This document shows positions 1 through 64,000 of a stretch of 64,000 nt of DNA, in pieces. Both the position numbers and the translations under genes were made by a program. The stretch comes from a virus. The stretch is taken from the IMG/VR virus record IMGVR_UViG_3300030419_004440, positions 1 to 64,000 of that record. One strand, 5' to 3'. Below the pieces are notes generated by a model. That model had not been told where the DNA came from. It worked only from the letters and a program-made list of their open reading frames with translations, and searched no databases. The stretch's first letter is position 1; each line of letters opens with the position of its first letter.

Positions 1-2
1 AC

Positions 3-2330
3 GTTACTTTTTCCGGCGTAAGTGGTATTGAGACTGAATACGTATTAGCCGGAACCCATGGCGGCCTTGCAACCAACAACTTACTTATAGTTAATGCTGT
101 AGAGCTTTCTGGAAATCTCAACCACTCGCTCTTCTCAGCACTTTCGGGGCAAAAGAATTGGGATACAGCTGTCGCATCAGGGAACCAGCTTGATTTTAAT
201 AAGTTTGGAGCCATTTCGGGGCAAAAGAATTGGGATACAGCTGTCGCATCAGGTAATTACCTGCTTGCTCAAATAGGAACTGCGGTATCTTATGGAAGCG
301 GAATAGTAAAACAGAAGGATACTATTGACTTTAGACATGATGGAAGTGGAACCCTAAAACACCTCATGTTCCATAGTGGTATTAGAATTGGAACGGGTGC
401 AGGTTTTGCAGAGGGAACACCAGAAAGAAATGCAAACCACTCAATTGAAGGTGCGATAATGATCGGAACAAAGGCCGGTTATGAGTCGCACTCTAATTAT
501 ATTTGTTCCGGACTGGCTATAGGAAACAAGGCAAGTTATCAATCATACTACCAGCAAGACGGTGTATTTATAGGAAGGTCTGCTGGCCAAGCGGCTTCTG
601 GACACCCTGCTTCTGGCCAACGTGACATGATAGCTATTGGCCGAAATGCTGCAAGGAAATCTGAAGATGGTGATTGGTCCACATACATCGGCTTAAATGC
701 GGGTCTAAATTCACATCTTAACAATTCAGTTATTTCTATCGGTCAAGGTGCCGGTATGGGAGTTGCCCAAGCAGAAGACGCAATACTAATCGGAACTAAT
801 GCGGGTCATTATACGTCTGGCATTAACCAGACTCTTGCGATAGGTCGAGTTGCTGGCTCTGGATCTCCCAATAAGAGACAGGGTATTTTTATCGGATACC
901 GAGCTGGAATAGATGTTATAGACAGCGGACTAAACCCAATTATGATAGGTACCGAGGCGGGTGCTAGTTCCTCCGGCTTACATAGCAATCACATTCTTAT
1001 TGGTAATTACGCCGGGGTTAGAGTCAGTGGAAGTCATGGCGGCCATTCAATAGGAATAGGTAATGCCGTACTTCGAGATAGTAACCTCAATGAAAGAGTG
1101 GTAGCCCTAGGGGGTTCTGCTGGGATACAATCTAGTGGAAACAAAAACGCTTTGATGATAGGAACAAACGCCGGTATCGAAATGTCCGGCGGTAGCTATG
1201 TTAACGCAATTGGCTTTGGTGCTGGTTATCAGGCCATCAAATCTGACGAGTTGACTGGCTTAAACCTTATTGGATGGTATGCTGGACAGAGGCTGGGATC
1301 TGGTGTTAGTTTGCCGGGCGACGAAGCGGGACTTTTGACTGGTGGAGGAGTGACTTATTCCGACTTCATCGGATATAAAGCTGGATACGCCGCTTGGGAT
1401 ATGGATTACGCACAGGTCTGGGGGGCCGCAGCGGGAATGCAGTCGAGGGAGCTTGGGGATGTTATAATTATTGGTAAACAAGCCGGTAGCCGCTTAACTA
1501 CTTCGGATAATTCAATAATTATGGGTGATCATGCTGGTTATGGATATACCACAACTTTTAAAACTGGCTCAACCGGCTTCGGACCAACCGCTGGTGTTGA
1601 TCACTCCATTATAATCGGTGAGCTTGCAGGTGCTAATTCCAGCGGTTTATATCATAGTACCGTCATTGGTTACGGTTCTTGGAGGGGTGACAACCCGTAT
1701 GTGTTCGATCAAGCTACGCTTAATGGAACAGACTATTCTTCTCAAAGAGTGGACTACTCCATACTTATAGGTGATGGTGTTGGTTCTCCGACCAACAGTG
1801 TTAGAGCACCCGGAAGCTATAACTGTATTATAGAACCACGTATGACTTTAACAAATGCCCAGTCATGGTGTTCCGATTGGCAAGATAACATTGTAAGTAT
1901 AGCAGCATTGATGCACGGTTACAGCGATCATGTAAGCATGAGCAAACAAAGATATCTTCAGGTCGGGGACTTCCCCACCAGTCTTTCAGCTTTACAAGAA
2001 GCAACCTTGTCGATTAAACCTGATCAGGACTCTCACGTAAACTTAAAGCTGAGAAGATCTGCTGCTGGAATGGCGGTGCCAATGTTAAAAGCCGAAATGC
2101 CCGCCAATCTGTCTAACAACGAAGCAACCATTGTTAACGAGCAGGGGATTAACCAAATCTTTATCTGCGATGAAAGGACTAGTGCTGGCGAATATCGAAT
2201 TGCCGGAAAAACAACAACCGTTCAGAAAAATCCCGGAACTATGATATTTTACGATGATGGATCAACCAGACGCCTTCTCATATGCAACGCGGCTGGGAAT
2301 TGGTACAAGATTAACATGAGTGCCGATTAA
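3..2330 (+). CDS. Tail fibre/adhesin-like protein with tandem (I/V)GxxAG repeats (YadA-head-like beta-roll); 5' end lies outside the window
   Basis: The frame is open from base 3 (VTFSGVSGIETE...) into the listed Met at 366. There are more than 25 repeats of about 14 aa, e.g. AIMIGTKAG, VFIGRSAG, IAIGRNAA, YIGLNAG, ILIGTNAG. It lies upstream of the head-tail genes. Confidence 0.65.
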   Translation, partial: VTFSGVSGIETEYVLAGTHGGLATNNLLIVNAVELSGNLNHSLFSALSGQKNWDTAVASGNQLDFNKFGAISGQKNWDTAVASGNYLLAQIGTAVSYGSGIVKQKDTIDFRHDGSGTLKHLMFHSGIRIGTGAGFAEGTPERNANHSIEGAIMIGTKAGYESHSNYICSGLAIGNKASYQSYYQQDGVFIGRSAGQAASGHPASGQRDMIAIGRNAARKSEDGDWSTYIGLNAGLNSHLNNSVISIGQGAGMGVAQAEDAILIGTNAGHYTSGINQTLAIGRVAGSGSPNKRQGIFIGYRAGIDVIDSGLNPIMIGTEAGASSSGLHSNHILIGNYAGVRVSGSHGGHSIGIGNAVLRDSNLNERVVALGGSAGIQSSGNKNALMIGTNAGIEMSGGSYVNAIGFGAGYQAIKSDELTGLNLIGWYAGQRLGSGVSLPGDEAGLLTGGGVTYSDFIGYKAGYAAWDMDYAQVWGAAAGMQSRELGDVIIIGKQAGSRLTTSDNSIIMGDHAGYGYTTTFKTGSTGFGPTAGVDHSIIIGELAGANSSGLYHSTVIGYGSWRGDNPYVFDQATLNGTDYSSQRVDYSILIGDGVGSPTNSVRAPGSYNCIIEPRMTLTNAQSWCSDWQDNIVSIAALMHGYSDHVSMSKQRYLQVGDFPTSLSALQEATLSIKPDQDSHVNLKLRRSAAGMAVPMLKAEMPANLSNNEATIVNEQGINQIFICDERTSAGEYRIAGKTTTVQKNPGTMIFYDDGSTRRLLICNAAGNWYKINMSAD
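142..253 (+). repeat. Exact 40-bp direct repeat (142-181 and 214-253), period 72 bp, in frame within the fibre gene
   Basis: TTTCGGGGCAAAAGAATTGGGATACAGCTGTCGCATCAGG occurs twice and encodes SGQKNWDTAVASG twice. Confidence 0.95.
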
Positions 2331-2370
2331 CGGAAACCTAACCAAGTAATTTTTATAATGGAGACAGAAA

Positions 2371-2571
2371 ATGCCTGACGAGATAGTAAAAGCAGCAAGA
2401 GATGGTGAACCCATTAAAAATGGCGGAATCATCACTTTAGTGTTTGAGACGGGGACAGCGGCTAGTGGCTTACCTGAAGTTAATAGTTTCGTTCCTTCTG
2501 GCACTATGCGAACTCGATACGACGGTCGATTCGACGACGTGAGATATTACACTGGTGATAGTGCTAGCTAA
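2371..2571 (+). CDS. Small hypothetical virion-module protein (66 aa)
   Basis: GGAG RBS upstream; fills the gap between co-oriented genes. Confidence 0.6.
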   Translation: MPDEIVKAARDGEPIKNGGIITLVFETGTAASGLPEVNSFVPSGTMRTRYDGRFDDVRYYTGDSAS

Positions 2572-2585
2572 CCATAGGTATAACC

Positions 2586-3068
2586 ATGCCAATTAATATT
2601 CCAGATAGCGTTTTTGATAAGTATTACGACGTAGTAGACTCCACGTTTAATATTTTTGGGGTTACTTGTCAGTTGGTATATATAGAAAAAGTAGAAGTGA
2701 TATCTAACACCTACGATAACATACCTGAGAACAAGTCTATAAATGCACACAGGAGACCCCAACCTCAGTACAAGAGGCAAAACAAAACGATTAAAGAAGT
2801 TGAGAAAACAGAGGATATAAAGATTAAAGTTTATTGGGACAGCAAAAGCTGGACAAAGGTTGGTGGAGATATGGTGATCCCAGAGGGGTCAGTCCAAACA
2901 ATTTTCTACGCCACTGATTTAGACAAGATAATGAGAGCTAAAGAGCTTATTATACACAAAGATATTTCCTCTTTAAGAGAGATGAGATTTATCAAGCATG
3001 GTGAACCATTTCCAATGGGATTGAAACAAAACAGATACTTTGGATGTTTTTGGGAAAGAGCTTCGTAA
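2586..3068 (+). CDS. Putative head-closure/head-tail joining protein
   Basis: 160-aa beta-rich protein positioned between the fibre gene and the tail tube gene; TAATG coupling to the next gene. Function is inferred from synteny. Confidence 0.5.
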   Translation: MPINIPDSVFDKYYDVVDSTFNIFGVTCQLVYIEKVEVISNTYDNIPENKSINAHRRPQPQYKRQNKTIKEVEKTEDIKIKVYWDSKSWTKVGGDMVIPEGSVQTIFYATDLDKIMRAKELIIHKDISSLREMRFIKHGEPFPMGLKQNRYFGCFWERAS

Positions 3069-3709
3069 TGCTTAATAACGCCAACATATCTATAAAATTA
3101 TTAGACACAGACGTAGCCATAAGAAAAAAAATATACGAGAGTATAGCGGAACAACTTAACAAAAGCATTTCTAAAAATAAAGCAAAAGCAACAACGCTTT
3201 TAAAGTCGAAAGTCAGCAAATGGGTCTCCAGACAGCCCGAAATTAGAAGTTTACGCTCAAATGGTGGGATAGGATCTTTAGCTGCACACTTTGGTTTAAC
3301 ACCAACACAGGCTGACATAGCCACTGAATCAATAATATCTGCGGTAGTAGATAGTTTGCAGGTGAAAATTAAGCCCATTAACAGAAGACTAAAAGGAACC
3401 ATAGAATTCAATTTTCAAGAAACTAATTTTTTAAATTTATTATCAATTAATAGCGGCCATGTTGTAACAGAAAAAGGGGCTGATTTACATTGGCTTGACT
3501 GGCTGATAACAAGAGGGGACACAATAATAATTACCGGGTATTCATATATTGGTGGTCCGACTGGTAGGTCTGGTGGAGGTGAAATGAATATCGGGGGAGC
3601 ATGGAGGGTTCCACCTGAGTTTTCAGGAACACCCACGAACAACTTTATAACAAGGGCGTTTGAAGGTACCCAGAAAGAAATAGAAGAAGTTCTTAAAAGG
3701 CTGATATAA
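3068..3709 (+). CDS. Putative neck/tail-completion protein (HK97 gp10-like position)
   Basis: Start reassigned to ATG 3068 (TAATG overlap). Basic protein with LHWLDWL and a C-terminal NNFITRAFE motif; synteny. Confidence 0.45.
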   Translation: MLNNANISIKLLDTDVAIRKKIYESIAEQLNKSISKNKAKATTLLKSKVSKWVSRQPEIRSLRSNGGIGSLAAHFGLTPTQADIATESIISAVVDSLQVKIKPINRRLKGTIEFNFQETNFLNLLSINSGHVVTEKGADLHWLDWLITRGDTIIITGYSYIGGPTGRSGGGEMNIGGAWRVPPEFSGTPTNNFITRAFEGTQKEIEEVLKRLI

Positions 3710-4695
3710 TGGTTAACGCTACATTTTCACCACTCAAAGGAATAAGCGGTATATTTGATTCCACTTTGAATAATGATATTCAAGATGGCATTATAGAGTA
3801 CTTTGACTGGGCACTTTTAGAAAAGGGCAATTATTTCAATGTAGCGGCTAACGAGACTTCGCCTAACGGGGAGGATATGAGCCGATTAAGGATGTCCTCT
3901 AATGATTCGTACACAGCAGGACAAGTATGGGAAGGGTTTAGAAAAAATTGGGTTTGGCAGAGCGGAATATCAGTTAACGGCTTTGACTCACCTATTGTGG
4001 GAGACGACAATAATAACCCCGGAATTTCTGGAATTTATATTGATGGATCGTTTTACTCCACAGATACAGTAGGTACATATGCTTACCATGTAGATTATTT
4101 TAACGGAAGGGTGGTATTCGACAACCCTATACCAACAGGATCTGTTGTAAAAGCAGAGCATAGTTACAAGTATATTAACGTGTTATATGCAAACAACATG
4201 CCTTGGTACAAAGAGCTTCAATCTAGAACCTTAGAACCAACGGCTAGTTTTTTGGATTCTGATGACGGCAACTGGAATATACCGCCTGAAAGCAGGGCAC
4301 AATTACCATTGGTGGCCATAGAAATTGTCCCCAATAGATCCTTTAAGGGGTATCAATTAGGGGGCGGTCAGTGGGTCTTTACTGACGTTTTATTCCACTG
4401 TATAGCGGAGGATGAAGTTACGAGAAACAAGCTAGTTGATGTTATTTCGTTGCAAAACGATAAAACAATACACTTATTTAATAGTAATAAGATCAATGTA
4501 AATCAAGATTTTCCCTTAGATTACAGGGGTACACCAGTCGCGGGTGCATTAAGATACCCAGATTTGATAGACCAATATAACGGAGGCAAGCTTAAACTCA
4601 CGAAAACCACGGTTCAGGAAATGATTATGCATAATACCACGGTTTTTGGGGGAGTTGTTAGGATGACCACTGAAGGAGTTAAAACGAATATTTAG
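3709..4695 (+). CDS. Putative tail terminator/completion protein
   Basis: Lies immediately upstream of the tube gene. C-terminal QLPLVAIE...GYQLGGG...DVLFHCIAEDEVTRNKLVDVI resembles tail-terminator folds. Confidence 0.45.
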   Translation: MVNATFSPLKGISGIFDSTLNNDIQDGIIEYFDWALLEKGNYFNVAANETSPNGEDMSRLRMSSNDSYTAGQVWEGFRKNWVWQSGISVNGFDSPIVGDDNNNPGISGIYIDGSFYSTDTVGTYAYHVDYFNGRVVFDNPIPTGSVVKAEHSYKYINVLYANNMPWYKELQSRTLEPTASFLDSDDGNWNIPPESRAQLPLVAIEIVPNRSFKGYQLGGGQWVFTDVLFHCIAEDEVTRNKLVDVISLQNDKTIHLFNSNKINVNQDFPLDYRGTPVAGALRYPDLIDQYNGGKLKLTKTTVQEMIMHNTTVFGGVVRMTTEGVKTNI

Positions 4696-4698
4696 TGA

Positions 4699-4717
4699 TT
4701 TTCGTGTATAAATCTAT
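4699..4717 (+). promoter_or_regulatory. Putative phage late promoter TTTTCGTGTATAA-WW-CTAT
   Basis: Intergenic, about 35 bp upstream of the tail tube start and followed by an AAGGAGAG RBS. It is 17/19 identical to 40222-40240. Confidence 0.65.
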
Positions 4718-4752
4718 AGAAAACCTCTTTACAAACTTAAAGGAGAGAAATA

Positions 4753-5937
4753 ATGCCTACAGCAAATGATAGAATTTTTTACGCCTGTCAAGGTGTATCC
4801 ATCCAGAAGGAGGGGTACCGTGACTCCAATGTCGCGACTGGCGAGATGATTCACGGCCTCCAGAGCGTTGGAGTAACAACTAACTTTAATCTTGAACAGG
4901 CATTTGAGCTGGGACAGATTGAAATTTATGAGAACATAGAAGGTACGCCCGATGTTGAAGTAACCTTAGAAAAGGTTCTCGACGGCTATCCGTTGATTTA
5001 TCACTTGGCTAGTGAAGGTATCAACAATGGAACGCCACCGATTTCTAGCGGCCTTGTAAACAGATCAAAACAACGATGCGATGTAAGACTTGGTATTTTC
5101 CCAGAAGAAAACAACTTCATTAAAGAAGGTGGTGGCTCGGCGGATATGGAAGTTTACATGTCCGGCATGTATATCAGCAGTATCTCTTATAGCCTCAATT
5201 CAGACGGAAGCTCTACTGAATCTGTCACCTTGGTTGGAAACAACAAGCAGTGGTATAAAAATAGAAGCGGAAAAATGCTAACCGGTTCCGTGGCGAATTT
5301 TGACGGAACTGATGCACCCCTTGGCATGGGTGATGCGACCAACCCCTCCGGTGGTGTTACTCAGAAAGAAGACGTAATCATTTCTGGATGCATTTTCCCT
5401 GCCAGCATTGAGGGTGTCACGGGTAGTGGCTATGGAAATGGTATTGGTAAAATTCATGCACAGAGTGTTAGCGTTAGCACTGACTTTTCTCGTGAAGACA
5501 TCTTTGAGCTTGGTAGAAAAACGCCTTACGCTCGCCCGGCTGCATATCCGATTGAAGTTAGCTGTGATATTGAAGTTGTAACAACTTCTGGCGATCTTGT
5601 AGAAGCCCGTGAAGACGGTGACGCAACACTCTTTGGCACTATCGACTCAGGGAATAACACTCAAAACGAATGTATTTTCTTCTACACCAGAAACGGTTTA
5701 GGCCTCGACCTTGGCGAGAAAAACAGACTCTCTAGTGTCAGCTATGGAGGGGGAGATGCCGGTGGAGGAAATGCCTCATGTACTTACAGTTACCAAAACT
5801 TTAACACTTTGGATGTTCAGAATCGTAGAAATGGCTACATTGGATTTAATGCACTCAAGGAAACCCTGCTTGGTACTGCAAAACGTAAGTACTCAAATGA
5901 TGGAAACGGTATGCCGTTCCCTGATGACATCGTATAA
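4753..5937 (+). CDS. Major tail tube protein
   Basis: Internal duplication typical of tube folds (LQSVGVTTNFNLEQAFELGQ / AQSVSVSTDFSREDIFELGRK...YPIEVSCDIEV). It has a strong RBS, its own promoter motif, and lies upstream of the chaperones and tape measure. Confidence 0.75.
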   Translation: MPTANDRIFYACQGVSIQKEGYRDSNVATGEMIHGLQSVGVTTNFNLEQAFELGQIEIYENIEGTPDVEVTLEKVLDGYPLIYHLASEGINNGTPPISSGLVNRSKQRCDVRLGIFPEENNFIKEGGGSADMEVYMSGMYISSISYSLNSDGSSTESVTLVGNNKQWYKNRSGKMLTGSVANFDGTDAPLGMGDATNPSGGVTQKEDVIISGCIFPASIEGVTGSGYGNGIGKIHAQSVSVSTDFSREDIFELGRKTPYARPAAYPIEVSCDIEVVTTSGDLVEAREDGDATLFGTIDSGNNTQNECIFFYTRNGLGLDLGEKNRLSSVSYGGGDAGGGNASCTYSYQNFNTLDVQNRRNGYIGFNALKETLLGTAKRKYSNDGNGMPFPDDIV

Positions 5938-5953
5938 GATGTAACTTAATGGT

Positions 5954-6038
5954 CCGATGGAGTGATTGTCCATTGGTGGATTTTAATCGTAGCTTTTGCG
6001 ATAGCTAAATATTAGGACAGGCAAGTGGAGCTACGATT
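5954..6038 (+). other. Two predicted RNA stem-loops in the tube-chaperone intergenic region
   Basis: CCGATGGA (5954-5961) pairs with TCCATTGG (5969-5976). AATCGTAGCT (5985-5994) is the perfect inverted repeat of AGCTACGATT (6029-6038), with an inner TTGC/GCAA pairing. Confidence 0.55.
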
Positions 6039-6089
6039 CAGGAAGGAAATTTATGCAAAATAAAACTACTCCCGCCATGAGGTTACGTT

Positions 6090-7136
6090 ATGAAACAGCA
6101 TGAGCGGGAGTATTTTGTAGCTAGAATAAGAAGCGGAATATACAAGATAAAGCTTGGAGAGCTAGACCTAAAAATCGTACCATTAACATTAGAGCAAGAA
6201 TTAGACGTTCAGCAGTGTTACGTTGCGACATATAGACAAGCGGAAAAAGACGGTTTTCTAACACACGAAGATTTACTAGAGTCCATGAAAGAAAGAGGGC
6301 TCTGGTCAGAAGAGGACGAGGAAAGAATAAAGGGACTCGAAAAAGACATCGACAGATTAAAGGTCGAATTATTTCAAAATAAAAACAAGGAGGACTTAGT
6401 AGAAAGAATCAGAACATACCTAAAGGCTGGAAAAGAGCAGTTAGATCAGCAGTTGTCAAAAAAAATGGCCAACTATGATAAATCTTGCGAGGGGATTGCA
6501 CAAGTAAAAAAAGTGGAAAAAATCATGGAGCTGTCTTGTGTGTACGCTGATTCCGGCGAGCCATACGACTTTAAAGACGTGGACGTAACTCACATAGTAA
6601 GACTGTTTGGGTTACAGGTTTTGTCAGAGTCATCAGCCAGAGAGATCGCAAGAACAGAGCCTTGGCATAGCACTTGGGTACTTAAAGATAGTAACACTTT
6701 TGAGTTTTTTAACTACAAAGGTAGACAGCTAACGACAGACCAAAAAAACGTTATTGTTTGGTCTAGGATGTATGACAGTGTTCACGAATCTATGGATTGT
6801 CCATCTGAAGATGTCATTCAAGACGACGACATGTTGGATGGGTGGTTTATTTTACAGAAAAAGAAAAGGGATCAAGAAAAAGTGCAGGCAGAAATAGAAC
6901 AAAGTACTAGCAACCCTAAGATAGCTAGTTCTGACGAAATATTTGTAATGGCACACAGCCAAAAGGATGCTGACAGAATTAATAAATCAAATAACATAAA
7001 CGCCCAACAAATTAAAAGAAAAAGAGCAGCGGTTTTGGAACGTCAAGGAGAAGCAAAAGATCTTGATTTCCAAGACCAGCAATTGAGACTAAGAGCACAG
7101 TCAAATGAAATGTACAAAGGAAAATTTAGGAGGTAA
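6090..7136 (+). CDS. Putative tail assembly chaperone, paralog A (with C-terminal extension)
   Basis: Lies between tube and tape measure; GAGGT RBS; N-terminal half aligns by eye with 7500-8399. Confidence 0.5.
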   Translation: MKQHEREYFVARIRSGIYKIKLGELDLKIVPLTLEQELDVQQCYVATYRQAEKDGFLTHEDLLESMKERGLWSEEDEERIKGLEKDIDRLKVELFQNKNKEDLVERIRTYLKAGKEQLDQQLSKKMANYDKSCEGIAQVKKVEKIMELSCVYADSGEPYDFKDVDVTHIVRLFGLQVLSESSAREIARTEPWHSTWVLKDSNTFEFFNYKGRQLTTDQKNVIVWSRMYDSVHESMDCPSEDVIQDDDMLDGWFILQKKKRDQEKVQAEIEQSTSNPKIASSDEIFVMAHSQKDADRINKSNNINAQQIKRKRAAVLERQGEAKDLDFQDQQLRLRAQSNEMYKGKFRR

Positions 7137-7138
7137 CA

Positions 7139-7507
7139 ATGGAGAATTTTGACAAACTCATTCGGAAAAAATCAGAATATAAAGAAGTTAGAACTGAGAA
7201 ATTTAGATATGACTCAAAAGAGAGGCTATCTAAAATACTGAAGAAAAAAGTAGAAACCACTATGATTGGTGCCATTTCCTCTATAGAGGATCACTTTTCT
7301 TTTCTTTGGCTAGCAGACGATTCTGAGATGACTACCGAGAAAAAATTTATGTATGAAACATTTCAGAAAGTGAGATCTGAGATTCTAGATAAAGGAAACA
7401 CACAGGCTAGGAATGTGGATGCAGAACTAAACCAGTATGAGATAAAATGGATGAGATATTCCATGGATATTCCAGTGAAGAACAATGGAGGAACGGAAGA
7501 TGAGTGA
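7139..7507 (+). CDS. Hypothetical tail-module protein (122 aa, helical)
   Basis: AGGAGG RBS; overlaps the next gene. Confidence 0.7.
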   Translation: MENFDKLIRKKSEYKEVRTEKFRYDSKERLSKILKKKVETTMIGAISSIEDHFSFLWLADDSEMTTEKKFMYETFQKVRSEILDKGNTQARNVDAELNQYEIKWMRYSMDIPVKNNGGTEDE

Positions 7508-8399
7508 TAATACGCAATTAGTAATAGCAGAAGACGGCTCTACTATAACAGTCGGAGTTAGAAAACCTACAAATAAAGAACTCAAAGAAGCTGATATTTA
7601 TCGTGCAAAAGCTTGGAACAAAGCCTTTAAAGAAGGGGTAATGACCAAAGCTGAGGTTGATCAGGTGATGAGAGATAGAGGTTTGTGGGATGACTCAAAG
7701 GCCACTCAAGAGACAAAATTAACTAATGAAATTTTAGATCTTGAAAAGGAATTATACATAGGCAACGGGAAAAGTAAGCCGAAGCTTTCAGATGGTAGAC
7801 GTTTAGCCCTAGAGATGAAACAAAAGAGGTTTGAATTAAGAGACCTTATAAGTGAGCGGCTTTCAATGGATGAAAACACCGCAGAGTCCCTAGCAGACAA
7901 CGCTAGATTTGATTATTTAGTATATGTTTGTAGTTTTAACACTGAGACAAACGAAAGACTGTTTGATTCATATGAGGACTATAACAATAGGGGCTCTACT
8001 TCAGTAGCAATTGCTGCCGCACAATTATTGGCACATATGGTGTATAATCTTGATAGTGATTTCGAAGAGAATTTACCTGAGAACAAATTCCTTAAAAAGT
8101 TTGAGTTGGTTGATGAAAATAATCAGCTAATAGATCCAAATACGGGAGACTTAATAGATTTTGAGGGGAATAGAATAAATGAGCTTGGCCAATTCATTAA
8201 CGAGGACGGAGAAAGAGTAGATAACGAGGGAAACAGCATTACAGATGAGGGCTTGTACGAAATGGTTGAGTACGAGAACGACCTTCTTGTTAAAGAAAAG
8301 CCTAAACCTAAACCCAGAAAAAGAAGAACTACCAAAAAGACGACCACTAAAAATACAGCAAAAGAAGAGATAGAAGCGACAACAGAAACCACAGATTAA
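7500..8399 (+). CDS. Putative tail assembly chaperone, paralog B
   Basis: Start reassigned to ATG 7500 (GGAGGA RBS). Directly upstream of the tape measure gene; ITVGVRKPTNKEL resembles chaperone N-termini; K/T-rich disordered tail. Confidence 0.55.
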   Translation: MSDNTQLVIAEDGSTITVGVRKPTNKELKEADIYRAKAWNKAFKEGVMTKAEVDQVMRDRGLWDDSKATQETKLTNEILDLEKELYIGNGKSKPKLSDGRRLALEMKQKRFELRDLISERLSMDENTAESLADNARFDYLVYVCSFNTETNERLFDSYEDYNNRGSTSVAIAAAQLLAHMVYNLDSDFEENLPENKFLKKFELVDENNQLIDPNTGDLIDFEGNRINELGQFINEDGERVDNEGNSITDEGLYEMVEYENDLLVKEKPKPKPRKRRTTKKTTTKNTAKEEIEATTETTD

Positions 8400-8445
8400 A
8401 CAACGGAAAGATTTGGATAGTGTAGTCAAAATTTAGAGAGAAAAA

Positions 8446-11400
8446 ATGTCAAAATTTGTACTGACTGCACAGCTACAGCTACAAGCACCCACTAACACCA
8501 GACAGGTAGTAAATCAATTACGTCAGAATTTATCTGGAGTAAATATTCCTGTTCAGGCACAGGGTGCGGCTAAAGCTAAGAAGCAAATAAACCAAGTAAC
8601 CGCCGCCACAAAGCAGGCTTCAAAGTCCGCCCAAAATATGGGTAGGACTTTTGGTCTAGCTTTTAAGCGTTTTGCTGCATTTACAGTAGCTAGTAGGGCC
8701 GTAAGTTTATTTACTAATACATTAGCAAATGCTGTTGAAGAAGCAATAGATTTCCAGCAAGAGATGGTTAAAATTGCTCAGGTTACTGGGAAAACCATTA
8801 AGCAATTGAAGGGTCTTGAAAGAACCGTATGGACTCTTTCAACAAGTCTGGGCGTTAGCTCAAAAGAGCTTCTCTCTACTACCAGAATACTTTCTCAGGC
8901 TGGTATAAAGGCGAGAGACTTAGATGTTGCTCTGGCAGCACTGGCGAAGACTACATTAGCCCCGACCTTTGAAGATATCAATAAGACCGCTGAAGGTGCT
9001 ATTGCTATTTTGGCACAGTTTGGCCAAGGCGTTGGAGCGTTAGAAAGCCAGCTTGGTTCTATTAATGCTGTTGCTGGCCAATTTGCTGTTGAGTCTGGCG
9101 ACCTTATCGGTGCTATTCGCCGTACTGGTGGTGTCTTTAAAGAAGCCGGTGGTACCCTAGAAGAGTTTTTAGGTCTCTTTACTTCTATTCGTGCTACAAC
9201 TCGTGAGAGTGCAGAATCTATTTCTACTGGTCTTAGAACCATTCTTACACGTATTCAACGTCCAAAAACAATAGAGTTTTTGAGGCAGTATGGCGTGGAG
9301 CTAACAGACCTAGAGGGCAGATTTGTAGGCCCGATGGAGGCTGTAAAGAGATTAAACGCTGCCATAGGTGGTCTAGAGCAAGGTGATATAACCTTTATCA
9401 GGATTGCTGAAGAAATTGCTGGCTTTAGGCAAATTGGTAAAGTTATACCACTTCTTAAAGAATATGAGTTGGCAGAAAGGGCTAGACAGGCCGCTGTTGA
9501 GGGTGGAAGCTCTCTTGCAGAAGACGCTGCTACTGCACAACAAGCTTTAGCACGCCAAATAATGAAAGTTAAACAGGAGTTTCAAGAACTCATTCAAGGT
9601 ATCGCTAATACCTCAACTTTTCAAGCTCTGGTAAAAACTACTCTTAATTTAGCGTCTGCTTTAATAAAAGTTGCTGATGCTATCAAACCTTTGCTTCCTC
9701 TCATTGCCGGTCTTGCTGCGTTCAAGATAGCTAAGGGTCTTGGAGGTTTTGCAGCCGGTGTTGGGGGTGCTTTAAGAGGTGCTTCTGGTAAAAATCAAGG
9801 GGGCAAAATTCTCGCCTTTGCTAGGGGTGGTATGGTTCCCGGTCAAGGTAACAGAGACACTGTTCCGGCGATGCTTCAGCCGGGAGAGTTTGTAATACGT
9901 AAGAGTAGCGTCAACAAGATGGGTGCTAACACCCTCGCCGCTATGAATGAGAATAGGTTCGGTGCAGGTGGAGTAATACCGCTTCAAGTTATAAACAATG
10001 ACAACTTCGGTGCTTTCTCAATTTTAGACGAGGGGGACATACACGGGACTAGGGGAAAGAAAATATCCTCTGCTAGCAAAGAACATTTACATCCTAAAAT
10101 AGCCAGAATGATGAAAGGGTTGTCGGCGGGGCAATTGAAAGGGAAGCAGGTTGGTTCAGGTGGACCTGAAGGAGAGTTTAGGGCTACAAAAGATACCAAC
10201 GCACCGAAACTCGCGAGGGCACAAGGCGACCACGCCGCCGCAGCAGCGGCTTATAAAACTGGTAGATATACCAGACCTCAGTTGTCTTACGCTTTTGGGG
10301 CAACAACAATGAATGCCGTTTCTGGCATGACAGCCAAACAGGTAAATAGACTAAGCTCTCAATCAAACATGGGCGACAGAATTGCTAATGCTCAAGCCGC
10401 TTTCAACAGTGGTCAATATAGTGTTACCCTAAAAGGACCATTTGGTATTAGACAAATTGGTGGCCCCAAAGAAGAGATAAAAGAGAAGTTTAGTGCCGGT
10501 ATTTCCTCCGCTGCCGAAACAGCACTAAAGTCCGGAGTAGAAGAAATTGCGAATAGTGACCTTGTTAAAAATCTTGACTTCCCCCCTATAGATACAGATG
10601 AACGCAAACTATATAATTTTAGTAATTTCCTAGATGGTGCAAAAGAGACCGTTGAGGGGTACTTGCTTGAGGGGATTACTGGAGCACTTACAAACGCAAG
10701 AGTTGGCGGTGGTGGAACTAGGTTCGATTTCCCCCGGTTTACGAAAGCCGCAAAAGGCAGATTAAAGAAACTCTATGCTAATGATGATGGGTTTATCGAC
10801 AATCTAAGGGCCGCTGACGCAAAAAGACAGATGAGCACTGCTAGATCAGGAGAGGGTGCCCTAGTAAATAAAATTGCAGCCGATAGGCGGGTAAAAATAC
10901 AACTTGCTAACAGGGGCGGTAGTATTGGCGGTTCAGGAGATACTGTCCCGGCCCTCCTGACTCCGGGTGAATTTGTTTTAAACAAGACCGCGTCTAAAAA
11001 GATAGGTTACGGGAACCTTAACCGAATGAACAAATCTGGTGTTGCTGGATTTAATAAAGGTGGAGCCGTAGGAGTTCAGAGGCTTAATACTGGCGGCATG
11101 ATGGGCGGCATGGGAAGTATGGTTGGCTTTACTGCCTTTGCTATGGTTAATTCCCAACTGCAAGAGCTGGGAACTTCCGCAGACGGTACTCGCAACGCTT
11201 TTGGTAGGGTAACAGATGTCCTTACTAAATATACGGTAGCGATCATTGGTGCTACCATGATTTGGTCGAAGCTGACCGGCAAGACTGTGACTTTTAAAGG
11301 GGTTATGGAAGCATTAAAAGACCCCATGGGTAGCTTAAAGAAGGTTACCAACGGGGCTGTCTCCGCACTTGACAACTTTGTTGCTGGCACTAAAGGTGTT

Positions 11401-14400
11401 CATAGCAAAGAACAGTTTGAGGCAGAGTATGAAACCAAAGGCGGCGATCAGGTATTTAAAACAGGTAAAGAAGACAAAGAAGGCAAGCCTATCTTCCGCA
11501 AGAAAGATGATAAAGGAGAATTTATAACCAGCGGGAAGGGATTTAGGGAGGAGCATCTCACCAAGAAGAAGGGTAAATCTTTAGGCTTTAGGCTTAGAGA
11601 TGATAAAGGTTATACTGGAAAGACCGGCATGTCTGGTAAAGCCACTCTTGATACAGACCCGGTAAATCGGGCGTTGCAAGAACTCGGCGGTGGACTTAAA
11701 GGAGCGTCAGAGGCGAGTAGAAGAATAATAAAGGCACTGAAACTAGAGTGGCTTGCGAGAAACAAGTATGTTCAAGGGATGAAGAAACGTATCTTTGGGG
11801 AAGCACAAATTGACCCAACAACCGGAGCGAAATCAACAAAGGGTGGTGCTATCGGTGGCATGTTTGATAGGTTCACAGACAGTCTAACGGAGTTTGGTAG
11901 AGGAACAAGAACAAAAAAAGGCGGCGTTAAACGCGGAAAGGGGATGTCTGGCAGATTAGGTAGAATGACGCAAAAGATACCCGGAATGAAAACCATTGGT
12001 GGGCTTCTTGGTAGGGGTGCAACATCAGCCGCATCTACGATGGGTGCCGCGAGTGCCGCCGCTGGAGGAGGTGCCGCTGGTGCCGCCGCCGGACTTGCTG
12101 CCGTTGCTGGGCCAGCCATTGCTGTTGTGGGTGCTCTTAAACTTCTGAATGACGTTACGATGGCACTAATAAATACAGAAGAGAGAAAGAGGGACGCTAT
12201 AGAAGCTGGAAATATGGCGGAGGCAGGTAGACTTGCATCTTCGCAAAACTTTGACAATTGGCTTACCGGAGGGTTCCAGCAAGGTCTGGTACAGGCGGCG
12301 ACGGCGGTCGGCGGATGGGTTGACTCGTTTAGTGAAGCTCCCGTACAAGACTCAGGGTTGATAGAAGGCACTGACCAAGTTGGAACATTTGAATATGGTA
12401 TTACCAGACTTTCTGAATTCATGTCCGGTGATTTTTCTGGTGCATTGCGTAAGGCTGCACAGGCAGCCGCAGCGATGTCCGCAGCCCAAAAGAAAGTGAC
12501 ACAAAATTCTAGAGATGCAGCAGATGCGTTGGCAGATTTTAAGCTAGGCAATATCTCAGCGAACGAGTTATTCGACGAACAAAGTAAAAACTTTAAGAAC
12601 TTTGGATTCGCTCAAAGAAAGGCGGCGGATGCACTTGCGGCTTCAGGTGATGCTGACTCAAAATCAACTGGGTTCACCGCTGGTGTCAGAAACACTCTCG
12701 CGTGGACAGTAGGGTTCATTCCCGGTGTAAACATAGACACAGCAGGAGAAAAGAACGAAAAAATAGACCAGAATATCAAAGCAGATAAAGAGGCAAGGGA
12801 AAAATTTGAGGCAGAATTTGACAAGATGACCCCAGCTTTTAATTCCCTTAGTAAAAGCATCCACTTAAGCGGTGGTACTCTTGAAGACTTTAAGCAGCAA
12901 CTTGAAGACAATGGAACCGCAGCCTATCTAACTGAAGAGCAAATGAAAACTCTGGAAAAGAGATTTGCACAACAAGCACAAGCAGTTGATAGACAGATTG
13001 CGTATATAAAAGCGTTAAATTTTGGACTTAGAGACGCAGCAGCAGCCGCCGGTGCCATGTCCACAACAATGTCAAACATTGTGAAATCAGGTGAAGCTGG
13101 ATTCAATAACTTTGAAGCCTCCGCCGCAGTGCTTGAGGCGTCTGTTACATCGGCTGGTAAGCATATTGGTGACGCACAATTGGATAACGCCATAACTGAC
13201 TTAGAATCCTCTATGAGAACTTTTGGTGTAAGTGAGGGGAAAATTGGTCAGACTACAGACACCATGCGTGGGCTAAGAGACGCACAGGCAAACACTGATA
13301 AAGCCTTAAAGAAAGCACAGGATGCTTTAATGGCGGGTGGAGACGTTTCACCTCAAGCTATCAAGGATGCTTTAGGAGAAGGGTTATTAGAGGGGGTGGA
13401 AGGGCCAGCAAGAGAAAAGCTATCAGCAGCTATTGACAATTTAGAAATAGATGACGAAATGCGAGCCATGATTAAGGCTGGAGAAATAGACAAGGTTCTT
13501 GAAAAAACCCTTGATCCAGTCACCAAAGCCGCTGCTGAAGAGGCTGTCGCTCTGGTTAAGAAACGCGGTGAATTAGAGAATGTATTAATTTCAGCTACAC
13601 AGAAAAGAATACAGCAAGAAAATGAATATATTCAAGCACAAAAGGCGGCCATCAACACACAGCTAGAAGCTGCTAAACTATTCGAAGATTTTGGTGGGGC
13701 AGCTTTAACCACTCAGGATAAATTGGGTGCCAGAATAGCACAGGCAAATTTATCTTTGGGTGCCGCAGGCGTTGGTGGTCTTGCGGGAGGTGGTGCTGGA
13801 GATATAAGACGGGCACTATCTGAGGTTAGAGCGGCCACCGTCAATCAAAATGACATGGCTAACGCGGCCAGACTCGGAAAAGCACAAGGGAAAGATGTCC
13901 GTGGGGCTTTTGAAGGTGCGGCTGGACTAGACGCAGACAAGCGTGATGAACTAAAAGCTGCCAACAAAGCTATTGTAGAGTTTACACAACAAAGAATAGC
14001 TTTAGTTAAAGAAGAGCTTGCGATTGCAGAAAAGAAAAATGCAGCAGAAAAAGAGGCACTCGATAAACTGCTTGGTGGGGATATTGAAGGATTCTTAGAA
14101 GGGCAATTAGCTGCCGCTGCTGGTTCTGCACTTAGAATGGGCGATGCTGGGGTTGCTAGTGCGTTTGGTGCCGGAGCTTTAGGTGCAGGATTTCAAACAT
14201 TAGAGGGGCAAGGTCTATCTGATCGAGCGATGCAAAACGCGGCAGGTTTAGCACTACAAAATGTAGGAATAACAGATCCAAGAGCGGCACAGGTTATGGC
14301 TGGAACTACAGCGGAAGAAGAACGCCTTAAGGAAGAAGGTAGAGGTCTTGCACAAGTTCTTGGGGATGCAGCACAGCAAGGAGCAGATTTAGAAAGAATG

Positions 14401-15102
14401 GACGTTGAAGCTGGAATGGTTGTGATCAAAGCTGCAAAGATGGAGCTAGAACGTTTCGAGAAAAACCCCGAAGGGTTTCATAGAGGTGGCATGGTCTATG
14501 CTAGTCGTGGCATGTTTGTACCGCGTGGTACCGATACGGTTCCAGCCATGCTAACACCCGGAGAATTCGTTGTAAATCGTTCTGCCGTCAATGCTGGAAA
14601 TAATTTAGCATTACTAACAGCAATGAACGGTGGGGCTGGAGGTGCAGCAGGAATGTCTAGGGGTGGAATGGTTTATATGAAAGACGGTGGGATATTGGGT
14701 AAAGTTGCCAACTTTATGACAACTTATGGCACTCCAGCAGGTTTTAGTAAATTGATGGGAGGTCCAGACATCGGCCAGATGGTCGAGGATGGCATTAACG
14801 CAACAAGCGACAGTATAAAACAAAATGTGCTTGACCCTCTCAAAAACGCTCTCGAAGATCCAACTGGATTAAAAGGAGCATTTACCCAATTTGACCAAAG
14901 CGTGCAAAAGCTCGTGGATTTACAGTTAAATGTAAAAGTAGACCCAACCAACGTAACAGTTAACTTTCAAGGTGGCAGCTTCTTGTCAACAATGAAAGAC
15001 GAAATAAGAAACGAGTTATTGGCGGAGGTCCAACGTAAGATAGGCGATGCTAAGTTTAACGAATCTGGTGAACTTCAGTCAAACCCCGGAAATATGCCGT
15101 AG
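8446..15102 (+). CDS. Tail tape measure protein (TP901-type core), 2218 aa
   Basis: Ala/Gly-rich helical protein with core motifs (AIDFQQEMVKIAQVTG, INAVAGQFAVESGDLIGAIRRTGG, ESAESISTGLRTILTRIQR), hydrophobic segments, and three DTVPAxLxPGEFV motifs. Confidence 0.92.
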   Translation: MSKFVLTAQLQLQAPTNTRQVVNQLRQNLSGVNIPVQAQGAAKAKKQINQVTAATKQASKSAQNMGRTFGLAFKRFAAFTVASRAVSLFTNTLANAVEEAIDFQQEMVKIAQVTGKTIKQLKGLERTVWTLSTSLGVSSKELLSTTRILSQAGIKARDLDVALAALAKTTLAPTFEDINKTAEGAIAILAQFGQGVGALESQLGSINAVAGQFAVESGDLIGAIRRTGGVFKEAGGTLEEFLGLFTSIRATTRESAESISTGLRTILTRIQRPKTIEFLRQYGVELTDLEGRFVGPMEAVKRLNAAIGGLEQGDITFIRIAEEIAGFRQIGKVIPLLKEYELAERARQAAVEGGSSLAEDAATAQQALARQIMKVKQEFQELIQGIANTSTFQALVKTTLNLASALIKVADAIKPLLPLIAGLAAFKIAKGLGGFAAGVGGALRGASGKNQGGKILAFARGGMVPGQGNRDTVPAMLQPGEFVIRKSSVNKMGANTLAAMNENRFGAGGVIPLQVINNDNFGAFSILDEGDIHGTRGKKISSASKEHLHPKIARMMKGLSAGQLKGKQVGSGGPEGEFRATKDTNAPKLARAQGDHAAAAAAYKTGRYTRPQLSYAFGATTMNAVSGMTAKQVNRLSSQSNMGDRIANAQAAFNSGQYSVTLKGPFGIRQIGGPKEEIKEKFSAGISSAAETALKSGVEEIANSDLVKNLDFPPIDTDERKLYNFSNFLDGAKETVEGYLLEGITGALTNARVGGGGTRFDFPRFTKAAKGRLKKLYANDDGFIDNLRAADAKRQMSTARSGEGALVNKIAADRRVKIQLANRGGSIGGSGDTVPALLTPGEFVLNKTASKKIGYGNLNRMNKSGVAGFNKGGAVGVQRLNTGGMMGGMGSMVGFTAFAMVNSQLQELGTSADGTRNAFGRVTDVLTKYTVAIIGATMIWSKLTGKTVTFKGVMEALKDPMGSLKKVTNGAVSALDNFVAGTKGVHSKEQFEAEYETKGGDQVFKTGKEDKEGKPIFRKKDDKGEFITSGKGFREEHLTKKKGKSLGFRLRDDKGYTGKTGMSGKATLDTDPVNRALQELGGGLKGASEASRRIIKALKLEWLARNKYVQGMKKRIFGEAQIDPTTGAKSTKGGAIGGMFDRFTDSLTEFGRGTRTKKGGVKRGKGMSGRLGRMTQKIPGMKTIGGLLGRGATSAASTMGAASAAAGGGAAGAAAGLAAVAGPAIAVVGALKLLNDVTMALINTEERKRDAIEAGNMAEAGRLASSQNFDNWLTGGFQQGLVQAATAVGGWVDSFSEAPVQDSGLIEGTDQVGTFEYGITRLSEFMSGDFSGALRKAAQAAAAMSAAQKKVTQNSRDAADALADFKLGNISANELFDEQSKNFKNFGFAQRKAADALAASGDADSKSTGFTAGVRNTLAWTVGFIPGVNIDTAGEKNEKIDQNIKADKEAREKFEAEFDKMTPAFNSLSKSIHLSGGTLEDFKQQLEDNGTAAYLTEEQMKTLEKRFAQQAQAVDRQIAYIKALNFGLRDAAAAAGAMSTTMSNIVKSGEAGFNNFEASAAVLEASVTSAGKHIGDAQLDNAITDLESSMRTFGVSEGKIGQTTDTMRGLRDAQANTDKALKKAQDALMAGGDVSPQAIKDALGEGLLEGVEGPAREKLSAAIDNLEIDDEMRAMIKAGEIDKVLEKTLDPVTKAAAEEAVALVKKRGELENVLISATQKRIQQENEYIQAQKAAINTQLEAAKLFEDFGGAALTTQDKLGARIAQANLSLGAAGVGGLAGGGAGDIRRALSEVRAATVNQNDMANAARLGKAQGKDVRGAFEGAAGLDADKRDELKAANKAIVEFTQQRIALVKEELAIAEKKNAAEKEALDKLLGGDIEGFLEGQLAAAAGSALRMGDAGVASAFGAGALGAGFQTLEGQGLSDRAMQNAAGLALQNVGITDPRAAQVMAGTTAEEERLKEEGRGLAQVLGDAAQQGADLERMDVEAGMVVIKAAKMELERFEKNPEGFHRGGMVYASRGMFVPRGTDTVPAMLTPGEFVVNRSAVNAGNNLALLTAMNGGAGGAAGMSRGGMVYMKDGGILGKVANFMTTYGTPAGFSKLMGGPDIGQMVEDGINATSDSIKQNVLDPLKNALEDPTGLKGAFTQFDQSVQKLVDLQLNVKVDPTNVTVNFQGGSFLSTMKDEIRNELLAEVQRKIGDAKFNESGELQSNPGNMP

Positions 15103-15112
15103 GTAGGAAAAG

Positions 15113-18100
15113 ATGGAATCGAAACCAAAACACTTAAAATTTTTGGAGTGCCTATGCGTTAAGAAGACAGACGCAAACGTTGCCTCCTCTTCGGCAATAT
15201 CTGCAAAAGCATCGTGTAACCCCGCAAACATCAAAAGCATCGCCGTTGGTCATGGTGATATACACAAAGCGGACATGGTTCGTGTTCGCTGCCAGTCGCT
15301 AACTCTTAGTGGCGAAGCATCTATTTCTGCCAAATTGTCCGCAAAGGGCATAATGATAAATGCTTCTTTAGATGGCGAAGGTGATATACACAAACAAGAT
15401 TTAACCGCAAAATATTCAGCAAAAGAAAATCTCGAAAACATCACCAAACTAAACCCGACCGTATTAGAAAAGATAAAGGGTGACTTTGGAGACTTTGAGT
15501 GCGTTCAAAAGCTATACCCAATAAAAGACGTTGAAACAGACTTAACATTGGGTAAATTTGTTGGCCCATATAAAGAGTCTGGGAATCTCTACACCTTTAT
15601 TGATGACGGCGTTTTCACGGGTGATCATGATAAACAATTTGGCCAGAGTCAAATATTATCTGATGATGCCGGTGGATACATACAGCCGCTAACTTTCAGT
15701 ACAGATGGTGAATTTCAATATAAAGCCAACATCACAAACGTGTTGGTGAGGCCTGACGAAACAAGATTCAGGATGAGGGCGTCGGCACCCATACGCAACT
15801 ATGAAGCGAAAATTGCACCAAGATATACCGTTCACAATATCAAACTAACAGACCCCTCCGGCAACCTAGTTGTACATTATAATGATATAATATTCAAGGG
15901 TGACTCAGACCAAGACAACGAACCGGAGAAAAATTTTGCTACATTTTCTTCATCCCCAAAGACAAACAACGTAACTAAATATTATGGGTGGCAAGACGGA
16001 TACCCATTAATGGACATGGTTACTGGGTATCAAATAAGCTTTGATGTAAAAGTAGAAGCGTTGGATGATGCTTTTGACACCGGATTTGATAAAGGTTTTG
16101 AAGAGAATCACATTTTATTTGAGTCCAGTGCCAGCGGAAGTGATTATCTAGCACTTGATGGCACTCCTATTTCTACTCAAGATCCAACCTTAATAAACCC
16201 CACAAAAAATATTCGTATATCCGCTATTGAGATATGTAATAGTGGAGTCCTTGGCGAGGGGTATGGGCCAAGGCACGAGAATTACCTTAGTCTTTACGCT
16301 GAGGTTCCGGTAAAAGGAAGAAGAATAGAGCGTAAGATTGTTCCCAACTTTATGCCTTTGGCTAGTGTGTCTGGCTTTGATACTGGCGTTTGGCCGACTG
16401 TCAGTAGTATTTGGGAGCCCAACAATGTTCCAAACACTTCAAACCTTAACGAGTGTGGCTCTGAACAAATTATTAAGAATATATCTGATGGGCTTGACAC
16501 TACATATGCTACGCTTGATACAATTGGTCACCATCTAGACTCTGGCAAACTTACTCTTAGGTTTACCCACGGTAGAAATATTACTGAGATAACGCAGGGT
16601 GCGTTTGGTTGTGGTTTTGATCAGTCAACTTGCAATTCTTGGTATTCGCCTAGCGGTGCATTCGACACAGAAAATAAAACCCCTCTACAAGATAAAAACG
16701 GTTTCTTTACAGTAGAATCTGTTACTCTTAAGGTAAGGGCAAAAAAAGCTACTGGAACGAGAGACTTTGTTTTTGATGTAGTTGGCTACAGTGACGACAA
16801 ACTTCTAAATGTCACAAAAGCACCAAGCGGGTTCTTACAAAACCCCTCTGGCGTGCAGGTTAATAATGTTATATTTGCCAGCGAAGGGGTACATCCTTAT
16901 GCGTCTGGATTCCTCCCACATAGTAGCGACTTAGCACTTGGTGGAGACGGTCTCTCAGAAAAAGACTATCACTTTGAAGCTAGCGGTAACCATGGTGGTG
17001 ATCATTACTCATTGACAACATATCCAGTTGTTAGGTCTACAGAGTTTGCAGATTACGAGGTTCCTCTAAAGATATTTGACGATGACGTAAATCTTGGTAA
17101 GTCTAGAGATTATACAATGGGTTCTCTTTTTGAGAACTTATATTTGGATATATATCCACTACCCACAGGTGTCAGCATTGCTGATATACACCTACTTGTC
17201 AGGTTTGCCCCCCAAGACGCATTTAATCTTTCTGTACAGGGTGGTGAGGAAAAAAGAACAATCCCATACGGAAGATCAGAGGGTAAATTGTTCCCAATCG
17301 CCAGAAATTCTTCTGGTGACGCTATGCTAAATGCGGGCTCTGGTTATAACCCACTATCCACAATCAGCAACATACCACATGCTTATGCTACCCCGTCTAG
17401 TATTAAAAGTAATTACTCTAGAAGGTGGCGTGGTATGGAAGGGACTGTCAATGGACCGTTTGACGTTGACATGTTCAGCTTTGGCTTTGAGAACCCTCAC
17501 GTTGACTTCCCATTCAAACTTGGTTACTATGATTTCGCAAGTTTTGATACTGATAGCGGCCCAACACACTTCTTGAATAGAAACAAGGGCTTGAACCTTA
17601 TGGGTTCTGGTGAGCACACTGAATGCGATTTATTCTTAAGGAATGGAAGCTATCAATTTGATATAGTTAAGAATATTGGCTGGAGATTTAGCTCTGGAAC
17701 CATCTTCCAAAATCACCTGCCCGGATACACGACTTCTTATGAGACAACTGACTGGACTTCTTACTCAGACGGTAGTCGCGACTTTACCAACGATGACCTC
17801 TACGGTAAAATTGCCGACGCGTTTGACACAGCGGTCAGGGTATCTGGTAGAGGTGGTGGAACATATCTAGACCTATCTGCTGATGATGGAATAATTAACA
17901 CATCTGGCGGCTTCTCTGTATTCATAAGGTTTACCCCAGATAAAAATGTTAGCGGCAAGATATCTAGCACAGAATATAACCTGTTTAACTCTGGTGTTCT
18001 TTTCTCTAAATGGGAATCCCCTAGTCACTTAGATTTCGCTCTTGGCTATAAAGATGGCTATCTCACAGCTTACGCAAAGGATATGGATGAAAATCTAATC

Positions 18101-21100
18101 GAGATTCAAGATACTTTAAAATATCATGCCTATAGCTATCCATTATCCGTATTACTTACATATAATGACCATGACCAGAGTGGATTAAAACTATATACCG
18201 ACAACGAGGCTAATCGGCATACTTATACTGAAGCATTTGACTCTTCGTTGGACGGCGAACATATATACATAAGAGCGTCTTCTGACCCGTTTAGAAAAGT
18301 TCACATTCCAAACAAGGGCGTGGATGATCCAAACGTAACCGTTGGCTGGGCTGGCGGCTCCGGTGTTGGTATGAACATGTTTGTCACCGAATTCGGCATG
18401 TCTACTTGGGAGTCCGGTGTTAATAGTGGTGCAGATAGAATCTATCCTTATGGATCGGGTACTAACATTGTTGAGTATAACGCAGATAGAACACACAAAC
18501 AGGTCACCGCTTCTGAATTTCTTGCTGGGGTTAGGGCTAAGTTTTATGAGCCAGAAGAAAATTATAACACAGACACATATGAGCTATGGGACTACGTAAA
18601 TGAGGACACTGTAGTTGATTGGAACCTTGGTGACTTCGCATATAAATCATTTACGCATGAGTTTTCATCTTTGGCCAGTACTGTTGGAAAAAGAACAGGA
18701 AGAGACCTTATTGGTTTCAACCTAAAACACCACGGGTCTGGATATATACAATATGCTAATTACGCAATGCCAGCAAATGTAGATAGCGGCGTAGCATACC
18801 ACACCCAGATAGAAAATGATTTCCTAAGATTCCATTTAAGTGAAACCGCAGATAATTTCTATTCAGCACACAAAAGAATAAGCAAAAATCTACCTGCTGG
18901 ATATAAGTTTTCAGAGAATTCACTGGTTGTAGACACTGTAATAGAACATGAGACCGACAATATTATATCTTGGAATAAGTGCTTGTCATCGGCTAACGTC
19001 ACCTGTACTGAACATAGACATCATTACGAGGGTCTTTATGGTCCAAAGCTGATTGTCAGTCTTTACACAAAACGTCAAGAGCCGAGATGGAGCACAGACG
19101 AGCCTAACTGGGGTTTGGTAAATAGAGACATACATTATTTACCCGCATCTGGTGCTATCTCAAAACTCACTAGTTCTTTTTCTTATGATAGCCTAGTAGA
19201 CGAAACTGAAGAATGGGCTTTATTCCCGAACGAGCCGAGATATAAAGACTTTGACGAAAGGTACTTCTCGTCAGACGTTGATGATATGTTCTTGCAATAC
19301 GATATTGTCTATCCGTCTGGCCCGCCCTTCCAATCTAGGGTTAATATACACAGTGCTCATGTTAGAATGGAAGACGCACTAGTGTGTGCAACACAAGACA
19401 TTGGCAAAATGAATTTTTATGCCAGTGGTGCTAATTCTCTAAATGTTAACTTGGAGACATTTATTAGTGGCGGATTTAATCCCACTGATCCAAAATTGAA
19501 GCTTTACACGCACGGTTCTCTTGTTCCTTGGTCTGGCTTGAATCTTATTACTAGCGGAATGATGAGAGTGGAATCTTCCGGGTTCCCATTGTTTAGTATG
19601 TCTAGCCTCTGGATGGAAAGCCCTATATGGCCACCTGCTTCTGGGATGCAACTACTGGTATCCGGCAATACCCCATCCTCCGAGTCTGGGCTGTTCAATC
19701 TAACTCTACCAAACGCTCACGGAATAGCCTCTGTAAATATGCCCTTGACTCTTGTGAACACGACCACAAGTTATATACCTTCTGGAGGCACATTAGATCT
19801 ATTTGTCTATGCGGCTGATGGCAACGTTGCTAGTGGAACCACAGGAATAAGAGCCGTTCCGTTTAATATGAATATTGCTGGAAAAGGGGCTAAAACAAAG
19901 TTCTCTTTAAATGGAAGCCTTAATATGAACGTATTTGGCTTCGCTATTCCTGAGAATAGATTCCCGTCAGTTGCTATGCCGCTATTCATTGAGGGGACAC
20001 CAGCAGTAACAGCTTCAATGCCGCTATACGTCACAAATATCCCCAAAGTTGTTAATACAAGCACTACATCTGACGGCTCTGACGATGGTTTAATTAATGG
20101 TCTAAATCTCTTTACCGCCAATTATGCCGGTGCGGGTTCTGACTATTTAATGTGGTACAGTGAAAGTTTTGGAAGAGCGATAACAGAGGCAGATAACCCT
20201 TATGCATCTGTATCCGTTGGAAACGATATTAGAGGAGTTGATCTAATTGGTTACGGTTCTTGTACTGGCAATAGTACCAAGAAGGCTATAGATCCAGCTT
20301 TAATAACAGACGATACAGTCTGGAGAGAAGAGACGTGTAATGAAGGTGGAATATTCAGAGCTATTTCAACTTATACAAATTTGACTACGTCCGGCTTTGG
20401 CGACACCACAGGCTTCAGTGGAAATTATTATGGTATCAGAAAGTATACAGGCTTAAGGCCCGGTGCACCATATCAAGCCACAATGAGTGTGCTAACTGGA
20501 AATACAGACCCAATAAAAGTTCCTAGAGATCTTGAAGATTGGGAATATGGACACTGTGGCCCACGACATTTTAATGATGCGGGCGGATCTAGCGGCTGCT
20601 GTGACGCCTATGAAGGTTGCAGAGGAAACAACTTGGTGTACTCTGGTGCAAAGATGATAGGCGATTACCCAGTCATTGGTGACAAGTACGCGTCGCAGCT
20701 TAACTCCTTAACACCGGTTTCTGGAAGAAACCCAAAAGACAACTACGGTAGAGCCGTTAGTGTCATGGGCGATTTAATGGCTGTTGGTTCTCCAAATATC
20801 CATGTTCCCTATATTGATAGTGTAGGAAACATAGAAAGAACTGTGGATGAGGCGGGATCTATTTTCCTCTACAGGCGAGACACCGACGTAGCTGGAACAA
20901 AAGCTCCTTGGAGCATGGAAGATAGGCTAATGTTACCTTCCGGCTACAGAAAAGATTTTGTATCAAGAGTAGTAAAAAATCTGATAACATATGACCAGTG
21001 GTCTATTTCTGGCAAACAGTGGAATGTTGGTCAAGAAGGTAGAAGGCTAGGATATTCTTTAGATCTTTGTTCTAGCGGTGATAGAGAGACTATCGTTGCT

Positions 21101-24100
21101 GGAGCACCATTCGCCAAGTGGACTAGAGAGTTTGACACTATCTCCACTTCGGGATTACCCATTAGCATGATTGTATTCACCGACTCGTTTAAGTACACAA
21201 AAGAAAAGGTTGCACAGATAGCAACCGTAGCCAGAAAATGGGATATACTTTATAAGTACTTCTCGGCACCTTGGCACGCTGGGACTGATCATGAATTCCA
21301 ACCTCAGCTAGACATCAAGCTTCTGATATTCCAAATAGCTAGGTCGTCACAGGACAAACCTCCCGTGGAACATGACCACGAGTGGTTCCGGCATAAATAT
21401 TTGCCAAGAATGGATGATAAAGATATACTAACAGATATAAACGGAAACGATAACACACAAAATGTTTATAACACCATGCTTAGTGGTGTAAAGACTGAGT
21501 TTCTGTCAGCCTTTAAATCGCCTAAATTCGGACCTCATAGTGGAATCCCGCCAATCGTAGGTATTTTCAGGGAAAAGAGTAACAGTGCTGGACTTGGTGC
21601 ATTTTGGAACCCTCTAGACGGCGGCGATATAGTAACTGACTTCACTAATTTCTATGAGTGGTATGCTCTTAATAGCGGCGTAGTAGACCCAGAAACCACT
21701 CCATCTTGGACGAACGAAGACGGCTATGTTAGCCTAACTAAAGGCCCATCTGAAGACTGGGCACAAACGTCAATATCATTATTAAATAACACATTAAGCA
21801 CAGGAAATCTAATAGCTAAAGACGCCCTAAAATATGTTACTAGTGGCATTGGTCAAGATTGGGCACAAGAGAATGCGTATGAATTCCAGATACCTCCTTC
21901 TTCTGGTGGTAGAGTTTTCATTTTTGAAAAAGAGAGCGGCGTATTCAACTGTGTTCAAGAGATAAAATCGTTTGGAGATAGAGTTACAAACAACCTCGGA
22001 GGAGGCGGAGGCGGTGGAGACGACGACCCCGGAGGCGGCGGTAGTGACGGAGGCGATAGCGGCGGCGGCGACGGTGGAGATAAAGATTTCACGTTTGGAT
22101 ACGGCGTTCAATATAATGACAGATATGGACACTCAGTTTCTATAAGTGAGAATTCTGAAATAATTTCTGTAGGCTCCCCTTACACAGGAACGCCATGTGA
22201 GATTTACCAAAGAGACGATTCTGAAAACAATAGAATGTATGAGAAGGTAAGAGACTACCTCGTCATTCTTTCTCAAGAATCTGATCCACCAGACATGACT
22301 GCGGTTAACAGGTATGATTCACTATTAGCCGATTCAGGTGTTGATATAGCTAGAAGGGTCAGCTATCACGAAATGACACAGGACAACAAGCTGGGTATTA
22401 GAATAAAATATGATATCGAGCTTTACAAGCCTATATACGAATACAGTTATGGGGATATTAAGGCGTATGGCACTTGGCAGTTCTTGCTTAATGAGTTCTT
22501 GGGTACATCTAGACTCGGCTACAGCACGTCTGTTAGTGACGATGGGAACATTGTAGCCTTCGGTGCTCCAACAGACTCAATGAGTCTTTTTGAAGATTCT
22601 AATGTTTGGGGTAGAGGTAAAGAAACTTTCGCTTCTTATACTAATGCTGGTGCGGTCAGGATATTTGAATCTAGAAATAAATATCCACATAGCGGCGTTG
22701 TGGAATTCACGAGATTTGGCAACCTAGATAGGGCCATGCATGAAGAGGAAAGAAATCAAGGGCTCTACGATCAAATGGGCTTGTATTTCCAGCCTGCTGA
22801 CTTACCATTTAGCAGAACAGAATTTGAAGATCTTGAAATCCCGAGAACCGCCGGTTTAGCATTTATTATAACACCAGAGTTAGATGCTGATAGTGACGAA
22901 ATTATTGAAAACATTAAAAATTGGCTTGCTTTAGGTGACAGAACATTGGTTCTTGTTGGAAATGACCCAATCTACGAAGAGGACGGTTTATATAAAGAGT
23001 CCAACGATATAATTAATAGAATACTTAAAAAACTTGGTTCGCGTATGAGAATTCATCCTGCCAACACTAAGTATGAAGCGTTGGTCGGAGATGGCAACCT
23101 TTATCAGGATACGGATGGATGCATTGATTCAACAAACGTGTTTGATGATCGCTTTAATGTTATCAAGGCTCATCAGCCATCCTATAATTGGCACAATTTC
23201 ATTGCGTCACCAATATCAACTGGCAGCCTGTTTGCCAAGGGTGTCGGAGATATTAGGATAGACCTTTCTGATGTAGAGTTAGAAGATTTTATACAGATAT
23301 CACCCTGCGACGATTTGAATGCAGAAGTTTGTAATATGCCGCTTAAGCACTTGGGAGACCTCAGAGCTGAGTGGACACAGGAATGCACAAGAACCATAGG
23401 AAGCAAAACTATAAAGGTTAAGTATAAGAATAACTGGCCATTCCACTTTGGTAATAAAAATCCGGCACAAGGATGCGACTATTACCCAACAAGTCCGAAA
23501 CCTTTCATTAATAGACCACACCAAGACATCGTGCCGGTATTAACGGCGGCAGAATGGACTCCCGATGAGATTATTATTATTCCAGCTAAAGAAGGAGAAA
23601 ACTGCTGGAAGGAGCCTTGTTTTGAATGGGTTAAATATTGGGTCAACGAAGAGCATAAAGAGTTTGCTGGACAACAAGAAGATTGGACGCAATTCTCTAT
23701 ATACGAAGATTCAGACTCCAACTTTGACGGGACATTTAAAGAATACGACTTTGGAACGTTCTTTGATCCAGAAAAGAAAAACACAAGAGATAGCATACTT
23801 CAAGCAGAGGGTGTGATTTACGACGGAAGAACAATAAGAAGAGAAAGAACACTATTACCAGACAGTATACTGGCCCTTGAAGAAGCTTACTATATAAAAA
23901 CCGGAGACTCCAAGACTAAAACTACTTCTAATGTAATTATAATGGCTTCGTTGCTCGGAGAAAACACTAGGAGTTTCGGTGCGACCGGTGACGATGATGA
24001 AAATAGCAATAATGACGATCAAAATGTTCTATTCTATATAAATACATTGATGAATAGCTGTACTAGCACCGGCAAGGTTTTACAGCTTGGCGGATGGACC

Positions 24101-27100
24101 GGTAGGACTTCATTTAAGTCTTCCTATTCAACCAAACAGGAAGATCAAGCCGTAAACATTATAAAAGAGATGCTTGAGTCATACGGCATAGAGGTGGAAG
24201 AGAATTTTGTACTAGCAGACAAGGAGGCACCGTTCCCAGAAACAGATTCTACTACTGGTACTGAAGTAACAACGCTATGGATAGCCAATCCTTTAGGTAA
24301 ACCGGATGCTCAAGAAATAAGTAGGATAAATGAGTTCTTGCAGAGGGGAGACAAGAGGGTAGTCGTAACATACGCAGGTAATAATCCAGATTATACACAG
24401 TCGATAGCTGAAAACGTTGAATACATATGCGAATCTCTTAATCTTGAGAGCAAACCCCTGTACGTACCTTCTATTGGCGAATACTTTGTTCAGACATCAG
24501 ACCTTGTACGTGACGGTAATGAAATGGATTATCCGTATGATCCTCAAATGGATGCGATACAGATAGTTAATCCGGAAACTATACCCACCACAGGGTGTAG
24601 ATCGGGGTACGAATGGTATGGCCCACACGATGTAGAACCTGTAGACACTAAGGTAGAAAAATTTGCACTGTGGCCTTATGGATTTTCAGACTTCGGTCCA
24701 GATGGAAATCTTAATAAGGCTGAAGATTATGTCCCAGTTTCTGGCGGAGGAGACTTCAAGAGGATAATCTCCTACAATGAACCTATCAAAGACACGGAAA
24801 CTATAACGCCGTCACTCTTTAAAATAGACGCAAAATCCACAGTGAAGTTTGATACGCTGCCCGGCTCTGGATATAGAGTGTTCTTTAATAATATTTCAGA
24901 AACAGACAACGACTACTACGACATAGATGTCGAAGTATATCCCGTAAACAATAACCCTGATGACAAAGATGGGTCACTGGGCGGCGGAAATACTGCTTAT
25001 CTGAAGTTGCCAAAAACCTCTGCAAGATCTAAGATTTCCCAACACGTAGATTTTGTAGCAAAAGAAGATTCTATAACGGTAGACTTTACTTCAAAGCATC
25101 TACGTATAGATCCGGACAAAGAGCAGGAGCTAGGAAGAGGGCTTCCTCCTTTAACTACTAGAGTGCTTTCAGTTTCTGGATGCCCGCTCCCGATAGAAAC
25201 AATAATAGAGTCTAAAGAAAAAACAAAACGAGTCCCTTGTGACCCACCTTTCACTATTAAATGTGAAAAATGGTTTGAGCCAGAAAAAAGAATTGTGATT
25301 CCGGGCGAATTTAGATCTATTAAACATGCTAGTGAGCCGTACTGTAATCCACAAAGCGATTGTCCTCCAAGAGGTGAGATGTTAATAGAGGACGGTCCAG
25401 TGATCGTAGCCGAAGAATTTGAACATTTCTCCCCCGGCTTAAATGGTGATTCGAGGTCTAAGATCGTTGTTGTGACCGACTCCACCATGATACAAGGTCA
25501 ATGCCCGCAATATAGATCTGATGCATTAGCAGAAAATCAAGCCTTTATACGAAGCCTGTACCCAAGTTCTCCCAATAGATCGGGACGAGGCGATGCGGGT
25601 GCTGGAGGTGTAGACGAGAGAGACCCCAACCTCTTATCTGGAAGACAGTTTGAGTTTACCCAAAAGTTACGCGGTCCAGAGCGTGGAAGTCCAGCGAAAT
25701 ACTACGGGATTTCAGGTATAACTAACACAATTAGTCCACTGTATGACTTGGGCGGGGTTAGCAACAAGCTTTATCAGTATGTTGACAATGAAGACACTTA
25801 CGATCCCTCAGACCCCGGATTCACCAGAGAGCCCGATCCTGTACACCCAACGCAAATTGCCGAAGAGATTAAGAAATTCGGCAAAAATAGATTACCTGTA
25901 TATGGCTTATATCCTCGATATAGTGGCGACTTCTTGAATTTAGGTTCCTATGTTATAGAGGGTACTGAGCGAGACTATTTGGTGGACGCGGGAAGGGCTG
26001 GCGGTTTACCAGATTTAATGAAATTCAATGGTACCGACTATTTGGACTTTGAACTTTACGATTCTGGATGCCCCGGTGATCTATTTGGATTCTCTGTTGA
26101 TATAACCCAAAACAAACTTATTGTTGGAACACCGTTTAACGCCTTCAGAACTCAGTACGCAGCGAGCGGAGTGAGCGGAATAGTTCAATGGCACGAAATA
26201 GAAAATGATCCAACACGATCTGGGGTAGAGATTTGTGAGAATGGTGGAGGAGGAGCCGCCTTCTACTTTGAAAGAACTGGTAGCGGTTCAAATGTTGTGA
26301 GCGAATTTTTGCCTTGGGAATTTAAGCAGAAAATTAAACCAGACAGTGTTAATGCGGGACTTCTTGCGGCCAGCGTAGGTTGTTTGGCGTCACTTGGGGA
26401 TCACAACCTAGACACAAGCTTTATACAGGACCACGGTAGGAAACCTGACCAGTTTGGACACTCGGTGGCTATTGATGCTGACGTAGCAGTCGTGGGATCA
26501 CCCAATCATAACTTTGAGACGTTACATGATCACAGTATTTATAACAGCGGAGAGTTTTTAAGAAAAGAATTTGACAGAGCGTTTGTTATACCACATCACG
26601 TTATGGATGATTTAGGCTCATCCGGAGTTAGAGGAGACACCTTCGCTAACAATAGCGGGACGATGGTTCTAAACAACGGTGCGGTTTACAGCTTTAAACA
26701 CGCCATGGTGGATTGGACGACAAGAACTAAAGAATGGCAGTTTAGAGAAAAGCTTAATGCACAAGGCTTTAAAGATAGAACTGCTGCTAGCACAAAATTC
26801 GCCATAACAGCTAGCGGATGCGAAAATGACAACTTTGGCTGGTCTGTTGCTCTAAACAGAGCCAAGCGGGGAGACAGTGATTACACACTTGTTGTTGGTG
26901 CTCCTTTCCATGACTTTGCAACAAGCGGTAGTCACCCAATAAGCTCCGGAGTCATTGGCTTGTCTCATGACCATAGCGGAGTTTTAACACCTGAATCAGG
27001 GAATGGTCTGACCGATGCTGGATCTGTCTACACCTTTGACGGTATGCTTAGAGGACAAATTCCGTCCGTACCTAACTCAGGGGGTTGGATAGAGGTTGAA

Positions 27101-27778
27101 ACGTTTGGAAATAAAGGCACTTCAGACAGGGTGGTAACCAGAGTTGTTCAGCCGACTGTGGGGTTACCTCAAAGAACACTGGTTAGCGGACTTATTTTTG
27201 CTAATGAAAATGGAGACATATTCCTTGAGGCTTCTGGTTTTGACGCTTCACCAAAAGGCTTTGTATCCCATAGACCGTATGTAGAGTCAATTGTGGGAAC
27301 GTTATTAACAGGAACCTCCAATTCAGGCTCTATGAATTTAAACATATTTGGCAAGCCAAATTGGATAGATAACGCTTGGCCTGTATTAGTTGGCGATGAG
27401 CACTTTAGTGCAGATTTCTCTAATGATTTGAACTCCATGATTCACAGACCGTCTGGAATGAGCCTCTTTATTCCGGGTCCATCCAGCGTAAATGTGTATA
27501 ATAATGGGGTAGGACACCAAACTTTAAACGATTATAGGGGTGTTACACTATTCTCAGAGAGTGGTGGCGTATTAACCCCATTCACCCTTAATATTGAGGG
27601 GGTTGCTGGACATGCTTATGCGTATCCTGCAATTACCAGTGGTATCCCATCTGGGCTATCCTTGACGTTGTGGGTGCCATCTGGCACAACTTACGGTAGC
27701 GGATTAAACTTAAATATAGGCTCTGAATTTCCGAATAACTCAGGTAACCCACTTAATATGAATATTAGAGGTCGATAA
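15113..27778 (+). CDS. Giant virion tail/adhesion protein (4221 aa) with a LamG/ConA-like domain and seven FG-GAP (integrin-alpha-type) repeats
   Basis: LamG-like GGFSVFIRFTP...GVLFSKW...FALGYKDG at about 17900-18400; seven (F/Y/L)GxSV...VG(A/S/T)P repeats; directly downstream of the tape measure gene. Confidence 0.7.
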   Translation: MESKPKHLKFLECLCVKKTDANVASSSAISAKASCNPANIKSIAVGHGDIHKADMVRVRCQSLTLSGEASISAKLSAKGIMINASLDGEGDIHKQDLTAKYSAKENLENITKLNPTVLEKIKGDFGDFECVQKLYPIKDVETDLTLGKFVGPYKESGNLYTFIDDGVFTGDHDKQFGQSQILSDDAGGYIQPLTFSTDGEFQYKANITNVLVRPDETRFRMRASAPIRNYEAKIAPRYTVHNIKLTDPSGNLVVHYNDIIFKGDSDQDNEPEKNFATFSSSPKTNNVTKYYGWQDGYPLMDMVTGYQISFDVKVEALDDAFDTGFDKGFEENHILFESSASGSDYLALDGTPISTQDPTLINPTKNIRISAIEICNSGVLGEGYGPRHENYLSLYAEVPVKGRRIERKIVPNFMPLASVSGFDTGVWPTVSSIWEPNNVPNTSNLNECGSEQIIKNISDGLDTTYATLDTIGHHLDSGKLTLRFTHGRNITEITQGAFGCGFDQSTCNSWYSPSGAFDTENKTPLQDKNGFFTVESVTLKVRAKKATGTRDFVFDVVGYSDDKLLNVTKAPSGFLQNPSGVQVNNVIFASEGVHPYASGFLPHSSDLALGGDGLSEKDYHFEASGNHGGDHYSLTTYPVVRSTEFADYEVPLKIFDDDVNLGKSRDYTMGSLFENLYLDIYPLPTGVSIADIHLLVRFAPQDAFNLSVQGGEEKRTIPYGRSEGKLFPIARNSSGDAMLNAGSGYNPLSTISNIPHAYATPSSIKSNYSRRWRGMEGTVNGPFDVDMFSFGFENPHVDFPFKLGYYDFASFDTDSGPTHFLNRNKGLNLMGSGEHTECDLFLRNGSYQFDIVKNIGWRFSSGTIFQNHLPGYTTSYETTDWTSYSDGSRDFTNDDLYGKIADAFDTAVRVSGRGGGTYLDLSADDGIINTSGGFSVFIRFTPDKNVSGKISSTEYNLFNSGVLFSKWESPSHLDFALGYKDGYLTAYAKDMDENLIEIQDTLKYHAYSYPLSVLLTYNDHDQSGLKLYTDNEANRHTYTEAFDSSLDGEHIYIRASSDPFRKVHIPNKGVDDPNVTVGWAGGSGVGMNMFVTEFGMSTWESGVNSGADRIYPYGSGTNIVEYNADRTHKQVTASEFLAGVRAKFYEPEENYNTDTYELWDYVNEDTVVDWNLGDFAYKSFTHEFSSLASTVGKRTGRDLIGFNLKHHGSGYIQYANYAMPANVDSGVAYHTQIENDFLRFHLSETADNFYSAHKRISKNLPAGYKFSENSLVVDTVIEHETDNIISWNKCLSSANVTCTEHRHHYEGLYGPKLIVSLYTKRQEPRWSTDEPNWGLVNRDIHYLPASGAISKLTSSFSYDSLVDETEEWALFPNEPRYKDFDERYFSSDVDDMFLQYDIVYPSGPPFQSRVNIHSAHVRMEDALVCATQDIGKMNFYASGANSLNVNLETFISGGFNPTDPKLKLYTHGSLVPWSGLNLITSGMMRVESSGFPLFSMSSLWMESPIWPPASGMQLLVSGNTPSSESGLFNLTLPNAHGIASVNMPLTLVNTTTSYIPSGGTLDLFVYAADGNVASGTTGIRAVPFNMNIAGKGAKTKFSLNGSLNMNVFGFAIPENRFPSVAMPLFIEGTPAVTASMPLYVTNIPKVVNTSTTSDGSDDGLINGLNLFTANYAGAGSDYLMWYSESFGRAITEADNPYASVSVGNDIRGVDLIGYGSCTGNSTKKAIDPALITDDTVWREETCNEGGIFRAISTYTNLTTSGFGDTTGFSGNYYGIRKYTGLRPGAPYQATMSVLTGNTDPIKVPRDLEDWEYGHCGPRHFNDAGGSSGCCDAYEGCRGNNLVYSGAKMIGDYPVIGDKYASQLNSLTPVSGRNPKDNYGRAVSVMGDLMAVGSPNIHVPYIDSVGNIERTVDEAGSIFLYRRDTDVAGTKAPWSMEDRLMLPSGYRKDFVSRVVKNLITYDQWSISGKQWNVGQEGRRLGYSLDLCSSGDRETIVAGAPFAKWTREFDTISTSGLPISMIVFTDSFKYTKEKVAQIATVARKWDILYKYFSAPWHAGTDHEFQPQLDIKLLIFQIARSSQDKPPVEHDHEWFRHKYLPRMDDKDILTDINGNDNTQNVYNTMLSGVKTEFLSAFKSPKFGPHSGIPPIVGIFREKSNSAGLGAFWNPLDGGDIVTDFTNFYEWYALNSGVVDPETTPSWTNEDGYVSLTKGPSEDWAQTSISLLNNTLSTGNLIAKDALKYVTSGIGQDWAQENAYEFQIPPSSGGRVFIFEKESGVFNCVQEIKSFGDRVTNNLGGGGGGGDDDPGGGGSDGGDSGGGDGGDKDFTFGYGVQYNDRYGHSVSISENSEIISVGSPYTGTPCEIYQRDDSENNRMYEKVRDYLVILSQESDPPDMTAVNRYDSLLADSGVDIARRVSYHEMTQDNKLGIRIKYDIELYKPIYEYSYGDIKAYGTWQFLLNEFLGTSRLGYSTSVSDDGNIVAFGAPTDSMSLFEDSNVWGRGKETFASYTNAGAVRIFESRNKYPHSGVVEFTRFGNLDRAMHEEERNQGLYDQMGLYFQPADLPFSRTEFEDLEIPRTAGLAFIITPELDADSDEIIENIKNWLALGDRTLVLVGNDPIYEEDGLYKESNDIINRILKKLGSRMRIHPANTKYEALVGDGNLYQDTDGCIDSTNVFDDRFNVIKAHQPSYNWHNFIASPISTGSLFAKGVGDIRIDLSDVELEDFIQISPCDDLNAEVCNMPLKHLGDLRAEWTQECTRTIGSKTIKVKYKNNWPFHFGNKNPAQGCDYYPTSPKPFINRPHQDIVPVLTAAEWTPDEIIIIPAKEGENCWKEPCFEWVKYWVNEEHKEFAGQQEDWTQFSIYEDSDSNFDGTFKEYDFGTFFDPEKKNTRDSILQAEGVIYDGRTIRRERTLLPDSILALEEAYYIKTGDSKTKTTSNVIIMASLLGENTRSFGATGDDDENSNNDDQNVLFYINTLMNSCTSTGKVLQLGGWTGRTSFKSSYSTKQEDQAVNIIKEMLESYGIEVEENFVLADKEAPFPETDSTTGTEVTTLWIANPLGKPDAQEISRINEFLQRGDKRVVVTYAGNNPDYTQSIAENVEYICESLNLESKPLYVPSIGEYFVQTSDLVRDGNEMDYPYDPQMDAIQIVNPETIPTTGCRSGYEWYGPHDVEPVDTKVEKFALWPYGFSDFGPDGNLNKAEDYVPVSGGGDFKRIISYNEPIKDTETITPSLFKIDAKSTVKFDTLPGSGYRVFFNNISETDNDYYDIDVEVYPVNNNPDDKDGSLGGGNTAYLKLPKTSARSKISQHVDFVAKEDSITVDFTSKHLRIDPDKEQELGRGLPPLTTRVLSVSGCPLPIETIIESKEKTKRVPCDPPFTIKCEKWFEPEKRIVIPGEFRSIKHASEPYCNPQSDCPPRGEMLIEDGPVIVAEEFEHFSPGLNGDSRSKIVVVTDSTMIQGQCPQYRSDALAENQAFIRSLYPSSPNRSGRGDAGAGGVDERDPNLLSGRQFEFTQKLRGPERGSPAKYYGISGITNTISPLYDLGGVSNKLYQYVDNEDTYDPSDPGFTREPDPVHPTQIAEEIKKFGKNRLPVYGLYPRYSGDFLNLGSYVIEGTERDYLVDAGRAGGLPDLMKFNGTDYLDFELYDSGCPGDLFGFSVDITQNKLIVGTPFNAFRTQYAASGVSGIVQWHEIENDPTRSGVEICENGGGGAAFYFERTGSGSNVVSEFLPWEFKQKIKPDSVNAGLLAASVGCLASLGDHNLDTSFIQDHGRKPDQFGHSVAIDADVAVVGSPNHNFETLHDHSIYNSGEFLRKEFDRAFVIPHHVMDDLGSSGVRGDTFANNSGTMVLNNGAVYSFKHAMVDWTTRTKEWQFREKLNAQGFKDRTAASTKFAITASGCENDNFGWSVALNRAKRGDSDYTLVVGAPFHDFATSGSHPISSGVIGLSHDHSGVLTPESGNGLTDAGSVYTFDGMLRGQIPSVPNSGGWIEVETFGNKGTSDRVVTRVVQPTVGLPQRTLVSGLIFANENGDIFLEASGFDASPKGFVSHRPYVESIVGTLLTGTSNSGSMNLNIFGKPNWIDNAWPVLVGDEHFSADFSNDLNSMIHRPSGMSLFIPGPSSVNVYNNGVGHQTLNDYRGVTLFSESGGVLTPFTLNIEGVAGHAYAYPAITSGIPSGLSLTLWVPSGTTYGSGLNLNIGSEFPNNSGNPLNMNIRGR

Positions 27779-29625
27779 TGCCAATTAGAGTAAGATATAA
27801 AAACCTAGTAAATCAAGAGTGTACCATAAGGCCTACACCTTTGGTGTCTATCAGCTCACAGCTAAACAAGACGGAATCTGGAGATATATTAGGTGTTACT
27901 TATGATATAACGCTGAAAGGAACGTTGTTACCGGATCAGGGGACTCCGTATGGACTTTCTAATATCACTCAATCCCTTTTTCCATTTCATGGGGACGGCA
28001 CGCTAGATAATTTGAATTTGGTCGGCCCATATAACACATTTGACAATAATCAAAGCCATTTTGGAAAGAACAAACCGCCCGCACAAGCTGTTTCTCAACA
28101 GCAACTAGCTCAATCCATCTTTATGAAGCAAAGATCTCTAAGAGAGCTTTTTGCAAATCATGGTCAAAGAATGGAGATTAGCGATGTTGAGTTTGATACC
28201 GCTAGTATTGTTTGTTACCCAAGGATTGTTGGTATTTCCTTTTCAGAAGGGACACTCGTTGACAAGTGTGAGTACACAATAACCCTACAGGCAGACACGT
28301 TATTTTCTGTTGCCGGTCAAAGCAGTGTAGACGCGGATGGAAACAGAAATCAGTCTGAATGGCATGATCACCCGGCTGGCAACAGCATCCCCCTTCAAGA
28401 TGAACAGGCATTTATTGATCATTACGGCAACGCATTTGTCAGAGATTTTAAAGAAGACTGGTCTATTGAGGTAGATGAAGAACAAGCCGAAACAATAAGT
28501 CTAAGCGATGAAAGTATTGATAGAACCTATAGAATTACACACAATATCTCTGCTGTTGGTAAAGACCACTATAAACCAAAGGAAGACGGCACAACAGAGA
28601 GATTAGTAGCTTGGATTCAAGCCAAGAAATTTGTTCAAACCAGACTTGTCGACGACCCGCAAACCGACTACCCGAACATGAGTGGTGTTTTACCATTTAT
28701 GACTGAAACTACGGGGTCGCCACTTCCTAACTTTTTGGGTAGGATAGGTGCTGGCACAATAGATTTACTTGATGATTATGGTGGTTACAACCATGTAAGA
28801 ACAGAAAACATAGACGAAACCGGGGGTAGTTATAGTGTAACCGAGACTTGGCTACTAGCTAGGGGTACTGCTTACGAGAATTATAACCTTAGCATAAGCA
28901 GTAATACAGGCTCCCCGTTCACAAACGTAAAGATAGATGGAAACATAAAGGGGTTGTCAGCTTTAGACCCGAACGCAAGAGAGTATGGGGGTAAAAATAA
29001 TACAGATAGAGATAGCATAGGTACTTATACAGGTACCGCATATGAAAACGCACTAACTCACTACAACAAAATTACACAAAGTCAAGAATTTGGCATAGGT
29101 AGCTTAGTATACAAAAGAGCTAACAATCAAACACAGGTTGCGTTGAACTCTGAACCGCTTTCAGTTTCCTTGGGGGCAACTAAAAGCACAGGAGAGTTAA
29201 CTTATTCATTGGAATTTGACAATAGGCCGACTAATATAATATCAAACGTGGTTAGTGAAACTATCAATGTAAATGATACCTATCCGGGCGATGTTTTTTC
29301 AGTTATCCCCGTTATAGGGAGAGCCACAGGCCCGGTACTACAGTATATAGGAGGAAGAAGTGAATATAAGAGAGATATATCTATAAATTTAGTTATGGAC
29401 CAAACGAAAATACCTTACGGTGCGACTAGGCAATCTTTATTACTATTAAAACCTAGCGTAAACGAGCCCACCGCAACAGAGATAGCCAAGCTCCTTGACG
29501 CATTAAGCCCCGCAGGAGAGCCGGGAGTTAGAAAGTATTTTATAGGCCCGCCCTCAGAAAGCTGGGAGCCAAAAACTGGAACTTATAGTCTTAATTTGTC
29601 GATCACATATGAGCTTAATAGGTAA
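27778..29625 (+). CDS. Putative tail tip/baseplate hub protein
   Basis: TAATG-coupled to the upstream gene. Repeated beta-strand units (YDITLKGTL, YTITLQAD, YSVTETWLL, YSLEFD, YSLNLSITYE); synteny. Confidence 0.5.
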   Translation: MPIRVRYKNLVNQECTIRPTPLVSISSQLNKTESGDILGVTYDITLKGTLLPDQGTPYGLSNITQSLFPFHGDGTLDNLNLVGPYNTFDNNQSHFGKNKPPAQAVSQQQLAQSIFMKQRSLRELFANHGQRMEISDVEFDTASIVCYPRIVGISFSEGTLVDKCEYTITLQADTLFSVAGQSSVDADGNRNQSEWHDHPAGNSIPLQDEQAFIDHYGNAFVRDFKEDWSIEVDEEQAETISLSDESIDRTYRITHNISAVGKDHYKPKEDGTTERLVAWIQAKKFVQTRLVDDPQTDYPNMSGVLPFMTETTGSPLPNFLGRIGAGTIDLLDDYGGYNHVRTENIDETGGSYSVTETWLLARGTAYENYNLSISSNTGSPFTNVKIDGNIKGLSALDPNAREYGGKNNTDRDSIGTYTGTAYENALTHYNKITQSQEFGIGSLVYKRANNQTQVALNSEPLSVSLGATKSTGELTYSLEFDNRPTNIISNVVSETINVNDTYPGDVFSVIPVIGRATGPVLQYIGGRSEYKRDISINLVMDQTKIPYGATRQSLLLLKPSVNEPTATEIAKLLDALSPAGEPGVRKYFIGPPSESWEPKTGTYSLNLSITYELNR

Positions 29626-29633
29626 GGATACTA

Positions 29634-30362
29634 ATGGGATTTGATATATCGGAATATCCGGAAAAAAGCGGAATACTGATCGGTACGCCTAACCATATGG
29701 CTGCTTCTGGTATGCTTGACGCTACCGGCATTGTAGGTTGGGAAGACTACACTGTTAAATACTATGCACTAACTAGCAGTACAGGTGTTTTTACCGGAAA
29801 CATATTTGATTATAGACAAGATCGAGATTTTGTTCATACCACGGGGGTTCCGGGGAAGCTGATACAAGGCTTTGAGGGTCGTGGAATAAACAGGTTTTAT
29901 GTCTCGCCAACGGGCTATAAATATGGAAATACTTCATACGCATTTACTGGAACCCTTTACGGCACTTCCGGGATTATAATTACGTATCCACCCAGCGTGG
30001 CAAGAAAGTCTAAATGGGGATATGCGGGAAATCACCCAGAGTACGCATCCTATGATGGCAGTAAAGGCACAGGGGTTTTTAATTTTGCGGGATTCCTAAG
30101 CAATTTTTCAAATGCCGTCGTTTCAAAACTGGTTGCCGGTGCGGTGGGAATAGATGACTTTAACATATTTGGCGACTACATTCACTATTTATCATTTAAT
30201 TCCAAGTCAACCGAGAAAGACGCCCGTGAAGTAAGAATACGCTTTGTATCAGATATGGTTCCAGAGGAAGATGTGCACGATCCGTATAGCTCTAAAGCGT
30301 TTCTTAGAGAAAGAGAAACCCACTTCCGGTCTGACCCTGATTATTCTAACGAAGGGGTATAA
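29634..30362 (+). CDS. Hypothetical virion protein (SG/TG-rich)
   Basis: AAGGA RBS; co-oriented within the tail module. Confidence 0.6.
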   Translation: MGFDISEYPEKSGILIGTPNHMAASGMLDATGIVGWEDYTVKYYALTSSTGVFTGNIFDYRQDRDFVHTTGVPGKLIQGFEGRGINRFYVSPTGYKYGNTSYAFTGTLYGTSGIIITYPPSVARKSKWGYAGNHPEYASYDGSKGTGVFNFAGFLSNFSNAVVSKLVAGAVGIDDFNIFGDYIHYLSFNSKSTEKDAREVRIRFVSDMVPEEDVHDPYSSKAFLRERETHFRSDPDYSNEGV

Positions 30363-30380
30363 GAAGGACAATAAGATAAC

Positions 30381-33300
30381 ATGGTTAATTTACATAATTA
30401 CAGTATAGTACCGCCAAGTGCGGTGTTCCAAGACAACTGGCCCCTGACCGGTGTGCTTCCGCAGGGGTACAGAGGAGCACTTTCCGTAGCTGGCTGGACT
30501 TTAGGCAACGAAGGTTATCCGCAGCAATCCTTTTTAGGTGCTTCCATAAGATCGTTTAATGTTAATGCCGGGTTCGGGGATTCTAGTTCTACCATGGGTA
30601 TAGAACTTGTCAATGACGAGTTTAATCAGTCTGATAGCACAGAACTTGGCAATGGCGATGATGTATATCACAACGGGGTGCATGACAAGTTCAACCCTCC
30701 GGTGGTTGGTGCACCGGTATTCTTTAAATTTGGTAAAAACTTCGCCACCGTAGAGCAGGCTTTTAGAAGGGATTTCGATGATATATATGACGAGGAGACT
30801 CTAAACGTACCCGACAACCCATTTCCAATGGTTCAAGTTCCATACCCAATTGAGACTCACCCCGCCGGTTATTACCTTGTAGATAGCAATCCCGACGCTA
30901 AAACAAGCAGGTGGATAGACAAGTCGGTTTTACTAGATCCAGAAACAGATTGGCGTGGGTTCGCCCATTTTACTTTCGGTGGCATACTGCAAAGCTATAC
31001 AGAAAATAGAAGTACTGGCGGCAACCCCCTTTATAGCGTAAAACTCACTGACCCAAGGGAGATACTCTCTAACGCTGAATTAATCCTCAATAATTATCAA
31101 GGCACCACTTTCAACAATAAGAATCTGTATAATATATACGGCTTCTTGGAACATGACCTATCAGATAACCTTTTAGAGCAATTCAACGAAAAGAAACTTG
31201 CTAAGAAAGTAATAACTAGAAAGATTAGCGATTTTTTTGACGAATGGAGTCTTGAGGGTGATGATATGTGGCATTTCCCCCCGGAAACAATTATTGAGTC
31301 TGAAGGTGTAGAAACTACACTTAATGGAAACACCTTCCTGTTGACCGAATCGGGAGTCATATGGACCTCAGCGTTCCCAATTACGGGACAGGGGTTTTCA
31401 AGACGTAGCGATAACGGCATACCTTGGTACAGGGTAGAGAAAGCGATGAACGCCCTGTTTTCTTATGATAATGACTTGCCAGAAGAGTATAAAAAAGCGG
31501 GGTTTGGGGGAGTGATTGATTTTCGTGGCTACAATTACGTTGTTGATTGGGGAGGGATACCTACTGATGATATTCCCGAAAGCTATTATCTTGATTTTGA
31601 TAATATCAATATGTTAGATTTGGCACAAGAGTTATGCGATGTATTGAGTAGAGAGCTATATGTCTCACTATTGCCGGTAATAGATCATCCATCGTGCGAG
31701 AACTTGTATAAAAAAAATAAAAAGGTATTATCAGAGGCGAAAGCGTTCCCAGAAGGGTCTCAAGAGAGACACGCGTTTCTTGGTAGTGGGTTGGTCGCCG
31801 GAATAATAAGAATTGACACCATAGACAGGTCCAAACAGCCTCGGTATGGTTCTGTTAAGAGGTATCTAGATTCACTGGAGCTAAATGATATATTCGTTGA
31901 GAATAGAGATGTAGGCTTTGAGGTATCCAATGTCGTTACGGATAAGTTCGTTGTTGGGGCTCAAGAAGTAGACATGTATTATTTTAATAATCTTAGAGAT
32001 AGAGATAATTATTTTGAAAGATCAATTGAATCCCAAGATGATGGGACACTGGAAGCGTCGCGGTCACGTCAAAGAATGCAACAACTAAATCACGACAAAT
32101 GGACGTTGGATACAAACTTAAAGCAGCAAATACTACCATTCTATGGATTTATAGGTGATAAAGCGGTAACCATCCCTAGAGGTTTTGGCTCTTATCAGCA
32201 AATATTGCTAGATGCTAGACACTTAGATGCTCACGGTGTTGGGTCTTATTATATCGCTACAGAAATGGAACTTCGTGCCGCTACTGTTTCGTATGAGGCT
32301 TGGCAGAACTTCTTACTGACTTATTCCGAAATATATATACAAGAACTCAGTAATAATCAAGCCTTCTTTTCATCATTAGGCTTAAACATGACCGAAGAAG
32401 TAGCAGGAATAAATGACCAACTTGAAGAAGGCAGCCCCATAAAAGAGCAGTTGTCAATTTTAACTGAGGCTGGAAGAAGGTTTGGGGTAAGCGTACCTAG
32501 ATGCGTCTGGAATAGTGATAAGTCTCCGGAGAAAGGGTCTGAGTTCGTTAGAATTGATGAAGATACTGGCGAAGATGTTGAAAAGGAAACCGGGGGAGTG
32601 TTTGTAGGCCAAATGGGTGATGATGGCTATCCAGCCAGCCCCTGTAGTCCACCGTTTGGATATCCCCTTTATTATAAGCGAGCAGAGAAGATAGGCATAC
32701 CTCAAGCCGGTTTAGTAAAAATTACAGGTGCCCTGCAAACGGTCATGACCAATATACAAAACCTTGAAGATATGACAAGATCAGACAAGCAAAGGTTGAG
32801 ATTTTCAAAACACATGGCCGAAAAGGGCATCAGAAGACTTGAAGCGTTAATAGTAGAGAAGAAAAAACAGCAGCAGCAATTGGGTGCCGGTGCCCCAAAT
32901 AGAAAGGTTCACAGGCTGCTCGTTGATATAAAGATTCTGGAAGATAGAATTAAGGAGATTAGAAAGAATTTAGTAAAAGAACGTGAAGAGCTAGAGGTGC
33001 TGCAAGAGGATAGAAAAGTTCAATTGAAGGCATTGAAAGAGAATGTTAAAAATTCAGCCGCTTTAATAAAAAATATCTCTAGGTATCAAAGAGATAGTCT
33101 TAAAAACGCGAAGAAAGTTTATGAGTTTGTAAAGAAGGTTGCTGATGACAATTTGGGCAAGAAGTTCTTGGTGAAGATACCTAGAGCTTGTAATGTAAAT
33201 TGGTCTCCAGATATTCTACTTGGTGGTGCGACTAACAACCAATCACGCCCATGGGATGTTATTAGGGGGCCGTTTGGTTTTAGACCTCACCCCGTTAACG

Positions 33301-35663
33301 CTGAAATTGGATTCCGTGAATCAGAGCAGTGGGATTTAGACCTAACAGAATTTAAAAGAATTGCTCAGAAAGCGGAAAGAAGTGGGCCAACTACAACCTT
33401 ACTCGATGGAGCGATTTGGCCGACTAAATCTAAGGTACACTGGCACTACCTAGACGTTCAAGCTATGGGGGAGGCGGCGGCAGAACTCGCCTCGACACAT
33501 AAGGATATGGTTTGGTATGGCTCTGGTTATACCGAAGGTGCTTTAAAATGTAACTTTAATCCTTTCGACTCCAAGTGGGAATTTAACTATAAACCAGAAC
33601 CGCAGGGTGGGTTTTATAACTACGCACTGAGTAAACCGCTTGGTGAACTTGACTTTAAGGCGGAATATTTCAACAACCAGCCTCCGCCAAGTGTAGGCAA
33701 CGAACTGGCTAGAAAACAGCTTCTTGCACCTCAACTGATGGACAAACTTGTTGCAGATTCAAACAGAATACAGTGCTACGCAAGGTATGATCATAGCCAA
33801 CACTTAGATTTTGCGAAGGTAAGTTCTGACAAGATTGAACAACAGGGCATAGAGGTCAAGGAAGGAGGAGAAACGATATTTATCCCTGATGTAATGGAGA
33901 CCTTGCCAAATCTTGACCCGGATAAGAGGGAGGCCCTAAATAGCATTCAGGCAAGGCTAGAAGACGATAAAGATCTTGAAAGACAAAAAAAATCAGTTGC
34001 TTTTGTTAGGTGTGAACTTGATAAGGAGTTCTATATGGCACCCAAACATGTGGGTGGCGATGCTGTAGTTTGGGCTGAAGATTTTACTGTTAATTTAGCA
34101 CCAACTCCTTATGAAATTGTTTATGTTCCTAGTGGAGATAAAGGTTGCCGAATTCCAAAAGAAGTTAAAAGAAGACCTATACCATCATTTGGTGTTAAAG
34201 ATGGCGGACTGTTAAATGCAGACGGTAACTCAGTTGACACTGAGGAGGTAGAAGGTCTTGACGGAACTACTGAAACTGTTACCACTCCCGTAACCGCAGA
34301 AACTGCCCACAGGGTTCGTTGGGACGGTTTTGATCGTGAGTGGAACGAAACCTACAAGGCTTGGATAATAAAAACAAAGGCCGAAGATCTCGACCCAGAA
34401 CACGTCTACGCATTGATAACTGTGCCCGGCAGGATCACCCCAACGGTCGATAAAAGATATGTAGATGGTCCACTTAGGGCTGTAAACGGGGTGTCTATAG
34501 CTAACTCGCTAACCGAAGATGTCGTAAAAATAGACGAGTTTTCAAAACCGGGAATCAAACATCCAGATGAAGACCCGGAAGTTCAATGTGACAACCTTCC
34601 TAGCGGAGTTGACTTTACTTTTGATGATCTATCAAGAGCAGTTCAGGCACAGAAAGATGCGGCAAAGGGTATTAGCCTTTCTAGCAATGGTGATACCAGC
34701 ATATTGGCGTTTACATCCCCTTCCCCCATATACCCTGATATGGTTGCTATACCACTAATGTCTATGGAGCGGTGCTATGGCCCTTGGCTGTCCAGTGCCA
34801 ATACACATGACAGACTCGACAATGATGGCCGTGTGAAAGAGTTGAAATTTTCTGAGATCGGAGGTAAGGTTGAGTTTGTTAAAGAAGAAGAATTAGCACC
34901 TTGGAATTATGCGGGTTATAGGTTGATGGATGACGCCGCAAGACTGAAGACTAAATTTTCAAACAGCTTGCTGCTATTTTCCGAGAGAGGTTCGTTTTCT
35001 TACCCGTCTGCACCAATAGATGTTTCGCTGGCCAAAGCGTTAGAGGACAGAGGACCGTTGGTTACATCTATAAGCGTAAACGTTTCTAATAATTCAATAA
35101 AGACCTCTGTTAAATTAGACTTGTATACTTCTCAGTTCGGAAAACTACAGAAGCAAAAGGAGAAAGCTATAGCACAAATAAGTAGAGAGCGGCAGAAGTT
35201 GTTAGACCAAAGAAACAGCCTAGAGAGACGTGGTCTAGGAAAAGGTGCCGCGAACATGAACATGATGCAAGATCTTCTTAGAAAAGGGGGTCAAGGTCTG
35301 ATAGATGCTGCCAAACAGTCTAACGAGATCTTTACCCTGCTAGAAAAGGGCGAAGAAAAGAAAGCGTCCATGATTACCATCAGTGCTGTAAATAGACAAG
35401 ACCAGTATGACAATCCAAGCGAAGGGCTTTCTTTCAAGATAAAATCTGAAGATTCACACGGAGCCTTCCAGTCTGAAGGACAAGTCAGTGAATTAGCTTC
35501 TAACATAGCCGACCCGTTAGCGTATCAAAATGCCATGGATCAAACTGCTGGTGCCCATGTAACAGACATATATACTGGAACATCAGATTCCCCTTATAAC
35601 CCTTATTTTGCCAGCAGACGGATGAACAACCAAGTACAGGTTAATACTAGGACATTAGGATAG
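30381..35663 (+). CDS. Large tail tip/central spike-type protein (1760 aa) with an internal coiled coil
   Basis: N-terminal FLGASIRSFNVNAGFGDSSSTMGIELVND and FTFGGILQSY...YSVKLTDPREIL, plus C-terminal GPLVTSISVNVS...KTSVKL, fit hub/Tal-like proteins. A heptad-rich segment lies at about 32750-33150. Confidence 0.5.
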   Translation: MVNLHNYSIVPPSAVFQDNWPLTGVLPQGYRGALSVAGWTLGNEGYPQQSFLGASIRSFNVNAGFGDSSSTMGIELVNDEFNQSDSTELGNGDDVYHNGVHDKFNPPVVGAPVFFKFGKNFATVEQAFRRDFDDIYDEETLNVPDNPFPMVQVPYPIETHPAGYYLVDSNPDAKTSRWIDKSVLLDPETDWRGFAHFTFGGILQSYTENRSTGGNPLYSVKLTDPREILSNAELILNNYQGTTFNNKNLYNIYGFLEHDLSDNLLEQFNEKKLAKKVITRKISDFFDEWSLEGDDMWHFPPETIIESEGVETTLNGNTFLLTESGVIWTSAFPITGQGFSRRSDNGIPWYRVEKAMNALFSYDNDLPEEYKKAGFGGVIDFRGYNYVVDWGGIPTDDIPESYYLDFDNINMLDLAQELCDVLSRELYVSLLPVIDHPSCENLYKKNKKVLSEAKAFPEGSQERHAFLGSGLVAGIIRIDTIDRSKQPRYGSVKRYLDSLELNDIFVENRDVGFEVSNVVTDKFVVGAQEVDMYYFNNLRDRDNYFERSIESQDDGTLEASRSRQRMQQLNHDKWTLDTNLKQQILPFYGFIGDKAVTIPRGFGSYQQILLDARHLDAHGVGSYYIATEMELRAATVSYEAWQNFLLTYSEIYIQELSNNQAFFSSLGLNMTEEVAGINDQLEEGSPIKEQLSILTEAGRRFGVSVPRCVWNSDKSPEKGSEFVRIDEDTGEDVEKETGGVFVGQMGDDGYPASPCSPPFGYPLYYKRAEKIGIPQAGLVKITGALQTVMTNIQNLEDMTRSDKQRLRFSKHMAEKGIRRLEALIVEKKKQQQQLGAGAPNRKVHRLLVDIKILEDRIKEIRKNLVKEREELEVLQEDRKVQLKALKENVKNSAALIKNISRYQRDSLKNAKKVYEFVKKVADDNLGKKFLVKIPRACNVNWSPDILLGGATNNQSRPWDVIRGPFGFRPHPVNAEIGFRESEQWDLDLTEFKRIAQKAERSGPTTTLLDGAIWPTKSKVHWHYLDVQAMGEAAAELASTHKDMVWYGSGYTEGALKCNFNPFDSKWEFNYKPEPQGGFYNYALSKPLGELDFKAEYFNNQPPPSVGNELARKQLLAPQLMDKLVADSNRIQCYARYDHSQHLDFAKVSSDKIEQQGIEVKEGGETIFIPDVMETLPNLDPDKREALNSIQARLEDDKDLERQKKSVAFVRCELDKEFYMAPKHVGGDAVVWAEDFTVNLAPTPYEIVYVPSGDKGCRIPKEVKRRPIPSFGVKDGGLLNADGNSVDTEEVEGLDGTTETVTTPVTAETAHRVRWDGFDREWNETYKAWIIKTKAEDLDPEHVYALITVPGRITPTVDKRYVDGPLRAVNGVSIANSLTEDVVKIDEFSKPGIKHPDEDPEVQCDNLPSGVDFTFDDLSRAVQAQKDAAKGISLSSNGDTSILAFTSPSPIYPDMVAIPLMSMERCYGPWLSSANTHDRLDNDGRVKELKFSEIGGKVEFVKEEELAPWNYAGYRLMDDAARLKTKFSNSLLLFSERGSFSYPSAPIDVSLAKALEDRGPLVTSISVNVSNNSIKTSVKLDLYTSQFGKLQKQKEKAIAQISRERQKLLDQRNSLERRGLGKGAANMNMMQDLLRKGGQGLIDAAKQSNEIFTLLEKGEEKKASMITISAVNRQDQYDNPSEGLSFKIKSEDSHGAFQSEGQVSELASNIADPLAYQNAMDQTAGAHVTDIYTGTSDSPYNPYFASRRMNNQVQVNTRTLG

Positions 35664-35672
35664 GAGAATAAT

Positions 35673-38600
35673 GTGACTACAAATACAACGAATAATATGA
35701 TGGATTCTATCTTCGATAGCGATCCAACAGATTTTCAGGAAACCCCATATCACCTTATAACCACGGACCATCCGTGGATGTTTCAGCTTGGGCTATCAAC
35801 CTTTACAACGGGGACATTGTATAGGTGGTGGCACAAACGTGACGGAAATGGTAAATATGAGAATAGAAAGTATTTTATTGAGAATGAAGAAGTCGCAGCT
35901 CAGCATGAAGTTCCTTGCGTTGTTCTTGGCGGCGATGACACCGAGGGGTATTCCTGCGAGGCCTTTGATAGCTTTAAGGATAAGACGGGTGAATTTAAGG
36001 GTCAATTCTCTTTTCAGGGATGGAGAAAAGAGAACGATGCTGGTGCGGGACAATATCATCGTATGTATATTGACGGTGGCCACACTGACAAGTGGGCCTT
36101 CTCTCAGCCCGGAAAAAACGAAGCTGGAGACCCAAGAAGTTACAGCTACGAAGATTTAAAAGTTACGGATTTTGATAATGCTTATATAAGAGAAGACGGC
36201 GAACTCATGGACGGTTCGGATGACGAACATAAAGCAAGGTGGTGGCAATCGGACGGTCGAGGTGCTCAGGATCTTTTGATTTTTTTTGGTATGCAGCCTA
36301 TAACCAACGTCATTGCCATGAATGACTATGTAAACAATAAAATATTAAACACGATAGATAGAGGTGCAAAAAAAGAAGACGGAACCCCTGCGGAAGGTGC
36401 TTGGACTAAGACAGACTTCGCACGATCAGAGTTTACACTAGACATTCAATCTAGTAAAGAGGGGTATGTGGAGTGGAGTGGTTATGTTCCATTTCAGATT
36501 AGCCTAGGATCTGGTGACGCTGGAGATGTATTCAAATGTACAAAATCTGACTGGGTAACTTTTAGACTTCATCTATTTCCTGAAACAGCACCAAAATCTA
36601 CCCGTCGTGGCATAGCAATGTCCAAACCTTCCTTTGCTGCACCACCAGTAGACTCACTGGGAAGATCGTACCAAAAAAGGGAGGATGGTAGATTCTCACC
36701 TTTTCCTGAAGGTTCTCAGGCCGCAGAAGTTGTTGGCGACCTAGACATGAACTTCAATGAGTATACCGGAAAATGGGAGGCCGGTAGCCCGCAAATGGTT
36801 GGTATTGTTACACAGAAGATTAGTGCCGCACAAACCATTCCTAGCGACAGGCTAAGAAGGGTGACTCCAGAAGATATGCTTAGGAACCCAAACGACCCAA
36901 ATAGTCACATTATATGGGGTTCGGGTGAAGCAATGTCTATACACATGCAAAACAGTAACCCTATGCAATGGACTCCAAATTATCTACAACCATCAAATCT
37001 TGATGAAAATGGCAAGTTTGCAGAGATATGCCCAGAAGATAGCGAAGAGAGAGCGACGGTAAGAGTCTTCAACGCTAGTTCAAAGCCACTAGAGGTTGAC
37101 CAGATGTGTTTACTAAACAGAATAGATGGTTTATGGTTCGCTATAGATTTTCCCTCTGGCGTTGTCGGTGAGGACACAGTGTCTGTTGGTTTTGATGGAA
37201 AATGGGAATTCCAGTATTACGCTACCAATGTAGTGCACTTCTTTAAAAATAAAGATTTTACTCGTATTCAACCCGCCGCTATAGAGAAAGGGTTTCACAA
37301 GGAGTATTATGCGTCAAAATCGTGGGCTGATCGGAATCATAACGTATATCAAGGAGCTACAAGAATCTCAGATTTTTTGTATCACGGGGGTTTCCATCAG
37401 TTTTCATCTTTTGACTTTATGGATCACTTGATCGCTGGAACTAGAGATACAAACGCATATTCTCTCACCAGCCCTTTACTGGCACCAAATGGGGACACAA
37501 TAGAAGGCGATACGGACGGTTTACACACTGGCCCGTTTTTTGGCTGCTGTTTTCCAGACGGTTATAGCACTGAGGATACGGCTAAATATTTGTCGGACAG
37601 AACCTTTATCGCAAAACCGACCATTAATGTAAGCGGTAAAGTTGATGGTAAGTGGACGCCGACGCACACCCACTTCTCCTCAACGGTAACCGGCGGAGAG
37701 ACCGAATACAAATATTTTCTGGAAGACGGTATAGCAAAGGATGGCAGGCCGTTTGCTGAGTATGCAAACCCGGCTGAAAAAACCGGCCCCCGAAACGATT
37801 GGAATAAGTGCTATAAGGATCAGCAAAATATTGAACAGCACCTGTTTGTGACGGATGGGACGAATCTTCTAGACGCTTCACTTAGCCATTTGCCTGCTGA
37901 CATAGCCCTGAATGCATCCCCTTCCGGATATGTAAATGGTCAGCCGCTTACTAATATACATAAACTGAACGATGCCTATCACCGAAGCAACGACTCAAGT
38001 TTCAGATCCATGGACCTGCTATGTAAGCAATTCTTTATGCAAGGAAAAAATTGGCTATATAAAAAATATGACGATGATGATGATAGTGTTGGTATAAAGG
38101 ATTTTACTGAAAGTAACGCTTTTGATTTTAAGCCAAATAGACCAAACAGGATCATGTTTAGACCACTTAAGGCCGAAGCGTATTCACAGTTCATGAGGAG
38201 AAATTCGGATGGGAATTATGTTGATCCAAACGCAGAACTTGGAACCAGAAGCTATTTTAATCAGAGCCTAGGTAGAGACATGAAGTCTCAAGGGAGGCCA
38301 TCTTCGGATTCATCTCTATCTCGGGAGCTTGATAATGATATAGCACAAATGCGAGACACGAGCGATGCAGCACAAGGAGGGTTTTCAGTTCCGAATATGG
38401 CGGGAAACATATACTCTATTTATAATTCTTTTTGGGGGCTACAGCATCAAGTAGATATACCTACCAGCAAATCAAGCGATTATTTACTTTCCCCCAACGC
38501 TAACCTAAAATCCATTCAGGAAATAGATTTTTCTACACTATTCCCTCGCCTTCCGGTTACTTGTTGGGGTTTTGCGGGTGGTAACCGTTGGTGTCACTCA

Positions 38601-40205
38601 TCAACCGACATTGATAAGGATAAATACTATGCGAGTCTTGACCCCCCTTGGAGGGCTTACAAGATGGGTGACGACGACGATCAACACCGATCTGGTGGTG
38701 TAGGAATCATTGCTGCGGCGGCCACATGCACATTACAGGACAGGGTAAAGTTTGAAAGTACATGTAGACTTGGCTGCTGGTCTTATAGTCATAACAATTC
38801 GCCGCCATATAAAGCTTCATGGGGCAAAGGTGACAATCACGATAGTTTTTCAACTACAAACCTGTTTGTAAGAGTCTATGCAGCTTGGCCAAAAGAGCAG
38901 ACAATCTATGATGGTAGATATTTTGCCGTTCACCATTTTAATGCTGGAATATTAAGCGAAACGTTTGAACATGATGGCGATGAGTGGTACAGGCTGGAGT
39001 CGGCGACCGAAGACATTACGCAAAAAGACCCTACCGATCCGGCGGGAGGCTTTAAAAGTTACAAATACAAAATCCAAAAGCCGGGCTATGACATAGATTT
39101 ACTCGGCCCCTCCACAAAGGTGCTTACACCTTCTGAGGATGAAGTAAACACTCCTCGTGTTGCAGCTAGCTACTCTAGATTTTACGGGCTAACCACTGTT
39201 GAGGTGGCTAATGGGGCATCTACAGTTTACGAGTCCTTACCTAGATCGAAGTGGCAGGTTAACAACAGAGTTGTCGCCTCAAGAAGAGGAAAGCTGTTGC
39301 CCTTTGAATACAGTTATTGGTCTGTTCAAATTCCTAAGTTTAAAATTCAGCTTCCGTGGTTTGGCGAGGGCATTGAAGACGGTGAAGAGAAAATTTATAA
39401 GAATGGCGGATACGCAATTGTGTTAACAGGAGGGTCAGATAACGACGGTTTCTTGAACGCTGAAGCTCGCCCATTTTACGATTTAACAAAAGCAGAAGCC
39501 GACAGAGAACAGCAGTTTGATCCAATAAAAAACCCGGATTCTGAAGATGTAGTTATGGTTGTTAGAAACCCCGGAGATGGCGGCGATGATGGTAGCTATA
39601 AAAAAGGAGACACATTTGTCACCCCTGTAAATATAGGAGGGGGAACACAGGCCATAATCAAAGTTGCTGATGTTGTAGATGTTGGTGAATACAAAGGAAA
39701 AATCTCAACACTTGAGGTTAGCTTTGAGGGTACCGATTTTGAGAATACTGGTTTCACAGACGTGGATAAAGACAAGCCCATCACAAAGTCATCAATAGGG
39801 ATGGATCTAAGCCCCGGAGGGTCACAACCAGCGGGCGGTAGAGGTTTTAATGCTTTTCTAGTAAGAGGCGAAAATCGCCCCACAGTTAAAACTGACCTGA
39901 AACCTGAAATAGCCACCTCTGCGGATTTGAATAGATTATCTATTAAATCTGAGAAAATATCGGAGCAGGGCGGCGGTATAGGCGGAGGGGGGCACTTTGG
40001 CCTTCTTAGTGATAATTTTGAGGCTGATATAGAAATTACCAACAAGTCCCCAGACAATAAATATGACCTATTTTTCTTTTTCCATAACGATATTACGCAT
40101 ACTTTCGCATACGGTAACACAAATGTTGGAAATCACTGGCAAAGAACTGGGGATATGGGTAAGGGGCAAGAACAGTATATAGACCTAACAATAACTACAA
40201 ATTAA
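35673..40205 (+). CDS. Large tail-associated protein (1510 aa), possible receptor-binding/baseplate component
   Basis: GTG start with AGGAG RBS; last gene of the tail-tip run. C-terminal VVRNPG...YKKGD...AIIKV...ISTLEV resembles beta repeats of baseplate/fibre proteins. Confidence 0.45.
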   Translation: MTTNTTNNMMDSIFDSDPTDFQETPYHLITTDHPWMFQLGLSTFTTGTLYRWWHKRDGNGKYENRKYFIENEEVAAQHEVPCVVLGGDDTEGYSCEAFDSFKDKTGEFKGQFSFQGWRKENDAGAGQYHRMYIDGGHTDKWAFSQPGKNEAGDPRSYSYEDLKVTDFDNAYIREDGELMDGSDDEHKARWWQSDGRGAQDLLIFFGMQPITNVIAMNDYVNNKILNTIDRGAKKEDGTPAEGAWTKTDFARSEFTLDIQSSKEGYVEWSGYVPFQISLGSGDAGDVFKCTKSDWVTFRLHLFPETAPKSTRRGIAMSKPSFAAPPVDSLGRSYQKREDGRFSPFPEGSQAAEVVGDLDMNFNEYTGKWEAGSPQMVGIVTQKISAAQTIPSDRLRRVTPEDMLRNPNDPNSHIIWGSGEAMSIHMQNSNPMQWTPNYLQPSNLDENGKFAEICPEDSEERATVRVFNASSKPLEVDQMCLLNRIDGLWFAIDFPSGVVGEDTVSVGFDGKWEFQYYATNVVHFFKNKDFTRIQPAAIEKGFHKEYYASKSWADRNHNVYQGATRISDFLYHGGFHQFSSFDFMDHLIAGTRDTNAYSLTSPLLAPNGDTIEGDTDGLHTGPFFGCCFPDGYSTEDTAKYLSDRTFIAKPTINVSGKVDGKWTPTHTHFSSTVTGGETEYKYFLEDGIAKDGRPFAEYANPAEKTGPRNDWNKCYKDQQNIEQHLFVTDGTNLLDASLSHLPADIALNASPSGYVNGQPLTNIHKLNDAYHRSNDSSFRSMDLLCKQFFMQGKNWLYKKYDDDDDSVGIKDFTESNAFDFKPNRPNRIMFRPLKAEAYSQFMRRNSDGNYVDPNAELGTRSYFNQSLGRDMKSQGRPSSDSSLSRELDNDIAQMRDTSDAAQGGFSVPNMAGNIYSIYNSFWGLQHQVDIPTSKSSDYLLSPNANLKSIQEIDFSTLFPRLPVTCWGFAGGNRWCHSSTDIDKDKYYASLDPPWRAYKMGDDDDQHRSGGVGIIAAAATCTLQDRVKFESTCRLGCWSYSHNNSPPYKASWGKGDNHDSFSTTNLFVRVYAAWPKEQTIYDGRYFAVHHFNAGILSETFEHDGDEWYRLESATEDITQKDPTDPAGGFKSYKYKIQKPGYDIDLLGPSTKVLTPSEDEVNTPRVAASYSRFYGLTTVEVANGASTVYESLPRSKWQVNNRVVASRRGKLLPFEYSYWSVQIPKFKIQLPWFGEGIEDGEEKIYKNGGYAIVLTGGSDNDGFLNAEARPFYDLTKAEADREQQFDPIKNPDSEDVVMVVRNPGDGGDDGSYKKGDTFVTPVNIGGGTQAIIKVADVVDVGEYKGKISTLEVSFEGTDFENTGFTDVDKDKPITKSSIGMDLSPGGSQPAGGRGFNAFLVRGENRPTVKTDLKPEIATSADLNRLSIKSEKISEQGGGIGGGGHFGLLSDNFEADIEITNKSPDNKYDLFFFFHNDITHTFAYGNTNVGNHWQRTGDMGKGQEQYIDLTITTN

Positions 40206-40221
40206 TTTCAAATTTAACTAC

Positions 40222-40240
40222 TTTTCGTGTATAATACTAT
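40222..40240 (+). promoter_or_regulatory. Putative phage late promoter, second copy
   Basis: TTTTCGTGTATAATACTAT, intergenic, followed by a TAAGGAGG RBS; matches 4699-4717. Confidence 0.65.
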
Positions 40241-40263
40241 GACTCTATAAGGAGGGTTTTATA

Positions 40264-41010
40264 ATGGCAGAAATTAAATTCTATGCTAACGAGACTAGCA
40301 TAGCGGGTGGGACTGATTCCACCCTAATTGATCATACGTCTGGCTCTGGCATGGGGTTTTTTGGCGGAGGCTTTGGCATTTCCGTACCAGTTGGCCAGTA
40401 TCAGGATACTACTTTCGTTACCAACTCTGACGGTACGTCTAGTGGCATTCGTGTTAAAAATACAAAATATGTAGCTAGCACCACTATTCCAAACAGTGGT
40501 GTTTCTGCAAATGGCGGGGCTACCATTGGCCTATCCGGTATGCCAAATTACTACGCACCTCTAAATATTAGATTTGAGCATAGTGAAAAGGTAAGAGTAC
40601 AAAATTGCAAACTTAGAATATTTGATCGTAATGATATTTCCAAGCAGGCGAGCGGAGTAACAACTAAGGTGTATGAATGTCGTCATCCACAACCAAATGA
40701 GGCATTTAATGGCCAAAGTGGAACTCTAGCAATGCGAGGCATTAGTAATTATGGATGGACGGAATTTGATCCAACAGAAACTATGGCCGATCTAGCTTTT
40801 ACGGCTTCGCCCGGCATGAGTGGATTGAACACGTCGGCTGCTGACACCCTTCCTTCTGGTTTGGCTGACGGAAGTATAAACTGGCTTACTAATGAAGGTA
40901 CTGCACACGAAAGCACGAGGCATGATTGGTTTGTGGCTATGAGTGCTTCACCAGATAGTATAGGAAGTAAAACTCAGTATGGTCTCTACTTCACACTAGA
41001 GTACCTGTAA
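40264..41010 (+). CDS. Putative abundant virion structural/decoration protein (248 aa, Ser-Gly rich)
   Basis: Has its own late-promoter motif, a perfect RBS and a downstream terminator; beta-rich S/T/G composition. Confidence 0.5.
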   Translation: MAEIKFYANETSIAGGTDSTLIDHTSGSGMGFFGGGFGISVPVGQYQDTTFVTNSDGTSSGIRVKNTKYVASTTIPNSGVSANGGATIGLSGMPNYYAPLNIRFEHSEKVRVQNCKLRIFDRNDISKQASGVTTKVYECRHPQPNEAFNGQSGTLAMRGISNYGWTEFDPTETMADLAFTASPGMSGLNTSAADTLPSGLADGSINWLTNEGTAHESTRHDWFVAMSASPDSIGSKTQYGLYFTLEYL

Positions 41011-41033
41011 ACCGACAATTTAGCGATCAAAGG

Positions 41034-41064
41034 AGGGGGTGGCGTAGAGCCGCCCCCTTTTTTT
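41034..41064 (+). terminator. Rho-independent terminator
   Basis: AGGGGGTGGC-GTAGA-GCCGCCCCCT followed by T6. Confidence 0.85.
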
Positions 41065-41082
41065 ATAGAAGGAAAGAGAAAA

Positions 41083-41853
41083 ATGGACATACTTCATTAT
41101 ATTGAAGTGCACAGCGTAGACCACTGCACCCTATCTTGCAACTATTGTTCTCATGATGCAGAAAACGCGGATGTCAAATCATATTCACCAGAAGACTATG
41201 ACAGATGGTTAGATAAATTCTCTGAGAAAGAGATTTTGTTTGACAATATATCTATTGCCGGTGGAGAACCATTAATAAATAAAAAGCTACCTGACCTGAT
41301 CTCAATGTGTAAAAAATACACCAATGATATAGTCAGCACCATGACGAATGGCTGGTGGCTTAGTAGCAACGAGTCTGTGAAAAAACAAGCAGATAGATTG
41401 ACTGAGCTAGACGCTCTGAGTGTCACCGTTTATAGGCCTTATGTTGAGAAGTTTGGAGGGCTAGACGCAGTTCAGGACAGGCTAGAATACTTGCAAGAAT
41501 TACTTCCCGAACTAAACATAATAAGATGGGGGCAAAGGATAGTCAGGGATTTTGGTAAAATAGAATTTACAGATGAAAAAAGGGATACTGTTCCGGACTT
41601 TTACTGTGCCTTTATGGGTTGCAAACAACTGCTTCATACAGGTCTATTACTGGGGTGTTGTGCTTCTAGGCGTGTTATTTCCATGCCAGCCGTAGACAAG
41701 TTTAGCATACAAAACGACTTTGACAGAGACGAATTCATTTCGTGGTACTATAAGTACCCCCTCAACCTATGCAACTATTGCTCCATAGCCACAGAGGGGG
41801 CTACATATGTACCGTGGACTCAAAAGACAAAGGATGACACCGTGTCGTTCTAA
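41083..41853 (+). CDS. Radical SAM protein with a C-terminal Cys-rich (SPASM/twitch-like) region
   Basis: CTLSCNYC (CxxxCxxC), IAGGEP, TNG; C-terminal CAFMGC...GCC...CNYC. Confidence 0.88.
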   Translation: MDILHYIEVHSVDHCTLSCNYCSHDAENADVKSYSPEDYDRWLDKFSEKEILFDNISIAGGEPLINKKLPDLISMCKKYTNDIVSTMTNGWWLSSNESVKKQADRLTELDALSVTVYRPYVEKFGGLDAVQDRLEYLQELLPELNIIRWGQRIVRDFGKIEFTDEKRDTVPDFYCAFMGCKQLLHTGLLLGCCASRRVISMPAVDKFSIQNDFDRDEFISWYYKYPLNLCNYCSIATEGATYVPWTQKTKDDTVSF

Positions 41854-41884
41854 TTCCCTTCGACCTACAATATAAGGGGTAGGT

Positions 41885-42751
41885 ATGAACATACAAGAAG
41901 AGATAGATTTACTAAGCGAAAAGGCTAGACAGCAAAATAAAAACAAAACACTGGTAATTCCTGATGGAACTTATCGGCTAAGTAAACCTCTAGTAATAAC
42001 CGGAGGCGTGAGTGTTGTCAGCGAGGGAAAAGGCAGACGTTCAGTCAGGCTTATCTTTATTGGGATGAAAGATGGAGATACTCTAGTCACCGTTAAGGGA
42101 AACAATGGGGGCATAATTGACGGGCTCAATATAAAATGCTTTGATGACGTAGATAACATAACCGGTCTACTTAGCGAAAACTGCTCATCAGCAACATTCT
42201 CCAATCTAGACATAGAACTACAATGTGGTTATGACTGTCTTGGAATTAAACACTTACGCAATGGCAAGCTAGGAGAGTCCTGCATCTACGAAAAGTTTGA
42301 CATAAGGTCAGACGGAGGTTGTGTAGAAATACAAGGGGGCGACAATAATGTATTTAGAGATTTTGATTGTCGTGCAGGGACTAAAGTAAAGAATAGCATA
42401 TCAGCTATATTTAGATTTGCGGAAAACTCTGTTCCGCACCATGTCAGGATTGGCCCCGGATCAGGACAAAAAGGCAAACACGCATACTACTGCAACTCTG
42501 TGTCAGACTCTGTTTCTGGCGGCGGTATTTTGTTTGACTCTTATAGGTGGGAACAACCATCAACCAAGGAAACCACAGCCTTTGTGCACACTCCAAAAAG
42601 AAAAGGCGGCAAACTTGGACACGTTACAGAAAGACTCACGTTCATTGCGTGTCGATCTTCTAGGGTAAAGACAGCTATCAAAGTGACAAACACTCTTCAG
42701 GCGAGGTTTATTGGTAGTTTTTTAGACGGTAAAAAAGATATAGAAAGGTGA
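41885..42751 (+). CDS. Pectate-lyase-like right-handed beta-helix protein
   Basis: N-terminal IQEEID...TLVIPDGTYRLSKPLVI...GVSVVSEG matches the pectate_lyase_3-like signature, followed by beta-helix rungs. Confidence 0.65.
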   Translation: MNIQEEIDLLSEKARQQNKNKTLVIPDGTYRLSKPLVITGGVSVVSEGKGRRSVRLIFIGMKDGDTLVTVKGNNGGIIDGLNIKCFDDVDNITGLLSENCSSATFSNLDIELQCGYDCLGIKHLRNGKLGESCIYEKFDIRSDGGCVEIQGGDNNVFRDFDCRAGTKVKNSISAIFRFAENSVPHHVRIGPGSGQKGKHAYYCNSVSDSVSGGGILFDSYRWEQPSTKETTAFVHTPKRKGGKLGHVTERLTFIACRSSRVKTAIKVTNTLQARFIGSFLDGKKDIER

Positions 42752-42755
42752 TAAA

Positions 42756-43043
42756 ATGAATCCATTCCCAACCCCCTCTGGATCACCAGAACCCTCTGGT
42801 CAGCTTCAGTTCCCGTATAATGTATTAGCATTATTAAGAGAGGAGAGAGATAAGCTTATTAAAGATAGGAACACCCAAAAGGGAAGAATTAAAATTTGTG
42901 AGAAGGAAGAGGCTAGATGGAAACAAAACCGGATGGCTTATAGGAACAATTTAAAGAATATCAACATCAATATCATAGAGGCAAACAGCAAGATAAAAGA
43001 AGAACTAGACAGAATGGACGATCTAGCAGAGGAAGATATATAA
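42756..43043 (+). CDS. Small coiled-coil hypothetical protein
   Basis: AGGTGA RBS; heptad-rich; ends at the convergent terminator. Confidence 0.65.
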   Translation: MNPFPTPSGSPEPSGQLQFPYNVLALLREERDKLIKDRNTQKGRIKICEKEEARWKQNRMAYRNNLKNININIIEANSKIKEELDRMDDLAEEDI

Positions 43044-43044
43044 T

Positions 43045-43083
43045 AAAAAAAGGGGGCAGCTTTCACTACCCCCTCTTCTTTTA
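43045..43083 (-). terminator. Rho-independent (probably bidirectional) terminator at the convergence of the two arms
   Basis: The minus strand reads AGGGGGTAG-TGAAAG-CTGCCCCCT-TTTTTT; the plus strand is followed by CTTCTTTT. Confidence 0.85.
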
Positions 43084-43103
43084 GGTTAGTCGGATGACTA
43101 AAC

Positions 43104-43439
43104 CTATTCATTCTTCTCTGTCTTGGGGTTCCATTTAACCCAACCGCGATCAGGCAGCCAGTTTCCTTCGCTGTCTTTACGTTTCGGGAAAAGGCCTCCG
43201 CCCTTTTTCATAGATCCGAATGATAACCTTGCCCCACAATCTGCACATCGCAGTTCGTAGTATAGGTTGTCGTCCACGTTTCTAACAACGAATTTAATGT
43301 TATCAGAACCGCACTTTCCACAGACATCCTCCTCGAAAACCTCTTGGAATTTGGCTATCTCGCCAAATATGTCTCTCTGTGAATCTCCTTCAAGCTCAAC
43401 TTTGAGCTTCCCATTTTTTGTTTGATAAGTAACTTTCAT
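43104..43439 (-). CDS. Zn-ribbon protein
   Basis: CGKCG...CADCG; start reassigned to 43439 (TAATG overlap, GGAG RBS). Confidence 0.7.
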   Translation of the reverse strand: MKVTYQTKNGKLKVELEGDSQRDIFGEIAKFQEVFEEDVCGKCGSDNIKFVVRNVDDNLYYELRCADCGARLSFGSMKKGGGLFPKRKDSEGNWLPDRGWVKWNPKTEKNE

Positions 43440-44212
43440 TAACTTCTCCAATCTGCTACATAAGCGGTGATAGAATCAGGGATTAACTTTTTGTCCTGTT
43501 GATAGTCGTTAAGCTTTTTAATAGCATCGCTAGCTTGACGTTTATCAATCTTTCTTTTTACATTTAAATCAAATACCTCATTGAAAAATTCTGCTACATT
43601 TAAATTTAACTGGTTACATTTAGCGTCAATGAAGTTAGCTTGTGCATCACTCATCCTATAAGAATCGTCATACTCACCCTCTGTCTCCACTCGCTGCGTT
43701 TGACTGATACTTTTAACAATACTAGCCGTGTCTTTCTTTGTCATCTCTTCAGCGGCCACGGTTCGCAACCTAAGAGCCTTTCTTAAAGCCCTGCCCTCTG
43801 CACGGGTAGCTGCGGTAGCGGTGTTAAACACGCAGAACATGTCGTCTGTGTTGCCCTCCCAGCTATCTGCTACGTCAGAGAATACAGAGCCATCTGAGAA
43901 TACGACCTCCCAGATAACAGTAGCTCTTCCAACTTCACCGCCAGTGGTTGGCGGAAACACCTGCGTTGGCTTACTGGAAACAATCTGTCCTAAAACTAAC
44001 TCAGATACTCTTCTCAGCCCTGCACATGTTGGCCTGCCGTCAAAAAGCTCGTTGTCAGCAAAGAGTCCTAAGATATAATCATTCCACTCTGGAGATGTTA
44101 TACTAGGTGCTGATTCGTCCATAATTATATCCTTTACTTTGGTGTCCGTGTTTGACGGTGTTTGTAATTCAATGTCTGCAAACAAATCATCTTTTTCTTC
44201 CAATTCAATCAT
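43439..44212 (-). CDS. Rad52/Erf-like single-strand annealing protein (putative recombinase)
   Basis: AGLRRVSEL...ATVIWEV...TAATRAEGRALRKALRL; C-terminal SDAQANFI...KRQASDAIKKL helical module common in phage annealing proteins. Confidence 0.6.
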   Translation of the reverse strand: MIELEEKDDLFADIELQTPSNTDTKVKDIIMDESAPSITSPEWNDYILGLFADNELFDGRPTCAGLRRVSELVLGQIVSSKPTQVFPPTTGGEVGRATVIWEVVFSDGSVFSDVADSWEGNTDDMFCVFNTATAATRAEGRALRKALRLRTVAAEEMTKKDTASIVKSISQTQRVETEGEYDDSYRMSDAQANFIDAKCNQLNLNVAEFFNEVFDLNVKRKIDKRQASDAIKKLNDYQQDKKLIPDSITAYVADWRS

Positions 44213-44976
44213 TATTCAACCTCTATAAAACGTTTTGATCTTGGTGGGAACTTCTTTTTAATGCTTTCTAAATGATCAATAACACGAATCACTAGGCTCT
44301 CTTTTTTTGCAAGAGATTCCTGTCCCAGTGATTTGATCCTAATAACAACGTAGCCCTTACTAAGCAAAGCACCGCTTTTCCTCAAGTCAGCGTTTATTTG
44401 CTTTTGCAACTTATCTTCACCCCAAATGGGATAAAAATGAGAAGGGCCATCTACCTCTATTATAGTCTTTAGTTCTGGAATGTACAAATCTATTTCCAAA
44501 TTTTCTGCCGGAATTATAATTTGATGAGCGTTACAGAAAAACCCAGCCTTCTCTAGCCTGCTTTGAAAAAACTGTTCAAGCTTAGACCCTTGAGTAGCAG
44601 CTAATTGAATCGCCGCTATACCTTTTGAACGCATTGTTTCCTTTTGCTCGTTGGTCATATTTTTCCAATTTTTCTTAGCAATTCTAGATCTACGCTTTCT
44701 TTCCTTGTCGGTCATGTCATTCCAGTAATCAACGAGACTACTGCTAATTTTTATTCTCTCCTTGCTGGATCTTTTTCTACCCTTTGTCGGATGAGAGCTT
44801 CGCCCCTCAGCAAGTGCGGTTTTTTGTGCCTCACTCTTATCCTTTAATTGGTAGCCATTTTTAATCAATGTACGACGTATTTTGTTTGGGTATGTGTTAA
44901 GATGCTTTGCTATTTCATACGTGCTTTTGTTCTGTACGTTGTACATCTTTATTACTTGTTTTTCAAAATCGTTCAT
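44212..44976 (-). CDS. Free-standing Vsr/DUF559-like endonuclease with an N-terminal HTH and NUMOD3-like basic repeats (putative homing endonuclease)
   Basis: GSKLE...EIDLYIPELKTIIEVDGPSH...DLRK..LLSKGYVVIRI; STYEIAKHLNTYPNKIRRTL (HTH); KGRKRSSKERIKIS (NUMOD3-like). Confidence 0.75.
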   Translation of the reverse strand: MNDFEKQVIKMYNVQNKSTYEIAKHLNTYPNKIRRTLIKNGYQLKDKSEAQKTALAEGRSSHPTKGRKRSSKERIKISSSLVDYWNDMTDKERKRRSRIAKKNWKNMTNEQKETMRSKGIAAIQLAATQGSKLEQFFQSRLEKAGFFCNAHQIIIPAENLEIDLYIPELKTIIEVDGPSHFYPIWGEDKLQKQINADLRKSGALLSKGYVVIRIKSLGQESLAKKESLVIRVIDHLESIKKKFPPRSKRFIEVE

Positions 44977-44977
44977 G

Positions 44978-45424
44978 TTACACCTTTAAAATTTCCCTTG
45001 CACTAAATTCTTTAAGAACAGGTATTCTTTGTTTTGTTAGTCTGTAAAATTCTTTTTCGTCTTCTTCGCTTTTAGCTATAACCGGCATTTTGCTGGGCAG
45101 ACTTATAATTTCCATAAGTTGTCCTATGTTGCCCTTTTGAAGGTCGCCTTTTGTATATAAGTAAATCAGTTTGATTTTGTTGACCACCTTATTGGCTAAA
45201 GGTACTGAGGGTAGCGTAGCCACGACTAACGTTCCGTTGAACGACCATAACTCTGTTGAATTGAAAGTTCCAAACTTTTTTTCAGTCGCATTAAAGTCAA
45301 CCTCGTTGTAAAACAGGCTTGCGTCATCCACGACCCCCTCTTCTATCCCGTCGTTAAGAAGTTTATATATTTCCCTATTAAGAGGTGTGTCCGTAGTAGC
45401 GTGGACATAAAATCCTAGGTTCAT
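44978..45424 (-). CDS. Hypothetical protein, possible isolated GT-B half-domain
   Basis: MNLGFYV N-terminal strand typical of GT-B N-domains; ATGA-coupled to fcl. Confidence 0.45.
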   Translation of the reverse strand: MNLGFYVHATTDTPLNREIYKLLNDGIEEGVVDDASLFYNEVDFNATEKKFGTFNSTELWSFNGTLVVATLPSVPLANKVVNKIKLIYLYTKGDLQKGNIGQLMEIISLPSKMPVIAKSEEDEKEFYRLTKQRIPVLKEFSAREILKV

Positions 45425-46341
45425 TTCTGTTCTCCTAAAAACCATTCTATGGTTTGCTTTAAACCTGTTTGTAAATCAGTTTTAGACTCGAAACCTAGCC
45501 TTGCTTTTGCTCTAGTGGTATCAAGACATCTGCGAGGCTGACCGTCCGGCTTAGATGTGTCATAGACGATATCCCCTTCAAAGCCCATTTGTTCTGAAAT
45601 TTCAGTAACGAGATCTTTAATCTTTATTTCCGAGCCGGTACCAATGTTTATTGGGTACGGCTCAACATCTTGTTCGATAGCCAACTCAATGGCTTCAGCA
45701 CAGTCTGGAGCGTATAGAAATTCTCTAGATGCTTCCCCGGTTCCCCATATAGTAACCTGACGCTCCCCCTTTTTCATCGCATTATAAAACTTTAAAATAA
45801 GTGCAGGTATAACATGACTGCTAGTCAAATTAAAATGATCATGAGGGCCATACATGTTGACCGGTATCAAATTAACACAGTTCATGCCGTACTGTTCATG
45901 ATATGTTTCCAAGAGCTTCATTAAAGCCTTCTTTGCAATGCCATAGGGGGCGTTTGTTTCCTCCGGATAACCATTCCAAATTTGTTCTTCTTTAAACGGG
46001 ATCGGCGTAAACTTTGGGTATGCACAAACCGTCCCTAGAAGAATAAACTTTTCAATGTTATGCATTCTAGATGTCTCAATCATGTTTGCACCCATAATCA
46101 AGTTCTCATACATAAACTTTCCGGGATTTTCCTGATTAGCACCAATGCCCCCAACGCTACCAGCTGCGTGAATTACAACATCTGGCTTGGACTGGGATAC
46201 AAGCGTATCGCATAGGTTTTGATTTCTCAGATCCCAGTTGCTTGACCCAATAGAAACAACACTATAATCTTTGTCTACTAGATGTTTTGTTAGGCTCTTT
46301 CCTAAAAATCCCGTACCGCCAGTTACTAATACTTTTTTCAT
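45421..46341 (-). CDS. fcl: GDP-L-fucose synthase
   Basis: VLVTGGTGFLG, AGSVGGIGAN, GTVCAYPK, ETNAPYGIAKK, SSHVIPALI, WGTGEASREFLY, KPDGQPRR. Confidence 0.93.
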   Translation of the reverse strand: MKKVLVTGGTGFLGKSLTKHLVDKDYSVVSIGSSNWDLRNQNLCDTLVSQSKPDVVIHAAGSVGGIGANQENPGKFMYENLIMGANMIETSRMHNIEKFILLGTVCAYPKFTPIPFKEEQIWNGYPEETNAPYGIAKKALMKLLETYHEQYGMNCVNLIPVNMYGPHDHFNLTSSHVIPALILKFYNAMKKGERQVTIWGTGEASREFLYAPDCAEAIELAIEQDVEPYPINIGTGSEIKIKDLVTEISEQMGFEGDIVYDTSKPDGQPRRCLDTTRAKARLGFESKTDLQTGLKQTIEWFLGEQK

Positions 46342-46343
46342 TC

Positions 46344-46862
46344 TTACCAAGTCCTTGTACTCGGGGTTTCTGGTTCTTCGTTATCGTCTTGGTCATCTTT
46401 GGGCTCTGAACCCTCAATAGAAAAAGGCATTCCGGGGCTATCAGGAGGTAGTGTCGTTTGACTCTCGTCAACCCATGGCTCCTGATCAATTTCGTCATCC
46501 AAAACTGGAACGTCGTCCACTACCGGCTCTGGATATACACTTTCAAGGTAGTTATCTGGCAACGACGTATAAACACAGATTGCCTTGTTCTTAATCACCT
46601 CTTTATGCTTATGGGCTTGATTCATTGCTTCTCCAGCGTCTGGATTAGATGAAACCAGCACCATAGTTTCCGTATTCTCTGCGATCTCACAAGAAATCCC
46701 TGTGTCGTTTACGATATAAACATCGGCGTCATTCCAGTCTTTAACGATGGTCACACCGCGAAATGATGACTCTAGAGGCTTACCTTCTACAAATGCTTTC
46801 ACCGGTCCGACCACAGTAACGTGATCTTCCAAAAAATCCTTTAAAGTTTCTGGGTTTCTCAT
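46344..46862 (-). CDS. Hypothetical protein with an acidic disordered C-terminus
   Basis: Fills the operon gap with near-zero intergenic spacing; AAGGAG RBS. Confidence 0.65.
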   Translation of the reverse strand: MRNPETLKDFLEDHVTVVGPVKAFVEGKPLESSFRGVTIVKDWNDADVYIVNDTGISCEIAENTETMVLVSSNPDAGEAMNQAHKHKEVIKNKAICVYTSLPDNYLESVYPEPVVDDVPVLDDEIDQEPWVDESQTTLPPDSPGMPFSIEGSEPKDDQDDNEEPETPSTRTW

Positions 46863-47726
46863 TTAGTTCTCCTTCATTGATTTGATTAAGGTCTCGATTC
46901 TTTTTTTGTACGTGTGTTCTTGGGCTAAGACATAACCGTTATTACTTATACTAGTACGGAAGTCTCCATTCTCCAATGCAAATCTTGCTTTTTCTACCAT
47001 TTCATCCATATTTCTATAGGTTAGGCAGTTCTTGCCATCCACCATTCCAAGTTCCTCGTAATGCTGATTATAACTGGTTAAAAGACATGTTTTACAACCC
47101 ATAGTTTCGAAATTTCTATAGTTTATATCAATAGATATATTTGCATTGAAATGTATCTTGTAGCTATTGATTGCCTCAACCATTTCTTCTCCGATAACAA
47201 ACTCGTCGAGTTTAAAATTGCTAAAATTATCTTTCAGTATTTGAATTATACCTCCCCTATTGACTATGTTGCCGCAAAAACCTATTGGCCATCTCTCATC
47301 TCTTTTGGCGTCGGCTTTTGGTGGAATGTGATAGATTACAGAATCATCGTAGCAGTTCGGGAACCATACAGAGTTTTCAACCACAAACTCAGGAGTGGCT
47401 TGAAGTATAAGGTCATAGTTTCCTTCATTTGCTGTTTTCAGATACGACTGTATACCTTTAACGTGTGCGTCTATTGACCACAAAAACTTCTTTGCCTGCA
47501 CTTTGGCTAGATTTGGAACCCATCCGGTTTCGTCGTAGTTCTCAAGATTTATGATTAGGTCGTATGACTCGTAGTCGGGTTCGCCCTCGGTGTAAGAAAT
47601 GTGTCCCAAACCCCAGATATCCGCCTCGTGTCCGTGGTGTATGAACGCACGTTGAGCACAAAAACATTCTCTAAAATTCCGATTTCCTTCGTGTCTTCCG
47701 TTTTCTTGTATTATTAAAGTTTTCAT
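46863..47726 (-). CDS. CgeB-like glycosyltransferase (Glyco_trans_1_2)
   Basis: IGFCGN...MVEAINSYKIHFN...INYRNFETMGCKTCLLT...HTYKKRIETL. Confidence 0.85.
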   Translation of the reverse strand: MKTLIIQENGRHEGNRNFRECFCAQRAFIHHGHEADIWGLGHISYTEGEPDYESYDLIINLENYDETGWVPNLAKVQAKKFLWSIDAHVKGIQSYLKTANEGNYDLILQATPEFVVENSVWFPNCYDDSVIYHIPPKADAKRDERWPIGFCGNIVNRGGIIQILKDNFSNFKLDEFVIGEEMVEAINSYKIHFNANISIDINYRNFETMGCKTCLLTSYNQHYEELGMVDGKNCLTYRNMDEMVEKARFALENGDFRTSISNNGYVLAQEHTYKKRIETLIKSMKEN

Positions 47727-48277
47727 ATAAACTTACTTATCCTTTCTTCCCATCCTTGAGTTGTGTTCCAGCCGTGAATCCACTGTCTTGGATGGTCTGG
47801 AGGTAAATTTGTTTCGTCGTCATAAGTGGCCTCGAATAGTTTTCGTTTAGATTCAGTTAGTTTATCTATCTTGTCGTGTTTAATTGGGTCAAATACATAA
47901 AGCTTGTTTATCTTTCCGCACTCTCTACATGCCGCCACTACATTGTTGTGGACTTGAATATGGTGGGGGTGACCGTATTCACCGGTTGGCCCGTGCGTGA
48001 GTATCTCGTCCCAGTCTCTGCTTTCTATTATACTTTTAATGGGGGAGAATATATCTCCGATTATGGGGGAATGGAACCCTCTGTCCTCAAACTCCATAAG
48101 CTCTACTTTTACATCTAAGTAAGAGCTAACTTTCTCTAAAAGCATAGGTATCCTGAACTTGCTTTGGGCGTCAGGTGTAACCATACACATTATAGTCCAT
48201 TCGCCCTTTTCTTTTAGTAGCTTTTCGCCAGCGAATATTACTTCGTCGTCGGCGTGTGCGGTAATCATTAACTTCAT
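47723..48277 (-). CDS. PIG-L/LmbE-family sugar de-N-acetylase
   Basis: AHADDE and THGPTGEYGHPHH metal-binding motifs. Confidence 0.85.
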   Translation of the reverse strand: MKLMITAHADDEVIFAGEKLLKEKGEWTIMCMVTPDAQSKFRIPMLLEKVSSYLDVKVELMEFEDRGFHSPIIGDIFSPIKSIIESRDWDEILTHGPTGEYGHPHHIQVHNNVVAACRECGKINKLYVFDPIKHDKIDKLTESKRKLFEATYDDETNLPPDHPRQWIHGWNTTQGWEERISKFI

Positions 48278-48828
48278 TATTTTTTCCTCAAGAATCTAAT
48301 GTCCCAAACGGTGCCGTGAGTAGGGCACTCAATGGTCTCTATTTTTTTATAACCCATAAAATCAACAAGTTCAAAGTGTGGATATATGCTTTCTTCAAAA
48401 TTAATAATGTATTCTGGATCGTCCTCTATTCTGTCTCCGTGTAGTACCCATATGCCTTCCCTTTTCAATAAAGATAGGATATTATTGACATATACCTTTT
48501 GATCGTCTTGTGAGAATTTTGTTCCATTCCAGCAGAAAACCCCAATGTCAAAAATTAAGTCGAATGAGCCCTCTTGTTTGGGGTATTTAAGCATCACATC
48601 CTGTATACCGCAATGTAAAAACCCATCGTTTGCTCCATAGTTTTTAGTAGGATCTAGCTGCCAGTATTCCACATTCCCGTTGTTTATAAGTTCTTTACAA
48701 ACCGAGTTGTATCTTTCGACCCCTATGTCTAAAACTCTACCAAAGTCTAGGTACCTACCAACATCTTTATAGACTTCCTTAAGAAAAATCCTGTCTGTTA
48801 TTTTTTCCCACCATTGTCTAGATTCCAT
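48277..48828 (-). CDS. Class I SAM-dependent methyltransferase
   Basis: RVLDIGV, SFDLIFDIGVF, LLKREGIWVL. Confidence 0.75.
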   Translation of the reverse strand: MESRQWWEKITDRIFLKEVYKDVGRYLDFGRVLDIGVERYNSVCKELINNGNVEYWQLDPTKNYGANDGFLHCGIQDVMLKYPKQEGSFDLIFDIGVFCWNGTKFSQDDQKVYVNNILSLLKREGIWVLHGDRIEDDPEYIINFEESIYPHFELVDFMGYKKIETIECPTHGTVWDIRFLRKK

Positions 48829-49564
48829 TATACCACTCCATGTTTCCAGTTTTGTTGTACCATATAAGGGGTGCGTCTGTTAGGGCAGACTTGTTGAAGT
48901 AAAACAGTGTGTCCATACAGAAATCATAGTCATACGAAACATCCATGTCCCACTCCCAGTTTATAACATCCGTGACGCTTTTTAGTATGCACAGAGATCC
49001 TCCAGTAATCTTCATGTTAAACCCTGAGCCGTACGGCAGGGAGTTGCCTGACCTGTCATATACTTTTCTTGGTCTTTTAGCCCTTGTTCTTTCTTCCTGT
49101 GGCACCTCCAACAGGTCAGGAAAATATAAATGGAACATTTCGCTGGACTCTAACACCTCTGCTTGTTGTATTGTCTCAAACCGTTCTTCAAAAGAGTAAC
49201 CATGATTTAAATGATTGATGCCAAGGTCTTGAAACAATTGGGTTACTACCTGTACCCTTTGAGGGTGAGCTAGATCGTCTGAATCATTATAAAGTATTAG
49301 TTCATTACTGGCCACTTTAGTTCCCTCGCCTCTGTTTGGACCTTCAGGAACTACTCTGTCGTGAGTAATTATTTCTATGTTTTCAAAAGATTCCTTGTAC
49401 TTGCTCTTTAGCTGCTCTATGTCGGACGGGTCTACCAAGTGACCGTTTGCAACAGAAATTACAACCTCGTTTGGTTTAAGAGTTTGCCTTACATAGCTAG
49501 TTAACACTTTGTCCAAGTATTTAAAATGATTATTTGTGGATGGTATTACTATTGATGTTTTCAT
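48818..49564 (-). CDS. Glycosyltransferase family 2
   Basis: Start MKTSIVIP at 49564 (ATGA overlap); QTLKPNEVVI, NRGEG...ASNELILYNDSDD...HPQR. Confidence 0.85.
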   Translation of the reverse strand: MKTSIVIPSTNNHFKYLDKVLTSYVRQTLKPNEVVISVANGHLVDPSDIEQLKSKYKESFENIEIITHDRVVPEGPNRGEGTKVASNELILYNDSDDLAHPQRVQVVTQLFQDLGINHLNHGYSFEERFETIQQAEVLESSEMFHLYFPDLLEVPQEERTRAKRPRKVYDRSGNSLPYGSGFNMKITGGSLCILKSVTDVINWEWDMDVSYDYDFCMDTLFYFNKSALTDAPLIWYNKTGNMEWYNGI

Positions 49565-50313
49565 AGATAATTCACGCAATCTGGATATGGAAGATCTTTG
49601 TCTATTTTGTCTGTATACTTTAGTGTGAGTGGGTGTAAGATGTTTCCACATATGACAGCCCAAGGTATCGGATACTTTGATTTTTCACCTGTCTCTGGAA
49701 TTACGTGTCCATACGCATCTCTTGCCCATTGGCCCGGATGCTTCTTAAGCTCAGGTAGGTAGCCGTCCATTTTTTCTTTTAAGCCATTCCACCAGTCAAG
49801 CGTTAGGTCTGTGTTTGGCCTAAAAATAAATCCGCCATTTCCTATGAGCTTGTACCAGTTATCTCTTACATGAAACGATGACCATCTACCCTCTTCGTCC
49901 AGTGTAAAATCCCTACAAAAAACAGAGTCGTTTGGATCTAGACGGCAGTTTTCTATTCTTGCAACACCGTCAACTGACGCTTCAGCATATCCTATACCAA
50001 TTAAGCCTTCGTTGTCAATCATCCTCTGCAAAAAAGGACTCCAAGATACTGATGTGTCTTTCACGTCTGCATAGCCGCCTCCAAAATGGTGCATGTAGTA
50101 ACCCTTGAGGTAGTCCCCCTTTTGAATTGGTGATAGATACTCGTACCCTTCGTGCAATTCTTCTAAAGACTCAATCTCATCGTTGCGAACTAGCCTAACT
50201 GAGCAGTCACTATTCTTTTCACAAAAGCCGTCGAAGGCTCTTTTTCTGGTGTCAGACATGTCATTTTCACCAGTCCAGAACATCCAGATTGTTTTTTCCT
50301 TTAAATAGTCCAC
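49561..50313 (-). CDS. GT32/capsular-polysaccharide-synthesis-like DxD glycosyltransferase
   Basis: IWMFWTG, LSPIQKGDYLKGYYMHHFGGGYADVK. Confidence 0.8.
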   Translation of the reverse strand: MDYLKEKTIWMFWTGENDMSDTRKRAFDGFCEKNSDCSVRLVRNDEIESLEELHEGYEYLSPIQKGDYLKGYYMHHFGGGYADVKDTSVSWSPFLQRMIDNEGLIGIGYAEASVDGVARIENCRLDPNDSVFCRDFTLDEEGRWSSFHVRDNWYKLIGNGGFIFRPNTDLTLDWWNGLKEKMDGYLPELKKHPGQWARDAYGHVIPETGEKSKYPIPWAVICGNILHPLTLKYTDKIDKDLPYPDCVNYL

Positions 50314-51221
50314 TATAGAATCCCTTTCTCTTTTAGTAGCTTATCCGTTCTTTTTCTGAGCAAATCAAATTTTGAACCCTCTTGGATGTCTCTGTGTTTA
50401 TTGGAGCTATTGTGCCAATGCCAAGCAAAAGCGTCTAAGAAAAGAAAATCCCTATCGGATTCTACTTTATCAAATCCGTGACCTACGATAGATCTGAATT
50501 CTGGATCTGTTTGGTTCATTAGCCACTCCGTGTTAAAGATTGTAGACGGGAAGATTGTGAAGTTAGGCCACTCCCGCCACAGTTTTGCAAACGTATCTTT
50601 TCCCCAAATCGTGGTGTCACCTACGGTTGGCATCGTCTTTAATGTCTCTATCAGCCTGTAAGAAAACTCGCTTTGCTTTTTCAACGCAAGCACAGTTGCA
50701 CAAGCACCTTGCACCCCATAGTTGGTCTCAGAACCCCACTGGTACATATACTCTTGATCCAAAATAGCTTTGAAGTCTCTTAAAAATACAATATCCATAT
50801 CTGCCCAAACTCCTCCGTACTTGTGCAGGATTAATATTCTAAACAAGTCTGATTTTAGATAGTACTTGCTGTCAGATGCGTCTAGTTTTGCGTGTTCGTG
50901 TTCTAGTGGAGTTCCTATCGCTTCCGCTCTTGCGTCGTACAGCTTGAGTTCTACGTAATCCATGTAAGGTTTTAAAAGCTCATTGTCGGAAATGTCGTAA
51001 TCTGACCACAGTATTAGCTTTGTCTTTTCAAGATTCTGTGTAGCCAAAAAAGACTTCACACATTCAAGCTCCTTGTCGGTTTTAATTTCCGTATATATGT
51101 GGAAGGGGACGACTTCTTCTGGGTAGTCATATTCTTCGTCCTTCACATTCGAGAAAAACTCTAGACCTTTTGCGTAGTCAACGTATAGTTCAGGATTTTT
51201 TTCATACGATAGATTAATCAT
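50313..51221 (-). CDS. GT32 (Gly_transf_sug) DxD glycosyltransferase
   Basis: KSDLFRILILHKYGGVWADMD...AWHWHN. Confidence 0.85.
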   Translation of the reverse strand: MINLSYEKNPELYVDYAKGLEFFSNVKDEEYDYPEEVVPFHIYTEIKTDKELECVKSFLATQNLEKTKLILWSDYDISDNELLKPYMDYVELKLYDARAEAIGTPLEHEHAKLDASDSKYYLKSDLFRILILHKYGGVWADMDIVFLRDFKAILDQEYMYQWGSETNYGVQGACATVLALKKQSEFSYRLIETLKTMPTVGDTTIWGKDTFAKLWREWPNFTIFPSTIFNTEWLMNQTDPEFRSIVGHGFDKVESDRDFLFLDAFAWHWHNSSNKHRDIQEGSKFDLLRKRTDKLLKEKGIL

Positions 51222-51999
51222 TTATTATCTCCATTGTTGTTTTGAAAGAACCGTCTACTGAACAATTTTTCTCAAACCATTCTATACAGGCCTCTGACAT
51301 TTGTTTTATTTTTTCTGGCGATGAGTTTATAGCTTCTACCATTTCTTCAGCGTCTTTAACGTAGAAATAGTGCTCGTCTTGAGCTGGCGGATTGGCGTAA
51401 AATCTTACGGCATCCTTATTAATTACAATCGGAATAACTCCCAACCCCATGTATTCCACGTCTCTTAGGCATTTAGGACCAACACCGGGAAGGCAAAGTC
51501 CAAACTTAGCTGACGCACAAGCTCTCAAATACTCAACGTGAGGCAATCCACCCCTAAAGCTCCACAGGTCGCAGTGGGCTAACCAGTATGGTGCTGCTTC
51601 ATTTCTTTCTCTGTTTGTTGGCGTTCCGATAAATACGCAGTGATAATCTTTCTTGGCCTGCCTAAGATCTAGTTTCAGTTCATCAAATACTCTTGAATGT
51701 TTAGGCCAAAAAATCCACTTCTTGCTACCTTCACCTTCTTTGTACGTATTAGAAAAAAGACACTGCTTGTACTCGTTTTTTAACCTATCTAAGATCGGAA
51801 AGTCGTACAGCAGCACATTACCCTGTTCTTCTACCCAACACTTTGCCTCCGGAGAGTCGGGGTCTTCCATGTATCCTTCAGATCGTTTATTTGGCCCCTG
51901 TTCGATGGTGCAGAAACCTCTCTCAGACCACATATCCAACAACTCTCTGAAAGAGGAGCCGTCATGACCACCGATTGATGGCTTAATTATCTTAACCAT
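51214..51999 (-). CDS. Exostosin/GT47-like glycosyltransferase
   Basis: EYLRACASAKFGLCLPGVGPKCLRDVEYMGLGVIPIV resembles the GT47 C-terminal signature. Confidence 0.65.
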   Translation of the reverse strand: MVKIIKPSIGGHDGSSFRELLDMWSERGFCTIEQGPNKRSEGYMEDPDSPEAKCWVEEQGNVLLYDFPILDRLKNEYKQCLFSNTYKEGEGSKKWIFWPKHSRVFDELKLDLRQAKKDYHCVFIGTPTNRERNEAAPYWLAHCDLWSFRGGLPHVEYLRACASAKFGLCLPGVGPKCLRDVEYMGLGVIPIVINKDAVRFYANPPAQDEHYFYVKDAEEMVEAINSSPEKIKQMSEACIEWFEKNCSVDGSFKTTMEIIND

Positions 52000-52678
52000 A
52001 GCTAACAACCTCCCAGTTATTTTTTAAGGAGAACCCCATGCCGTGAGACGCCTTAATGTCATGAAAATACAGTTTATTTTTAAGTTTCATGCTGTCTATT
52101 AGATGAGTAAAAGAAGAGCTTATACCGTGTATCTCTTTTGCGTTTTCTATAACGCCCATCCAGTCGAAGATGCTCTTTTCAGATTTCAACCTATCCGGTT
52201 TTACCTGTCTGAGACCACTGTTGATGTTAAGATTATAGTTTCCAACGCTAGACTTGTCGTGAACAAAAATGTACTCCCCGTCCAAGTTTAGCTCACTAAT
52301 TAGTCTCTGTTCTTGCTCAATATCTCTTTCTAGACACCAAGAATCCCAACGCTCTTTAAATGGAACGTTAACGGATTCATAAAATGACCTATCAAATTCA
52401 TGATTTCTACACCTTTCAAACCCCACCCTTAGAAGCGGTGTTGATTTTAAGTTTGAGTTATATTCTTCAATAAACTCTTTGTCCTCTTCGACAACAAAAA
52501 AACTGACCTGTGGAAGATCAGAAAACATTCGTTTAACATTATTTAAATTGGACTTCTTTACAACTAAAGATACACTGTTGAAAGCATAAGCTTTGACTAC
52601 ATATCTAACTATACCGTTGCATATGATGTGATCCCCCAATCCCAAGTGGTGGTGGATAAAACATTCAATAGGCTTCAT
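51992..52678 (-). CDS. GT9-like (heptosyltransferase-fold) protein
   Basis: HHHLGLGDHIICNGIVR N-terminal motif; IENAKEIHGISSSFTHL C-terminal motif. Confidence 0.6.
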   Translation of the reverse strand: MKPIECFIHHHLGLGDHIICNGIVRYVVKAYAFNSVSLVVKKSNLNNVKRMFSDLPQVSFFVVEEDKEFIEEYNSNLKSTPLLRVGFERCRNHEFDRSFYESVNVPFKERWDSWCLERDIEQEQRLISELNLDGEYIFVHDKSSVGNYNLNINSGLRQVKPDRLKSEKSIFDWMGVIENAKEIHGISSSFTHLIDSMKLKNKLYFHDIKASHGMGFSLKNNWEVVSYG

Positions 52679-53036
52679 ACGACTTTTCCTCAAAGATATT
52701 AGATCCAGACAATTCGTTTATAACCCTCTTCGCTTTAAAACGTTCATCATTGGTAAAATAAACGGATCGTGCTAGCTGAATAAACTCGTCATCAAACTGC
52801 CTGTTTCTTTCCTTTTCCCTTATTTGATCTTCTATTCCCCACAACGTCCTGTTTATGTTATGCAATCTAACAAACTCTTTGCTGTCTCTGGCGACTATGC
52901 CATCTGCAATATGGCCTATTTCATCAATTTCTTTCTGTACATTCTGTAACTTGTCTTCATTTTTAATAGCTTCTTTTTTTATCAGTAAAATGGTCAGCTT
53001 ATCGACTATCTCCCCGTTGGATACTTCTATTTTCAT
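52665..53036 (-). CDS. DUF6165-like protein
   Basis: IEVSNGEIVDKLTILLIK...INRTLWGIEDQIREKE...FDDEFIQLARSVYFTNDERF; this family is typically found beside glycosyltransferases. Confidence 0.75.
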   Translation of the reverse strand: MKIEVSNGEIVDKLTILLIKKEAIKNEDKLQNVQKEIDEIGHIADGIVARDSKEFVRLHNINRTLWGIEDQIREKERNRQFDDEFIQLARSVYFTNDERFKAKRVINELSGSNIFEEKSYEAY

Positions 53037-53668
53037 TATTGAAACTCCGGCTCGTCAAACTGATTATAAACTTGACCAACGAAATTCATATTAGTCCTAG
53101 CGGGCGAATTAGAGGGAAAAGGTTTTTTCTCGAAAAACTCGTCGTGTACAAGTGCCTCTTCTTTTACTACTGGGTATATAACTTCTCTTAGAAAGTTTTG
53201 GTCTACCTGATATTTGTCATCAAACGCCTTTTTGTCGTATTCATATATCATTTCTTTGATGCCCTTAAGTATCCCGTTTCTAGCACCCCACATTCCGCCC
53301 AAGATTTCTGTCGCGTGATATGGGTGGTCTCGTATTATATGAAAGTCTTTGTCGCTTTTTAGCCAGTCGTCTATGGCCGCCTTTTCCCTTTCCCCAAGTC
53401 TGGAGTCTGTGTCTCTAGATATAACCACGTCGTGAGAGTCGGCAGCAAAGAACCTCCAAAACATGCCGTTCCAACCGGATTCGGACATGATCAAGCATTC
53501 GGCGTCTAGATCGCAGAGTGTTTTTATTATATACTCTGGAACATCTGGGCCTATATAAAACCTACAAACCCAGTCCGGAAACATGTCCTTTGCTATTTGA
53601 ACGTTTTTTACGGCACCCATTGTGTACTTTGGGTCGTCACCCCAAAGACTGAATGATATTATCTTCAT
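53036..53668 (-). CDS. Putative GT-A-fold glycosyltransferase (IISFSLWG family)
   Basis: KIISFSLWG, MFWRF, SRDTDSR, RDHPYH, ILGGMWG, DQNFL; start at 53668 (TAATG overlap). Confidence 0.65.
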   Translation of the reverse strand: MKIISFSLWGDDPKYTMGAVKNVQIAKDMFPDWVCRFYIGPDVPEYIIKTLCDLDAECLIMSESGWNGMFWRFFAADSHDVVISRDTDSRLGEREKAAIDDWLKSDKDFHIIRDHPYHATEILGGMWGARNGILKGIKEMIYEYDKKAFDDKYQVDQNFLREVIYPVVKEEALVHDEFFEKKPFPSNSPARTNMNFVGQVYNQFDEPEFQ

Positions 53669-54288
53669 TAATATCTCCTGCAAAGGCATTGGTAAGGCCT
53701 TTCGCTTTCCATGGTTACAACTTCGTCTCTTTCTACATTATAGCAGGAGAAACCGTTATCCTCAATCAAAATTTTTCTAATTTCTGGCCAAAGCTCGTTC
53801 GAGTGATTTTCAATAAGAATTGTTTTTGTTTTTTTGATGGATTGCTCCATGCCGTGCAACACCTTTAATTCAGCACCTTCGACATCTATTTTTATAAAAG
53901 ATATCTCATCTTCATCTTTAAGTAATTCGTCAAGAGTCATAGACTTTATTTCGCCCACCTTGACGTTTGGAACATTTGATGTGCTGTATCCAATTATATT
54001 GTGTACCTCACTACTGTCCCCAAGATAAACGTCTTCTGTTCCGTTTTTATCTGAAATTGCAGCGTTCACAAATTCAATATTATTGCAGTGACCGAAACGC
54101 ATTTCTAGGCTTGAAAATGTCTGGGGAAAAAGCTCTACGCAATAAATCTTGCCAGTGTTACCTAGAATCCTAGAAAAAAACGAGGTGTACGAACCGTGGC
54201 AAGCACCTACGTCTACAACAACGTCGCCTAAACTTATCAGGGATTCTTTACTTATTAAGTCGAAATTTTTTACGTCGTGATTATCCAT
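53668..54288 (-). CDS. FkbM-family methyltransferase
   Basis: VVVDVGACHG, NAAISD, TLDELL, FIKIDVEGAELKVLHG. Confidence 0.92.
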   Translation of the reverse strand: MDNHDVKNFDLISKESLISLGDVVVDVGACHGSYTSFFSRILGNTGKIYCVELFPQTFSSLEMRFGHCNNIEFVNAAISDKNGTEDVYLGDSSEVHNIIGYSTSNVPNVKVGEIKSMTLDELLKDEDEISFIKIDVEGAELKVLHGMEQSIKKTKTILIENHSNELWPEIRKILIEDNGFSCYNVERDEVVTMESERPYQCLCRRY

Positions 54289-54296
54289 TATTATTC

Positions 54297-55007
54297 CTAG
54301 TCTACTGTTATTTTGTTTTTGGGAAAGCCCATTTCTTTTCGTTTAATGAACACGTAGTGATCTCTTCCTGAGTAGTGGAGAGTTTTTTGAGCGGCAAGAT
54401 CGAGATCACCCTCGTTTTGCGTCCCCTTAACGCTGTAGTGCTCGTGCGTTATGATTATTTTGTCTATGTATTGCTCTCTCCCCATGTCTCTCACGACTTC
54501 GGTAAATTCATCGTCACAATATAGACTCTTGTAGTCTGGGTGATAGATATAACCGAAACGTTCGTAGAGCTTTCTTCCAAGTATGGAAAAAGTTATTAAT
54601 TTACCGTGAGTGTTTCCGTCATCGAAGTGAACGCAGCCGTCTAGGTCTGGAAAGTGTTCATCCATAGCTTCGGATATTTCCTTGTCCCAGCCGTCAACTT
54701 TGGGCACCATGTCGTCAGAAGCACAAACTAAGACATCAAATTCCAGCCCATCTATGTGATTGTTTATGGCACTAATTTTTTCTGTCCCGTAGTCATACCA
54801 AAGGTTGTACTTAACGTTCGGTTTCTTAGAAAAAATGTAGTCTACCCTTTGTTGTACATAAGGGTCTTTCATGGTCTCATCTTCTGAGTCACAGTTTATG
54901 TTGAATTCCAATTCGTTAGAGTCGCTAGACATCATTACGTATTGATTTAAAACTTCTAAAAACTTGTTGGCTCTTGCAAAGGTGGGAAATTGAACTAATA
55001 ACTTCAT
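54297..55007 (-). CDS. GT2-like glycosyltransferase
   Basis: LLVQFPTFAR, KISAIN, DVLVCASDDMVP, YKSLYCDDE, IITHEH. Confidence 0.75.
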   Translation of the reverse strand: MKLLVQFPTFARANKFLEVLNQYVMMSSDSNELEFNINCDSEDETMKDPYVQQRVDYIFSKKPNVKYNLWYDYGTEKISAINNHIDGLEFDVLVCASDDMVPKVDGWDKEISEAMDEHFPDLDGCVHFDDGNTHGKLITFSILGRKLYERFGYIYHPDYKSLYCDDEFTEVVRDMGREQYIDKIIITHEHYSVKGTQNEGDLDLAAQKTLHYSGRDHYVFIKRKEMGFPKNKITVD

Positions 55008-55900
55008 TTTAGCCAATCCCCCAGCTTAACCTTTGCTTCCCACTTCAATATGTCGTTTGCCTTGCTTGTATCTGCTAGGCTATCCCTTGCCTCACCTAGT
55101 CTTTCTGGCAAATTTACATATGTTACATCTTCTCCGCCTACCATTTTCGCTAAATCCATTATCGTGTGATTTTTCCCCGCACCAATGTTAAAAATATTTC
55201 CAAAGGCACGTTTATCATCTGTAAAAGCTGCTTTCATGTTGGCTTCAACCACGTCGGAAACATGGGTAAAATCTCTTGACTGAAGCCCATCGCCCACTAT
55301 TGTGAGGGGTACACCTTCATTAAGCTGTTTTTGAAATAAACCTACGACCGGTGCGTATTGACCGCTGGTAGGCTGCCGGTCTCCATAAACATTGAAGTAT
55401 CTAAATATAACTGTCTCTAAACCATAAAGTTTATAAAACATTTTGCACAACTCTTCTCCTGAAACCTTCGTTACAGAATATGCGTTTAGGCAGTCGTTTT
55501 TCATGTCTTCGTTTAGCGGGATTGGGTGGGCAACTCCGTACGCAGCAGAAGTTGATGAATACATAACCCTTTTAACTCCGGCTTCTTTGGCCGCTTGTAG
55601 TACGCTGCAAGTTCCGACAGAGTTGGTCAAAGTTGCCGCGACAGGATTATTTATGCATGGCTGAATTCTAGATTCGGCAGCTAAATGGAAAACTAAATCA
55701 ACGCCTTCAAAATGATGCTTTATATTGTAGTAGTCTTCTACGGAATAGAAGGAGTACTCAGCGTCATCGTTGAAGTAAAAATTCTCGTGGCTATCTGCTG
55801 ACAAGTCATCAATTACCAAGACCTTATGACCATCATCCACTAGACGATCAACTATATGAGATCCTATAAATCCGGCACCACCTGTAACTATTACGTTCAT
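55004..55900 (-). CDS. NAD-dependent nucleotide-sugar epimerase/dehydratase (GalE/WbpP-like extended SDR)
   Basis: VTGGAGFIGSH, FHLAA, YSSTSAAYG, YSVTK, FRYFNVYG, GDGLQSRDFTHVSDVV. Confidence 0.93.
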   Translation of the reverse strand: MNVIVTGGAGFIGSHIVDRLVDDGHKVLVIDDLSADSHENFYFNDDAEYSFYSVEDYYNIKHHFEGVDLVFHLAAESRIQPCINNPVAATLTNSVGTCSVLQAAKEAGVKRVMYSSTSAAYGVAHPIPLNEDMKNDCLNAYSVTKVSGEELCKMFYKLYGLETVIFRYFNVYGDRQPTSGQYAPVVGLFQKQLNEGVPLTIVGDGLQSRDFTHVSDVVEANMKAAFTDDKRAFGNIFNIGAGKNHTIMDLAKMVGGEDVTYVNLPERLGEARDSLADTSKANDILKWEAKVKLGDWLK

Positions 55901-56778
55901 AATTTTTCACTAGTCCTTTCCAATTTACCTGAAATTTCCGAGGATTTTAACAGCCTGAACAGTCTAGCTGCACGCCTAAAGCAGTTATGGCGAGACTTGA
56001 CTTGTTTTTTCAGAATCTGACCTATATCGCCTTCTTCCGAAGTCTCTATAAATAGAGTTGACAGTATGTTGTCCAGTGTGGACTGTTGGCTTTCATCTAC
56101 TTTGATTTTTATATTGTTGCACCTAAGAAGAGAATCAAAAAGCAGTTGCGATGTCACGATATTTACGTCGTCGGCCAACACCACCGTGTCGTACTTTTCG
56201 TAAAAAGACACCGCTGACGTTATATCTAAAAACATGTCGGCATATCCGCTTTGATCCTGCTGATTGAAAGAAACGACGTGACAGGAATCTTGATTGGCTA
56301 CCGACTCCTGAACCATGCTGTTATTGGTAATGGAGAAGACACACGTATCAAGCCTGTAGTCTGGGGTTGGCATTCTTGGTATAAAGACATCTGCGGCAGG
56401 GTATATGCCCTCTATCTTTACCCCCTTTTGAGAGACATTGCTTGTATTTTTATACATATTAGTGAAAAGGAATGGAACGTTTATTTTGGTGTCCTTTATA
56501 ATACCTTCAATCGTTTCTATCTCTGATTGCTGGGCACCGGACACATTTAATATCATGCTAATATTTTTATTGCCTGATAAGTATTTAATTATGTCGTTCG
56601 TTAAAAATTTAAAGTGGGAAATAAAAACATCTGGCTTTGTAAAATCGAAGGTGTCAAAAGCACTCTTGCTTGGATCACTCCACAAAACTGACTCCTCCCC
56701 AACTTCCGCGAGGCACTGTTGGAGATACATGGGTTCTGTAGATAAAGCAGAGGTGTAATTTTGAATTAGGGTTTTCAT
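55897..56778 (-). CDS. Hypothetical protein (possibly degenerate GT-B fold)
   Basis: ATGA-coupled on both sides; FDFTKPDVFI and a C-terminal HNCFRRAARL resembling CgeB-like ends. Confidence 0.5.
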   Translation of the reverse strand: MKTLIQNYTSALSTEPMYLQQCLAEVGEESVLWSDPSKSAFDTFDFTKPDVFISHFKFLTNDIIKYLSGNKNISMILNVSGAQQSEIETIEGIIKDTKINVPFLFTNMYKNTSNVSQKGVKIEGIYPAADVFIPRMPTPDYRLDTCVFSITNNSMVQESVANQDSCHVVSFNQQDQSGYADMFLDITSAVSFYEKYDTVVLADDVNIVTSQLLFDSLLRCNNIKIKVDESQQSTLDNILSTLFIETSEEGDIGQILKKQVKSRHNCFRRAARLFRLLKSSEISGKLERTSEKL

Positions 56779-57521
56779 ATTCTTGTGATCCTCTTTAGGG
56801 TTTTTATGTTTTGTATTTTTACGGTTGATGTGTTTAAGATATCGGTTACAATTACTCTGTTATCCTTTAAGATTACATTAATGGCTTCAAACAAAAATCT
56901 ATTTTTGTACTCTGGGTTAGATACGGTTGAATATAAATTACTGATAATTTTTCTGCCACACAGATAAGCAACTTCATTCCATAGCTTAGTTTTAACCCCC
57001 ACGGCCATAGACTGTAGTACTGATTCGTTTTCTATCAGCCCCACGTCAAAGTTTTTGTATTCGTCCTTTTCTTGGCACAGTACGCCGGATTGACTATAGT
57101 CTATACTACTCAGCATATCTGGAGTTAAGAGTAGTGCCCCGTTACACAGTAATATTCTACTGTTATTTATGTTGTGGAGGCACAGTCTAGCACTCTCGCA
57201 GCAGTTTGAATTGAAATGCATCTGATTTTCTACAACTCGTATATTTATATCTGCGAAGTTGTTTTTGACAAATTCCACCGTTTTCTGTGTTTCAAAACCA
57301 GAGCATAGTATAATTTCAAAGTTTTTAAAGGTGGCTTTTATCGCATCAACCTGTCTCTGTATTAAAGTTTTTCCCTCTATTTTCATTAACGAAATAGGCC
57401 CATAGGACTTCATCCTATAGCCATGATTCTCGCTAAACAAAACTACCGAGATAAACGATTCCTGAGACCCCTTGGGTTCACCCGAAACGGGACTGGTTAT
57501 AAATCTAGATTTTCTTCTCAT
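56775..57521 (-). CDS. Sugar-phosphate nucleotidyltransferase-like protein (LicC/NTP_transferase fold), degenerate signature
   Basis: VVLFSENHGYRMKSYGPISLMKIEGKTLIQRQV, EIILCSGF, NSNCCESARL, LLCNG. Confidence 0.7.
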   Translation of the reverse strand: MRRKSRFITSPVSGEPKGSQESFISVVLFSENHGYRMKSYGPISLMKIEGKTLIQRQVDAIKATFKNFEIILCSGFETQKTVEFVKNNFADINIRVVENQMHFNSNCCESARLCLHNINNSRILLCNGALLLTPDMLSSIDYSQSGVLCQEKDEYKNFDVGLIENESVLQSMAVGVKTKLWNEVAYLCGRKIISNLYSTVSNPEYKNRFLFEAINVILKDNRVIVTDILNTSTVKIQNIKTLKRITRI

Positions 57522-58329
57522 ATTTCCTATAATTTTTTTGATTTATAGCAAGTTCTTTAATTTCTTTGACCATTAAATCGTAATCTAGGAAGTCGAGATA
57601 GTTTGAGTTTATGACGCCGTACGCTAGTGCAGACACGTCACTATCGGTGTCTTCAAAAAAAGCGGTTCTATTTAAAAGCTCATTGACTTCCTTGTCTATG
57701 AAGTTGAAGAAGTTACTGTCTATTAGTTGTCCGGCCTGAATTTTTACTATGAAATTACAGCCGATACCAACTGTTCTTTTAAACGCGTCCGTGTCTATCT
57801 GATACTTGTCAGCAAACGGGCCACTTGTCAGTGAATCCGCATGTATGACTAGATCTGCTTTAATGTCTTGTTCAAGAAGTTTGTGCACGCCGTTTACTAA
57901 TACCTGCGTGTGAACCCCTTTTTGTATTGCAGAAATCGACGCTATGATCTTGCCTCTTTCATAGTCGCTATCAATTATTGATTTAATACTTTTGTTTAAC
58001 TCGTCTTCCGTTTGTTCAGAAATCTCTATAACTACTCCAAAGCTAGTTTTAGTTTCTTCTTTTGCCTTATCCTGAAGCTCGACTTCGTTCGTTATTTTTA
58101 AAGCTCTTTTCCACTTAGATGATCTGTACATATTACAGAACCTATCTAATCTATAATATTGGTGCAGCTCATCATTTTCAAGACAGTCGTCGACAGGTTG
58201 CAAATTGGCTTCGCCTCGTTCTACAAGCTTCTCTAGTCTACCCACCTTGCATCCGTCTTGCCACAATCCGAACGGACCTCCGCTAGACGGGGGAGCTGAG
58301 GTAGCGAATATACATTTTGAACAATCCAT
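57505..58329 (-). CDS. Hypothetical protein (N-terminal Cys motif, GT-A-like C-terminal part)
   Basis: CSKCIF...GCKVGRL...RFCNMYR followed by FGVVI...LNKSIKSIIDSDY. Confidence 0.5.
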   Translation of the reverse strand: MDCSKCIFATSAPPSSGGPFGLWQDGCKVGRLEKLVERGEANLQPVDDCLENDELHQYYRLDRFCNMYRSSKWKRALKITNEVELQDKAKEETKTSFGVVIEISEQTEDELNKSIKSIIDSDYERGKIIASISAIQKGVHTQVLVNGVHKLLEQDIKADLVIHADSLTSGPFADKYQIDTDAFKRTVGIGCNFIVKIQAGQLIDSNFFNFIDKEVNELLNRTAFFEDTDSDVSALAYGVINSNYLDFLDYDLMVKEIKELAINQKNYRKYEKKI

Positions 58330-58330
58330 T

Positions 58331-58747
58331 TTAAGCCCTTTGTGCCACTATTTCAAAATGAATTCCAGCGAGTTGTGTATTTAATACTTTCAACCCGAGA
58401 GACTCTATGAATGGTTTTATTTCATTTAAAGAAGACATAGAATTAATACTTTGAATAAGCTGTGCTCCATCTGCTTCTTCTATTGCACCGTTGATTACGC
58501 TCTTGCAAAATAGCCGCAAGTCTTTTCCTCCAATGATAAGCTTTCCGCCTAAGCGGAGCTTGCTAACCAAGGAGACAATGCAATCCCTGATGTTGCTAAG
58601 ATAAAAAGAGTCTAAGACATCGTTTGCTAATATCTCAGTACACTCATTGTCGGATATATCCATAAAGTTTATATAGTTATCAGATACGAGAACTTTCTTG
58701 TATCCTTCAATTGCTTCTTGCTCCATTTTGATAACATGAATCTTCAT
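58331..58747 (-). CDS. Truncated methyltransferase-like protein
   Basis: CTEILANDVLD...LVSKLRLGGKLII resembles the C-terminal half of class I methyltransferases; motif I is absent. Confidence 0.5.
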   Translation of the reverse strand: MKIHVIKMEQEAIEGYKKVLVSDNYINFMDISDNECTEILANDVLDSFYLSNIRDCIVSLVSKLRLGGKLIIGGKDLRLFCKSVINGAIEEADGAQLIQSINSMSSLNEIKPFIESLGLKVLNTQLAGIHFEIVAQRA

Positions 58748-59751
58748 TTTTTAACTCCGTATGCGATGTCGAATGTTTTGTTCCAGTTATTTATAAAACT
58801 CTCTTCTGAGAAATTCTCAATTACCGTCTTTCTCGCCTCTTGACCCATTGATTTTCTGAGGTGTTCGTCACCTAAAAGAGTATGTATGTATTTTTTTAGT
58901 TCTTCTTCGTCGTTTGACATAAATCCGTTAACTCCGTTTTCTATGATTTCGGGAATCATACAGGTGGCGGTAGAAACGACTGCACATCCGCAGGACATCG
59001 CCTCTAGCAACGAGGTTGGAACTGGACTAATTGTAGATGTGTTGAGAAATACTTTTGCCGTATTGTACTCTAGAACTAGGTCTTCTATCGACTCAGCGGG
59101 CTTTGAGAGGCCTTCTGAGCAAGTCCCAAGTAGTCTGGCCTCAAAACCTTCGGTCACTCTTTTCCAACCGTTGTAGTTGCAGCAGTAGTCACGATTTTTA
59201 AAATCGTTTACCACACTAAGAATTTCTGCGTGCGTGGCAGGTTCACCTTTTCTCTCTTCGGTGGGGCTAAATAGCTCTGTGTCAACAGAGTGATGAATTA
59301 CTCGTGGATCACAGTTCATTTTCCATTGGTCGATTGAGTACTCGGAAATAAATAAATTTATATCTCCGACCATACTTCTAAAGGCTTGAAGCTGTTCTTG
59401 GGGCCAGCTAGGTATGGGGAGTGTATGCTCCAGAGAGATTATTGGGATGTTAAGAGTTTGATTTATTTGACTGGCTACTTGGAACTGACCAAATTTACTT
59501 TGAGTCAAAATAAAATCGAATTCAATGCCTGAGATTAGACTATTCTTTGGAAGAATATAATAATTGCCGGGAAGTTCAGCGTAGGTATTATCCCACTCTT
59601 TACAGTTATCGTATCTAAACGAGTAAAAATTGTGTCCAGTTTTACACAGCTGGGTCTGGTATCTCTCGTGCGTATCGAAGGTAAGTATGTTATACTTATC
59701 TTTAGTGGCATTTAGAGATCTATTTATAATACTTGCTGTTCTATGACTCAT
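58744..59751 (-). CDS. Glycosyltransferase family 4 (GT-B)
   Basis: VFLNTSTISPVPTSLLEAMSCGCAVVST...IPEIIENGVNGF...MGQEARK. Confidence 0.92.
   Translation of the reverse strand: MSHRTASIINRSLNATKDKYNILTFDTHERYQTQLCKTGHNFYSFRYDNCKEWDNTYAELPGNYYILPKNSLISGIEFDFILTQSKFGQFQVASQINQTLNIPIISLEHTLPIPSWPQEQLQAFRSMVGDINLFISEYSIDQWKMNCDPRVIHHSVDTELFSPTEERKGEPATHAEILSVVNDFKNRDYCCNYNGWKRVTEGFEARLLGTCSEGLSKPAESIEDLVLEYNTAKVFLNTSTISPVPTSLLEAMSCGCAVVSTATCMIPEIIENGVNGFMSNDEEELKKYIHTLLGDEHLRKSMGQEARKTVIENFSEESFINNWNKTFDIAYGVKK

Positions 59752-64000: not shown

What the first reader, a model, noticed from the sequence alone, without database searches (positions are those of the whole stretch)
3..41010. Ser-Gly dipeptides are strongly over-represented in putative outer virion proteins: candidate O-glycosylation sequon
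Seen (manual counts): the 248-aa protein at 40264 has 9 SG versus 3 GS, with about a third of its Ser followed by Gly. The last ~325 aa of the 4221-aa protein have 16 SG versus 5 GS. The fibre, tail tube, 66-aa, 242-aa (SG/TG) and 95-aa (PSGSPEPSG) proteins also show recurrent ASG/PSG/TSG/SSG. The Gly-rich tape measure, which sits in the tail lumen, shows about 20 SG in 2218 aa, close to compositional expectation. Known: Ser-Gly is the attachment motif for glycosaminoglycan chains in animal proteoglycans, and exostosin/GT47 enzymes extend such chains. Inference: SG is the acceptor site written into exposed virion proteins for the adjacent GT cluster, forming a proteoglycan-like phage coat.
Basis: partly seen in the sequence, partly recalled or inferred. 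Interest (0 to 1): 0.8.

Follow-up and report, generated by a model that had tools for sequence, protein, structure and literature searches.

The report
Conserved Ser-Gly turns in phage tail proteins
Several tail and fibre proteins of this uncultured marine phage put serine before glycine about 2.6 times more often than chance and conserve those serines strongly; this is a real selected signal at tight turns, but nothing here shows that sugars are attached there.

Summary
The counts are correct and far beyond chance. The 4221-aa protein has 90 SG against 36 GS, with 35 expected. SG is the top outlier of all 400 dipeptides, both Ser codon families encode it, and NG, DG and TG are not enriched.

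All 120 homologues examined share the excess (SG observed/expected (O/E) 2.60, GS 1.04). SG is their most conserved dipeptide, and its Ser is as conserved as Trp or Cys.

The fibre, terminator-like and tail-tube families share the excess. The tape measure, chaperones and three large distal tail proteins (615, 1760, 1510 aa) do not. The 248-aa asymmetry is lineage-specific.

SG sits at strand entries, hairpin turns and fixed fibre-repeat positions. Phages without virion glycosyltransferases give SG O/E 1.05 (T4), 1.18 (T5) and 1.61 (lambda).

The glycan operon is real, fully soluble and present in 25 of 27 relatives, so no relative lacking it was available for contrast. The exostosin hit is below threshold, and the acidic flanks of proteoglycan sites are absent.

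Best reading (0.5): a Ser-specific structural turn motif, coupled to Asn-Gly avoidance in virion proteins. Rival (0.35): the acceptor site for phage O-glycosylation.

This scan noted the same pattern earlier on other phage DNA.

The parts
3..2330 (+). C-terminal 775 aa of a fibre protein; the contig starts inside the gene. It is built from ~17-19-aa repeats of the form hhIGxxAGxxxxSGxxx.
   Evidence: SG 22, GS 14, 11.6 expected. The repeat is visible in the sequence. Family SG O/E 2.56, GS 0.91. Homologues reach 87 against 22 and 61 against 4, with SG spacings of 7 and 14 residues. No Pfam, PHROG or PDB match.
2371..2571 (+). 66-aa virion-module protein with one invariant SG (VpSGT).
   Evidence: 2 SG and 0 GS here. 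Family O/E 3.21 against 1.42. The SG at residue 43 is kept in 20 of 20 homologues.
3044..3709 (+). 221-aa head-tail module protein with a moderate family-level SG excess.
   Evidence: Family SG O/E 1.62, GS 0.77. Two SG columns are kept in about 70% of 46 sequences.
3709..4695 (+). 328-aa protein, possibly the tail terminator (weak lead only).
   Evidence: The window copy has 3 SG against 2 GS. The family has 240 against 83 with 100.8 expected (O/E 2.38). SG at residue 107 is kept in 47 of 47 sequences and SG at residue 85 in 42 of 47. Language-model look-alikes to terminator families score only 0.78-0.85.
4753..5937 (+). 394-aa tail tube protein.
   Evidence: 8 SG against 4 GS, 4.7 expected. 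Family SG O/E 1.57, GS 0.85. SG at residue 137 is kept in 49 of 52 sequences. Look-alike clusters carry Phage_tube_2 or Phi812 tail tube at a score of 0.96.
8446..15102 (+). Tape measure protein (2218 aa). It is helix-rich and shows no clear SG excess.
   Evidence: PHROG tape measure families. SG 20, GS 9, 14.2 expected. Family O/E 1.07. Helix-former composition.
15113..27778 (+). Giant 4221-aa distal tail protein with FG-GAP blades and SGxxNL fibre-like stretches. This is the main carrier of the signal.
   Evidence: SG 90, GS 36, 35 expected. FG-GAP_2 scores 70 bits against a cut-off of 23. Across 120 homologues SG O/E is 2.60 and GS 1.04. 40 of 90 SG sites are kept in at least 80% of 40 homologues. 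No internal repeats by BLAST.
27778..29625 (+). 615-aa tail protein with beta/turn-rich composition and no SG excess. It serves as an internal negative.
   Evidence: SG 2, GS 4, 4.2 expected. Family O/E 1.03.
30381..40205 (+). Two large tail proteins (1760 and 1510 aa) without SG excess.
   Evidence: SG 6 against GS 9 (8.9 expected) and SG 7 against GS 8 (10.7 expected). Families 1.02 and 1.23. No Pfam or PHROG match.
40264..41010 (+).
   Evidence: SG 9, GS 3, 3.2 expected. Only 3 SG are conserved across homologues; the rest occur only in this phage and its closest relative. Across 112 relatives SG is 2.00 and GS 1.68. The model has pLDDT 84.7, and four SG immediately precede strands. Best PDB Z-score is 4.9.
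44978..62589 (-). Glycan-building operon. It holds three Glycos_transf_1 (GT4) proteins, a fourth GT4-like one (Glyco_trans_1_2), a GT2, a DXD sugar-binding GT, a weak exostosin-like hit, two SDR epimerase/dehydratases, a nucleotidyltransferase-like protein, a PIG-L deacetylase and an FkbM methyltransferase.
   Evidence: Pfam and NCBIfam. None of the 27 operon proteins has a membrane-spanning segment. GT4 genes occur in 25 of 27 related records, and in 9 of 9 that are at least 90% complete.

Best explanation
Ser-Gly is a selected, serine-specific tight turn. It leads into beta-strands, closes hairpins, or occupies one fixed position of the fibre repeats. It occurs in about six virion protein families: the giant distal tail protein, the fibre, the terminator-like protein, the tail tube, and the 221-aa and 66-aa proteins.

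The number of polar-residue-plus-Gly turns is ordinary. What is unusual is that Ser fills about 70% of the pre-Gly positions that Asn, Asp and Ser share in other phages. At the same time Asn-Gly, the most deamidation-prone bond, is avoided in this phage's virion proteins.

Shown: the excess, its amino-acid-level origin, its conservation and its position at turns. Inferred: the reason is fold stability and chemical durability of long-lived virions, with the Ser hydroxyl capping the turn. On this reading the motif is not in itself a modification site.
For: - In the 248-aa model (pLDDT 84.7), SG 28, 60, 78 and 130 each sit 1-3 residues before a strand.
- In the moderately confident part of the giant-protein model, SG falls in FG-GAP hairpins and at strand entries.
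- In the fibre family, SG is a periodic repeat position with spacings of 7, 14 or 17-19 residues.
- When the Gly is kept but the Ser is lost, the replacements are the usual turn formers (G 54, N 35, T 35, D 33). Ala is rare (11).
- The sum of N, D and S before Gly is 1.48 in the giant family. From the pooled lambda counts the same sum is about 1.5.
- The excess lies almost wholly in conserved positions. At variable positions SG 26 is close to GS 18, DG 25 and GG 26.
- NG O/E is 0.58 in virion proteins against 1.32 in non-virion proteins of the same window.
- Lambda, which has no virion glycosylation genes, already shows SG 1.61 against GS 0.94.
Against: - A plain turn preference should also raise NG, DG and TG. 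Here these are 0.69, 0.78 and 0.85.
- T4 (1.05) and T5 (1.18) show no excess.
- The beta/turn-rich proteins p615, p1510 and p242 of the same virion have SG O/E 0.5-1.1. They also avoid NG but use DG and GG instead.
- The Ser of SG is conserved like Trp or Cys (0.63 against 0.37 for other Ser). When the Gly is kept, the Ser is kept in 87% of cases. That is stronger than expected for one of several acceptable turn residues.
- Lys and Arg are almost excluded at position -1 (0.11 and 0.31).
- This reading leaves the conserved, all-soluble glycan operon without an acceptor.
Confidence: 0.5

Rival explanations
1. The Ser of the [P/A/V/T]-S-G-[V/I/C/Y] turn is the acceptor of a cytoplasmic O-glycosylation carried out by the phage's soluble glycosyltransferase operon. 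The conserved GT4 pair next to ssb may act first, and the other enzymes would extend and methylate the glycan. The tube, terminator, fibre and giant tail protein would carry a glycan coat. The tape measure, the chaperones and three distal tail proteins would not.
For: - The excess is Ser-specific and acts at the amino-acid level. Both Ser codon families occur in the SG pairs, and 12 of 34 conserved SG columns use both.
- There is an extended context with basic residues excluded at -1 and Val or Cys after the Gly.
- The pattern is specific to a set of proteins within one virion.
- The operon has about 10 GTs plus sugar-nucleotide and tailoring enzymes, no membrane protein, and no Pfam or NCBIfam hit to a flippase, polymerase or priming transferase.
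- GT4 genes occur in 25 of 27 relatives.
- A thymidylate-synthase/hydroxymethylase homologue occurs in only 1 of 4 complete relatives. This argues against DNA as the glycan acceptor.
- There is a precedent for Ser glycosylation in loops of a beta-helix by a cytoplasmic enzyme: TibC acting on TibA (PMC4358343).
Against: - There is no chemical evidence.
- No GT matches a known protein O-glycosyltransferase family above its cut-off.
- The sites are more conserved than the protein average and sit at structural turns.
- Thr almost never replaces Ser (1.5%).
- The total number of such turns is not raised.
- Ag43, a relative of TibA and AIDA-I in the same autotransporter group, has no SG excess (13 against 15).
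- The distant clade G014, with a glycan cluster half the size, still has an SG-rich fibre (19 against 4).
- The operon lies in the replication module and could instead remodel host glycans using the host's own membrane machinery.
Confidence: 0.35
2. The conserved Ser is used for some other covalent chemistry, such as phosphorylation, an ester or ether cross-link, or modification by the unclassified radical SAM enzyme that closes the virion gene block.
For: The Ser is strongly and specifically conserved. A radical SAM gene lies at 41083-41853, directly after the 248-aa gene, and matches no specific family.
Against: No known chemistry uses a Ser-Gly motif of this kind. The radical SAM hits are generic and far below their cut-offs. 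No homologue of that gene was found in the related loci fetched.
Confidence: 0.07
3. The excess is an artefact of composition, codon or oligonucleotide bias, or recent internal duplication.
For: Gly and Ser are both abundant in these proteins, and the fibre is repetitive.
Against: Expectations were computed per protein from its own composition and checked with shuffles. 21 different codon pairs encode SG, and the hexamers are not enriched out of frame. GS, with identical composition, sits at 1.0. The giant protein has no internal repeats by BLAST. The excess holds in 120 homologues at 40-72% identity.
Confidence: 0.02

Closest known systems
Autotransporter hyper-glycosylation by TibC/AAH heptosyltransferases (TibA, AIDA-I; PMC4358343)
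   Same: A soluble cytoplasmic enzyme adds sugars to many serines. The serines lie in short loops between beta-strands of a repetitive beta-structure, and modification happens before the protein leaves the cytoplasm.
   Different: No heptosyltransferase or GT9-type family was reported for any operon protein. Ag43, a relative of TibA and AIDA-I, has no SG excess (SG 13, GS 15, 11.9 expected; NG 22 against 11.2). The acceptor motif for those enzymes is not defined as Ser-Gly in the text read.
Virion glycosylation of mycobacteriophages by phage-encoded glycosyltransferases (from my own knowledge of Freeman et al. 2023; mentioned in PMC11256854)
   Same: Phage-encoded glycosyltransferases are thought to decorate capsid and tail tube proteins in the cytoplasm.
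   Different: As I recall, those phages have one to a few GTs and glycosylate flexible C-terminal regions. Here there are about 10 GTs, and the candidate sites are conserved internal turns spread through the proteins (tube SG at residues 99, 137, 199, 211, 225 and 299).
Animal proteoglycan glycosaminoglycan attachment (xylosyltransferase at Ser-Gly, exostosins extending the chain)
   Same: A Ser followed by Gly.
   Different: Acidic flanks are depleted here. No family naming a xylosyl- or protein-glycosyl-transferase was hit (Pfam's GT14 was not looked for specifically). The exostosin hit is below threshold (17.6 against 33.4 bits). The biology is cytoplasmic, not Golgi.
Generic beta-turn and beta-arc sequence preferences (type II turns, Ser/Asn ladders of beta-solenoids)
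   Same: SG sits at strand entries, hairpins and repeat turns. Lambda tail proteins show a milder SG>GS asymmetry (1.61 against 0.94).
   Different: Generic turns use Asn, Asp, Ser and Thr alike (lambda NG 1.36, DG 1.51). Here only Ser is raised, and it is conserved like a core residue.

Membership tests
Proteoglycan-type GAG attachment system | Ser-Gly acceptor dipeptide | tested here: met
   SG O/E is 2.57 in the giant protein and 2.6 across 120 homologues.
Proteoglycan-type GAG attachment system | Acidic residues flanking the Ser-Gly | tested here: not met
   At position -3, E is 1 against 5.1 expected and D is 1 against 6.8. E is also depleted at -5, +4 and directly after the Gly (0.46).
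Proteoglycan-type GAG attachment system | Initiating xylosyltransferase (GT14) and a bona fide exostosin (GT47/GT64) | tested here: inconclusive
   Exostosin_GT47 scores only 17.6 bits against a cut-off of 33.4 (E 0.0025). No family naming a xylosyltransferase was reported for any operon protein at E<=0.01, but Pfam's GT14 family was not looked for specifically. The genome is only about 53% complete.
BAHT (TibC/AAH) autotransporter heptosylation | BAHT or GT9-like heptosyltransferase | tested here: inconclusive
   No heptosyltransferase family was reported by Pfam or NCBIfam for any operon protein. Several operon proteins have no family hit at all.
BAHT (TibC/AAH) autotransporter heptosylation | Acceptor serines in short loops between beta-strands | tested here: met
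   From the DSSP strings of the 248-aa model and of part of the giant-protein model, SG lies 1-3 residues before strands or inside hairpins.
Mycobacteriophage-type virion glycosylation | Phage-encoded GTs in a genome whose capsid or tail tube is glycosylated | not testable with these tools
   GT genes are present. Glycosylation of the virion needs mass spectrometry or glycan staining.
Serine-rich-repeat adhesin glycosylation (GtfA/GtfB, SdgA/SdgB; GT4) | Match to the GtfA/GtfB or SdgA/SdgB models | tested here: not met
   There are only generic GT4 C-terminal matches. SdgB scores 35 bits against a cut-off of 800. GtfA and GtfB are not listed.
FG-GAP beta-propeller (C-terminal part of the giant protein) | FG-GAP_2 repeats above Pfam's cut-off | tested here: met
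   PF14312 scores 70.3 bits against a cut-off of 23. It is also precomputed on all 120 listed homologues.

The most novel reading that the evidence does not exclude
[P/A]-Ser-Gly-[V/I] turns are the sequon of a phage-encoded cytoplasmic O-glycosylation system. The system would coat the tail tube, terminator, fibres and the giant distal tail protein of a large group of uncultured 160-175-kb marine phages with a complex methylated glycan. It would be made by an all-soluble operon of about 20 genes, and the sites would be conserved because the sugar is needed for folding or stability.
Probability: 0.35. Interest if true: 0.8.

Novelty: new variant of a known kind. Interest (0 to 1): 0.55.

Why it matters
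If the serines carry sugar, this would be the first defined sequon for virion glycosylation in tailed phages. It would also give a sequence-only way to predict which virion proteins of uncultured phages are glycan-coated. That bears on virion survival, stickiness and host recognition in the sea.

If they do not, the result is still useful. It shows a lineage-specific "turn code" in which Ser replaces Asn and Asp before Gly, together with Asn-Gly avoidance in virion but not in intracellular proteins. That would be a signature of selection for chemical durability of particles. It is also a warning that dipeptide excess next to glycosyltransferase genes is not evidence of glycosylation.

Tried and rejected
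Hypotheses tested and rejected:
- DNA-level bias is rejected: 21 codon pairs encode SG, and there is no out-of-frame excess.
- A general X-Gly turn preference is rejected for the giant protein family.
- Internal duplication is rejected.

Structure attempts:
- AlphaFold on giant-protein residues 1381-2300 with 19 sequences gave mean pLDDT 44.7, and residues 1-496 of that segment were unusable. A 41-sequence alignment was too large to submit.
- Solvent exposure could not be computed, because only DSSP strings are returned.
- Fold searches of the 248-aa model found nothing clear (PDB Foldseek E>=0.04, VIA-align Z<=4.9, BFVD E>=0.02).

Searches that found little or nothing:
- No cultured-phage relative of the tube, the giant protein or the first 25 kb of DNA. 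The fibre gave one weak hit, to Synechococcus phage S-B05.
- No PHROG, Pfam or PDB sequence match for most virion proteins.

The contrast with relatives that lack the GT genes could not be made:
- All sufficiently complete relatives have the GT genes.
- The TET/JBP search rang nowhere, including the controls, so it says nothing.


Full report
**What the window is.** The window covers the first 64 kb of an 88.9-kb viral contig, estimated about 53% complete. Complete relatives are 160-175 kb.

The plus strand carries, in order:
- the C-terminal 775 aa of a fibre;
- small head-tail proteins;
- a 328-aa terminator-like protein;
- a 394-aa tail tube (tube families at 0.96);
- two helix-rich chaperone-like proteins;
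- a 2218-aa tape measure;
- a 4221-aa protein with FG-GAP repeats;
- proteins of 615, 242, 1760, 1510 and 248 aa.

The minus strand carries a glycan operon between a zinc-ribbon gene and ssb/dnaE.

**Checking the observation.** Every count in the finding was reproduced. The whole 4221-aa protein has 90 SG against 36 GS with 35.0 expected. That is z 9.3 and the largest deviation among all 400 dipeptides.

The excess is not a general residue-before-Gly effect. NG is 13 against 24.5 expected, PG 9 against 20.9, DG 29 against 30 and TG 23 against 26.

It is not a DNA effect either. SG is written with 21 codon pairs from both Ser codon families and all four Gly codons, and the hexamers are not enriched in other frames.

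The 28 minus-strand proteins pooled give SG 24 and GS 24 with 27.1 expected. Inside the finding's own coordinates, however, the 615-, 1760- and 1510-aa proteins have SG observed/expected (O/E) of only 0.47-0.67.

**The family view.** The giant protein has more than 290 full-length homologues in metagenomes. In the 120 listed (40-72% identity), SG O/E averages 2.60 (range 1.97-3.37) and GS 1.04. Every other residue before Gly is at or below 1.2.

Homologues in 70 related IMG/VR loci gave these pooled values:

| Family | SG O/E | GS O/E |
|---|---|---|
| Fibre | 2.56 | 0.91 |
| 66-aa | 3.21 | 1.42 |
| 328-aa | 2.38 | 0.82 |
| 221-aa | 1.62 | 0.77 |
| Tail tube | 1.57 | 0.85 |

These families gave no clear SG excess: 160-aa 0.89, chaperones 0.48-1.05, tape measure 1.07, 615-aa 1.03, 1760-aa 1.02, 1510-aa 1.23.

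The 248-aa family has both SG (2.0-2.2) and GS (1.7-1.9) raised. Only three of the window protein's nine SG are conserved.

**Conservation.** Against 40 homologues, SG is the most conserved dipeptide type of the giant protein (0.58 against 0.26 overall). 40 of its 90 sites are kept in at least 80% of sequences.
- The Ser of SG is as conserved as Trp or Cys (0.63), against 0.37 for other Ser.
- When the Gly is kept, the Ser is kept in 87% of cases and Thr appears in 1.5%.
- 12 of 34 conserved SG columns use both Ser codon families.
- At poorly conserved positions SG (26) is hardly above GS (18), DG (25) or GG (26). The excess therefore consists of fixed sites, not of a maintained density.
- Pooled over the family, the context is [P 2.1, A 1.8, V 1.7, T 1.4]-S-G-[C 3.1, V 2.5]. 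Lys (0.11) and Arg (0.31) are almost excluded before the Ser.

**Structural setting.**
- The fibre is a solenoid-like array in which SG is one fixed repeat position. Homologues show SG spacings of 7, 14 or 17 residues, with up to 61 SG against 4 GS.
- The giant protein has no internal repeats by BLAST. The family consensus nonetheless shows SGxxNL-type fibre stretches.
- The 248-aa model is good (pLDDT 84.7). SG 28, 60, 78 and 130 each sit just before a strand, and the others lie in loops.
- The giant-protein segment model is poor (44.7). In its better part, SG falls in FG-GAP hairpins and at strand entries.
- Exposure could not be computed.

**Outside baselines.** Pooled virion proteins of three phages that, to my knowledge, do not glycosylate their virion proteins (T4's glucosyltransferases act on its DNA) were compared:

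| Phage | SG O/E | GS O/E | NG O/E |
|---|---|---|---|
| T4 | 1.05 | 1.10 | 0.99 |
| T5 | 1.18 | 1.00 | 1.25 |
| Lambda | 1.61 | 0.94 | 1.36 |

A mild SG>GS asymmetry can therefore arise without any sugar system. The window's pooled value of 1.74 is not exceptional. The 2.4-2.6 of the giant, fibre and terminator families is about twice the baseline.

The sum of Asn, Asp and Ser before Gly is 1.48 in the giant family. From lambda's pooled counts the same sum is about 1.5. The turns are thus normal in number but filled 70% by Ser.

Asn-Gly is depleted in this phage's virion proteins (0.58) but not in its other proteins (1.32). Ag43, a relative of the glycosylated autotransporters TibA and AIDA-I, has no SG excess and a two-fold NG excess.

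**The sugar genes.** The operon is real. It holds three Glycos_transf_1 (GT4) proteins, a fourth GT4-like one (Glyco_trans_1_2), a GT2, a DXD sugar-binding GT, two SDR epimerase/dehydratases, a nucleotidyltransferase-like protein, a PIG-L deacetylase and an FkbM methyltransferase.
- The exostosin hit is below threshold. No family that names a protein-glycosylating enzyme, a xylosyltransferase or a heptosyltransferase was hit.
- None of the 27 operon proteins has a membrane-spanning segment. This points to a soluble acceptor.
- A thymidylate-synthase/hydroxymethylase homologue is present in only 1 of 4 complete relatives. This weakens DNA as the acceptor.
- GT4 genes are in 25 of 27 related records and in all 9 that are at least 90% complete. 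No relative lacking them was available for contrast.
- One distant clade has a glycan cluster half the size and a giant homologue with SG O/E of only 1.40. Its fibre-position protein still has 19 SG against 4 GS, so this is inconclusive.

**Weighing the readings.** The structural reading explains the position of SG at turns, the fixed sites, the ordinary number of turns, the turn-former substitutions and the lambda baseline. It needs Asn-Gly avoidance as an extra assumption. It does not explain why the beta/turn-rich p615, p1510 and p242 escape, why Ser is held so tightly, or what the soluble glycan operon acts on.

The sequon reading explains those points. It rests, however, on no chemistry, no recognisable protein glycosyltransferase and no co-variation.

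I put the structural reading at about 0.5, the sequon at about 0.35, other serine chemistry at 0.07 and artefact at 0.02. The proteoglycan analogy specifically is not supported.

**Earlier notes.** This scan recorded the same kind of pattern in other phage genomes. I treated those notes as leads. Their [A/P]-S-G and S-G-aliphatic contexts are reproduced here. Their claim that the excess tracks particular transferases could not be tested in this group.

Noticed in passing
window 3-41010 (+) against 43104-64000 (-): Asn-Gly is depleted in virion proteins (44 observed, 75.6 expected, O/E 0.58; GN 0.91) but not in the non-virion proteins (30 against 22.7, O/E 1.32). T4, T5 and lambda virion proteins give 0.99, 1.25 and 1.36. 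This may be avoidance of the deamidation-prone bond in long-lived particles.
   Followed up: partly
window 43104-62878 (-): None of the 27 proteins of the glycan operon has a membrane-spanning segment. No flippase, polymerase, priming transferase or permease family was hit. The glycan is therefore probably built on a soluble acceptor, or depends on host membrane machinery.
   Followed up: partly
window 41083-41853 (+): An unclassified radical SAM protein (256 aa) closes the virion gene block. It gives only generic matches (viperin-like, MoaA, peptide maturases), all far below their cut-offs. No homologue was found in the related loci fetched.
   Followed up: partly
window 40264-41010 (+): The 248-aa protein belongs to a family with 255 cluster representatives. 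It folds confidently as a beta-sandwich (pLDDT 84.7) but has no clear match in the PDB or in predicted viral structures.
   Followed up: yes
window 15113-27778 (+): The giant protein family (more than 290 members, about 3,700-5,400 aa) has no PHROG or PDB sequence match. Its only above-threshold Pfam match is FG-GAP_2 (DUF4350 scores 28.3 bits, below its 30.4 cut-off). It is absent from 50,697 cultured-phage records. Some members add Calx-beta, RCC1 or LamG domains.
   Followed up: partly
L058:1-3159 and L016:856-6711: Fibre homologues are built of near-perfect tandem units such as YASGQAIxNxS and VASGNALxDAKLYSDVSGVxISGW, with 61 SG against 4 GS and 87 against 22.
   Followed up: partly
L078 (G014:C1:44000-59500) and L010:10800-20000: A distant clade has a 4545-aa giant homologue with SG O/E of only 1.40. 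Its glycan cluster is about 9 kb (RgpF-like, DUF5672 and two GT4), against 17.6 kb here.
   Followed up: partly
window 1-3 and G000:C1:88860-88938: The contig begins inside the fibre gene. Joining the contig end to its start keeps the frame open for only 27 more codons. The record is a fragment, not a permuted whole genome.
   Followed up: partly
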